Part shown: positions 1-64,000 of the stretch, in pieces | Position numbering within the stretch: position 1 is the stretch's first letter | Layout: every line of letters starts with the position of its first letter | DNA from: Ascidiella aspersa | Lineage: Eukaryota | DNA: 64,000 bases | Assembly (NCBI GenBank): GCA_963924565.1 | Contig: OZ004608.1 | Span: 32,922,001 to 32,986,000 of the forward strand | Direction: 5' to 3' | Notes under the pieces: model-generated | Told to the model about the DNA's origin: nothing | Database searches by the model: none | What the model saw: only the letters and a program-made list of their open reading frames with translations | Position numbers and translations under genes: made by a program

Positions 1-1502
1 CAGCACATAAGGTTTATATCGTTATGGTGACTTCGATGTATCATCAGAACACGACTTAAGCGCAACACAATATATAGCGGTCCGAGTGTGTATATTGAGA
101 GAACGTTAGTCATAGTTTTATGTGAGTTAACATGAAAAATAGTAGGTGGCCTAGTTTCACCTTAATCCAGTGTTGTAATAATAACGGGCTGGGAAACGGA
201 TCAAAAGAGGCAATATTTTCTGATCAAGGGTATTACATGACAAAAAAACTTGTTAAAAATGTATTCATTTCTCTTTTCGAGTGGCCAGTCAACCCTTCCC
301 GGGAACACATTAGTCATCGAAAATCACGAATGACATGCGCTGGACTGCAGACCGCACGAATTGCGATGCAGCAAAACGAAAACGCAGTTTCCTAGTATCG
401 AATAGGCCTTCTGTCTCGAATGCAGTTCATGTAGGTTTAGTTGAAAATGACCGGCCTTTATTACTGTCCTTTACGTACTTTTATCTTTAAATTAGTCCAG
501 AGAGAGTAATATTGTTAGGGCTTTGACAAATCGCAAACAACCTATTAAGAACTCTTCACGAAGACAATGATAAGCGTTAGATATAGTGTAATATTTTATT
601 CGCCGGCGTAAAATACTTTAGGCAAAGAGTTTATTTACAATTTGTATGTGAATCATATTATTGGTGCAATACGCAGCAGGTATGTGTTTGCAAGAATCCT
701 ATTGGCGATTTATAAATCCACCTCAAAACACCGCAGATGTTAAGACTGGACTATGGATAAGCAGGACATCATATCCAACATGTTATTAATCCAAAGTGCG
801 CAATCAGCTGTACATTTCGTTTTTCCTGAGACAGGTTTCTCATTAATACTTCATCTTCAAGTAGGTTTAGGAAAAACAAACTTGTACCAGGCAGAGAGCA
901 GTTTCACTGAAGGAGAATTCAAAACATGGATTTCTCGATCGCACGAAGAGATAATGTCAGGTTATATTGCCACTTAATGCACTTAACTACTCCAGATTTT
1001 AGATTTTTTCTTTTCACCCAAGTCCGCTATTAATTTCCACGAACACTTCGCGGTTAAGTGTTAGCAGATGCTGAAAATAAATTTCTACAAATTGGATACC
1101 ACCCATTGAGAAAACTTGTTTTTTCTAAATCAAACATTTTACAACTTGAAAAGCTCTCTAAGTTTTTAAACAGACCATTTCTGGAAACAATGGACTATTT
1201 ACAAGGTGATTGTTAATTTAAAACGTGTTGTTGTTTTTTTTCAACAAAAACATGTGTTTAGAATTAGACCAAAGTTTCTTAATAAGTAAAACTTCCTAAG
1301 ACCCTGGAGGTTTAACAGTGTTAAACAAATCATTCCCGTTGTCAACGCATTTGTTGAAGTTGGTGTGTCTTTAAGGTTTTGCTTGCATTTATTTTACCAT
1401 TGGCATACAGAAAAGAAAAAAATTACAAGTATAAATAAAACTAGGGAGAATTGATGGAGCCCAGTACCCCAGCTTTTAAACGCTGGTTGAGGCCATATTA
1501 AT

Positions 1503-1917
1503 CGGTGTTGTAATGACTTAAGTCAACGACTGGTTTTCAAATGACTTGACTTAAGTCTTTCGGACAAATTACTTGACTTGACTTGACTTGAATTAAGTCT
1601 TTTGGCCACATGACTTCTGTAATTCTCTTTTTAATAAAATTGAGCTATTATCCAAATTTTCGCACATAATACAATTTTCTTGCTATATGTTGCGTTTTTC
1701 TCTTATGTTTTAGTTCAGTAATTGCTCATAATCGTACGAGTTTAAAAACTCCAATAGTTCAACGTTTTATTTTTACGACACGGACGTGACTTGAAATTGA
1801 CTTGGACTGGGACTTGACTTGTTATTTATTCGAAACGACTTGACTTTGAATTAAGTTATTTTACAAATGACTTGACTGGGACTTAAGTCATTTTAAAATG
1901 ACTTGTTTACAACACTG
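1503..1917 (+). mobile_element. Non-autonomous hAT-type MITE with GACTT-rich subterminal repeats
   Basis: Termini CGGTGTTGTAA and TTACAACACTG are inverted. A perfect 8-bp TSD ATATTAAT lies at 1495-1502 and 1918-1925, and GACTTGACTT arrays lie near both ends. Related copies: ~22790-23369 (-), 28149-28545 (+), ~29650-29870, ~42270-42340, ~48195-48354 (-). Confidence 0.88.
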
Positions 1918-3918
1918 ATATTAATAGCCCTCCTTCAGTATATGCACAAATTTGGCGTCGCAAATATGATTGAAGACGTGAAAAACACGAACTGGGCTTC
2001 GGGAAGTTTAAGAAAGGCGTAAACATACAAGCCTGGCAACGATTTAAAGCGGGTCTTGGGAACCAGGCGCTAAAAAAGCCCCAGAAAGCCCCCCATCCAG
2101 CAAGCGACAACTCTACCAGTCCAGTTTAGATCGAGCGAATATATCTTGCAATATGTACGTGACGGAACGCACAAAACGAACCACGTTCATCCCGACTACG
2201 CCCCCAAACGTGACTCTCTTATACGTCCAAAACGCAATGCTGCTGCTTACAGTTATACAACTGACAGGGAGCCGCAGGGTTTAGGGGTTTAACGCGGCTG
2301 ACAGAAGCCAGACAAGACAAGGCTAGACGCCCACGCCCGTAAAAAACGTTAAACGGCAATTATTTTTAGACGAGGCCATGTTGCAATTCGGCATTGGCGA
2401 TAATCATAATCATTGCTCCCATTTGCGTAATTGTTCATACAATCCGGTCTTGGTTTTAACGTTTGTCGCCGCCGCGGATTTCTAAACTGCCGCCTGATTA
2501 GGCCCTCGTGCTATCTAAACGGGGAGGATAACACTTCTAAATGCGAAATCGAGAAAGTGCTGGCCGGAAAGCTAGCTCGCTTAAGATCACCACTCTCCGA
2601 TTTCGCAAGCCATTTTGTCGCCGATTTTCGGCTTAGGCGTTTAAGGAAACTGTATATACCAGCTACGGCCTCATAAAAGGCTTAGATCCAGGATTTAGTC
2701 TAAAACAAAGCGCAGTTGTTTTCGACCTGCGTACAGTGACAGATTTGGTTGGTGTAAAACGTTAAATAAGTCGTTAAAATGCAACTGTTTTGATTTTCAA
2801 TCTGACAAATATAGACCAAACAGATTGGGTTATATCCATCTGTTTCTATAGACAACTTAAAGCAGTAATTTTTTGGTAATTATCCCACTTGTTTCGTGGT
2901 GTGTACATTTACTCAGCTATATGTTTGACTGTTTCTTTTATAAAATAACTGAAAAGCGGGCAAAAATCAATCTAATTTCTCCGCAAATAGGCCAATTGAA
3001 GATGTAATTTCTCTGCTAATAATAGGATGGTGGATGACTATAAATACACCGGGAGATAGTTAAGGCTGTGGCGCAGTTCGTTGTTAGATATTATTATTCA
3101 CGCGGAGGTGTGGTGGTGATACAACGCTTTTGGAAATCAAAGATGATGTTAGGAGAAACAAAATCGAACGACGGAAGGTGCGATTGCGGGACTTGACTTT
3201 TTGTTAGGCTTTAAGGTGGTTAACATGGAAAAGTCTGTGGGTGCGTTGTTCACCAGAGATTTACCGACCACCTGTAATCTTGTTAACACGTTCTAATTCG
3301 CTTGCAAATAAGCGAAAAATTAGAAACAAGTCATACATCAAGACCAGAGGATAGTGATAAATTAAAATGCCAACCAATTTAGCTTGAAATCGCGTATTTT
3401 TTTTTAAGTGGAGTTTGTATAATCTTAGACTTACTATAATAAATAAGGGCAAAGCACGCAGTTGAACAGGCAGTATGGAAGGAGCTAGACCTAAGAACAT
3501 GTTAAAAATGATGCAAGGAGGTATATTTATCTATAGTGTAGGAGATTTTACCGATTGCAATGGAAGGTTGCTTTACAAAAGAGTTTAACGAATGAGAAAG
3601 GATTTAGATTTAAAAACGTAAGAAGTGGGTGAGGCTTAACCAAGTGCGTAACATTTTTCTTGCGCGACCATGGTTTAAAAGGTTCAATTTTTCACATAAG
3701 TTTGATAATTGAATTTGTATAGGGTGCGTTTCTTTGGCTTTTGACAATTTCAACCGCGTATCCCTAAAGTGCCGAATACGGGCCTAGAGTGACGTACCAC
3801 ATTCAGTATACTATTGAAATAAAATATCCGAAATTGTAAGTTACCTCCATAGGTGATATACTTTTCAATTTTCAGGCCTAAAATAATTAAAGTTAGACAT
3901 TTTAAAGGGTGTAAAAAG

Positions 3919-3957
3919 AAAGATATATTTCGCCCAAAATGGCAACATCAGTATTTT
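3919..3957 (-). ncRNA. Degenerate minimal hammerhead ribozyme motif (A9>U)
   Basis: Minus strand reads CTGATGT-T-GCC-ATTTTG-GGC-GAAA-TATA-TC. Same family as 4948-4989, but a core A9 is substituted and stem I is weak. Confidence 0.5.
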
Positions 3958-4206
3958 CACGGGTTCATTCAAATTAAGAGACTGATAATAATATTATGAT
4001 TGAAATCTATTTCTTGTTTACATTAAAAAATTGTTTATCAGAAACGTCTGAAAAATAATATCGTCATTTGAAGTCATTTTCGTCATTTACTTATACAAGG
4101 TAAAATGATTACTTTTGATAAAAAATTGGTTCGCTGTAGTTGGGTGGACAAATCGTATAGTACGAAACACCGGCAGCTATCGATGAAATTCTATCTAAGG
4201 GTGACT

Positions 4207-4775
4207 AAGGGTATCGGCTCCGATCCGATATTATCGGACATCCCTATAAGAGCGTAATCGCGCTGTGGAAGCCACCTCTAACACCCCATCTGTCGAAAAC
4301 GTCGTGGATTTTCAACGACTCGTCGAATAAAGGTTTTGTGAGAACCAAAGTGAGAATTGCAGAGCACAATTCGGCTTCAGCAATCAAAACGAGCGCCCGC
4401 AATCTGTTACTATGAATATTTGATGACGCTCAAACGGACCTTTAGTTTGTTTTTTGCGCCGTGCGTCAGCTGCCGTAGAAACGCAACCAGATTTGTTTGG
4501 GGGACTCGCTAATGAGCTGCGTCAGTGCTCCGACAATTAAAGGTTAACGCTACCGATATATTTGGCGGAAGGTTACCTGTTTCTAATCTGGTTTCGTGCC
4601 CTTTCAGTTATAGGGTTAACCTTTGTGGTTTTGTGCTTCTTGTTACCTTTTATTGGGTTTGGCCACATTATGAATTCGCTAAGCTGTGTCATTCCGATGA
4701 TTGACAGTTATCGCTAGGGATGTCCGATAATGTCCAGTCGGAGCCGACACCCGATGCTATTTTATAGTATCGAAC
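4207..4775. repeat. Two oppositely oriented ends of the TAGGGATGTCCGATA / CCGATAC repeat family
   Basis: TTATCGGACATCCCTA (4231-4246) and TAGGGATGTCCGATAA (~4715-4730) are reverse complements. Related CCGATAC-rich pieces occur at ~15870-16340, ~35870-35925, ~37100 and ~41420-41525. Confidence 0.6.
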
Positions 4776-4947
4776 TCTTCTAATACTATAGAAGGGCGTA
4801 TCTTTATGGAATCCAAACCATTGGCAGCAGGTTTCTACTTGTCGAACAGTGTTCCGCTGACGCGTATATAAATAATAAAAAAACTCAAAGTTTAAATAAA
4901 ACTCAAAAGTTTAAAAACCAGAGTTAAATCAGGATCAGTTTTTTAAA

Positions 4948-4989
4948 AAGGAATATATATTTCGCCTATACTGGCATCGTCAGTTCCTT
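4948..4989 (-). ncRNA. Minimal type-I hammerhead ribozyme motif (Penelope-like element type)
   Basis: Minus strand reads AAGGAA-CTGACGA-T-GCC-AGTATA-GGC-GAAA-TATA-TA^TTCCTT. The core is intact, with a 3-bp stem II, a perfect 6-bp stem I (AAGGAA/TTCCTT) and a palindromic stem III region. Confidence 0.8.
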
Positions 4990-5919
4990 ATTCAAATAGA
5001 ATCTTCTGATAGTAGTATAAGTGCCGGCCAGATACCAAACTGGTATAGAAGTTTTAGACATGATTAGTGACCCAACGAGGTGATTTCAATCTCGAAGTGT
5101 AGGTTTTTTTAACAGAAGGTTAAGAACAGGAGGTAAAACTTTCAACGCAAAAGGAAATTATCAAATAACAATATGAAGAAATGCATTAAGCGAACTGCTC
5201 TATAAGGTTTCAATTACCCAATAGGCGAAGTGTTTAACCACCGTATACACGCGGTAATAGTAAAAATCAGATGCCTATACCATGCATCTCGTCTCATTTC
5301 TAAGAGTACCGCGAAACACTGGAAATATCTAAAGGAATTTTACAGTATTGATACTGCGACGAATAACATTATTTCTGTCAAAAGCACACCTACAACGTTG
5401 GGCTTTTTGTCAAATCTTTTTTAATAAGTGTTAAAATATAATTGGCTTTTATAGAGACAAAGTAGTCCGCATTTAACGATGTAGTTGAGCCTCACCTTAG
5501 TTATACGTCATCGTTCTAACGCGAATATCCGTCATCGCCTTTTAATTAGGTAAAGTTCGCCATTAGGGCGGCTAAAGGCCGTGGGTTGCCGTCTACACAA
5601 TTGTGTAGGAGGGGGTGTACTTAGCGTTTAACTTGGCCAACAGGGAGATTGAGATTGATTTACTAGCGCTACGGTTTTCCACAGTATAAACAGTTTCCAA
5701 GTCTAATAAATTTTTAGTATGTGGGCTAAATTTTGAGGGGAAAACATGTTTTTTTTCTCATTAATTACCCTTTCTTCAGTTTTCTACAGAATGTTTTTAA
5801 CTTATAGAATGTCGAAAACATAAAAGTCGGTATTGTTTATTTAGTAAATATTTAGACCAGTCTTTGAGCTGTAATTAATAAACAAAAACAATTTATGGCT
5901 TGCATGTAACTGCGGAAAC

Positions 5920-6188
5920 CAGCTCTCTTAAACTGGGGACCGTGAGGAAGTTTAAAGACCTCAGTGCAAAAATTAGAGTTTACTTATTGATAAGCTATGT
6001 TAGAGAAAGCGCATTTTGCTCATTCAGTATTAATGATAATAAATAATTTGACAGCTATTTACAGTGGACTCAGAGTACTGGTTTGAATGTTAGATAATTA
6101 TTGGAACCGGTTCATGGTTTAAAAAGTCAATAGGGAACTCGTAATTTAATGGAATAGGTCCTCTCGGTAAAAAGTTTAAGAACCGCTT
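5920..6188 (+). mobile_element. Degenerate hAT (Charlie-like) MITE
   Basis: Starts CAGCTCTCTTAAACTGGGG and ends AAGTTTAAGAACCGCT. Similar to the element at 18886-19223 and to the end at ~19902. Confidence 0.55.
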
Positions 6189-6506
6189 TTGAAACTAATA
6201 TTCATACGCAGTGTTTTTTTAAGGTGTTTTGGATTCAAATTTCTCCAGCGGTTTCCCAAATTTTGGACTTTTTTGTATTTAAATGAAACACTTGCGGTCT
6301 CTTAAAACTACTTACCTGTCACCCAAACCAAACCTTAAAAAAAAACTGTTCATACGTCTTGGTCCCGTGGTTATTGTGATTTGTCATTATTAGTCGCATG
6401 GTCTGTTATTGTGGCGGCGTGTCGATAAGCACGTGATTTTCCTTGGTATAACCTTCTCAGTTTCGCGCTCCCGATTTAAATTTAGTGGCGGCGTGATGAT
6501 GGTAGA

Positions 6507-6919
6507 CAGGGTTGCCAGTTAGGATTTTTAAAGCCAAATTTAAATATTTACGCTTTTTTGAACCTCTTAAGATTTTATTTTTTCAAAAAAAAAAATCCAA
6601 ATGAAATTTGGCTTTTTTAGGCTTTTTTTGTTTTATTCAAGAATTTCAGGAGTGTTAGGTTAAGAAGAGATCAAACTAACACAAAACGAGAAAAATTGCC
6701 AAAAAAAATTAAAAAAAGAGAAAAAATTGCAAATTAAATTTTACAAAAAGTTACAAAAAATTGAGAAAAATTGCCACAAAAAGAGAAATTCAATGTACAA
6801 GCATGACCATTTATTTCATTTTGTATTAATTTAAGGAAAAACGTAGGCTTGTTAGAGTTTGAAGTAGATTTTTTTTTAGGTAAGTTTGACTTTTTTGTTT
6901 TTGTCATCTGGCAACCCTG
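6507..6919. mobile_element. MITE with 12-bp CAGGGTTGCCAG TIRs (hAT-like termini)
   Basis: CAGGGTTGCCAG at 6507 and CTGGCAACCCTG ending at 6919 form a perfect inverted repeat. Flanks ATGGTAGA and ATGGAGTA look like a partly decayed TSD. Confidence 0.75.
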
Positions 6920-8500
6920 ATGGAGTAAAAGGCCGGAGAACGAAATCGGGCGAAAGTGCTTTTCCCGTAAATTTAGAACCGCGTGGAATCCTGCCAGTGT
7001 GTGTGTAGGAAGTGGCGCGTCGCACTGCATTTACCGTGTAACGATAACAGCCCTGGGGGCATTTGAGCACTTCGAATTCTTGAACGCGATGTCAGCATTC
7101 GCGACAGGATGTTATCATCGCCTGTAGTCGATGGATGTGTAGGACGAGGTGAGAGGTGGTAAAGGTTTGAAGATGAAATAACGGGAAAATGCCGAATCGA
7201 AATTAGCTGCGTTAAATCCGCCAAAATAACCAAACGTGGAAAATAGGACAGAACAAATGCTACTAGATGAGATAAAAAAATATTTTTTATGCGAAAAGCA
7301 CTTAATTACTGAATTGCAAGGAGAGAGTGCAAATACTGTCGATACACAGTAGTCAGAAATGCTAATTGGTTGAGCAAAAAATATTTCTTTTAATATATAC
7401 CTCAGGGTTATAATTCTGGTTATTTACTGTGCATCGTTTGATTACGGGGTCGTTTTTCAGTACGTTCTTTTTGTAGGTATTCAAACTCGCGGATTCCGCG
7501 CTTGAAATCGCACGAGCAACAAAGCACTTCGGTTGTGACTTCAAACAATAGAAACCCCGCCCACCTTTTAGAGAAGCGTTAGGTGTAAGCAGCTTGAAAG
7601 CGCAGACAGGCGCGAACGCATTGTTACAACCTTGAACTTGCGAAAGAAAAAAGGTTGGGCTCTCTCTTTAGAGGCCGTCAGTCTTTTTCAACGTTTTCGC
7701 TTCAGTTTCTAGCGTTGGTAACATATGGCTGTGAGTTTTATAAAGTCACGCCAATTGAATGCTGACTTTGACCTAGGCATTTTGCTTTGGGAACGTGTGG
7801 GAACGGCCTTTCCCTATTGTGTGTTATAGGGAAAGTCGGAAAGGGCTCTTTATATCGCTGCGTGCACAAAGCGTGAGAAACAATTTTCTTTTCTTTTTTG
7901 GCGTTACAATAACCTTACCTTAAGCCATATGCTGCTTTATTAATGTAACGGTTTTCCATATTGTTCAGATCCGCGTGGTTCGCTTGCAATGTTTGCGCGA
8001 GTTTTGTTATTTTAAATAATCTTTGGTGAAGCCGTATGGCAGCAACATATGCTATATGTGAAGGTTAGTTGAGGTTACAAACGAGTAGGTTGTGAAGTGT
8101 CAAATAAGTTTTCCAAAGAGACAGACACAATAAGGGACATCGACTTAGTTTTGGACTCGTTAGCTACAATTTAAAACATTTTGAAGTATAGTGCAAGAAA
8201 AAAAGTGAAGTTAAGACAGCGTTACAGTCGAAAGAAAACTTCAACTTAAAAAAGTTGCTGGTATGGTAAAAGTTAAACTGCTTGACACAAAATTTAATAT
8301 TAATGAGGTACACTATGCACTGATCTGTAATGAACCTTCATAATGAATCTCAAAGTCAAAAAGGTCGAGTAGATCGACATCATCTTGATAAAGACATATC
8401 ATCTTCAGTTAGTGTGACTGTAACATATATAAACATAACTTACAAAAGGTCGAACTCAATTCTTATCAATCTGAGTTTCGAAATTTTGGAAATATTTCAG

Positions 8501-8549
8501 TTGAATTAACTGATGATAATACAAGCAGGTATCGAAACGTCTTTTTCAA
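8501..8549 (+). ncRNA. Minimal hammerhead motif in a Penelope-like remnant (~8325-8550)
   Basis: CTGATGA-T-AATAC-AAGCAG-GTATC-GAAA-CG-TC^TTTTTCAA. The first stem II pair is an A.C mismatch. Flanking 8325-8410 is homologous to 17123-17230. Confidence 0.6.
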
Positions 8550-10007
8550 TATGATTTCGATTTACTCCACCTTTTAGGTATTGAGATTCATTGTCAAGCT
8601 CATAAATGGCAAGCAAATTGCAAATAGGTTCTTAATGTTCAAAATAGCCCAGTGAAAAATTATTTTGTTGTTTTTTGCTTTATCGTTCAACGTTGCTCTT
8701 GGCGGCCCTACATAAAACACATTCTGATTGATCGCCAAACTTTGTAAAACTAATGGCATACGTTTGGCGCAAAAGTTCCTGGAAAATTTCCCCACTCATT
8801 TCGGCTTCCAACTCAAGATAAATGTGTGAATGCTCGTTCGAGTCTGTTACGCTTTATGTTCTTTCGAGTGTTCAGTAAACACAAGAACATGCAATAATTT
8901 ATTTGTTTGCTGTGTCTTACCTGTAGTTATTAAATAAATCCCAATTTTAAACAAGAACTTGGTTTTACATTTACTGTCTGCAGAAGGTTACTTAATTACA
9001 AAGTATTGGATAGGGAAGGATACCTGATGCCAAGCGGTAGTATCACCCGATAAGGCTGGTATTAGGTCCAATACGATACCTGGATAACACATTAACATAG
9101 GAATTTTAGTCATTTTTTTGTTTTCAAAGGCAGCCATTAAATCTCGCCTTTCGTGCATAATGGTTTGAGGTTGTAGTAAGACGTAGTAAGAATGTTAAAG
9201 CCAATACAGAAGAAGTTAACACTTTGAACGCTTTGATTACCTCTTTATTCAATTTCAACAGTAAAAATGTAGAAAGGATTTTGAAAATGAATACAGAGTT
9301 ATGCGAAACGTACAAAATGATACCTACTTCATATTCTTACTTCGTCTGACTGATAGTTATCCAGCATTCGGCCCTTATTTACAGAAAACTTGTTGCCCAG
9401 TTTCGAAAGTCCTTTTTTAGAGAAGTGACCGCACTGGGAAGGACTTAAGTCAGTTGTTTACAGCAGTGTTTCTTAAACAGGTGAATGGTTTACCCCAGGG
9501 TGAACAAAATTTTTGCAGGGGTGAACCAACCAAAAGGAGTGAATAAGGGTGAACCGTCAGAAATGGATGATAGCTCTGCAGTAAATCCACTACTTGTTTT
9601 TTGGTGTGTTTTTTTGCTTATTGTAATAGTAAAGTTGGTTTGCACTGAGTGCGTAAGTACAAAAATTTGGTGACTGTGTTTTTTTGTGCTTTTGTAGCTT
9701 TATATTTCTGGACTCGAGAAATCGTACATTTGCAATGGTAAAACTTAGCTTGAGTTGATCTTAACAAAAATCGAAACAACCCAAGTCATTTTGTGCTGTT
9801 ATATATAGACGAGATACTTTTATCATATCATGAGACAAGGGTGAACGAAATCTGGAGATAGATGCTAGGGGTGAAGAAAACTCAAAACACTGGTTCACAG
9901 CACTGCTATTACCACGTGACATTCACACGTTTATATTTCCCCCCAAACAGCGCTAGGGTGATTTTACGTCAAGCCGCCACAGTGTGACATGCCCGATCGC
10001 GTGCGCA

Positions 10008-13000
10008 ATGATGCGTAACGACATGACAGACCAGGAGCAACGAAAAAACGGCAACAGCGAAGAGGGAATTCGTCCCGACTACAGCGGCAGCAGTTTGCAG
10101 GCATCGGCCGACAAAAACGGCACCGATTTGGACTTTGGCGCTTTCACAACGCCCGGGAACCCGGACGCCGGCGGTAAAAGCGGCTTCATGGACTTCAATA
10201 TCACGGCAGGAGTTTTCATGGTGCTCATGATCGCCATTGTGACCACACTGCTGTTGTGCTGCTGCAAGATGTACGTGGTTTGCAGAAAGAGACGCAGGCA
10301 GAGGCAGCCGGGCTGGGAGAGACGGGTAAGGAGTTTTCTTCGTTTGAAGTTAATTTAAACGCTCGGTACGAGCCTTTTTCGGGGAGACCCCAATTACCTA
10401 TGGTAGTATAACAGTAAATATTTGCATATATTGGTTAAATTGGAAAAACTTTTAAAATTAGAACCAAATTTCAATAAATCTAACCGTGTGGACTACTATA
10501 GGAGGCGAAAGGAGACCCAACCAAATCAAAGGGCCACCCAATTTTGGGACGCGACCCATCGATTGGGAAACACTGACTTAGACTAAATAAGTGCGCTCTA
10601 GCTAAGGTTTTGTATTATCTTAACAATAAGGTATTGGAAGGACTTTAAATGTAACGTTTAAGGATGATGAAGGTTGAAAACCCTTTCTAGAGTCATGTTA
10701 GTCTTACAACGTTGCTAAGAAGAGGGACTTTAGCCCTACGATGTCCTACATTTTATTGCTTTCCTTATTCTACTTCGCAAAACGAGATTTTGTTCGTTTT
10801 AGGTTGATTAGGACACTTCCTAATATAGGTCCTAAATTTAGTTTTGGGAGTCAAGCTGCTTTCACAATAATGTTGCTAAACGAGGTTGTTTCATCGGTTT
10901 TCCGGGGGAATAAATAGTTAGAACAATGCCGCTTGATCCTTAGGGCATTTATATTGTGTCACAATGCAATCTGCGGCAGCGCAACAGGTTAATTTGCATG
11001 CAAACAGTAGGGTATCGCATTATGGCAAGACACTTTTTTGGTAAATTCAGTTTACAAACTCGACCTTTGTGACAGTTAAAAAGCCAAAAACATTATTGCA
11101 TTTTTTTTCAAAAAACCGGCGTGCAAATTCAGCTTTGGCGCGACAACCAAGCAACCTGGCTTCCATCTCACGAGTTGGATGAATGCTGCAGTGTTTAGCA
11201 GTGATTTTGCTTCGAATTGGCGCCTAACCAATGCTGCTATCTAGTAAGAACTCTCAAAATATTCGTGTCGCTATCAACGACTGATAAAGACGGGCCTTAG
11301 CGTAGGCTGCACGCCCACTGCTCTGTGATGTCATAACGATAACGTTTATGCCGTTAACAATGTACAGTGGCTGTAGCTGGCTCGTTTGACGAGCTTTTGC
11401 AAGGCTAGTGTAAACACGCGTGTTATCATTACGGCCCGAACCGCTTGGCCTGCTGGGCACAGGCTGCAGCAGTGGCTTATCAATCTCACTTATTTTGCAT
11501 AACTTGCCGTTTCGGAGAAAAACCTCGGACGACGCATATGACTTTAAACTTTACGGAAGGCAGCAGTACAGCATTAGCTGCTGGGCGTTGTGTTATTGGG
11601 TAAACCTATAGTCTGTCTTCGCTTATTACTCGTATAAAACAACTCTAAAATGTACTAAACACGTGTCCAATTTTATCAACTAAAGCGATTTTTGATTGAA
11701 CAAATTGCATATGTGAGATAATAATGCTATATGCCAAGTGTAACTCTTACAATTTTCTTAATATTAGTTATTTGCTATCAATTTTGTCTGCCAAGTGTAA
11801 GGGCTCTTTTGTATCTTGACAAGCGACCCCACTTTTGTCGCGAACCATACGTTAGGAATCAATGGGTTGAAGACCAAATTTTGCCGAAACGTTTGGCGCT
11901 AATAGTTTTCATCCTTTGCAATTACAAATCCTCATTATTGTAAAAACTATTTGTGGTTGGGGGTGACGGAATTACGAATGTAAGACATAAAGTAAGAAAT
12001 AAAACAGATTTACTTTCCCCAATACCAAGCGAACCTAACGGTTTGCCGGGGACAACGGCTTACCCAACTCTTCCCCAAAAGTTATGTGGTGTTGTAGGAA
12101 TTCTATAAAACGTATCGAAATCTCTACCTATGTTTAATATTTAAACTATTAAAATACAGTAGGGCATAATCCGATAGCAATGTGTCCTGTCTGTGCACGT
12201 TAAATTCTGGGCCAATTTCGCCTTGTAATCATGTCCGAATAAGGATTACTTTCAGATTATGATAACCCTAGATAGACCACACCCCAATATAATTAAAATT
12301 TAAACCGCTGCTTTCTTAGGTACAAGGAAAATTGCTGAGAAACGGCGGATTTTAATGTGTTTCTGTTGCGCACACAGAGTATTAGCCAACGACAAGCCAG
12401 GAAATATGTTTTCTTGGGACGAGGACATTCTTCTTTATTTACACTGTAGCTTTCGCTTCGAATAAGAGCGTTCGGCAGTGTATATATTTGCTTGAATATA
12501 GACTCCCTACATACGCTGCTGGTTTAAATTTAAACGATGCGATAACCGCGTGACGACATAATCGAATCGATTGTGACGCCAAAAAGCGAAAAGCAAATCC
12601 GCTTGAATCCAGCCAAGCTAAGAAATAAGAAACCTTTACGAAGTCCGACTGGCGTTGGATAAATAGCAATGCGTGGAATTGAATAATCGGATTTGGGTCG
12701 CCGAAGGTCACCTCCTCTGTGATGTAGAACTTTCCCCGAAAAGTATCGTTATAATAATGGCTGCTTTAGTTGACCGCTGTGCACAGAGCCCATGGCTTTG
12801 CTTTGTTCCCAATGCGATTCTTTCCTTCAGTGTAAAGTTTACATGGACATCTCCACAAACATAAGGCTTACATTGATATAAATACACGTATTTTTTTACT
12901 CTTTTTTAACTGCAGTTTATACTGCTGAACAGGGTGTATGTTGTGTTTCATATTCTTTTCAACCACGTTTAGCCCAAAACCAATAGGTCTCCAGATATTC

Positions 13001-16000
13001 GTTAAGGTGAGCTCTATAAAAAAACAGTAAAAAAAATGATTGTTTTTAAGGGCCCTATTTGATCAGGAGCTTAAAAGCCGAACAGAAGAGTGGTTTAATA
13101 AGGCTATATGTGAGAGTAAACTGTTGCTTTATAGTTATACAAAATCGCCTGTAGTGTGTAACCCGTACCCTTAAAGTCAACGTAGAAAAGCATTGTATTT
13201 TAAGCAGCCAAGTCGACTTTGAGTCTAAAACCTCGACGGTACTGTGGTTTAAAAAGGCTAGAAAGGGCACACTGAAGCTTAATGCCAACTCCTCTGGTCT
13301 GACCCGTTTAAAACGTATCACGCAGAGCTGCAGAGCTGCAACAATGCGTTTTAGCCTGGCGATTGGCGAGTAATTTACGACTCTGCTGCTGGCGGGAGGC
13401 TTTGTCTCGCTTCTAGTTCAGTGTGTTTCTTAACTCATTTTGTGTGGGTTTGTAACGATGTAATACTTGTTAGCTCCCCTCTCCTGTTGAAAAATAAGAT
13501 AAATATCAAACTAAACAGAAATCTAGAGGAGTCGTGACAGCAAACTAAAACCGTGGAATACTGGTGACAGACAAACTCTATGCCCAGACTGTTTTAAAAT
13601 TAAACGACACAAATATCTGATATCTATAGCATGCGGACATCGAAAATTCCAACTACGGCCCAAAAAACAGGTTTAGCATGCTAAAAAAACAGTTTCGGAA
13701 AACAAACAATATCTACAAACGTCAAACAGCGTTTCAAACATTTGCAAAAGTAAAAGAACAGCGTTTAAAAATACTCTCAAAAAATCAGATCGCACATTAA
13801 CATACATAACCCGTTTGTTTGATTCTAACAAACTCAACATTTCGTTAATGCAAGACAAAATTGTCAACAGAAAAGGTGCAAGAAATGCGCTTGGGGCGAT
13901 ACAATTTTTGCACACAGTCGCCTTCAAATTTGAGTCAGACATTTATAAGTCAAAGATTGATGCGATTCATTTCATTGCAGCGACAAAATTACACTGCAAT
14001 TCGAACTGGATATCACTTTCAAAAATAAATCACTTACCACAGGGGTGTCCAACTCAAACATGCCGGCGTGCCAATTTTAATCTTATAACTTCTTGCCGTG
14101 CCAAAGTGTGTAGTAGAAATGCGCATTACTGCATCTAAGTGTTCGTCGGTGAGCTAACTATTGTAACTCCACACCAAGCTATATAATTGTGTTAATGCTA
14201 GCCTCCAGCCCTTCACCACAGTACAATGGTATATTATTATCAGATGTGTAATTGTTCGATGTCGTAATTGCTAGGATTGTTTTGTATTGTGAACAAACAA
14301 TGGCAATTGGCTGTAAAACAAATTCAGTATTTTTTGACAATTGACTGAATAACAAATTGTATTTTTTTTGACAATTGGCTAAATAAAAATGTTAGTGTTT
14401 TTTGGGGGACTTGCGTGCCATTTTTTATTTGGTAGCGTGTCACATTTGGCACGCGTGCCGCTTGTTGGACATCCCTGACTTTACACAAAGCAGACGAGCT
14501 TAAATGTTTTGTGTAGAACAGTGGCTCCTTGCACTTTTTAGTTAAGGTTAAAAATAACTTTTTATGGATTTTAATTATTGGTTTTAAAAGCTTGTATTTT
14601 ATGACCTGAAGTTAATAAATGAATAAACATGTTTTATTTCTGTTTCAAAAATTATCCCTCGTGTTTCCACAGTTACCCCTAAAGCTGTAAATTATTTTTT
14701 TTACGGAAGACCATTGATGGGTGAGACACTTTTGCAGATCGGTTAAACGCACACAAAACTTATTTATTGTGATTTTCTAAAATCTAGGTAAGTGTTTTTT
14801 TTGCCTACACTCTTAAAACAACCAAACATAACCCAACTAAGCTTCTTCGTGTATAGCTGACCCGATGGGCTGCTGAGAGACGGTCACGAGGCGGAATGAG
14901 GTTAACCAAACACGGAATAGCAGCTTTGTGAAGCTTACAAACAAACTTACCTGTCCTTAAGGGCCGTTTCCTGTGAGAAGGACTCCATTTAGGTCACCAA
15001 TCCTACGTTAACAAAACGCCAGCGTAAGACAAGGAACCGTTTTTTCTGCATCTAGTTCGAACTATTAATTTGTAAATGTACCAGGTGTAAAAGCAAAATA
15101 TTTGTCTCAACGGAACGCTTAGATATTTTCAGAGATGACGTCAGAAAGTTGCGTCATGACGAGGCGTCTAAAACAAATAACCTAATGAAACTTGAGGTTA
15201 TCTTTCGATGTAGAACACAAATACCTTAAACTGAAATCTTGATTTAAATACATTCGTGGCATGCCTAGGTGGCCTGGAAGAAGGGACATGGCCCGAAAAA
15301 AAAAGCATTTTATAAACAACAACACATTTTAGCTATACGGCTAATCTTCACAAATTATTTTACCATTAATTTCACAGCTTAAATGATCAGAAATTTGTCC
15401 ATGAGTCAAAGATTCGCAAATGCAGAAAACGGTTCGTAAACGAATCACAACTTTTGGTTCTGAGACCTTCGTTTAAAAACAAAAATTATTTACGAACAAA
15501 AATTTCTTGGTATTGCGTCAAAAACGAGAATGAACAACTTTTTATACGGAACCGGATTTTTTAAGACTAAGCAATCTTTTTTTGTAAACAAATACAGTAC
15601 CTTATACTTTTAGATTTTTCTAAGCCAACCAAACATTTCACCATAAACAATTTTTTTGCACGCTAACTGAAAATTGTGTTTTTTTCAGAGAGGAAGGTCT
15701 TCCACAGGTGGCAGACAGACGCACCTTCCTATAGGGAGGCGGTACGACGACCAACCGCCCAGCTACGCCGATATCGACTTTTCAGGTTCAACAGCGCCCA
15801 GGCAACTTGAAGTTGCAGTTGAGAGAGGTGAGATCACGGGCTGTTTAGAGATGTTCTATGGTTTTGGATATGATCCAATGCCGACTGCCTAGTGATAGCA
15901 TCAGTACTCGTCCGATACTATAAGATGGCAATGTTGCAGATCCGATGCCAAATTAATATTTTATTTTAACTAGGGATGCCCGATAATTGACATTTCATTC

Positions 16001-18627
16001 CGATGCCCACAAAAGATATTTTGGACAAAAATTACCGCGATATAATCCGATACCAAATGACGTCATTACTATGCTCATATAAGCGAAATAAATTAAATGC
16101 TAGTTTTTAAAGGTAATTTTTCCAGGTTTTTAAATTAACATTTGCAATAGCTTAAGAAAGTTTATTATGTTCAGTTGTTAATCTTGTATATTTAAAAAAA
16201 ATACCTTTGAAGGTAGAAATACATGCGTTGAATCGCAAATCAATGCTGAAAATTCTATATAGATTTAGTATTGGATCGGCACCGATACCACCCTAGTATC
16301 GGACGAGTACCGATACCATTACTTGGCGTCGGGTATCGATTTTTATATAGTGCGTTTCGGGGTAGTAAAGACGGAATGGCATTAAACATATGTTTAACCA
16401 GTGCAATATACTTTTTTTGTCTCAGTCAAAATCAGTCACTATAGGTTCTAGTTTATTGTATTCGGTTTTTAGAGACTGATGATGCCGTGATTGGCGAAAT
16501 ATATTTTTCTTTTATAAACTAGAACCTATAGTGACTGATTTTGACTGAGACAAGAAAGTCTAAAGTATATGTTTAACCAGCTGTTTAAAAGTGAAAATTA
16601 TTTACTCGTACTTTTAACGGTCATGCCAACTTTGGGCTGCTGCATAATTTTGTCCTGAAAAATTAGTAGTTTTACTCTTGCCATTTATTAAGGCCACAAT
16701 AACAATAAAAAACGTGTCCAATGACCTCTACAAATTAAACGTCTGCCAATTTCGCCGCTGGTCTACCGAAACGATTAAGTTTGACGTCACATATTGTGAA
16801 CAACGGTCATTAGGTTCTCGCTTTTCGTTAAAATTACATGTCCATTATTGCTTTACGTAGAAATACAAATGCCAGGTCCGGCCGTATAAGGTCGTCCAGC
16901 GAGAATGCGTCGTAATTTAATCTGCTATCTAATGCTCCGAAAAAAATAATTCGCCGACTGACCAACCGTAGGATTTGCAATTGATTTAAAATGATCCTGG
17001 GCTCTTTTTCAATCCGGCAAGTTTGAAAAATAAATTTACCGACTCTGTACAAAATTTTTACCTTCGCTGCTCCGTGGAAACTAGCTTTATAAACACTAAA
17101 CATGTAGGGAAGCTTATGCATGGATCTGTAATGAAGATTGATAAATGAATTTCAAAGCCAAAAAGGTCGGGTAGATCGAAATCATTTTGATAAAGACGTT
17201 TTGATATGACCTTGTATCATCTTAAGTTAACGTCTTTAACTTTTACTTGTATTCCACAAGTAACAATAACTGAAGATGATACAAAGATCGTATCGAAACG
17301 TCTTGTGGCTTTGAAAATCGTTATCAAATAAATATCTATTTCTAAAAAACAAGCAAAAATATCCACAAAATAGGTATATTGTTACTGCTGCCTTTACTTG
17401 ACTAAAAATGCGTCGATGGCAGATTTGGGTTTGGCTAAGATTAGACCAAGAACACCACGCCTTGTTCTATATTAACCTATCCCCAAAATCCGTCTTTTAT
17501 CTTCGAGCAATCGCTTGTGTTACGTCATCGACTAGTGGTTGAAGAAAGTCTGTTTGTCGTTAAGCGAGACGTCAGGCCGAATTAGGTGACGTGACAAGTT
17601 AAATAGAAAATGGAGTTTCCCCGGTGGAATGGTTGTGATAATGTGTCAGTATGCGGCCGGAATTCTCCTGCCATTTACAAAAATTATTTTCTCATGTAAA
17701 ATACCGACCTAACGTTTTTTTCCACCACTCATTAGGCGTCATATATACTGCCAATAGACTATAAAAGTTTAATATTTTAGGCTCTATGTCTATGATATAG
17801 ATGCTAAACCCCGAAATTTTTAAGGTAGGGCCTACTCGTTTTTCTAAAAAAAAAACGTTTTATTTTTGGTGAATGTGCTTCGTTTGAGGCGATTTGGTAA
17901 CTCTACAAGGGTTTAAAGAATAACTATATTAGCCTGTTTTAAATAAAGTGCCTATTTTAAATAAAAAATAAAGTGCCTATTTTAAATAAAGTAAAGTACA
18001 AACATCCTACTTCCTCATCTAATTTATAATAATACCAAAATTGATGAAAAAGTGTAATTTCGACCAAAAATAACAAACAGATGTCGGTTTAGGTCGTTTA
18101 CCTTGCTGCATGTCCTGATTTCAGTTAATAGCCTAAAATTGTCTAATTTTTTAATCACTAAGCCTCGATTTAAAATAAGTATCTATAATTGCTTTAAAGG
18201 TTGCGCCGGAACATTTTCCAACATCGCCGTCGCCGATCCGAAAACCGAAGACGACGCGATCGCCGTGTACTGGAGCAATGATGTCACGAATGACGACACC
18301 AGCAGTGACGTACCCCCTCCCGTCTACTCGTGTGTCGTCATCACGAACGGTGACGTAACACAGGGCACGGACTCGGTGCAATCGGTCCAAGATTCATCGC
18401 CGCCCGAATATTCAAGCGCGGTTGAGCGAACGACTGACTCCGTGGCGCCGCGTAGCGACAATGGGAGAGGGAGAAACCTTTTCCGCGTGGTGTCGCTGAC
18501 GAGGCTGTTCGATAACGCGCTGCGAACGGTTTCGCAAATCGTGGCAAGGGAAACGATTCGGACTCGCGAACGGGAGAGTTCTACAGTCAGTAACTCGAAT
18601 CAGCCGCAAACGCCGCCAACTGTATAA
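10008..18627 (+). CDS. Single-pass membrane protein with three PPxY motifs (NEDD4-family WW-adaptor-like architecture), ~294 aa
   Basis: Exons 10008-10325 (phase 0 out), 15689-15827 (phase 1 out) and 18200-18627 are GT-AG and phase-consistent. N-terminal sequons NGT and NIT precede TM segment ITAGVFMVLMIAIVTTLLL, then CCC and RKRRRQR. The tail carries PPSY, PPVY and PPEY. The start is uncertain (possible upstream exon at 7725-7730). Confidence 0.78.
14040..14477. mobile_element. hAT (Charlie-like) MITE
   Basis: TIRs CAGGGGTGTCCAAC and GTTGGACATCCCTG (1 mismatch), GCGTGCC subterminal motifs, and flanks ACTTACCA/ACTTTACA as a decayed TSD. Confidence 0.8.
16388..16580. mobile_element. Foldback insertion: 40-bp perfect inverted repeat around a hammerhead motif, flanked by 14-bp direct repeats
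   Basis: 16417-16456 is the exact reverse complement of 16514-16553. ATATGTTTAACCAG occurs at 16388-16401 and 16567-16580. Confidence 0.8.
16471..16510 (+). ncRNA. Minimal type-I hammerhead ribozyme motif
   Basis: AGAGA-CTGATGA-T-GCC-GTGATT-GGC-GAAA-TATA-TT^TTTCT. The core is intact, with stem II GCC/GGC and stem I AGAGA/TTTCT. Confidence 0.75.
17254..17308 (+). ncRNA. Minimal hammerhead motif in an inverted Penelope-like remnant (~17123-17330)
   Basis: CTGAAGA-T-GATAC-AAAGATC-GTATC-GAAA-CG-TC^TTGTGG, with a 5-bp stem II. A degenerate inverted copy lies at ~17193-17229, and outer arms ~17140-17165 and ~17302-17327 are complementary. Confidence 0.75.
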
Positions 18628-18885
18628 CTTGCGGTCGCGGACTGGCGAAAACGACCGTCAATTAACACCACTGTCCATACCAAAGAAACAAACTAATTTC
18701 GCCAAACCTATTACCCTGATAACCGGCGTTTTAACCTTTTAGGTGCAGTTTACCGGTTGTTGTTCTTGTTTTGTTCGTGTGTCCAATACAGAGAACGATC
18801 GGCGTTAAAGCCTTTTGACATACTGGAAACAATGTGATGGGTTGGGCAATTGGAACGGCGGGCAGATGTACCTGTGGCGTTAGAC

Positions 18886-19223
18886 CATAAATTCTTAAAC
18901 TGGGGTCCATGGACCCCCTGTGAGTTCGTGGACAAGTTTTAGGGGGTCATTAAAGGCTTAAATAAATCCTAGTGCATGAATAATATTTTTTTTAAAGAAA
19001 ACAGTTTAATCGCCAAAAACGCTTGAGCGCTTTCATCCTAAAGGTAACTATAGAAATTATTTCGGTTTCACATTTGTTGGACCGAGAACAGCATGTCTTT
19101 TAAGTGTACTTGTTTTACGATTTCATCTCTAAAATGTCATCCCTAAAATTCCATGCCAACCCTAGTTTACGCGAACCAAATTTATTTCAAGGTTCGGCGT
19201 TAAAAAAAGTTTAAGAACCCCTG
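18886..19223 (+). mobile_element. hAT (Charlie-like) MITE downstream of the PPxY gene
   Basis: Left end CATAAATTCTTAAACTGGGG, right end AGTTTAAGAACCCCTG. Flanks CGTTAGAC and CATTGGAC match 6/8. Confidence 0.65.
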
Positions 19224-20749
19224 CATTGGACAGACTTGTGAACGTGCGTGTTTTGCGTCGGGCTGGTCCTGACCAATGCGCGTCACAGGTTTCAAGTTAT
19301 CAAACACCAAGGTGTCTCGTGTTATGTCGATGTCAAGTGAAAGAATATTTTATCTGTGCTATATGTTTGAGTAAGAAAAAAAGAATAACAGGGGCAAGGG
19401 GAAACGATAAAGTTATGATCAGCATTTTTCCAAATTTTTACTTTTTTTAGTGTATTTACTGAAAGTATGTTTAATATTTTGCATTTACACCTTTATGTAA
19501 TAGGTGGACGGTTGCAAAATAAATTTGGTATTATTTACAATACAATCATACCCCAAATTTCGATTTTTTAATGCTTGCCTATATTGCAATCATAACATTT
19601 GCAAAGCTATTTCTGTATTACTTCAGCGACTAAAATTGAGGTGTTGCAATACAATTTTGAATTTCTATAGGTTTTTAACGTGCCCGCCTGAATCGTGTTT
19701 TTGTTTTTGCAAACTTTTTCTTTGTTTTTATCGCGAGTATTTTACGACGTTTACAGTTTCTTTATCGTTTGTCAACAAAACCTTTCCTAAACTTTAAGGA
19801 GTTGTTTTATGAGAGACATCACTCGAAACTAAGCAGTTTAAAAAGTAGCGAATGGAAATACATGAAAAAACTTTAAGAAAGGCATTTCCGACCGGGTGGA
19901 TCAGTGGTTCTCAAACTGGGGTCCGTGGTGCTCGGCATGGGTGCGAAATTTTCACGGGGTCCGCGCAACAACTTTAAAATTAGATGACTGGTGTATTATA
20001 TTAGCCGGGGCTTATCTTTCCTGTTGATTTTTTAGGATAATAAATTATTTGACAGCATTAGCAAGTGTAGATTAATTGTATAATTACTTATTTAAAGGTT
20101 AAGAGTAGCCTATTTGTTGTACCGTGATTATTAGCCTGTTAATCAGAGGTGAACAAAATACTAGATGTTAAGCCAATTATTCAAACCGTAAAAAAAACTA
20201 TTTATTCGCGCTTAAAACGCAAGATGTATAAGCCAAGCGCAAATCAATTGTAAACACTGAAATGAAAGCCTTTAATCACGCTGCATAAAAAAATAATGAA
20301 ACGAAAAACTATAGGCTCACCAAGCCATAACACTTGCACATCACCTCTGCCAAAATCTAGAATGCATTTTACGAAAGCGTTCAGATAGCGCCACTCATAA
20401 TAAATATTTCTTGTAAACAACGTTTTATAAACAAGACATAACACGGGAGTTTTCACAAACATGTGGGTCAAAGCATTTAAATTTTCACCATTTAATCGAT
20501 GTTTCTTAGTTTACCATCCATAAAACAACACCCGCGTATATTTCACCAATGATCAGAACAGCCACGTTTAAGTTGGTCAATGTGTTCATGCAAGATGTAG
20601 TAAAAGACTGGGATTAAGTGATGAGAACAGTACAACCAAATGTAATCCATAACGTGATGAAAAGGTAAAGTGTGAAGCCGATCTAAGCTGTTAAAATACA
20701 TACATTCGCAGTCGTACAAGTCAATAGCTTAAGAGTGGGCAAAAAACAA

Positions 20750-21044
20750 GGCCATATACATGACAGCACGTCCCTATACCGCCTCTATACGTGTCGCATA
20801 TACAGTCAGTCCAGCAAGAACGGTGACGCGTATTCCTATCGCTTACGTCATTGGCACATTGGGCCTTCTTCTTTCTAATCTGAACAGTTGTCGCTTCTGG
20901 GTGACGCAGCCCTGTGGGACCGGCTGCATAGATCTGCGCAAGGAGTCTAGAGCTATTTTCATTTCGCTGCTCGTCAGTCTGTGCTGTGTTACCGCTGTTG
21001 TTCTATCTCTCTCGCGCTCTCTCTACTAAAGTGACCCAGGCAAA
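20750..21044 (+). promoter_or_regulatory. Troponin C upstream regulatory region with CRE-like half-sites and an E-box
   Basis: GTGACG (~20823), TTACGTCA (~20843), CAGTTG (~20885), GTGACG (~20901) and CGTCA (~20972) cluster before the ATG. CRE-like and E-box clusters are an established feature of ascidian muscle-gene promoters. Confidence 0.55.
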
Positions 21045-24000
21045 ATGGTGAGTACGTTAATGGTAATGCTATTATGAGTCAATGTAGTGGGGTTATTGTT
21101 CTTTACGGGAGAGTAATTATGAGCGAATTTACCCCCAAAAATTGCTTGTAGGTGAACAATAAAGTGGAAGAAATAAGCGCTCAGAAAAACGGATTTTTTT
21201 ATTGAGCGTTTTCAAAAACTATATATTTTTATTGTTTGGTTATTGTTCTTCACGGGAGCACAACTATGGGCGATTTTGATTAAAAATATTCGCTCAACGT
21301 GTAAAATAACGTAGAGAAAATAAGCGCACAGAAAAATAGTTTTTTTGAAAATATTTAAAAAAATGTTTTGTAAATTCTAAAATTACATCTAATTCGCAAT
21401 TTTTTTTATGACAATTTCGGTAAATTTCGTTTTTGAAAATATTATATAAATTTTATTTGGAAATTAGTTAGTATCATGTATTAGGCAACGATAGCAAGTC
21501 TGAAAGCGATTTCTATTCAGACCTATACGTTTCTTGTGGACCTTTTTTTTTAATTCTGTAGAAAAAACGACGTTAATGGTGACGATGTGGCGCTACCGAA
21601 TTACCATAACAGAAAATGCGTTTGGCAAACTCTAATAAACATTTAGTAATATTTGTTTTACCATTCAAAATCACATTTAAACATATATTTTTAAAAACGC
21701 AGGAGGTTGTATTATCAGAAGAACAGAAATGTGGTAAGAAAAATGATTTATTTGTTTAACATCAAAATTCTCTATAATAGCCATAGGTTGAACTAATGAA
21801 TACAAACGAGTGACACGCAGCGCGAATTACAAATATAAATAGGCCTACGCTATGATACCGCTTGTAAAAGGAACTTTAAAAAGGTGGTATCTATATTTGG
21901 TTTAGCTAGCAATCTAGCAATATCGTTACAATATTTGTTTTATTTTACGCAATCCCTGTGCATATAATCTTTATAGGGGAGATTTTTTTCACTTCGGACA
22001 TATTCATAACAACATAAAGTTCGCTAGTTTCTAGTCTCAACTCAATTTACACAAAACGTTAGCTGTGTTGAAGGTGTTTGAATAGTGTTAGGTGCGTTTA
22101 TTTTTGTTTTTGTTTTATCTGCTTATAAAGCTGACGAAGGATAACAGGAATAATCTCGAAACTATAGCAATACTTCTAGGCGATCTTTAAGTGCCAATAG
22201 CCTTAACAGTAAACATAATTGAAGTGAAAGTACATGTTTAACGAAACCCGAATAATTCTGAGCCAGCTTGCACAAACGACCATCGAAGAACAACGTCACA
22301 CTAAAGTTCGTAGCGAACATGCCCTAATTAGGAGCGTTGGGAGGTATACAAGGGCCAAACGAAATCTGTGAAAACGATTTAACACAGGGACACAGTAGAT
22401 ATTGGCTTTCTGTTTATGAGTGTTAAGGTTATGCGAGTAAGCTTCCACAGTTTATCTTGTCGAAACCCGTCCAAATAAGTCCTAAATATATCGCAATAAC
22501 ACCCAAACCTTCAGGGTGGGGATATGGGACGATCGGAGGCCACCGGTCTGGTATTGGTCGCTTTGGTTTCGACGTTAGGGTGCCTCAGTTTAAACTGCGT
22601 CTTTGGTACGGCTGTTTTGGCTCTGGTCTGTTTACCCCTGTTTGGGGTTACTTGCTAGGCTTAGGATTTGAGTCAGGGATTATTATACAAAGACTTTGTT
22701 TCTTGGCCTAAGGCTTTAATCTGACGGGTTTAGGTCGTATTCCGATTTAGTCGTTTTTCGGAATATTGTGCATTAGTCCTGCTTTTGCCTTTTTGAATAA
22801 ATAACAAGTCAAGTCCCGGTCAAGTCATAATTAAAGCAAGTCAATTCCAAGAAGTCCCTGATACAAATTTTGGGTAAACTCGTCCGATTATGAGCAATGC
22901 TCTAAAAAATGCTAAAAAGGCAATAGAGGGAGAAAAAATTGTTTCACGTGCAAAACTTGGGATAAATAACCTTATTTTACAAAACAAATCTTAATGAGAA
23001 CACTTAATTTTGGGTGAATGATATGTTGCACTGAATATGTGAATAATGGAAATCACCTTGACCCTTGCAAGATAAATGTCGACCTTAATTCCTGATCCCT
23101 TGATATACTGACGATGCCTTGGATTGGCGAAATATATATATATCTTTAAGATCTGTTTATTGTGTCTGACCTGAATTGCTAGCTTTGCTAGAGTATTTTG
23201 CTGACACTTAATTTCAACCCATATAATTTGTCTAAAAGACTTAAGTCAAGTCAAGTCATTTTGCCAAAAAGTCATTTTCCAAAAAGACTTCTCAGTCAAG
23301 TCAAGTCATTTGAACAGAGTGACCTAAGCGTACTTAAGTCAAGTCATTGAATTAAGCCATTACAACACGGCCGTCTTTACCCACTACCTATTCCACTGAA
23401 TCGTGTTCTTAACAATATAACATTATGTATATGCCAAATGCGCGCGCGGCAGAGTTTAAGGCGGCCTTCGAAGTTTTCACGGCTGACTCCGACGACGGAA
23501 CCATCACCACCAAAGAGCTGAGCAAAGTGATGCGGATCCTCGGGCAGAATCCCTCCGACCAGGAGCTCAAGGAGATGGTGGATGAGGTTGACATGGATGG
23601 TGAGAAACAATGAGAGCTGGAGAAAAGGATAACTGCCGAATTTGGAGTTGATTTGAACTTTGTGTTGTCAATGATGTGGATGCTGTAGGAATTGAAGGAT
23701 TTTGGAATGATGTTTATAGCCAGTTTGGAAACTTGTAATTTTGTTTGACTTATTAACTTTTTGTTGCATGACTGATAACTTTCTGGTAGGTTGCATGGTT
23801 AAGAGGATACAGATAAGAACGTTTTAGTCCGATGAAGAAGCTTTACATTGCGTGGTAATTACAGTTGGACGAAATTACAGTATTCGTTTGTTAGAATATC
23901 CCCTCACTTCTTGTGAGTGTTGTTAGCAGCAAATCCACTAAACGACAATAGTGGAGTCATACAGCCTATTTGTGAACGGGAGACTTTGACAAGTTACAAG

Positions 24001-27000
24001 TCCCTTCTTCGTCCTTTTAGCCTTCAGCTTTTCAGGCTGGTTGCACGAAACAAAGGCCAAGATATAAACATGAAATATTTAAGCAACTGAAGGGCAAATG
24101 GGAATTTTATCCAGGATCCTATCGACTTGGGTTGTGGCCTATAGGCTACATCTTGATCTTGTTTCTTGGAGAAACGTCTTTGCTATTTTGTGGAGTCGGG
24201 CAACAAAACATTCGATTTTGCGGAATTGGCGATATTGGTGACATTAATTTTGTTAGGTTTAGCGACTACTAAAAGAACATTTTAATTCACCAAAATATAT
24301 TGTTCTATTAGCGTAACTACCACAGTCGTAGAGTGTCGAGTTTCTACAACGTCAATATATACAGTCAGAACAGAATGAATCTCTCGCAAGCCAACACATG
24401 CGAAGTGTCACCGTGCTACTTACAGCGACTGACAACTACCAGTAGCAAGACAAGACGTTTGCGGTGGAACAGCTGTTGCGCGATCACATCAACTGACAGC
24501 AGACATTAGGCGACAGTCAGTTTCGCTATGAACGAAATGCTGCGTATAGACATCCGATTTGCATCGACAACTTTTGGTATATTGGACGGGCTACGGTGAT
24601 GTTGAAAATCAAATCAAAGTTTTATTGGTAATTCTATAGGAGGCCGAAAATTAACAGACAAATTTTGCCTGAAAAACTAAGTTACCTTGGAATAGTTACG
24701 GTTGTGTTCTTACACTCATTTCAACGCTGTACATAGCCTACTAATTATATAGGTGCGTCTTAATCAAACAAAAAGTTTGAAGACTCAAAAAGTATTCGTT
24801 CACAAATAAATTAAACAATCATGTCAGAACTGCGCACACTTTCACACATTTTTGCACTCAGAAAAACTATTGCGCACTAATATGGCAGGACATAACAAAC
24901 TTATAAGGTGGCAATACTGGTGTCCAGGTTATTTATTTTTCCCTTTCGCCTGCGAAAAACCTGCAGTTATAATGAAGTAAATAATTTCAATTTCCAAAAT
25001 GAAACAATTTTTTAGGTAGTTTAATTAAAAAAAAACACACTTTGATTGTATTTAAACTTCAGTTCAGTTTCACATTTTTTTTACCGAGGCGTTTTAATGG
25101 CCCTAAGAACTTAATACAGTGGTGCCCTATATGCGTCATTAAAAGTAAAAACAAAATAAACCACGTAATATATTATAATTATACATCGAAAATATAGAGA
25201 GGTTTAAGATGATACCTGAAAAATAAATATACGCAAAAATATATTACAACCGGGCCACTGTTGAGGTCTAAGTCGTCTGACAAACTCCAATCACTTCATT
25301 AATTACTGAAGCACTATTGAAAATTCGGCTATGAAAATTTCTGTGGTGCCTCCTTTCCTTGTTTACTTTGCCTAATGGTCAATCCGGCCCTGGGTATATG
25401 AAAATGCGAGTCGTTTAAAATTGCTTTCCGCGCCCAGAATTCAAGGCGGCCTTCGACATTTTCGTGACCGACTCTGAGGACGGCACCATCTCGTCCAAGG
25501 AGCTGGGAAAGGTGATGCGAATGCTGGGTCAAACGCCCACTGAGAGCGACTTGACAGAGATGATTGAGGAGGTCGACGTCGACGGTAGCGCACATTCCAC
25601 TGTGTGACGTCACAATCGGCATATTTTGAAAAATGCTGTTGCTGCTCCATGTCACTTAACTTCACTGCGAATGCACCATTCACCACCTACATTTCATTAA
25701 CTTCGTATAGCGACCAACGGGTTGGAATTGAATGAGCAGCGAGTTAAGCGCCTTTATTCGGCGTGTAACTCAACCGTGTGACGTCACAATTGGCATATTT
25801 TGAAAAATGCCGCTGCTGCTGCTTGTCACTTAACTTCACTGAGAATGCACCATTCAACACTCACGTACTATTAACTTCGTATAGCGACCAACGAGTAGGA
25901 CTTAGCGAGTTAAGCGTCTCTACTCGGCGGGTAATTTCACTGTGTGACGTCACAATTGGCATGTTTTGAAAAATGCTGCTGGTGATCACTTCACTTCACT
26001 GCGACAGCACCATTCACCACCTATATAGCATTAACGTTCAGCGTCTCTACTCGGCGAGTACTCGGTAAAGTATTGCCGGAATTGTTTTTCGCAACTCGTA
26101 TGATATTAGTATCTGCATGGCTTGCTGTTATTTTTTCACTTTTGTGAACTAATTTTGTTTAAAATGCATGACTAATTACAATTGTTTATTAGCGCTCATT
26201 TTTTTTTGTTATTTGAACTTTAGTCTTTTTAATCTAGCATTCACCCTACGTAGTTGCCTCATTTCTATTGTGCACGATTTCACCTATTTTTGCTTTAAAA
26301 AAGCTTAGGTTTCCGTCAAATCTATTTTATCTCCTTTTTAATTTATTCTGAATCTTGTCGGATTTAAATTTATACCGAGATCTTTAGATTTGTTAACGAT
26401 TAGACAGTTTATTTTTTTACAATGTATTAATCCAGTTTTTTTTTACAATTTTACCTAAATGCAGTCAATTCGGCTATTTAAAAATATCAAATTCCAAGTT
26501 TTCTTTACAATTTGGTAAACGTAGTTGTTACAATTTATCAACAGCTATAGCTATTCTGTTTTGACTTTGCCAGAATCAAGCCGCTATCTTTGTCATAAAT
26601 CAAATCCCAACTAGATTTTACCAGTGTACCTAAAGCCCAACAGATTCACGAGCCACGTCAAGCCAGTTTAACCTGTTTTCGGTCGCGTTAAGGCAGCGGA
26701 ACGATCGACTTTGAGGAGTTCTGCCTGATGATGTACAGACAGATGCAGGCCGACCAGGAGGCCAAGATCCCGGAGCGAGACGAAAAGGAACTGGCCGAGG
26801 CTTTCCGCCTGTTCGATCTCAACCACGACGGCTTCATCGACATCGAAGAGCTTAAGGTAGGTGTTGGGATTTTTGTTTTTGGAAAACTTGCGACATGAAT
26901 AGGACTGGTTGGTCTGCCGTTTCAGGATGTGAGATATGCGCATTTGCCGTAATATATAGGCCTACCAATAAATGGAAAAATATAAATGACCGTCAAAACG

Positions 27001-29922
27001 AGGGGTTAGGGTAGAATAATTTTTATGTCCAAACGTATGAAAGTGCTGGGATTTTAGTTTTTTGGGAAAAATATGCGACATAAGATAGCGCTGATTGATC
27101 CGCCGTCTCGGCATGTTCGATATGCGTATTTATGGTGTTATATTCCGAAACAGATATTTTAGGCAAACATATAAAGGCTGTCAAAACGAGTGAAAAACTT
27201 AAAAAATAATTTAAAAAAAATTTAAACTTTTTTTTCACTTAGCCTTGTACTTAGGTCAATGTTTATTAACACATTTTTTTTGCTCAAAAGTCTGTGCTTT
27301 TTTTTTAAACTCGCAACATAGATAGGGTTTGGTCTGCCGTTGCGGGATGTTCGATATACCTATTCATGGCATTTTATATTACAAAACAGCGTTTTTACGC
27401 AAACATATAATGACCGTCAAAACGCGGGTGAAAGAAAAATCCTTTTCATACCCAAATGCATAAGTTTTTAGAGATGATGTCATAATGTCCCGCCATAAAA
27501 CGGAACTTTAGGGAACTTAATGGGTGGATTTTGTGTTAAAATCTTAATATAATTACATGCAACGAGTCGTCGACAATGATTTGGGCAACTAGAAAATCAT
27601 TTTATTCAAGTTAAAATTGGCAAAAATATCATTAGAAGGGACGTTACGGATTAAAACTAAAAAAATTGTCTCAGAACGAGACTTAAACAGGCGAAAATTA
27701 TAGTTTTGGTCATCGTCTTGTAAAAAAATACCGGTACGGGATACCGGCAATCAATATTTTAACGAGCGCCGTTTCGCTTACATTTACAACTCAAAAACAA
27801 AAATGTACTTACATTTAACTCATAAACGGGCAAATTTGAGTCGTAAGCTATCTTCGTCATGGTGTTTTGGAGTTTTGTTGACGAGGGGGGTGTGTTGTTG
27901 GGTTGCGGATTTAAGAGATGTGCGATTCTTGTATATGTTCAGACAGATTCACGACATATTAAGCTAAAACTACGTCAGGTGAATTATTTTAATCAAATTG
28001 TCGCTGACTGAAGAGATTTCATGGCTAGACTACCTTACGTTACCTTACAGCGCTATCCAACCACGAGCGATACGACCGAAATATTCTTTTGATTGGCCTG
28101 TTTTAATTCAATATAGCCCGAGATGTTGTTTAAGCTAACTACAGTAACTAGTGTTGTAATGACTTAAGTGAATGACTTGACTTTGACGTATGAACAAACG
28201 ATTTCACTCAACTTGAGTATTTTAAACAAATAACTTGGGTTGAAATAAAGTGTTTTCATTTATTATATTTAGCAAAATTGGTTATTTATCTTAAGTTTTG
28301 CACATAAAAATATTTGCTTGCTTTATGTTGCGTATTAGATTATTTTTTACCAGAGTATTGCTCATATTCCGACGAATTTATAAATTTTAATAGTTTAACG
28401 ATTAATTTTTGTGACAAGGACTTGAATTGCTCTAACTATGACTTCACTTGTTTAATTAAAAAATACTTGACTTGGATTTAACTTCTGTTACAAATGACTT
28501 GACTTGGTCCTAAGTTATTTCACAAATGACTTGTATACAACACTGTATGTGGCCTAGTTATGTTATTAGCCGACTGTAACAACGTATATCTTTTCAACCA
28601 GGCGGCATTGGTAGGAACCGGTGAATGCATTGATAAGTGGGAGGTTGATGAGATGATGTCAGATGGCGACAAAAATCAAGACGGACAGCTCGATTATGAA
28701 GGTAAAAAGTCGCATAACATCCGTTGCCGTTTTGCACAGTATACTTTAAACAACGTACTTAACATTCTGCAACGCCTCTTTTACAGAATGTCATGCGGTA
28801 AATGAATTAAATTTCTGAACCATGACCCTTAAAATATAAGCCTTTTTAAATTTTTTTTTCATTGCAAAAACTATAACCCAATTAGTTTAAATGAGCAAGG
28901 TTTTTTTCAAAATGCCATGCAGTAAATAAAAAAACAGAAATATACACATTTTCACTTAACCAGTTATCATCGGCTAATTTGCATTCCATTATTTGAAAAA
29001 ACATTTTTTTTTTGCTTTAGGGTGATACAGATCAACGTTGTCCTGAAGTTTAACCCACCGTAATACAGCAGAATAAAACTTCATTAGCACAGTAGAATTT
29101 TTGCGTAAATTAAAAATTTATACTTCGTTTACACCAGAAGAGCGATTTCTATCTATTGATATGTTGCCTGGTGGAGCTAACTCTATTATTTAAACATTGT
29201 TTTAAAAAAAACAATATAATGACGTTGAGCATTATTGTTACATTGAATGTGTGATATTTAAAATCACCTTGACCCTTGCAAAACAAATGTCGATTTTAAC
29301 AGAAAAGTGGCAGCAACATAGTCTAACAATGCTAGTATTCAGGTCGGATACTTTGATGTTAAAAACTATAGCCAGCGAAATATATAATATATACAAATAT
29401 TCTAACATTTTTATAAAGTGTCGCCTGACCTTCATACTTAGCACTGTGACGTTGATTTCTAGAAAAACAATGCCCATTGCTTGGGAGCATGATAGCGTAG
29501 TCTCGGCAATTGCTTAACATAACTAAAATAGTAATCGTCTAAAAACAATATTTGTATTCATTCGGACTTCCTTTTTTGTTTTGCAGTGTGGGTGAACCTA
29601 ATTACTTGGCAAAACTAAAACATGTTCAATACAATAAACCGTGCAAGTCTTTTGGACCAAGACTTGACTTGGACTTAGTCATGGAGTCAAATAGCTTCAG
29701 TTAAAAAGAGCTGTCGCTCATAAATCGCCCGAGTTTGCCAAATTAAATAGTTCAACGTTTCATTTTTACGCCGAAGTCTTCTAGTTTACATACTCCAATA
29801 ATGACTTGGCTGTCAAATTGAGTACAGGACTTCATTTATTTTTGAAATAATTTAACTTGAAACTTAAAATGATTTTTCAACTTGCAGAATGGGTGAACTG
29901 GATGAAATTCGTTCCCGCCTAG
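21045..29922 (+). CDS. TnC: Troponin C (ascidian type), 159 aa with the distal last exon
   Basis: Exons: ATG only 21045-21047 (|GTGAGT); 21703-21733 ([10 protein letters not shown]); 3a 23453-23599 or 3b 25438-25584; 26693-26856 ([19 protein letters not shown]...[18 protein letters not shown]); 28602-28701 (AALVGTGE...[11 protein letters not shown]); 29888-29922 ([11 protein letters not shown]). Phases are consistent and there are four EF-hands, with a cardiac-type insertion in site I. AATAAA at 30088. Confidence 0.93.
21091..21360. repeat. Two-copy ~147-bp tandem repeat in TnC intron 1
   Basis: GGTTATTGTTCTT(T/C)ACGGGAG...AAATAAGCGC(T/A)CAGAAAAA occurs at ~21091 and ~21238. Confidence 0.7.
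22790..23369 (-). mobile_element. GACTT-family MITE, reversed and truncated, interrupted by a hammerhead-bearing insert
   Basis: AAGTCAAGTC arrays and terminus TTACAACACG at ~23369. Sequence at ~23000-23200 is unrelated to the family, and ~23050-23085 resembles ~29260-29295. Confidence 0.7.
23102..23144 (+). ncRNA. Minimal type-I hammerhead ribozyme motif in TnC intron 2 (sense)
   Basis: GATATA-CTGACGA-T-GCC-TTGGATT-GGC-GAAA-TATA-TA^TATATC. The core is intact and stem I (GATATA/TATATC) is a perfect 6 bp. Confidence 0.8.
23453..23599 (+). CDS. TnC: TnC mutually exclusive exon 3a
   Basis: 147 nt, phase 1-1, (E)[48 protein letters not shown](G). Donor GTGAGA. Confidence 0.9.
25438..25584 (+). 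CDS. TnC: TnC mutually exclusive exon 3b
   Basis: 147 nt, phase 1-1, (E)[48 protein letters not shown](G). Donor GTAGCG. Confidence 0.9.
25598..26063. repeat. Three-copy ~170-bp tandem repeat, each unit with the palindrome TGTGACGTCACA
   Basis: Palindromes at 25603, 25777 and 25943, each followed by ATyGGCATrTTTTGAAAAATGC...CACTT(A/C)ACTTCACTG...GCACCATTCA. Confidence 0.88.
26905..27430. repeat. Three degenerate ~105-bp repeats in TnC intron 4
   Basis: A TTGGTCTGCCGT...GATGT...GATATGCG...CGTCAAAACG-like unit occurs at ~26905, ~27092 and ~27325. Confidence 0.65.
28149..28545 (+). mobile_element. GACTT-family MITE, full length
   Basis: TAGTGTTGTAATGACTTAAG...GACTTGTATACAACACTG, colinear with 1503-1917. 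No TSD retained. Confidence 0.8.
29587..29618 (+). CDS. TnC: Putative alternative TnC terminal exon (6a): (V)WVNLITWQN*
   Basis: Strong acceptor CTTCCCTTTTTTGTTTTGCAG in the correct phase. It starts TGTGGGTGAAC, close to the distal exon's AATGGGTGAAC, and has its own AATAAA at 29633-29638. Confidence 0.72.
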
Positions 29923-32106
29923 ATCCGACAAATTTGAACGCAAGTTCGGGAGAAAGCGCGAGGAACAATCACCGTTATTTTATCACAACACAACAACAAA
30001 CAAGTCATTGTTCTTGTCCAAAGTCGCCCCGAATGTTTCTTTCGTCATTGTAGAAGCGCCAAAAACTGGAAACGCGTCGCCTGCCCGAATAAAAGGCCAG
30101 TTTAAATAGCCACGAAACAGCGCCCGAGTTCTCTTTTGAATCGGACTTCGCAGCCAGTTTGAAAAAATACGTTAAAATACATAGGGAAAGCTTTTTTTCG
30201 CACACTGATATTGTGCTGTTTAAGTTTTAGCTGCACAAAAACATGGTAATTAATTAGGCGAATTCAAATTGCGGTACCACGTAAAGCGCCTTTTACTTCT
30301 TAAAATCCTAATCTACACCCAGGTTAAAAAAGTACGATACAATAATACCCTTATTTACTCTAATGTTTCGGCCCATATAAGAATTTGGCGACTTCGAATG
30401 GCCGGACCAAGAAAAAGCCTCATTTACTTCTTAGAATCGAAATCCTCCGTACTCAAAAAAAGTACGAATAATTTATACCTTTTTTCTCAATTATGGATGG
30501 CTGTTTTAAGCATCCCAATAAACGAAAACAGGTTAAATAAATCAGCGGCTTGTATCCGCAGTAGGCCTAGTACGTAAAACACATTTCTTAAACCTTAGAA
30601 TTTTTTTGCAAAAGTGAGTAAATCGCCGATAAAAACGTCCGCGAACTCACAATTCTTAAGTTGTTCATGCGATTTTCAAAAACAATAGCAATATATAGAG
30701 TGGCTGTTAGGCGTCTAAGTGATATTGGCGGCCGGCACTTGAAGTTTGTGCAGCAGAGTTAACAAGGTTGAATCCCCAGAGATATCGACTGCGAACTTTC
30801 GAAATGGGCGATCCTTAATTGCGCAAGAATTGATCAATTAGACAGGGTACGTATGGCTGCCACAGGGCACTGCAGTGAGCATTCCCTAGGAAAGTCCTGT
30901 GTTGCACGACTACATTAAATACGTTGTGGTCGCCAAATATCTTTTTGATTAAACCCTACACCAAAATTGGACGATTAAATACGACAAAACCAGCTTTTTG
31001 GCATTGCAATTTAATTTCAAAGACAATATTTCATGCCAAATGGCGTCACTGGCGTGGTTTTGGCCAAGCATTCCATGTCAAAGATCTGGAAGGTGCTAAT
31101 GCAATCGGGTGGTCTGTTGTGCGTCAGCGGTTCGCGAACTAAGTTTGGTTGGGAAATCAATTTAAGCGAACGCTTCGGGCACGTTAAAACGCAGCCGTGT
31201 CAGCCTAATTTTAAGTTTTGACAGGTAAAAAAAAATGCAAATACCTCATAAATGTTTAGAAGTAGCATTGCCTGTGCTACAAAACCCACATGCCTAGCGA
31301 ACCGTTCAGGTTTGTAGATTAGGACTATACAACAACGGGTATTTACGTTTGACAACAGTTTGAGACTTAGTCCATTTGCTATGCCTAATGCTTCATGTTT
31401 CATGTCCGTAAAATTGCAGAGGTAAGCACCAAAAGTAGTTTATATCTCTTAAGTTTAGCCTTGAATTATAACGAATAAAATCACTTTACAGAAGCTATTG
31501 AAACGGCGTAAGTTATTCTGAAACACAAACTGCCTTGCGAGGTTTTAACCATAATAAGACTCATATGTAGCTGACTTATTTAAACGTGCTTGCACGCTGC
31601 ACTTAACTAAAAATAAGCAACAATACGAGTGGGTTCGAGGATGTGTTTTACGGCCACCTCTGGTAGCAGTTTACTTTGAAGTGTTGTGTGATCGTCAAAA
31701 AGAAGTGCATAGTAAAAGAAGAAAGCACACAGTACTCTGGTTCCTCCAAATTGTAGAAACGCCGCATAAGAAATCTTGAGAGTTTTATGATTTTATATGA
31801 AAATAAAAGTTACAGAAAGGTATACCCAAATCCAACCACGACCAATCGCAACCAGTCGACCTCAAAACGATTTTTTAAGAGAGAGTTCAAAAACAGACTG
31901 GCCAATAGAAAAGTGTTAAGGAGATTTAAAATATAAAAAATCCCCATAAATTGGTTCTTATGTAAGCATATTTATATGTACGTTAAAAAATCCACCAGTT
32001 CTTTCAAAAATTGTGTGCAGTAATAATAACGCAGAGTATAAGCTTGAAGTACTACAAAAATAAGTCAAAAATCCCTTATACTTACACTGAAAACAGGAAA
32101 CAGCAG

Positions 32107-35100
32107 CTAGCTAACGTATGAGGCGGCCCTCTGGTTATAAAGTATCCAAGGTACCACAGAAGCTGCCAGCACCGCTGAACTGAACCAGGGGTGGAACCTC
32201 AGCCAGCAGATGGCGATAGTGAGCAGGGAGAGCCAGACTGCAAGCGTGAAATTGAAGAAGGCAACGGTTGCCGGGACAACGCTTCTCACTATAGGGATCC
32301 AATCGACTAAAAAAACATACGAAAGGTTGTTGTTGGATTTTTACCATGAGAAGCGTCTCTGGATTGCTAAGAGGCCTAATTTTTATGTAAGGTTTGGTGA
32401 GGTCGCAAGTTGTTTACACATACTTGCGTTATTAGGCCAGAAATCGACTGTGGAATTTAGAAATTCCGTTATTTGATATGTGCAATAAGCAATGGCTTTG
32501 GTTGGCTTGAACGCTTAAAATAGGAGGGTTTGTGTCTTAATAGACACAACGTGTTACCCAGTCCTAAAAGAGTAGTAGAATTGGTAAACTAATTTTTACT
32601 GTAAGATAACAGGTTGCGGTTACTAAGCTCTTTAGATTCGAGAAAACAACATTCTTCCCATACACCAAAGTTTCACACAAATTTGGAAAAAAAACATCTT
32701 CCCCTTTCTAAAAAATACAACATAAAAATATATAAAATATGAATTAAAACGTCATACTCATAACAACACAAAACTAGTTTCCCATAAGGCTATGTCTTAA
32801 TTGGTATATAGATGGAAAATAATTTTTTTAGGGGGAATACAGTGTTCTAATGATACGTTACGTTTATATTTGGCAAGGGAACTTTAAAGTAACTGATCCT
32901 GTACATATTAGTTTAAGCAGAGCAGTGGTTCCTAAACTTTTTTTTGTGCGGAAAGAGGGAAGGCATTGAGTTTTTAGAGAAGGCACATAATTTGACGTCG
33001 TAAAACAAGTATATTTAAGTAAACCATCTTTTTTTTCTAAATGTATTGTCTTTTTCTAAATTGTGACATTTCTTAAATCATTCAATAACATTTTAACTAG
33101 GCCTTTATCGACCCCTAAACGTACCAACAAGTGGTCCATGGACCCTAGTCCAAAAACACCTGAAGTATAGATTAGCAACTGTGTATCTCATTTCATCCAA
33201 GCAACCGCAATACCAAAGCAATTTCCCCTTACCCAGAGTGACTATGATCCTTGACATAATGCTGAGGCCCATGTACATGCAGACAAAGCCGGCCAAACGA
33301 CAGAGCCACGTGGTGAAATTGTTGCCAGATCTTTGAGAGGCGAAAATCTGTTCAGAGCTGAGTGAACCTCGGTAGAGAAACTCAATTGATCGACTCCTTG
33401 TGATTGGAAACGGCTTAAACTGGTCGTTTTGTAGCATAGCAATGATGCTCACCTGTAAATAGGATTTTGCAAAATTTTAGCGGGCTCTGTAAGAATACTA
33501 AGGTAAATTAAATGCTCTTGTTTGATTTAAAATTTTAATTAAAAATTGTAACATAGGACTGATACTTACTTATAACATTTCCACTCTGCATGGAGTATAA
33601 AATACCATTTCCACCAATAAAGGCAGTATAAACATGTTAGATAAAACCTTCCAATAGATAGGGATACATTTGGTTTATCCTAAATATTTTGAAGCCGAAT
33701 TTTGTGCCCATTTTAACCACTTAAATGCAAACAGTTTTGCGCTAAACTCATTAGCTTTACACTTGTTTTAGCCCATTTGGTATATCTTGTCAACATATTT
33801 AAAACAGGTGCCTCTGGCAATATATATTATTTTCTACCAACGTTTCGGCTTACTATCCAGCAAGCCTTCGTCAGGGACTGACACACAAAGCCAACAAGAC
33901 GCAAAGTAAAATCACAATAAGAAAAAAGGAGATAAAAATGTGCGAGACCGTCTGTTTCGCGAATCCTGGCAGATACACCGAACGCCGGATACGATGAACA
34001 TCAAAACGGACGTTTTGTTTCCAGCACCGGCAGGTGCTTAAAGATAACCACTAAATTGCGCGTTGTCTTATCGCTTTATATTTTGAACGTTGTTTTATCG
34101 CTGTGAATTTTGAACGAGTCTCGCACACACGCCTGAATCTTGTGAAAGTTTGCTAACTTTAAAGGGACGAAGTCTTTTGTCGCCATACCCTTGAAAATAG
34201 CTGATTCATGCTTGTTTTCAGTTGCATATTTGCGCATGAGACTTATTTTATAAGGGGTCGCCTTTCGTCATACCCCCTCAAACAAAATTATGGAATCCTG
34301 TCTTGATCATATCCTATTCATGTGAAATAAAATTTGCTTAAATGTGTGAATAAAAGCCACCTAAACATAATCTATAAAATATTGTTAGGGTACCTCTGGT
34401 ATTAATCTAGCTGAGGAAAGGTGTGAATGTAAGTGAGGGAGAAACAGGTAATTTTCATTTCTGGCTAAATATGTGGCTAGTTGCAGTTAACCAAGTAAGA
34501 AATGTAGCTCTTGGGCTGGCTAGGCCTCTGCCCTAAGAAATTTTAGGATAACATTTGATTAAGCCTCATTTTTTTGGCTATTTTATTTATTTATTTATTT
34601 TTTTGCTTTGAATACTAGAGCCATCACCCCAGACACGACGTATGCTACTTTTTTTAAAATAAACAAAGAAGAGAAACCTTATCAGGTGGATTCTGAGCTT
34701 GATGTTCTAGGAGTGACACCCCTGCACATTGATAGGAAACTCTGAAGTTGCCAACTTTTGGATTGGCAGGGTCACCATGGAAGAAATACTTGTCGTGAAG
34801 TTGCATTCCACTTTTTTCTGCCTTTGGTAACCGAAGAACTGGTTCGAACCAGTTTATTTTGGCAATCAGTGTTGATGACAATGCAACTTTGTCGACATGA
34901 ACACTGTTAGCTGTGAATTCTTGACTTTCAAGTACAAAGTCCCTAATAAAAAAACACTTTTTAAACTTTTTAATAATTGAATTAAATTAAATATTTATTT
35001 ATTTTAAAAACATAAGAAATTATTAAAGTTAGTTTCTTTTCCAAGGCACACCAATGCCTTTTCTCAATTAATTTTACCAAACTAGATTATTTACCCTACA

Positions 35101-37514
35101 AGCAAATCAAAAATGTAATTTTGCCATTCTATTTCCCCAAATAGTAAATTTCACATAGGACACAAATTACTTTAGAACTGTAGTGACTTAAACCAAAATT
35201 AAAAATAGTTCTTAAGAAAATAAAAGACCCTGCCCAACACTGTGCCATTTAGTCAAATATGTTAAATCCAAAAACCTAAAAATGCAATAAGTTTCACAAA
35301 TATTTTATCTCCATTTAGTTTAAATTAATATGTGTGTTAGGAAAGAAATTCCAAAGGTATTTTTGGTTGTAAATTACTCTGTAAATAAATCTACTAACTT
35401 TGGATTTTCATGACCAAGCTCTTCAGCAAAATCTCGACTTTTTTCAAGTTTTGGTGACCATTCTGTGTTATAGACATAAGTTCTTTCCTGGCGAATTTCA
35501 TCGCCTTTATCAACCTCTTTCAACTCAGAATGCTCCACCCACTGATAAACCTCAACATGTCGTTTCAGCTTCACACAGCCAAAGGATACATGGTAGTTCC
35601 AGTCAGTAATTTTCTGTGGTATAATATCACAGTAAATTAGCAATTAACTTAGAAAAAATCAGAGAAAAAAGTTTTATTGAATGTCCACCCAAAAAAATGT
35701 AGGGAGAAATGTATACAGTTCGGCAATATATTAAAACAGCCTACTGTTGAGTTATATTCTTGAACAACCTTAAAATTAAATTTTCACATAACCATAGTGG
35801 TTATCATCCTGACAGGGAATGTCGTATCTAAAAGAATATGAGAACTAAACCAATACCTGAAAACAACTGGCAGTATCGGTGCTCGTCTAATATACTAGGG
35901 TGGTATTGGTGCCGATGCAATACCAAATAATTAATATAGGAGTTTTATCCATGATTTGCAATGCAAAGAAGTCTGGTAACTTCGACTCTAAAAGGTATTT
36001 ATTTTTAAATGGTTTAACAGTGAGGAAAACTAAGTTTCTTCTTAGTTTCCTCATTTTTTGCCAAATACACCCAAAAAATGCCTTTATTACTTTTGATTTC
36101 CTTTATTTTAATTATTTGAGCATATTTGGTATAGGATCGGAATACAAAACATTTTGCCATTGTACATCTACCAATCTGGAAAGCAGGGCAGCGGAGCCGA
36201 AGTCGGACTCGGGACTCGACGGAGTCGGTTGGTTTTGCCGGAGTCAGACTCGGACTTGAGTAAGACCGCGTAAAACTACCCGAGTCCCGAGTCCGACGTG
36301 CGCATGCGCAGTATCAAATTTTAAAAGTGTTAAGGCGGCAAAATGTAAGTTGTAAAAGTGTAATAGCAAATGTGAAATATTTTTAAACCATGTAATGCGG
36401 GTGGATTAATTATGACATCAATATGAAGGGATTGCAGAAAATCCACCTTAATTTAGTTGCGTAAATGGGTAAAATAGAGGCTGTAGAGTCAGAGCTGGAC
36501 TCAGGACTCGACAAAATCTTACATTTGGCAGAAGTCAGACTCGGGTGTATTTTTTTGGCCAGAGTCGGACTCGGGTTGTTTTTAACCGACTCCGCAGCCC
36601 TGCTGGTAAGTATGGCAGATCTCGTCAAGATCTTTTGGGTGCATGGTCAAAAAAGTCCAGTACAACACAGGTCAAAAAGTTCACCTCGGGTGACCAGCAT
36701 CTGAACCGAGTGTTATTGACATTCCGCGATGGATACTACTTTAAATGGCTTTTAAACTACCGGCTTGAATTACTATGTTATGATTTCGTGTTTACTGAGA
36801 TTTCTAAATATATACTCAACAAGCAATATTAACTGAGTGAAGTGACTCTGTGTAGAGTTCAAGAAGTTAAGGACAGGTATTTTAGCGGCGTACTCCTTGC
36901 AGTCGGTGTTACGTGTTCACTTGTGTAACAAGGAACATGTAAAGAGACTTAGACAGCCGCCTGTTCTCGCCTTAAGAGCCACCGTTTAAATAAAGGAACA
37001 TAAGCATTTTACATATTTTGGGTAAAGGTATTTTTTTTTTCCTGGTGCACTTTTAAAATGTTGAAAAAACTCGCGGGTGCACTTGCCATACTTTTCACAG
37101 TAGGGTATCGGTATTGGAATGAAATGAATCATACATCCCTAATCCTGACCTCATCCGTTTGAAGAAATCCAATATGGTGAACCAACATGTTGTTGTACTT
37201 ATGTATTTGAGATGGATCAAGTGGAACTACGAGGGACTGGCCTTCATTGAGCATTTCGCTGACATCAACTGAGCTTCCCTGAAAAGATAGAAAAAGGGTA
37301 GTATTATCAAAAACAAAATAAATTAGGGTTTTCAAACAACAAAAATATAGAAAACCACCGTATATTAAGCACTAACCTCATTGTAGTACAGGACAACGAA
37401 AGACAGCAAGAACATACAGAAACCAACAGCAACGCCGGACGTACTTTTGCCAATTCTTGCCAAAAAAGACGGCTTTTGTTTGTAGGTTACTTCAACATGT
37501 CTGTCACTAACCAT
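32107..37514 (-). CDS. TMEM43: Transmembrane protein 43 (LUMA) homolog, 388 aa
   Basis: Six phase-consistent exons: 37514-37377 (MVSDRHVEV...FLLSFVVLYYNE), 37278-37150, 35613-35399 (VKLKRHVEVYQWVE), 34942-34678 (NPKVGNFRVSY), 33452-33233 (TWLCRLAGFVCMYMGL), 32306-32107 (VDWIPIVR...WLRFHP). The motifs match TMEM43 as recalled. Confidence 0.93.
33837..33876 (-). ncRNA. Minimal type-I hammerhead ribozyme motif in TMEM43 intron 4 (sense to TMEM43)
   Basis: Minus strand reads CC-CTGACGA-A-GGCTTGCT-GGAT-AGTAAGCC-GAAA-CG-TT^GG. Stem II is 8 bp, stem III is the palindrome AACGTT, and stem I is short. Confidence 0.82.
33910..34041 (+). mobile_element. Penelope-like retroelement remnant: C-terminus of a GIY-YIG endonuclease
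   Basis: Plus-strand translation NHNKKKGDKNVRDRLFRESWQIHRTPDTMNIKTD resembles the R-x3-E-S-W-x-I-x6-M-N motif of PLE GIY-YIG domains. It abuts an oppositely oriented hammerhead. Confidence 0.6.
36171..37101. mobile_element. TIR element (CCARTCTGGAAAGTATGGCAG family) interrupted by a second MITE
   Basis: Left end CCAATCTGGAAAG[insert]CTGGTAAGTATGGCAGATCTCG, right end GGTGCACTTGCCATACTTTTCACAGTAG. An uninterrupted relative lies at ~52243-52506. Confidence 0.7.
36184..36602. mobile_element. hAT-type MITE with GAGTCGGACTC subterminal repeats
   Basis: TIRs CAGGGCAGCGGAG and CTCCGCAGCCCTG. TSD CTGGAAAG (36176-36183) vs CTGGTAAG (36603-36610), 7/8 match. Confidence 0.85.
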
Positions 37515-37921
37515 TTTTTCGCAAGAGAACGACGTTTACTATGATAAAATATTGTTTATCTTGTGGCAATCACTAATCAGCTTGGTTTCGGTGTCAAATT
37601 TATTTTTATGTTTACATCTGCACTCATGCGTAACGCTAGAAAATTATTTTTCGGTGAAATAAGTTCATTCATAGAAATCTCCGTGTTGTTCAAAAACAAA
37701 AAGCTGATTTTGATTTTTTCTAAGAGTTTTTTTGATTTTCGCACTGATAAACTATATTCTAGTTGTTTCAGATCGTGTTTTAGCAAAGTAATTTACTAGT
37801 CCACAAACAGCAATTTTATATTCAGGCGTTACGGATTTTCGTTGGCATTCATCCCAACTATTACTGCAATGTTATTTGCTGAGTATTCGTGCATTATCGC
37901 GCGATGTAAAATGTAAATTAG
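37515..37921. promoter_or_regulatory. Probable bidirectional promoter between TMEM43 and the USF3-like gene
   Basis: The divergent start codons at 37514 (-) and 37922 (+) are only 407 bp apart. Confidence 0.6.
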
Positions 37922-40900
37922 ATGGAGACCACCATAAACGAACTTCAGACCCTTGTCAAGTCTGTTGTTGACAACAGCTGGCAAGTAGGCGATGGAATAA
38001 AACGAACTGAGCAACAAAACGGCCAACCTACATCTCTCAATAATAACTGCAATGAAAACGCAGCTTCCAATAAAAGGTACATACTGTTGTTGTTGTTGTA
38101 GTGTTCTAGGAAATCAAAATAACGTTTAAATTACATGTCCTTTATAACCTGGAACACTGTGCATTTTTATTTTAATAGGCTTTTATACTACCTATGCTAT
38201 ATATCAGTCATTTTTAACTTTTTTTCTTGCAACACCTTTAAAAAAGTTCTTGTTCTTGCAACCAACCAAAAACGAAAACTTAACTTAGTTTTTCATTTTG
38301 TTTTTCACATAATCAACTGTTGCAGTTTTCAAAACAATGTGTTTAAATGCACTTGTCAGCCTGGGATAATAGTATTGCAAGCATTTTGCTACCATATGTC
38401 AGTTTAGTTACAAAACTTTGGTGTAGATAATGCAATAATAAAAACTCCCTAACAATTTTGTAGCACTTAAATGCCCCTTCAAAAAAATGAACTGTGTTTT
38501 TAGGCAATTAAACTCTCCATAGGTCAGTGCAGTTTCATTTCATTGCACTTTTCTTTGAGATGTTGGAATTGGAATTGTGCAATTAAGGTTTATACACACT
38601 TAACGTTTTCTATGCTACCAGAGCAGAATACTATTTACGAGATGTGCACATAGATTGCTATAAAATATATAGGGTGTGCCTGCCACAGAAAGCAGATGGG
38701 CCAAGAAATATTATTGCTCTGAAAAAATAAAAAAAAGTTTAAATATTTATAAAATATCCCCAGAAAAGTTCTCGAGTATTTCACTGGTTTTGCTACACCT
38801 GACAATAAGCTGGTTTTGCTACACCTGACAAATATAAAGCATCAAAAAAGCAGTAGTTTAAGAAAGATAGTAAATTATGTTTTTTTTTATTAACTAGAGC
38901 CCTGTCTAAAAAGAGATGGAAGGTGGAAAACAAGACTAATGTTAATGCTTGTAAGTACATTGTTTGTATAAGAATGCTTCTGAATATAATTTGTACAATT
39001 GGCATAGAACAAGTCTCTTAAAACCGTTACTTTAACTATTTTGTTGAATTAATCTTTGCAGCCGAAAGAGATAGAAAAGAAAGACTTGCTGCTAATATCT
39101 TAAAGTTGAAGGAAGTTTTACCAATCAAAGGAAATCGTTCCATGGTATGAAATATTTCAAGTGTATTAGTGATTGTATGTATAGGTAGATGTGTTTGTCT
39201 AAAACAAAATAAGTTTGATGTTTTTTCTTGCGAAAGCTTTTGATATTGGTTTTGTGTGGCATGAAATATACTATTACATTTAAACTTTGATTTAATTTTG
39301 CAGACCAAAGAAAAAGTGGTTGAGGAAGCAACTTCTTATATCATGAAGTTGGTAAAAAAGCAAGAAGAAGTGCTGAAATCCAACACCTCTGAATCTTTAT
39401 GTAAGAACAAAATAGTTAAACACAGCCAAGATAAACCTTAGTTATTTTACAAACATTTTAAATATGCCAATCACGTGAATCAATAGCTATTCTCAATGTA
39501 AATTTTACCTCGTTTATTTAATATTTTTTAAAGGCATAATAAACATTACAAGACAATACCTTTGTATGTTAAAATAAAGTCAAACAGTTTTTTTTCTTTA
39601 GAACCATTACCTATTTTTCAAGCAATGGAATGGTAAACTGGTCTATAATACTACTAAAACTAAAGTTTTTCTTTCAGATAATGAGCTAAAAGAATTACGA
39701 CAAAAGGTTGTAGAACTCAAAGAAGAAACCAAGAGATACCAAGCTGTTTTATTATCTCACGCTATTCCACCGGTCCTCAATAAAAATGAGGTAATTTATT
39801 GGACAAAAATGAAGAATAAGTTCCAAACTGATAAATATAACGTTGGATACCTTTGTAGATTTTGTTTGCTTTAACCAATACTGAAGAAAGTAATGCTTTG
39901 AAAAGTTAAAAACAACCTAATACTCTTATTAAATTTAGCCATGGAAAATGAAAATTTCTCGGACGACCAAGTCAAATTTGAGCAAGACAAAGAAAAAATC
40001 AGTTTCCAAAAATGGCCTGCCAAACGAATCTGCAACTGTCCCTGCATCAGAACCGCAAACTGATAAAACATCGTCATTAGGCAAAGAAAATACAACTGCA
40101 GTAACTGTTTCTTTGCCGGGCGATACCGAATCGACTGTTACGTCATCAGCAAAACAATCCGACGATTGTGTGACGTCAGCAGCCACAGAGGACCGAGCCA
40201 AAGTCCAAGACGTGCAAAAACGAATAACCGACTTTTGGAACGTGGCCGCGCTGCTTTGCATTTTAAAGTGTTGCTTCGCCAGCAAAGACCAAAGCAACTC
40301 AAAATCCCAAGAGCGAGGAGCCCAGACTATTTCGGACGCTAATCCTGCTACGGAAAACGCACCTCGCGACAACGAAATTTCTGTGGAAAGCGTGGAGCAA
40401 ATAAGCCGGCAAAACGACGCCTTGGCAAACAAGGAAAGCTTCCTAGAAACGCCGAGCAGCAAGTCAACACCCTTGGCGCAAAATGCAGCAGAGAAAAACG
40501 ACCCTCAACCACCAAACAACACCTTATTGCCAATACAAGCGCAAGGCAATCAAATAATACCAGACGCTTCGAAACAGCAACAGCAGCCAAGGCAAACTGA
40601 TAGGCCCGCGTCCCTTCAACTAGACAAAAGCATACAGCACGAAGCCGTACTAACGCAGCATATTCCTTCCCCGTCGCCGCAAGTAGACGACAACCTGCTT
40701 GCCTGGCTTCGCTCTGAAGCTCCAACAAGCAACGGCGTTGAAGCAATGCGCTCCAATCTGAGTCCAATACATACGCAAGTCGACACCAGCGTTTCGAACT
40801 CCATAGCAGCCGCCAAAGACTCGAGCGCATTGCAGAAGAGGCCCGCCATGAATTCCTTTAACATCGCCAGCCTCATGAAGAGCAACGACGACCCGCAGTT

Positions 40901-43182
40901 GTCGCTGCTTCCGCGGGAAAAGAAGGAACAAGCTCCCGCGGAACACGAAGGTCTCGACTTTGCAGGCGCTACCCCGAAGGACGTTATGCACCAGTCGTTC
41001 GAGACCGACATCTTTGATTGTTTGCAGGTAGGCCGATATGTGCTCCAAGTATGATATTAAATATTGGACAGTAGACATTTACGTTTTCGTTACGCGTTTG
41101 TATGCATCCCTTGTGACGTTTCGTGGCACATCTTTCTGGAACTTTCGTAACAATTCTTCTTTCTTGGATTGCTTGCTGGCAGGCCAATGAGTTCTGCCAG
41201 GAATAGGGATGTGTGATACTTGATATTTTATGTCGATACCGAAAATAAGGTTACTGCTATGCTCCAACAAAAAAAATAAACTTAAATCATACAAAGGTCT
41301 TTTCCAGGTTATTTGGCCGAAATTTGCCGAACTATTATTTTCGATAAATTTACGTTTCAAATTTAAATCTCTGCGTTAAATTGCAAATCATTGTCGAAAT
41401 TTCTATGTTAACTTGTTGTCGGTTCGGCACCGATACCGCCCTAGTATCGGGCGTATCGGGAGAGTACCGATACTACCACTTGAGCTCAGGTATCGTGTGA
41501 GTTCCGATATTACCGGACATCCCTAGTTGTCGTATCGGCGAACATCCCCCTCCCGAAAACGTGTACAAACATCGAAACAAACACACAGTAACTTGCATAT
41601 CTTTACACTACAGGGTCTCACAACACCGGAACCGCCAACACGCCAAGGTACAGGAAAGCTTGACGCCTTTATAAGAACAAGCGCTCCCGGGCGAGAGCAC
41701 TTACTTGTTCCCCAGGAGCGGCGCCGCGACCAACATCTGCCGCTCGACCTGCACGACCTATTGCATACGGAAGGCGCCCAAAGCCACTCCGCCCCTGTAG
41801 TGCCCATGGAGCAGCTGTCCTACTCTATAGCACGTAACCACGCTTCTCAGCATAACACACAAAGGCAGCACTTTGCCTACACTCAGCCCCAACAGCAGCA
41901 GCAACACCAGGTACCCACCTCGCTATGGCAGCCAGCCATTGCTGATAGCTCGCACCCTAAGCCGTTTCCCGACTGCTTTTCGCCCGGCCATTACATCACA
42001 CCGACGGCGGCCCCCCAAACCCAGCGCCCCCGGCCCCACCCCCACATCGGGGCCACCCCTAGAGGTCGTATCACCCAGGCCCTGCCGCCCAATGTCGGCT
42101 GGTTCGCCGGCGATAAGTCTTCGACGCCGGCTGCTTATTCGTCCTCGGCGGGAAATGCGAACCTGAATTCCGGCGGAATGCTGACCTCAGGTTGGTGGCT
42201 GCTAAAATTTACTTTTTCGTATATAATGGTTATTAGTCATAACGAGCAAGCGGTTTCAAGTCATATGTAAAACAACTTAATTCCAAGTAAAGTCTTTTTG
42301 AATAAATAACAAGTTAAGTCCCAGCCAAGTCACAATTTCTACGAAATATGTGTGCCTATTTTGGCGAAAAGGTTACTTTTTGTTATTAACATTACTTGGG
42401 TTGACTGCATTTCCGATTTAAACACACGTGGTGAAAAAATACCGAGTAAAATTCTGTCTTCATTTACCCGGACATGTTAAGTATAGTTTTCATATGAACT
42501 TCACATATTTTGTGTTTTGCCATAGTGCCAACACCTCAAGTTGAAGTTACCAAAAAGCGAAAAGGTCAGAAAAGTTCGGCGTCTTCAAAGAAGAAGAAAC
42601 TGTCGAGCAGCGCGAAAGGTAATGCTATGCTCCAGCTTTATCGTTTCGTATATATATATTTTTTAAGTGCGTTAAACTAGTATTTTTTTTAACTTAATCA
42701 CATTGATTTCCAAAGGTGGCCAATGCACGACAACGACAATCTCGAAGCAGCCCCAACGCCCAGACAACGACCCCCGGCCAAATATCACCCAGAACCAAGT
42801 GCCTCCGGCCCCCCTCCGACTTTACCCACACCCACCTTGCCCCATCGCCCCAAACAACAGCGGGGACCGAAGAATGTACCCCGGGGTCCAAAACATAAAC
42901 CCCCACGCCGCCGTGGTGGGTCATCCCCCTTGTGTGGGGTACAACCCCGAAATCGGGGGTCAGACGGCACTTTTTCACCCCCACACCTCCCTGGGTCAAC
43001 AGGGGGGTGGTTACCCCGCGCCCCACCACGCCCCCTATTTTTCCTACAACCACCGCTTGCCGCAGAACCAGCAGCTTAAGTATGTGCCGAGTTTCGCGAA
43101 CAACTCGAACAATAATAACAATGCGTCTGGTAAGAATCACCACAAAGGCTCGCAGCATCACATCAGGCAGATTCTCGGCTGA
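37922..43182 (+). CDS. USF3: USF3-like bHLH-leucine-zipper transcription factor, ~908 aa
   Basis: Nine phase-consistent exons: 37922-38076, 38898-38950, 39062-39144, 39304-39400, 39678-39790, 39939-41027, 41614-42190, 42526-42618, 42716-43182. Exons 2-5 give VNASERDRKERLAANILKLKEVLP...TKEKVVEEATSYIMKLVKKQEEVL...NELKELRQKVVELKEETKRYQAVLLSHAI, resembling the N-terminal bHLH-ZIP of USF3. A long Q/P/S-rich tail with a bipartite-NLS-like exon follows. Orthology is by recall only. Confidence 0.8.
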
Positions 43183-44803
43183 CACGCGAAACTTTTTCGC
43201 TCGTTATTTTTTGCTTCTATTTTTTGTTTTGTTTTTCTTCTCTCTCTTGCCACTGTGATGCGCATCGTTTCGCAATAAACCAGAGAAATGTCGCTACAAT
43301 GTACGGCAGTCGGCAGTGCTTGTTTTGTTATAACTTATAAATATTAATATTTTAGCTTAAAGTTTGTGATGGATAGCTGAAACAAAGGTTTGTGTGAAAA
43401 TATCAGCTGATTAGCGGCACAACTTTCAGAGATATTACACTATAAAAAAAACTTAGCGTGTCTTTTTAAACGAGTATGTTTTTCTCAAACTGTGGTTCGC
43501 GACTGTTTAATTTGGTTAGGACGCTGACTGCAGTAGTTAATATGTTTGGTACTGTACTGGGAAAGAGATCTCAAAGTGAGAAAACTGCAGAGGAAATACT
43601 AAGACAGGACGCATATTAATTAAATCAGAATGCATTTACGCCATTTGTCTTACACTGTGTTCATTTACAAAAAGTGAGGTTTAGAGAATGAGGTCGGCAA
43701 AGCTTCGCTTGTGTTTGGGTCGCCGCGAAAAAAGGCCGAAAAACGCTGGGATATGTTGTATAGCCAATGGTATACCGGATCTAATCCAGAGTATGTATTG
43801 TACACAGCTGACAAAAGGTGTGCGAAGGGTATAAACATTAAATTTGTTTCTTGGTAACTCACAATATTTTTTTACAACCTTCAACCCTTACCGACTGAAT
43901 TATTTTTTTCTGAAATACAAAACTTGGTGCTCTCTCATCTCACAAAGAAAACTTTAATAGTACTCAAAAAAGATTTAATCGAACTTAAAAAAATGAGGTC
44001 AAAAAAACAACAGTATAGTGATTGAATGGCGAATATCGGTTCGCAACCTTGCAAAACAATTTATTTTGAACAGAACAAAACACAAAATCAAAGGCGAAAC
44101 GCTGTTACGCGACAGTGCAAAAAAGTTAGTGTTTCAAAATAGAGTTTACAATGATTCGCCGATAAAGCGAATAATTATAATTCTCAAGAATAGATGTATT
44201 GCCGTAGATATCAAGTTTTTGTTCACCCTATGTCAAAATCTGGATAGATTTTAGGGGCCACACTGACAGAAAACCATCGGCTTGCAAAAGTTATTTTTTA
44301 AGAAAATTATTAAAAAACTGTGTTTTCTTAGTGGAAATCTATTATTCATCTTGATGCTGCGGAATATATTTGGCAGTATAGCGTTGGGAAAGTTTCATAG
44401 TATTGCAATAATTAAACGCAATCTGTAGTCAAGACTTAACTGCAAATGAACTTTGAGTTGTGCCAAGTAACATTGGCTCTATAACGGCTGTAGCACTTGG
44501 AACAAAAATAAACCGGCACACAGACTTCTATTTTAAAGCAAAAAAGGAAAAAGCCTATCTATATGTCTGCGATCTGTTCTTCGCACGAATACCAAACTCT
44601 CTTACAGCAATAATGCCCGAATGGGTAAATCGCCGACGAATATTTCACAAAAGAAATGCCAAAATCTCGACCCGACTGCTTAAACCTCCTGTAGTTTATC
44701 TCACTCCAAACAAACGCAACCGCCTATTGGACTGAACTTGAATCAGAGATGACGTCGCGTATTCCCGTGACGTCATCATTTCGCTCTGGTGATGACGTCA
44801 TCG

Positions 44804-47800
44804 TCATCTCACAAGCTTTTTGTTGAGTATTTCCCAGACCATGGTGCGACGCAGTAGCGGCATGTGGGTTTGCGTGAAGTTGAGGGGGGCGTCCCTACTT
44901 AGGAACTCGGCAAAGGTGCAGGTGAAAACGCCGCAGTCGGAGCCGTTCATCTGTTCCGGGATTTCCTGAAAATTTGTCAAATAACATAAGGTTTTTTCTT
45001 TTTGCTTTAGGAAAATATTTTTGCACGTTTTGTAAAATTATAGATAACGCGGTAAGAATATTTTTTTCTAATTTTCCAGTACTGTAGTGCGTTATTTATA
45101 ATGTAAGGAAATTAAATTTCATGTATTGCGTTACTTATATTACAAGATGTTTTAACCTTGAACGTTTTTTACTGTCACTAATTTACCCCCGTCTAATTCA
45201 GTTTTTATTGGAATAAAGGGAGATAGCAACGAAAAAGTTGAATTAGCAGACGATCACCAAATGCTATCGAGCTCATATATAAAGCATTTAAAAGTTATTA
45301 AAACTACACTTTGCAAATCATGCAATTTTCAACAGGTAATAATTAACCAGAGTTATACGACAAAACAAAAACTGTAAACAAAAAATATCATACAGATAAA
45401 ATATATTTTCAAACAGCAATTGAGTGCATGATTTCAGGTCATTTACCCTGCTTTAACTTGCTCAAACATTTACCGAAATGTAGAATACACGCAGATGCAA
45501 AAGTACCTTTGTAGATGAAACACACACACACATGTGTTTAATAACAACTGTGATCTAGCCCCTCGGAAGCTGCTTTATGACCAACGATTACGGCTACCTT
45601 TGTAGATTTGCAGATGGTTTTCCATTCCGAAACGTCGTACTCGCTTTTCTTTTTGTCCAGGTGTTCGCTCACCAAGTATTGCTTGAGGGTCGCCAGACAC
45701 TCGTGGTTTGGCCCGCCCATCGAGTCGTAGTAGCTGATCTCCTTGCTGCGGAAGTCCACCATCTGTGACGTCACAATTTGCATTGTTCGCTATGTGTGTT
45801 ACGTCATACCCGAAACCATTTAAAGATGATTCAAGTCATAACATTGAGAGTTGTGCAGCTAAAATGACGTTTTGAAAAGTCAATTGTTTGGTTCTATTGT
45901 TTTACGCGTTTGTTTTGTCATACCGAGAGACAATTAAAAGGATTCAATTCAAAACATTTAATTGTACGCGTTGTTAAGACCCAATGACAAGTAATACAGG
46001 TAAATTTACCATGTTTCCTTTTTTGTGTGTAAATGTAAAAAATGAACTAAATTAGTGAGTTTTGCAGGTTTTTAACATGTGAAACTGACTTGCCGCAGTA
46101 AACTACTAAAGTATGTACAAAACAAAAATCAAATATGTAGTGTTCGGCTACATTGGTAAGTGCCTGAATATAATCTTTATTGCTTAATTTAGCCAAAAAC
46201 AATTAACAATTGCGTTGCTCACAGCTGCTAAGTTCGTAAAATAAACAGTCGGGGTTAGAAGGTTTATATTAAATTCAGTGATTTGAAAAATACTTTATGT
46301 TGAAACGAAACGATTTAAGTCAGTGGTTTCTCATGCTGTTTAACTTTCTTTGTTTCAAGAATTTATAGCATTTTCTATTATTATCTTAAGAAATCGAAAG
46401 AGGTCAGTTAGTGAGAATCACTAAGGGTGCTTTTAAATCACAACTTCATCTCGTGATTAGAGGCAAGGTTCAGCCCAAGCCGTGTACATGTTGAGCATTT
46501 GTGTTTCATGTTGCAGTACTCTTGACTGTTATACTTTTCAAGAAATTTTTAGTTTAAAAAAAGACAAACCCTATCTTCTTTAACAACAAATAAGGAGATC
46601 GCGCCCTTGGGTAGTTTGACACCTTTGTCCAGCTTTTTTAAATAAAAAATATTCGAAGACCAACCGCAAGTGTCCAATGCACTCCCAAATGTACGGGAAC
46701 GATGAAAAGATCCTTGGTGAAGATATCGACTCTTTTGGTCCACCGCCGCACCGACTTGTAGCCCTGGCCGACCAGCTTGGGGTAAAAGAACGTGTTCATT
46801 GCGTGGGCGCTGGGAAGGCCTTTGACTTCCTTCGATCGCTTGACGATCAGCTCCATGTAAAAGTTGATCACCTGAGTTGAAAACTCAGTTAAACAGCATT
46901 TACTTATAGATTTTTACTGTTTGAAATAGTTTTTGGAAATTGCTTAGAAACCGCTTTTATTCTGTTAGTTTTATTCTGCAGCGTGAAACTTTGGTAGTTG
47001 ATAAATATAATGGGAGATAACATCGCTATTAACAGCAAAACTGTAAAATTAAACGGTACCGTTATATAGCGGACTTTCAGAAACAATGTTTGATGCTTAT
47101 AATGCTTTTATGATGCTAATCACTTCTATTCGTCGATTTTATTCTTCAGCATGAATCATTATTGATTGAATTGGAGACAACATTGCAATTGAACGAAAAA
47201 CTCTAAACTTTAACAATAATTTTGTAAAATGCAATTTGATATAATTTATCTATCCCGATTGAAATTTGATTATTGTAACTTTTCAGTATCTCGAAATATA
47301 TTAATTTCTATGAGCTGTGATATTATTATTTTTTTTAAATGTAAGGTAGAAATGATAACTTAAGGCGTGTCCAGAGTTATATCTCCAAAATTTAACGATC
47401 AACAATAAAATCAGTTGGAATATTCACTATCACTCTCCCAGAGGAAAGCATGTCAATAAATAACCATAGCACCATTGTCTGCTGCATATATACAACCTTA
47501 ATTGCAGGGGATCAAAAAAGCAAGTCTAGGAATAAGAATACCTCGTCGTTCAGCCAGTTAAGGCTGCTCAAGGTTGCCATGTGTTCCCTGGTGATGCAAA
47601 TGTTAAATTCCTCGACCAGACTGGCATGTGGAGGGTAAGGTACAAGGGCACCGTCCACCATTTCATCAGCTTCCTGTCAAAAAGCAAATAGAGATGTTAT
47701 AAACACTAGGAATGGCCTGACAACAAATGAGAATTTTTTTTAGGGAAAAAAACTAATGGTAAAATTTTAAATTTCTAAGTAAATAAAACTGGCATTTTTT

Positions 47801-50800
47801 AATGTTAAAAATTGCAAGTCATACACCAACAATGTGCTTTTGAGCAAAATACCGGTAAACATTCCACAAAACAAAAAAGGTTTTATAAAATTTTAATGTG
47901 AATGTTGTGCCTGCAAGCACTCCAAATGCTATATTTTTGATTTTCCTATTTTTTCTCAGTTGTAAATTTCTTCTTCGCTTTCGTTTTCATGGCTAACCTA
48001 TTTAAAATAGGGTTTGATTGATGACGTTAAGCTTAATGCAAAGTTAATATGCAAAAAACGTTGTATGATAAAATAGGGGATAAACTGAATATTATTCGCT
48101 TTTGAATTATATACATAAGTCAGATTTATAAAAAAAAATCGGTTATCGGTATGTAGTATAGGTTGGAAAAACATAAAAAATCTTTATTTTAGTCCAAGTC
48201 ATTTGCCCAAAAGACTCAAGTCAAGTCGAGTCATTTGCCCAAAAGACTTAAGTCAAGTCAAGTCATTTGCCCAAAAGACTTAAGTCAAGTCAAGTCATTT
48301 GAAAACAGTGACTCAAGTCAAGTCAAGCCATTGACTTAAGTTATTACAACACTGGGTCGATCAACCGTCACGCGTCAAAACCGCTTTAACATAAAAACGC
48401 ACCGACGAAAGTTCGGCAATTATTTCTTCTTCGGCAGGAACAACTCGCAACCTCTCCTCCAGCAGCTCGGAGAGTCGATCTTCCCGGAGCTGCCTTTGTT
48501 CCTTGAAGAGGCGAGCGCGCGTTTCTTCTTCCGCGAGGATCTTTTTACGATCACGCTCGCGACGACCGTACGTGCTCATCCTGAAAAATGGGTCACTGCT
48601 TGTTATAAATGACTATCTACATACTTTCTGAATAAAATTGGATTTCAATACACTTTTGAAATAGTACTTCGGAGTGAAATTTGAATTGTCCTTTGACAAA
48701 CCTAAGTATATTAAAGTCAGGTCAATTGTGATGAAATTAGGCGCATATAACGTGCAATTTGTTCATTCAGCATTTTGTATATTTTAACATTAAATTTGGT
48801 GGTTATTATTTAAATTAGTTTTGTTTTTTTTCCAAAAGTATATTTACCAAAAGGTTACTACTTTAATAATTTGACAAAAAATCAACAGAAGTGTAAAATT
48901 TATACGCTGTGGCATTTGTAGAAACCAACAATTTTGGACATGATTTAATAAGAATACCTTTAAAAGAAACATATGCACAGCTGTTCAAAAGTTACCACGC
49001 AAAAAGCCTTGTGCAACCAGTACACAAAAATAAAGTCATTGGGACTGTTATCGCAACTATAACATATAAACACCAAAAAAACTTAATCAAACCTTTTAAT
49101 TTTATAGTTGTCCAACATTTTAAACAGCAAACGAAACAGTTGAAAATATAAAGGTCAGAGGCGCATTTAACGAAAAAATCCAAGAAATAGAAGAGAAAAG
49201 TTCAGTGTCGTTCACTTACAGATCAGCTACAAAGTTGCGAGCAAGGTATGGGCTTGAAGGTGAGAACCAATCAATCACTGGGGAGCGGGCAGCTGATGGA
49301 GGGGTGTGAGTGACACTGTCATTTGACTTGGTAGCTGAAACATCAAAGCAACATAATGGGCCGAAAAGTAAAAAAAAAACAAAGTAAAAACTTTTAAATA
49401 AAAACTAACTATTTTGGCATGTCTTGATAATAAACGCATTGCTGATACATGAAAATCGAACCTAAATGTTAGACCACGACTAATAATGAAATAGAAAGCT
49501 TGGCCCCAAAAGCAAAACGGTGGGATAGGTTAATTGACAAACATGAAAATTTTCAGGTCAAAAATCAAGTCCTTTGTTAACCAACCTTCCAACTAGCTTC
49601 GCTATTTAGAACAGAATTATTTTTTTAATAATTTATTTAGATTTCCTCATGACTTACCAGTTTGTTTTGTGGCTGGACTTATTTGCTTTTCAAACTGTGC
49701 TTGTAGTGATACAGCTGGTGATTTACGATTCTCACTAAAAAAAAAACATTTTGCATTAGTGGGGCTACATTTTTTAATGAAAATTGTAAAAGTCGTTATT
49801 AATATATAATTAACATAAAAAAACAATACGCATTGTTAATTTAGTATCATTTATGATATAAAATTAGTATAATGATGAATTTGGTGTTAATGTGTTGACT
49901 TTTTAAAGTCAAATTACCCAGCAGAGTCATCCAATGTTGATAAGGGGGATGTTTTGCCATGTGATTAGTTTAAATAGATTTTAATTTAGGTTTTGGGCAA
50001 TATTCAAAGCTATAAAAGCACATATACCTTTTGTTTGACACTGATGGTGTAGCTTGAAGGTTTCCATTTGATTTTGCTTTGGTACTTAAAGGCAATCGGT
50101 CAGTGCTTGATTGTGACATGATGGTAATTGGTTTCTAAAATAAATTTGTTGAATATAGCTAAAACAATACCCAAATATTTATATATTGTATAGTATTTTC
50201 TCATTTTTTGTTTTGTTTTAAACGATATTAACATCAAAACCTTTCTAGTCTATGTAAACAAAGACACTGTGCAGTGTTGTGTTAATATGCTGCTTGCAAT
50301 TGATTATAATAAACTTACACAAAAAATACATAAATAACAACAGGTTTGGGTACAGATAATTTATGACTTACTTCTGGTAATTGATATTTCGTAGTAAGTG
50401 GAGTATTGCACAGGTCAATGATTTGCGTTTGTGGAAGATTTTCACCAACATGATTTTTCGCAGCGGAATTTTTTACATTGTCATGCTTGGTGAAAATTTT
50501 TGCGGTTTCAGCTAACGACTTGGTACGATATTGTTCAATGAGAAGCCTGTATTGTTCTCTTTGGTGAATTGCTGTGCACCTGTCCACCTCGTTTGTTTTG
50601 TGCGGTTTTCGAACTATCTGTAAAAAATATACAGCATGCTTTAGGGAGATTGCTCTTAAGGCAATTTATTCAAACAAGAAATCAGTAACATATAAAACAT
50701 GCTTCATGCAATATTTAAACTGTTGACTTATTTTGAAATTAGCATATTACTTCCAGTCTACCTTCCTGTAAAGGTGAACACCAGAGATTTTTTTAAAAAT

Positions 50801-52918
50801 AATTTGTTTGAATTTGTATTTTACAACTAAATTTAAAAAAAAATGTTCAGTTTTTTGTGTGACAGCACTTTGAAACTAACTATGCATAAAACCGGGTTGC
50901 ACACCTGAAAATTTGATGCCCAAGATCTTGACAAAAAGGCCATGAAATGCAGACTGGCATTACTGTATGTTAAGTGAAAATCGTTCAGATAATCTTAAAC
51001 AATTTTAAATTACCCTATTCGGTTGTTACATTTTCAGGTTTTTTAGCACTTAAAAGTTTCACTGGTGGCTTAAATTTTGAAATAAAACAAACAAACCTTT
51101 TTCATGATTCTGCTGTTTTTCGATGGTGTAATACGGAACACTTTATCAAACATGGTAGAGGACCTGTGAAAATTACATATTGTGTTGAAATAAGATCTTT
51201 AGCATAAAAACAAAAAAGAATAAAGTTATATTTACATAGATGTTTTAACTTACTGAACAGCAGATCCTAAAAATAGCTAGACTACTAATTAGAGATTGAC
51301 ATATATCACCTTGTTCTGGGTGATACCTGTTTTTTAACATTTTTGCCTACTGATATGCCATACAGACTTTTTTATATATATACATGCGAGAAAGTCAAAA
51401 ATTGAAATAACCAAAAAGAAAATCCAAATAACTTTTCAGTTTATCTATCTATATCTATCATACTCTCATTTTGCTTACTAACTTGGTCAAATGCTAACGA
51501 AAAAATTTTTTTGGAAAAAAGTAAAAAATTTGTCAAATTTTTAAGAAAAAATATACGATAATTTCATATAAATTTGGGCCAAAAAGTACTGATACAGATA
51601 TATCAATAAACGCAAACTATTGGCAGATATTATTGCTAAACAAATACATCAAAAATTACTAATACCAAATAAATCCATAAACGTATTCAATACAATTTTT
51701 CAAATAACCAACCTATTTCTACCAGACTTTTGGTAGCGATTCGATTGTGGAGTGAAACTTCTTTGACTGAAATTTAGTTGGGAATCTTGAAAGCAAGAGA
51801 AATGAATTTAACAACGTTGCAACTTAAACGTCATCCCGCTCATAACCAAATTGCCGAAGTCATTTTTTACTGATTTTCAAAGTTTTTGCTTAAGTCACTT
51901 CTTGTTACCATCCCCAACCATAGAAATAGTGCTTAGGTCATTTTTAGGACATTTTTCATGCGCATGTGCAAAAAAATGACTTAGGCCCTTTTGCTATGGG
52001 TTGGGTTGGTAACAAGGAGTGAGGCAAAAACTCTGGAAATAATAAAAAGTTACTTCTAAGGCGATTTGGTTATAAGCGTGACAATGTTTAGAACGTGAAA
52101 AGCTGCAATCTTTGGCTAGAAGGTACCATAAAACAAAGATTAGATGAAAGGTATTGCTTTCAAATTACTTGACTTGACTCAAAGTTTTTTTGTGCAAATT
52201 CCCCAACTTGACTACCAATCTTAATGATATAACTTGACTTAGGCCAGTCTGGAAAGTATGGCAGATCTCGGGTACACAGCTGAAAAATCCGGGTGACCTG
52301 GTGAAATATCGGTCAAAAGAAGTGCACCATGAGTGCACTTTATGATTTTGCGATGCGCTTTTGCACTGTAAGTGTATGCAAATGCGATAAATAAGGGTGC
52401 ACGAGCATTTTACATATTTTGGATGCAGTTCAGATTTTTTGGGGGTGCACCTTTTTGAAAGGTTAAAAAAACTTGCAGGTGCACTTGTCATACTTTCCCA
52501 CAGTGGGACTTGGGCAACTAATCACTTAAGACTTCTTGAGGTCTCTTGCAAAGTATGATATACAAAAAATGAGTAAACCTGATTTGTGTAAACAGATTGG
52601 GCGCTGGTCTAGGATCCTACCACAACAACCAGTACTTGCGTTAGCGTGCCAGTTAGCGTTTGGGTGAGTCAAGAAATATTGTTAAATAATAATACTTTAC
52701 CCACCCTTACCTAAGCACTAACTGACACCCTAACCCAAATATTATGCTTTGCCTTTATAATTGTTCTTCAACGCTGTGGTAGGATTTTAGACCAGTGCCC
52801 CTGATTATAAGTTGCAGATTTATAAAAAAACAAACTATATAATTCAATTTATCGCACCAAACTTACCAGATCGTTGACCATTGAGTTTTGAGCGATAAAG
52901 AACAGATGTATTAGACAT
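44804..52918 (-). CDS. SENP1: SUMO-specific protease, SENP1/2-like (peptidase C48), ~545 aa
   Basis: Thirteen phase-consistent exons: 52918-52867, 51785-51713, 51366-51310, 51163-51097, 50617-50372, 50134-50028, 49734-49658, 49334-49220, 48580-48403, 47673-47542 (WLNDE), 46871-46665 (VINFY...VPVHLGVHW), 45762-45598 (YYDSMG), 44965-44804 ([10 protein letters not shown]). The catalytic His, Asp and Cys are present. The small N-terminal exons are less certain. Confidence 0.92.
48195..48354 (-). mobile_element. Truncated GACTT-family MITE end with 30-bp tandem repeats
   Basis: About three copies of AAGTCATTTGCCCAAAAGACTyAAGTCAAGTC, then terminus TTACAACACTG at 48354. Confidence 0.8.
51838..52078. 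mobile_element. Palindromic foldback MITE-like element in SENP intron 1
   Basis: Outer arms GCTCATAACCAAATTGCC and GGCGATTTGGTTATAAGC, inner arms CTTCTTGTTACC and GGTAACAAGGAG, centre CATGCGCATG (~51957-51966). Confidence 0.7.
52599..52800. mobile_element. MITE with GGCGCTGGTCTAG(G/A)ATCCTACCAC TIRs; a shorter copy lies at 54271-54385
   Basis: Both copies have ~25-bp inverted termini and an internal CCTAACCC/GGGTTAGG motif. Confidence 0.72.
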
Positions 52919-55078
52919 AACTCAGCGAAAGATAAATTTTACCAGGCAAGTATATAAACGATATAGCGGTTAAATAAGTAGGTTTATTATCAAATGCGAA
53001 GCACTGGTCATCTTTTAACACAACTTATCATTTTTTACTCAGGATTGGTTGTTCATCCGTATCAATAAGTTTTGAACAGTCTCATAGAAAACTTACATTT
53101 TTTCGTCAAATCTGTGTATTTTCAGACTGTGGAAACTGGCCGTAACCAGGGGCTGATCAAGGATTTTTGTTTCAAGGAATGGTATTTTTTATCGATGACG
53201 TCACAAAGTCACGTCATAAAACAATTAGTCTCCAAATACCTGGGCGAACTCGTGCAATAATCGAACGAACTTGTGCAATAATATGCAGGTAAATAGAAGT
53301 ATTCGGCCGGGGCGTGAAAAAACAGCATTTTATATTCTTTAAACAAATGCCAACTTTAAAGAAATGCCAAACTTCACGGGATTTTCAAGGCCATATACCT
53401 TACTAAGCAATTTTCGTATGAGCGACAACCCATTAAACAGAATGTAAATGCACTTATTCCCGATAGATTTGCAAATAAACACCTGGGCAAATTGACTGCA
53501 CTATTAAGACGTTTTATTTACATAAACGTTAAAACTGCTCGTGAGAGAATCCCTGTCGTAAATCACATATTTTTACTATGCGGACCTCCGGCTGTTTTTC
53601 CCTTGCTATATAAAGACAACTTGATGTTTAAAGGGAAAATCTTCGCCATCAGACGAGGCGTATATGACTCCTACTGGTGTTGCGTAGTTTGGTTGACTTG
53701 TCGGCTTTTATTCACCACAATAAGATATTACGACATACCTGTGTCTATTGCCTACACAAACGCCAACATTAAATTAGTGGGCGTCAAGTATAGATCAGCC
53801 AGCGTTTTAGATAAAGTGCCTATTTAGCTCTGATAACTTCATAAACAGAAACCAAAGGGCAATGGCTATGGTTAACCTTGCAAGGTACTACAAACAGGCG
53901 GTCTACAAGTATTAGTTAAAGTCAACGAGGTCTTGATCATTTTTAAACACTTAAAGGCAGAATTTGTCTATCGCACCCTAAAAGGACTAGCAGGAAGTTA
54001 AAACGGCAAGTTTTAGCCTATTCTTTTGTAAATGTTTTGTTTGGTTGACAGCCACTGCACGTTGTTGATTTTTCGTTATTTCATTCTCTCTCGTTTTGGC
54101 GCTGGAATGAATTTAGTTCTCTCGTTTCGTAATCGGTCAAAAGGAGTGGTTTTCAATCCGCTCGCTGCTTAATCTGTTCGTTTCGCCGACGGCCGAAATC
54201 GTTTAATGTAGAATGACCTGCTTGGAAAAAGAATATTACATACAATCGTTAGATACTAATTTGTGACAGAGGCGCTGGTCTAGAATCCACAAAATCGAAC
54301 ATTATTTGGGTTAGGATGCGGGTTTGGGTAGGTTTAAATAGTAATACTTTGGCTCAACTCTGTGGTAGGATTCTAGGCCAGCGCCAAATACAGTTTTCAA
54401 TAGTCATGTTTGGTACATCTTATCATTATTTTGTCCACTTTGCCTTGTATATTATAGCGTTAACCAGCACACATAAGCTTAACTTTCTTGCACTTACAAT
54501 CTGTGTGCCAGGTAAAACACTCTACAGTCAAAAACGTACTTAATCGGCAAACCTAACTCAATTAATTATTTTTTTTCAATTTTAGGTTAATAAAAACGAA
54601 AAAGCAGAAATAGATTGTTACCGCAAGAAGTAGCCTAAGCCGAAAAATCGGTTGTGCGTCGGAGGTTTGCTAGAATATTACGTAATAATGCATATCAGTG
54701 CAGTTTGCACACTCAAGCTGGCTTGAATTTCGCGCCATGTAATTACGAAACTGGAACGGATTACTTTTCAATCCGGATTTGAACCTTAATCCAAAAAAGT
54801 AATTTAAAAAAAACGTGTAACTTGAACATTTCAAAACTATAAAAATGTTCCAGGGTTCTTTCAGAAGGCAAATGCGAAAAAACTCGCGTACGGCACTCCA
54901 CCTCTTTTGCAGACTAGTCACCAAGCCCCAGATTTGGCTATTTTAACTCTACGCAAACGCAAAACAAACAACTGTGCGTTCCACAAATCAGTATACTTGC
55001 GTTTTGAGTGAACCTTATACACCCAAAGGCAGCGTAGACATGGAAAGTGGAAATTATTAGTAGCATGTAACACTAAAT

Positions 55079-55391
55079 CAGTGGTTCTTAACCAGGGTTC
55101 GATCAAACCCTTGGGGTTCGTCGTAGCTGTTTCAAGGGTTTGGCGAGAACGTCCTCTGAAACATAAAAGCCGTTATTTCAAGCTAAATTCGAATCTCTTT
55201 TATGCTCCAAGGTGTCATGTGACGTTATAAATTGAAAGTTTGGCCAATTTAACCTACATAAATGCAAGTTTATAATTTGAATATGCCCAGTGCAGCTGCT
55301 AGGAGGAATAAACGAATACTGAGGGAAAATTTGGGGTTCGATGAACGCTTGCAGAATAATAACACAGGTTACCAAAGGTTAAGAACCACTG
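55079..55391. mobile_element. hAT (Charlie-like) MITE present only in duplicate copy 1
   Basis: Perfect 15-bp TIR CAGTGGTTCTTAACC / GGTTAAGAACCACTG with GGGTTCG motifs. Absent at the paralogous site ~57870. Confidence 0.85.
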
Positions 55392-58067
55392 CGCTCTCAA
55401 TGAAAGCTTCAGTGATTTTTTTTTCGCGGAAGGATTTCAGTGTTGTATTAACCAGAGTAGCCTAGTGTTTTTGTGTGCCCAATGAGTCACGTCTCCTCAA
55501 TTAAAAGTTTTGCCAAACAAAATAAACCTAAATTAAAAGTTTTGCCAAACAAAATAAACCAAATTTTTTCGCGCTTCCAGCGTCGCACCATTTGTTTAGA
55601 GACGGTGAAAGATTGCGCTAAATCACGCTTACAAATGCACAGATACACTTTAAAAACACTTTAGGTGTTTAGGGTAGCGTTAAACTTAAAGTGCTTGGAT
55701 ATTGTAAGATTCTTCATCATTAGTTTCGCTGCCGTGTACAAAAGTTTAAATTTTGCATAAGTGGACTGCATTGCCGTTAACACCTGGATATAAGTATTCG
55801 AGCAATGCTACGGTGCGTTTCAAATTAAGGGCATGGTACCGAAAGAAAGGTTGTCTGCGGGTTGCGCCATTGTACCTTCCCACTGTAAGGTCGTGTCGCA
55901 ATGCTAAGTTGGGAACCTGAGGAACGACTATAAAAGTAAGTATTGGTGAAATTATGCAAATCACCAAGCATTGGTATCTTAAATATCTTCACGCAGGGAA
56001 TCTCGTTAACAATTAGCAGAGTAAAGCCGTACGTGAAACATTTACTGAGCATTCAGGTTAATATTTACTGCAGTTAGAGCTGAAACAAACATCAGTGGGA
56101 ACTGTGATAGCGAGTAATAAATTATCACTTTGCGAAGAACTTAATTTAACAGAATTTAATATGTTTTCAGAAATTGTAAATTTTGAAACTGATTTAAAAC
56201 AAATTAAAAATCTCAAAAGTAAAATGTGCGTCATTTATGCTTCACCTCGGCTTGATTTGTTTTTCATATGACTAGTGGCAAGGGGGCTTACTTTTGAGGC
56301 TGTCGCACAATGATTAGCCTCTCCTGTTTAGTTAATTTATATATAGTTGAATTAGGTTAAGGATGGCGAACCACTGACCCAATCCGAATTTGGAAATCCG
56401 AATAAAAAACCTTAAATTATTAACCCAAGAAATAACATTTAAAACGACGCGCAGCAACAAAGTTTCGCGTACAATTAGCATATAGTTAAATATATGACTC
56501 ATTGCCTACAGAAACGCCAACATTAAAATAGTGGGCGTCAAGTATAGATCAACCAGCGTTTTAGATAAAGTGCCTATTTAGCTCTGATAACTTCATAAAC
56601 AGAAACTAAAGCGCAATGGCTATGGTTAACCTTGCAAGGTACTACAAACAGGCGGTCTACAAGTATTAGTTAAAGTCAACGAGGTCTTGATCATTTTTAA
56701 ACACTTCAAAGGCAGAATTTGTCTATCGCACCCTAAAAGGACTAGCGGGAAGTTAAAACGGCAAGTTTTAGCCTATTCTTTTATAAATGTTTTGTTTGTT
56801 TGACAGTTGAAATGATTTCATTTTTTTTATTAATTTAAAGGCAATCACACGACAGTCCTGTGACTAAAGAAATGTATTTTGGTGAAGGGTATTTTCTTGT
56901 TCTAACTTTCTTACGTTTATTCGTACAAACACGTAACTGAAGATCTTGAATTAAAGCTGAAAACTCAGCAAACTTATAATTTCAGGAAATTTGCGAAATA
57001 TTTTAGGTAATATCTAATCAACTAGGTTTACCAGACAAGAGCATTGATAAATATTATAGCCTATATATTTGTCCAACCTACAGCGCGCGTACGCGGAAAT
57101 TCGGTTGTAAGGATTTCAAGTCATACAGCAACGTGTCAAATTTTTGATGATTGCACCAGTTACGGCTATAAGGACTTCGAGCCTCAATCAAGACCGTAAT
57201 TTCGCCAGTTGTGAACCCCACTCTCGAACCCCCGTCTATGTGCATAATAATTACCAAAGGTTTTTTCTTCATCACAAGAAACAATGCCTCTGGTGTTAAA
57301 AATGTTTAATAAAACGGATAACAATTATAAAACCCAATGAGAATTTAGGATCACTTAGATTCAACCCATTAGTCACAATCATTAAAATGCAATACGTCAA
57401 GTCTTCAATGTAAGGGCTTGTTGGAGACGTTTTGCGTTTGCACTAATAACTGCTGATTGACTTCTGACTCTAAAATCTAAATTTTAACGTAGTTAGTTTT
57501 CTAGCGTTTAAAACGACAACCTCTTGATAAAAACAGAAAAAAAAAAATCTGTCTGGCTTCTTTCAAAAGACCTTACATATGTAATTTTAACAAAAATATG
57601 TAACTTGAATATTTCAAAAGTATAAAAATGTTCCAGGTTTTTTTAGAAGGCTAATGCGAAAAACTCGCGTACGGCCAGCCACCTCTTTTGCAGACTAGTC
57701 ACCAAGCCCCAAATTTGGCTATTTTAACTCTACGCAAATGCAAAACAACTGCGCGTTCCGTAAATCATTGCACTATATTTGCGTTTTGAGTGAACCTTGT
57801 CAACCCGAAAGCGCCGTAGGCATGGGAACTCCATAAGTGGAAATTATTAATACCGGTAGCATGGAACTCTCTAAATAAAAGTTTTAGTAATTTTTCCGCG
57901 GATGCTGGGTTTCAGTGTTGTATTAACAAGAGTAGCCTAAATAATATGTCCATGTGTTTTTGTGTGCCCAATAAGTCACATCTCCTCCTAAATGAAAAGT
58001 TTTGCTAAGTAAAACAAAATAAACTGAATATTTTTCGCGCTTCCATCGTCGCACCATTTGTTTAGAG

Positions 58068-58631
58068 CAGGGGTCGGCAACCTTTTTCTAGTAGCGTTTC
58101 AAAACCAAACCTGAAAAAGTCTCTGCGGGCCGCACAAAATGATAACTAAGAATTGTGTTATTAAAATGTTAGAACAACTGTGAATCAGGCAGGCCTCGGA
58201 TAGATAACGTGTTTAATTATATTTACAGAGACAGCAAAGTTTTGATGCAAAGCGAATGAAAAGTGTAATAAAATGACTTCGAGGGAACGCGATAACATTT
58301 AAAGTTAACTAGCTCAGTGTTTGTTAACTCTTTGAAGTCAAGGCGCACCAGGCGAGCGAAGCGAGCGCGATTTTTTTTTGTATACCGGTATTTCTTTTAA
58401 ATTTTTTGTTTTTATTTACATTGCCGAAAAATAGAAAATAAATAAATTGTTAAAAAATTTATATCCAATATTTATTTTAAATAGTTTTGCATATTTTTTA
58501 ATATATTTTGCCATTTTGAGCTACGTACTTAAAATGGTCAAAAATTATGTGAAATAGACTCGTGTCTAATTTGTCAAAGAGGCGTCCGGCCGGATGAATT
58601 ACATCGACGGGCCATATGTTGCCGACCCCTG
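58068..58631. mobile_element. hAT (Charlie-like) MITE present only in duplicate copy 2
   Basis: TIRs CAGGGGTCGGCAAC and GTTGCCGACCCCTG, with a perfect 8-bp TSD GTTTAGAG (58060-58067 and 58632-58639). The empty site has a single GTTTAGAG at 55594-55601. Confidence 0.92.
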
Positions 58632-59288
58632 GTTTAGAGAGTGTGAAAGATTGCGCGAAATCACGTTTACAAATGTACAGATACACTTTAAAAACACTTT
58701 AAGACGTTTAGGGTAGCGTTAAACTTATAGTGCTTGAATATTGTAAGATTCTTCATTATTAGATTCGCTGCCGTGTACAAAAGTTTAAATTTTGCATAAG
58801 CGGACTGCATTGCCGTTAACACCTGGATATAAATATTCGAGCAATGCTATTGTGCGTTCCGAATAGGAACGACTATAAAGGTAAGTATTGGTGAAATTAT
58901 GCAAATCACAAAGCATTGGTGTCTTAAAAAACTTCACGCAGGGAATCTTGCCAACAATTAGTAGAGAAAAGCCGTACGTGAAACATTTACTGTGCATTTA
59001 GGTTAATATTTACTGGATTTAAACTAAGACAAACATCAGTGGGAAGTGTGATAGCTAGTAATAAATTATCACTTATAAAAATATAGTGAGAGGCGAAGAA
59101 CTTAAAACTTTACAGAGTCGGTACTGCTTATAGAAATGTAAAATTGTTTGAGCAGTGGTAAGAATATCAAAACCCATAGAGAAGTAGGTACTTTTTGAAC
59201 GTTTCGATAACTCTTTATTTATTTTTAACATGTTGTACGTCTTACTACCACTTCGAACCGTTATTCTTCAAATTTGTTCATAGTTTCA

Positions 59289-62200
59289 ATGATGAAGCTC
59301 GTATTAATTGTTATTATTTTACTTGTATCTGCATGTTTGTGGGATATTTCGCATTTTGCCAGCGGGGATCGAATGTGGATGAGTGGGAGCACAAGGTTTA
59401 GCTGTTCCAATTACGATGCATGGCATTGTAAAACTGGATATAAATGTATTCCGAAAGGATATGTTTGCGACGGAAGTAATGACTGCTACGACAGTAGCGA
59501 TGAGTGGAACTGCAATACTTGTAAAGATGTCGCCTGGATGTGTAAAGATGGAAGTAGATGTATTCCCAAAAGTGATCTTTGCAATGGATGGAAAAACTGC
59601 GACGACAATAGCGACGAGTTATATTGCACAACATCATGCCCAAGATATAGGTGGTTGTGTAGAGATAAAAGTAAATGCATAACTCAGAGTGGTGTTTGCA
59701 ATGGTCTTATAGATTGCGAAGATAGGAGCGACGAGTCAAACTGTACAACGTGCCCCAAAGAACGGCCTTGGAAATGTAAAAATGGAAATAGATGTATTGC
59801 GCAAAGTAGGGTTTGTAATGGTTGGGGGAGCTGCAATGACAGAAGCGACGAGAAGTATTGCACAACATCATGCCCAAATGATGAGTGGTTGTGCAAAGAT
59901 AACACTAAATGTATTCACCAATATAATGTTTGTGACGGAATTAAGGATTGTGAAGATAATAGTGACGAGTCCAACTGTACAACTTGTCCCACCAATCGGC
60001 CTTGGAAGTGCAAAAGTGGAAGTCAATGTATTAACCAAAGTAATGTTTGCGACGGGTTAAAGGACTGCGAAAAGGACAATAGCGACGAGGTAAACTGCAT
60101 AATGTGCCAAGATGATGCGAGGTTGTGTAAAGACAAGAGCAAATGTATTCCCAAAACGTTCGTTTGTGACGGTTATGAGGACTGCAACGACAATAGCGAC
60201 GAGACATATTGTACAACATCGTGTCCAAAAGATGAGTGGTTGTGCAAGGATAAAACTGAATGTATTCATCAAAATAATGTTTGTGATGGACTTAAGGATT
60301 GTGAAGATAATAGTGACGAGTTGAACTGTACAACTTGACCCATCGATCGGCCTTGGAAGTGTGAAAACGGAAGTGAATGTATTAATCAAAGTAGTGTTTG
60401 CGATGGACAACAAACTTGCAAAAATAATAGCGACGAGTTAAACTGTACAACTTGTCCCAAAGATCGGCCTTGGAAGTGTAAAACTGGAAGTAAATGCATT
60501 TATCAAATAAAAGTTTGCGACGGACAGAATAACTGTAACGACAATAGTGATGAGAAGTATTGCACAACATCATGCTTGAAAGATGAGTGGTTGTGCAAAG
60601 ATAAAACTGAATGTATTCACCAAAATACTGTTTGTGACGGACTTAAGGGTTGTGAAGATAACAGTGACGAGTTAAACTGTACAACTTGCCCCGACAATCG
60701 GCCTTGGAAGTGTAAAACAGGCAGCAAATGTATTAATCAAAGCAGTGTTTGCAACGGGGTAAAGGACTGCGATGAGGACCATAGCGATGAGTTGTTCTGC
60801 AAAACTTGCAAAGATGGCGCCTGGTTGTGTGGAGATGGAAGTAGATGTATTCGTCAAACGTTGGTTTGTGACGCTAACAAGGATTGCGTTGATACGAGCG
60901 ACGAGTTTTATTGCACAACATCATGCCCAAACCATGAGTGGCTGTGTGCAGATCAAACTAAATGCATACCACAAAGTGATCGTTGCGACGGTTTGAAGAG
61001 CTGCAGCGACAATAGCGATGAGGCAAACTGCACAACATGCCAAGATAATGCCTGGTTGTGTAAAGATGGAAGTATTTGTATTCCCATAACGTTGGTTTGT
61101 GATGGTAATGAGGACTGCGTCGACAAAAGCGACGAGACATATTGTACAACATCATGTCCAAAAGATGAGTGGCTATGCAAAGATAAAACTAAATGTATTC
61201 TCAAAAGGAATGTTTGCAACGGACTGAACGACTGTAAAGAAGACTATAGCGACGAATTGGACTGCACAGCTTGCAATGATCAGGCGGTTATGTGCGGTTG
61301 CTTGACAAAGCAAAGTCCTTGCAAACAAACTGGAAAGTGTATACCTACATCACTTCTATCCAATGGAGAGAAAGAATGCGAAGGCGGTGACGACGAACCT
61401 TGTGAAAACTTGAAAGTGGAAGGTCACTTGGCGTTTCGTTGTTCGAATGAGGCTATGAAAGACATCTTTCTTTTACATGGGAATGGTCACAACTGCGACA
61501 AAGAATTAGGATCATGTGGCGATAAACGGAACAGACAATGTGAGACCGGGGCATGGATTTGCGCCAAACCCTTGGAGGACTTTTACGGATGCAATAACGG
61601 ATTATACAAACATACTTCACAGCGATGTTCCGATCTTGATTGCAAAGACTTAACTTCCGGGTTTGGGTTTAAATGTCCAGCGACATTAAGTCAAGTTTCT
61701 AACCAGGCAAAAAATTGCATCTTACCACAAAATAATCTCTACGACAACATTCACCAATGCGGCGATAAATCAGATTTATGTTTCGTTGATGGTGAGCTTA
61801 GATGCTTCTTATGTTTGGACAAACGACTAATAATATCTCAGCAGCAAGTCTGTGACGGGGTGCCAGACTGCTATGATCTTTCCGATGAATGTTTGTGTGA
61901 CGACCAAACAGTTTGCCAGGGAATCTTGGGCGACGCTAGAGACACTTGCCCTCCCAACCAAATGCACTGCTACAATGCAACAGACTGCGCGGTTATTGAA
62001 GAGGTTTTATGCAAGGAAAACATCAAATGTGTTGGTGATATCCCCTGCAGTAAAGTACAGACACAAACGAAGGAACAATATGGAACTATCTCATGCAATG
62101 GCACATCAGGAACTATATCGGCGGCAAAGTGCGACGGAAGACCCGAGTGTTACGGTTTCTACGATGAATGCGATCTTGACTCGCGGAAGAAAGTTTGCGA

Positions 62201-63719
62201 CAACCGACCACGATTTTGCAACGACCAGTGTTCATGGAAAGCAGCTTTAAGCGGTCAACCTGGAGTTGTGTGCAGAGGCTTGCTCGACCCCAGCACTGAC
62301 TTGTCAAGATGCAACGAAACTGGAAAGAAGCTCTGTCCAAAACGCCACAATTGTCGCAACAACAAAGTGTACACTAGCATCGACGTCGACCAAGTTTGCG
62401 ACGGCATAATTCACTGCGACGATGGATCAGATGAAACGGAATCGCGATGCAACAAGGCGAGGTTTTATTGCGACAACAAACAACCATTGTCTGTCGACAT
62501 CGACTTGGTTGAAGACGGATATAAACATTGTTCAGACGGGAGTGACGAATGCCCGGCTGTTAGCAAGTATGACACCGTGTTTTCTAACGTTAAAGAAATG
62601 ATTGCTAACCCCTTTTTCAGAGCCATGTTTTGGGTAATGGGGTTTCTAGCTGTGGGTGGAAACATTCTGGTGTTTGTTACCACCCTCCGGGAAATAGTCA
62701 CTGATAAAGAAGCCACAGCAATCAAAAAAATAAATAAAACACTTATTTTAAATCTATCCTGTGCAGATTTTTCAATGGCTTTATATTTGCTTGGTATAGC
62801 TGCTAAAGGCGCTCAACTTTCAGGTGATTATTGCTCAAATGATGCAGCTTGGCGAACCAGTAATACTTGTGATGTGTTAGGCTTCATTGCTTTGTTTGCT
62901 TCCCAAGCTAGTGCTTTAATAATGGCCACTATGACTGCTTTTAGACTTTATGCTGTAAGTAAACCATTTGCTTCTAAAACCCTGAAACTGAAGTGGGCTT
63001 ACTTTTCCTGCATTGGCATATGGGTTGTTAGTATTTTATTGGCTGCCGTACCCCTAATGAATTTTTCGACTGAATACTTTGTTTCGCATGTCTGGTTTTC
63101 ATCCAGATTCTATAAAACCGATAGAGTTTCCCGAAACAAAACGATTCTTCTTGCAAAACGAATATTGGGTGAAAATTTTACCAAGCTTTCTTGGTATGAC
63201 GTCAAGGAACTGATAACTTTCACATTCCCACAATATCCTATAAGGGGTGAATTTGGCTACTATGGTGAAACTAGCGTTTGTATACCGAGACTGTTTGCTT
63301 CTGTAAATGAGGCTTCTTGGCAATATTCCACATTTCTTATAGCTCTTAACTTTATGCTGTTTGTATTCATGCTTTTATCTTATATAGTAATTTACATTAA
63401 AAGCAACAAAATGTCAAAAGCTAGAAAGAAACAAGTTAACAGCAAATTACAAAGGCGCATTTCTCGTTTGCTTTTTACCGACTTCTGTTGTTGGATTCCG
63501 TTGTGTATTTGTGGCTTCTTAGCTGTTTCTGGTGTTCCACTTTCCAAAGATATTTACATTATCAGTGCTGGTATTTTGCTTCCCATTAACAGTGCCTTGA
63601 ACCCTTTTCTTTACTCTGATATTTTTGATAACTTGTTCAGCAGTTGTAAGCAGCGTGTTGTTGCTAAGTTTAAAAAGCCCACAAACGACATTGAAATGGA
63701 CGTGTTTACAATTGGGTAA
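59289..63719 (+). CDS. Intronless multi-LDLa 7TM receptor (LGR/GRL101-like TM domain, no LRRs) with one in-frame TGA at 60336-60338
   Basis: Signal peptide MMKLVLIVIILLVSACLW, then 16 regular LDLa repeats (C..C..CI..C(D/N)G..C..SDE..C) and several degenerate ones, then 7TM motifs GNILV, NLSCADF, YYGETSVCIP, FTDFCCWIP and LPINSALNPFLY. ORFs 59274-60338 and 60576-63719 share a frame and 60339-60575 is open, so a single TGA interrupts 1476 codons. It could be a pseudogene allele. Confidence 0.85.
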
Positions 63720-64000
63720 ATTGATTTACGAATATTTTTTTATTAAAAAAATGAGTTGTGTTTGGATAACCCTGTCTTTACAATATCTTCATGGAAAAGT
63801 TTTACGTGTTTCGCTTTGTACAGAAATAGAATTGTGCAAATGAACTTCGTGGTTTCTACTTAAAAAATGGTTTTACGTTCTAATTAGGTTGGAATATAAA
63901 GTTACAACACTAGGCAAAACAAACTAGAACTACTATGTACAATCAAAGATTCGATAAGGTGAAGCACAATTTGGTAACATGGTCATAGGGTAGCCCCTGC

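Follow-up and report, generated by a model that had tools for sequence, protein, structure and literature searches.

The hammerhead-like motifs of the 64-kb stretch of DNA analyzed here (the window) are dead copies of short, very abundant retroelements of the Penelope style, a kind described in 2014, and what is new here is a host spliced leader (SL) at the 5' end of copies of such hammerhead mini-elements. Very probably, they are dead insertions of short non-coding elements that moved in the manner of Penelope-like elements (PLEs), with trans-spliced RNAs as templates and with the hammerhead fold kept in master copies.

The motifs were confirmed as genuine and far above chance. The core-only pattern CTGANGA-N8-36-CGAAA has seven matches in the window against a mean of 0.74 in shuffles of the window sequence, none of the 100 shuffles attained seven, and the GCC-family pattern matches three times against zero in shuffles. 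All six main motifs of the original prediction were found at the coordinates and on the strands that it gave. Exact copies in the 308.6-Mb genome number 1190 for the GCC family, 654 for the GATAC family and 258 for the GGCT..AGCC family, and the reversed-pattern controls for all three returned zero. Therefore, the three sub-families that had been distinguished by stem II (GCC/GGC and GATAC/GTATC among them) are genuine repeat families.

Each motif runs in the order helix I 5' strand, CUGANGA, one unpaired base, helix II, GAAA, a palindrome of 4-6 nt (AUAUAU or ACGU) in the place of helix III, U-H and helix I 3' strand. Helices I and II flank the core, U16.1 and H17 are present at the predicted cut site, and the conserved core (C3-U4-G5-A6-N7-G8-A9 and G12-A13-A14) is intact at 4948, 8501, 16471, 17254, 23102 and 33837 and broken in the copies at 3919 (A9 to U) and 17193. 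In all three families, an unpaired U or A bulges out 5' of helix II; the helix II sequences themselves (GCC/GGC, GAUAC/GUAUC and GGCUUGC/GUAAGCC) differ from family to family with pairing kept. In copies of the GCC family, helix I measures 5-6 bp and helix II 3-4 bp, and the triplet is AUA or AUU. It had been proposed that helix I differs between GCC copies and still pairs, and this held: among 35 distinct GCC copies, 88.6% of cells pair compared with 42-58% for a slid partner, both-sided changes occur in five of the six helix I pairs and the covariation score was attained by none of 500 shuffles, a covariation between subfamilies that represents some three or four lineages. The published PLE signature (PMC4209133) is matched, in agreement with the proposed identity as Penelope-like minimal type-I hammerheads. 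The minimum-energy folds contain no stable intramolecular helix III, the palindrome being only 4-6 nt long, and the Rfam covariance models reported no hammerhead family at gathering score or at E up to 10. These folds are hammerhead-like for the copies at 4948 and 23102 and not for those at 17254(+) and 33837(-), where helix I has 4 and 2 bp, respectively. Cofolded copies are predicted to form homodimers through their palindromes, at -3 to -7.5 kcal/mol.

Within the window, the most informative copy is a leader-tagged mini-element of the AGTATA subfamily (4782..5002, minus strand), a member of the GCC superfamily with a hammerhead-like fold. It begins with an exact Ciona-type spliced leader (4987-5002), continues with the hammerhead (4948-4989, predicted cut between 4954 and 4953) and extends through its body and an optional 3' extension down to about 4782. 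In this copy, the AAG that had been taken as part of stem I belongs to the spliced leader, as its 3' end. Close by, a decayed GCC-type arm (3912..3954, minus strand) has the core CUGAUGU, retains helix II GCC/GGC and is 80-85% identical to four family references; its opposing arm (3963..3986, plus strand) consists of a 16-mer two mismatches from the leader SL-B, then AGA and the core, which is cut short to CTGAT. Two head-to-head pairs belong to the GATAC family. In the pair at 8306..8599, the arms 8336-8400 and 8534-8598 are 80% complementary, the hammerhead of the (+) arm (8510-8545) has its stem II interrupted by an insertion and the motif of the (-) arm (8363-8410) is internally deleted. 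The pair at 17115..17320 combines a decayed (-) arm (about 17167-17231) with a (+) hammerhead whose core lies at 17270-17276 and GAAA at 17295-17298, with a 4-bp helix I and a predicted cut between 17302 and 17303. Two of the three decayed copies of the original prediction, 3912-3954(-) and ~17193-17229(-), are thus real, as opposing arms of head-to-head pairs, whereas the third (~22128-22168, plus strand) most likely is not. This core-only match at 22131-22161(+) has a helix II of about 2 bp and no relative among the 90 loci compared; it is most likely a chance match and no family member, since one chance match per window is expected.

A single insertion of the GTGATT subfamily (16402..16566, plus strand) is bounded by a 14-bp target duplication (16388-16401 and 16567-16580) and contains an inverted 3' arm (16413-16456), an unspliced polypyrimidine-AG acceptor ending at 16472 and a hammerhead (16471-16510) with a predicted cut between 16505 and 16506, which fold prediction places inside a 44-bp hairpin of -80.5 kcal/mol. 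The interval 16414-16555 also matches a family of miRNA hairpins, though below threshold. The single TTAGTT-subfamily insertion at 23011..23203 (plus strand) has an 11-bp target duplication (23000-23010 and 23204-23214), an inverted distal arm (23024-23097, minus strand) and a hammerhead arm (23102-23203), in which helix I pairs 23102-23107 with 23139-23144 and the cut is predicted between 23138 and 23139. A 5'-truncated fragment of the same subfamily (29232..29345, minus strand; 78% identity over 119 nt) comprises the distal part only, without the hammerhead. Finally, the GGCT..AGCC-family copy (33795..34127, minus strand) lies in sense in a TMEM43 intron, with its core at 33874-33868, an 8-bp helix II, GAAA at 33846-33843, a 2-bp helix I, a predicted cut between 33839 and 33838 and an acceptor-like polypyrimidine-CAG 3 nt upstream of the core. 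Minus-strand exons that match Pfam TMEM43 flank this motif from either side, which confirms the sense intronic placement proposed for 33837(-); for the other copies claimed to lie in introns it is plausible. Four of the six copies are in sense, which is no sense bias.

The arrangement of the copies points to how they were inserted. They are built of head-to-head arms with the 3' ends pointing outward, and divergent (-)/(+) pairs recur throughout the genome lists; many copies are single arms. The pairs at 16402..16566 and 23011..23203 are each enclosed by one target duplication, and each is therefore a single insertion event. Points of 5' truncation are dispersed, arm lengths and break points differ from copy to copy, and the TTAGTT subfamily has two classes of 3' end, at about +99 and +175. 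Truncation at the 5' end, an inverted 5'-truncated neighboring copy, alternative 3' ends ('tail') and target duplications are among the hallmarks of PLEs (PMC8557442), and all of them are present here. The elements are non-coding and about 100-190 nt long plus leader, with the hammerhead near the 5' end. No reverse-transcriptase (RT) or GIY-YIG reading frame adjoins any listed copy of the three families or was found in the 90 loci examined, and the 25 GIY-YIG matches in the genome, which include a 3.4-kb tandem array, are all more than 5 kb away from any listed copy. Because no reverse-transcriptase gene was found beside them, the families look non-autonomous, and it is their architecture and motif type, rather than an identified autonomous partner, that suggest the link to PLEs.

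The 5' ends speak for an RNA intermediate. Unspliced copies of the GCC superfamily have a polypyrimidine-AG acceptor immediately 5' of helix I. In 338 copies, all sequence upstream of the acceptor AG has been exchanged for one of two 16-nt spliced leaders (82 and 256 fusions; controls 0), so that the junction always follows directly on the AG seen in unspliced copies, bordering helix I on its 5' side, and the sequence upstream of the leader is unrelated from copy to copy. About one quarter of the GCC family's copies bear a leader. One of the 16-mers is identical to the Ciona spliced leader (PMC1488885, PMC7986045); both precede unrelated repeat families, and the same subfamily can follow either one. 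Given that both leaders are encoded, with GTAAG donors, in tandem arrays of SL RNA genes that repeat every 429 bp and 584 bp, the sequences indicate that trans-spliced RNAs were retro-copied. The copy lists of the GATAC and GGCT families contain no leader fusions, and helix I is weak, at 4 and 2 bp, in the window copies examined from these families.

We propose that a staggered break would prime reverse transcription from each of its two strands, in line with in vitro work in which a PLE protein cleaves and extends both DNA strands (PMC11167929). As no reverse-transcriptase gene adjoins the listed copies, the enzyme would be provided in trans. The template RNAs would be host-type transcripts that are SL trans-spliced and then copied to their extreme 5' end. 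The hammerhead fold would be maintained in the master copies, where it may act as a dimer in processing multimeric precursors, and individual intronic copies would not be maintained, nor would useful cutting of host pre-mRNA be expected. More tentatively, and with some doubt on our part, SL trans-splicing may itself belong to the life cycle, the acceptor at the edge of helix I freeing embedded copies and the leader capping the RNA for PLE enzymes. If so, any host transcript, including an intron with a sense copy, could yield a defined element RNA, and the sense copies that keep an acceptor (16471 and 33837) could act as cryptic trans-splice sites that truncate pre-mRNA. Their effect on host genes would then come from these sites and not from ribozyme cleavage.

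The original prediction had assigned a different role to the sense intronic copies, namely that of active ribozymes that cleave the PPxY, TnC and TMEM43 pre-mRNAs in cis or as dimers. The intact cores and NUH triplets at 4948, 16471, 17254, 23102 and 33837, the hammerhead-like folds at 4948 and 23102 and the predicted homodimers are in its favor. However, none of the intronic copies has a helix III that would be stable, and for minimal hammerheads the literature reports no cleavage of monomers and weak cleavage of dimers (PMC4209133). The palindromes of the two sense copies in the PPxY gene, AUAUAU and ACGU, are non-complementary, and these copies therefore cannot share a helix III; one of them (16471) is buried in its hairpin, and helix I is short at 17254 and 33837. 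In another PLE no reads start or end at the cut site (PMC11167929), and RNA reads over 17200-23199, at low depth, likewise have no ends at the predicted NUH sites. The reads over this region, which holds no leader-tagged copy, show the families to be transcribed elsewhere, on both strands. Moreover, the copies decay in place, decayed cores occur even among those selected for a leader, and all copies that still hold motif and body, leader-tagged ones included, derive from uncleaved RNA. With Rfam silent as well, nothing shows cleavage of host pre-mRNA by the motif copies; the claim is unsupported and we regard it as quite improbable. An unlikely but less remote alternative is that the motif is conserved in the masters not as a nuclease but as a signal in the RNA structure, through which, for example, the PLE protein would recognize the RNA or the RNA would be stabilized or exported. 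In vitro, PLE insertion does not need cleavage, no cleaved ends were seen in another PLE (PMC11167929), hammerhead-less PLE clades proliferate well (PMC8557442), and all retro-copies examined here come from uncleaved RNA. Nonetheless, families whose helices differ all retain the strict catalytic core and obey the NUH rule, which a purely structural role would not need, and PLE hammerheads of fungi, plants and protists cleave well (PMC4209133).

Two further readings concern the nature of the repeat. Animal retrozymes are tandem hammerhead repeats with transcripts that cleave themselves and close into small circular RNAs. They, too, are short non-coding repeats with type-I hammerheads; a 2026 preprint derives them from PLE pLTRs (bioRxiv 10.64898/2026.07.22.740005), and one compared locus (L082) has a head-to-tail junction. 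Yet the copies are dispersed or head-to-head, with the two motifs of a pair on opposite strands, and do not form tandem direct arrays, of which the window has none. The leader-tagged, full-length linear copies point to a linear, uncleaved RNA template, and the low-depth reads over 17200-23199 contain no back-splice-type joints at the cut sites; we consider this identity very improbable. Foldback DNA transposons (MITEs), with a core that is chance sequence amplified along with the repeat, would account for inverted arms and target duplications, would suit the miRNA-hairpin match at 16414-16555 and would need only one chance motif to be multiplied through copy number. This explanation is hardly credible, given that the arms vary in length and break point and do not form fixed termini, single-arm copies are common and a host spliced leader at the 5' end demands an RNA intermediate. 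Moreover, the same core, bulge and paired helix II recur across three unrelated stem II sequences, and helix I covaries.

Dead insertions of PLE-type mini-elements remain our preferred reading, and their closest relatives are the minimal hammerheads of PLEs (Cervera and De la Pena, 2014; PMC4209133), a study whose main text does not mention tunicates. The CUGANGA/GAAA core and the palindromic mini helix III are common to both, as are an unpaired base immediately 5' of helix II and a short helix I (4-5 bp in the published descriptor), and in both cases families comprise thousands of mostly solitary copies and include pairs on opposite strands at a distance of 100-700 bp. An intron of D. virilis Penelope has its 3' end at the 5' end of helix I (PMC4209133), the same position as the acceptor here. 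The differences are that helix II has 3-4 bp in the main family here compared with 6-8 bp in the published families, that no flanking RT or GIY-YIG reading frame was found beside the listed copies or in the 90 loci, and that the acceptor appears to be used for SL trans-splicing, with the leader kept in the DNA copies. With canonical type-I hammerheads (Rfam Hammerhead_1, RF00163), the motifs share the core nucleotides, the type-I topology and the NUH cut-site rule; they are without a stable helix III and loop-loop tertiary contacts, and have no score with that covariance model even at E up to 10.

As insertions, they share truncation, inverted copy, tail, target duplications and arms compatible with two-strand priming with the PLEs of Craig et al. 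(2021; PMC8557442; in vitro, PMC11167929). The units here are, however, tiny and non-coding, and the 3'-end classes of one subfamily differ by about 76 nt rather than by the 30-40 nt described (PMC8557442). Animal non-LTR retrozymes (PMC7229834; bioRxiv 10.64898/2026.07.22.740005) are likewise short, non-autonomous, hammerhead-bearing and probably PLE-derived, but they form tandem direct arrays that give circular RNAs and are depleted in introns according to the preprint, whereas the present elements occur dispersed or head-to-head, many of them in introns. Finally, dinoflagellate retrogenes with relict spliced leaders (PMC6050394) offer a precedent for the leader, since there, as here, a DNA-encoded 5' leader marks a retro-copied trans-spliced RNA. 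Those copies are protein-coding mRNAs in protists, whereas those described here are non-coding mini-elements with a hammerhead, found in a chordate and carrying either of two leaders.

We found the six minimal hammerhead motifs of the original prediction at the positions it gave, 4948(-), 8501(+), 16471(+), 17254(+), 23102(+) and 33837(-), start and strand serving here as names. Their frequency is far above that of shuffled sequence: a core-only pattern (CTGANGA, 8-36 bases, CGAAA) has 7 sites in the window, against a mean of 0.74 in 100 dinucleotide-preserving shuffles of which none reached 7, and the pattern of the GCC family has 3 sites against 0. The proposed division into three sub-families by stem II (GCC, GATAC and GGCT) also stands. 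Across the window's own genome (308.6 Mb in 75 contigs) exact matches number 1190, 654 and 258 for the three families and 0 for the reversed patterns, and we therefore regard the families as real and abundant repeats. The predicted copy at 22131-22161 is an exception, with a helix II of about 2 bp and no relative among the sequences compared; one chance match per window is expected for the core-only pattern, which bears on this copy.

The same order of parts is found in each of the three families: first the 5' strand of helix I, then CUGANGA, an unpaired base (U, U or A across the families), helix II, GAAA, a short AUAUAU or ACGU palindrome, U, H and finally the 3' strand of helix I. Helix II is specific to each family while its pairing is kept (GCC/GGC, GAUAC/GUAUC, GGCUUGC/GUAAGCC), and the same holds for helix I among the subfamilies of the GCC superfamily (GGAA/UUCC, AGAGA/UCUCU, GAUAUA/UAUAUC). 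That stem I varies between GCC copies and still pairs is borne out by covariation. In 35 distinct aligned copies, picked via the core and helix II rather than helix I, 88.6% of helix I cells are paired, compared with 42-58% after the 3' partner strand has been shifted by 1-3 columns. Changes occur on both sides in five of six helix I pairs, within only 3-4 subfamily lineages and hence as few independent events, not dozens; 0 of 500 shuffles attain the covariation score. Hammerhead-shaped monomer folds were obtained only for 4948, 23102 and, without its flanks, 16471, with weak z-scores (-1.1 to -1.7). The predicted folds of 17254, 33837 and 8501 are not hammerheads, and with its flanks the 16471 copy (16413-16557) folds into a hairpin of 44 bp at -80.5 kcal/mol. 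When two copies were cofolded, dimers were favoured by 3-7.5 kcal/mol without clear dimeric hammerhead geometry, for which reason we discount them as support for cleavage.

No hammerhead family of Rfam was found in the window at the gathering score, nor when E values up to 10 were admitted. The sole Rfam matches were sub-threshold miRNA hairpins produced by foldback arms. Among them the MIR4208 precursor family scored 50.4 bits against 16414-16555 (gathering score 140); a miRNA gene there was rejected, because the insertion's 44-bp foldback arms account for the match. The motifs belong to the known minimal class of Penelope-like elements (PLEs), as predicted, and not to the canonical type-I family as modelled by Rfam. 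They match the 'min-HHR' described by Cervera and De la Pena, in which a base is left unpaired at the 5' end of helix II, helix I measures 4-5 bp and helix III is a palindromic mini helix, and which occurs in thousands of mostly solitary copies and in opposite-strand pairs 100-700 bp apart (PMC4209133).

The surrounding elements are also of PLE type. Within each subfamily, conservation extends for about 100 nt downstream of the motif (about 175-190 nt where the form is long), and the upstream sequence varies between copies. Pairs of (-)/(+) motifs 60-600 nt apart are abundant in the genome lists and represent head-to-head arms whose 3' ends point outward. Five structures of this kind lie in the window, at 3912-3986, 8306-8599, 16402-16566, 17115-17320 and 23011-23203. 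A 14-bp target duplication (16388-16401 and 16567-16580) encloses the third of these and an 11-bp one (23000-23010 and 23204-23214) the last; since one duplication surrounds the whole pair, each of the two is a single insertion event. In a small sample of motif-less arms the 5' truncation points spread over +38 to +135 and do not cluster at the cut site near +30. The window elements show the published hallmarks of PLE insertions, which are heavily truncated at the 5' end, lie next to an inverted copy that is itself 5'-truncated, may have a 3' extension and carry hammerheads close to their 3' ends (PMC8557442). One purified PLE protein both cuts the two strands of its target and extends them (PMC11167929), an activity that would give exactly such outward-facing arms. 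Animal retrozymes were rejected as a reading, tandem direct arrays being absent, as was a reading as MITEs. A dispersed repeat of 32-nt units rich in AAGTCAAGTC lies in both orientations at 1542-1898, 23214-23314, 28452-28557, 42256-42324, 48189-48300 and 52159-52199; one copy abuts the 23011-23203 insertion, and RNA reads stemming from other copies accumulate at 22600-23000.

A genome search for the GIY-YIG domain (PF01541) gave 25 matches, including a 3.4-kb tandem array, none of them less than 5 kb from any motif among those listed. Reading frames of at least 160 aa in 90 sampled loci included no PLE reverse transcriptase. With no adjoining reverse-transcriptase gene among the listed matches or in the 90 loci, the three families look non-autonomous, and their behaviour as mobile elements is like that of short PLE derivatives without their own enzymes. 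For the GATAC and GGCT families, as for the GIY-YIG loci, the analysis covered genome coordinates and the window sequence. On contig 2 (30628752-30640503) lie six GIY-YIG matches, four of them at 3.4-kb spacing and most containing an open frame of about 290 aa; this cluster looks like a tandem PLE array, and its members are candidate autonomous partners.

Just 5' of helix I, copies of the GCC superfamily carry either a polypyrimidine tract ending in AG or one of two 16-mers. The first, ATTCTATTTGAATAAG, is the Ciona spliced leader (PMC1488885, PMC7986045); in the window it occupies 4987-5002(-), immediately preceding GAA-CUGACGA, and another arm with a leader tag, now decayed, is at 3963-3986(+). 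The second 16-mer, ATTCATTCGAATTAAG, had no match in the literature searched. We identify both as spliced leaders (SLs) because they are vastly over-represented (623 and 2688 genome copies, controls 1 each), precede several unrelated repeat families, can each be followed by one and the same hammerhead subfamily, and have upstream sequence unique to each copy. Both also occur in long tandem arrays with a GTAAG donor directly after them. The Ciona-type leader, followed by GTAAGTTGC, is repeated in 584-bp units on contig 3 (about 5.22-5.43 Mb), and ATTCATTCGAATTAAG, followed by GTAAGCAT, in 429-bp units on contig 7 (about 14.77-14.80 Mb). This arrangement is that of SL RNA genes.

Genome-wide, 82 hammerhead copies carry the first leader and 256 the second within 8 nt of the core (controls 0). 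In every case the junction comes directly behind the AG seen in unspliced copies (AAG|GAA, AAG|AGA, AAG|AUAUA), and in some head-to-head pairs (locus L088 and other paired genome entries) both arms are tagged. The simplest reading is that element RNA was SL trans-spliced at an acceptor on the 5' edge of helix I and then reverse-transcribed to its extreme 5' end. Leaders might instead have been acquired by insertion of the elements into SL RNA genes, a possibility excluded by the unique flank upstream of the leader in each copy. Template switching onto SL RNA during copying is unlikely, given that the junction is an internal AG acceptor and not an RNA end. Acceptor and helix I coincide in Drosophila virilis Penelope as well, where a retained intron has its 3' boundary at the 5' end of helix I (PMC4209133), so their pairing may be old.

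At least two further abundant repeat families, which lack a hammerhead, can likewise have either leader fused to them (sampled loci L031, L039, L041, L054-L060, L063, L069, L084, L085 and L090, near position 1500 of each locus), and leader-tagged retro-copies are therefore not confined to hammerhead elements. Both of these families end in a common ...ataaagacttcagt stretch, and Gag/Pol-like reading frames are present at some neighbouring loci (L058, L059 and L078).

The original prediction further held that intronic sense copies could cut host pre-mRNA in cis or as dimers. The 33837(-) copy is indeed sense and intronic, with minus-strand TMEM43 exons at 35377-35643, 33108-33476 and 32110-32340; for TnC, an EF-hand exon on the plus strand (28530-28802) is a weak match. 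Cutting itself found no support. A stable helix III is absent from all copies, and within the PPxY gene both sense copies have palindromes of their own, so that they cannot form a common helix III. Published minimal hammerheads show no monomer cleavage and weak dimer cleavage (PMC4209133), and in another PLE cleavage was dispensable in vitro, with zero reads ending at the cut site (PMC11167929). In a same-species RNA-seq run on 17200-23199, 469 of 497 reads fit only partly and therefore derive from other repeat copies; nearly all lie over repeat parts, in both directions, and depth over unique intron is near zero. No read ends piled up at 17302/3 or 23138/9, weak evidence at this low depth. 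All copies that keep motif and body, above all the leader-tagged ones, were made from uncleaved RNA. Several copies selected by their leader have mutated cores, and copies therefore decay in place.

Elsewhere in the TnC region, three tandem units of about 166-174 nt (25564-26035, 82-87% identical) sit between duplicated segments at 23450-23601 and 25435-25586. Farther along, a block of about 2.75-3.0 kb is duplicated at 53747-59021 (several segment pairs 88-97% identical, spaced 2754-3039 nt), and long plus-strand reading frames at 59229-63716 encode at least 13 LDL-receptor class A-like cysteine repeats of 117 nt, with one stop near 60336.

The leader tag is a natural mark of the RNA 5' end and is more useful than the motifs themselves. 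It indicates that the templates were host-type transcripts processed by the spliceosome and that reverse transcription got to the cap-proximal end. Where both arms are tagged, both came from full-length RNA, and such pairs provide in vivo support for two-strand priming, hitherto seen in vitro only. The association of splice acceptor and helix I in fly and chordate points to a testable link between splicing and the hammerhead. For gene annotation, the motifs should be masked as repeats and not treated as regulatory ribozymes.

Minimal hammerheads on truncated PLE copies have been known from animal genomes since 2014, and the motifs alone add only a tunicate example. We found no earlier description of leader-tagged PLE-type elements in the literature searched, which leaves room for one; the nearest analogue is the dinoflagellate retrogenes that carry a relict leader (PMC6050394). 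Whereas one spliced-leader class has been reported for Ciona, Ascidiella aspersa appears to have two. The hammerhead and PLE part is thus known biology, here in a tunicate, and the novelty lies in the copies with a leader tag, the second class of leader and the helix I acceptor.
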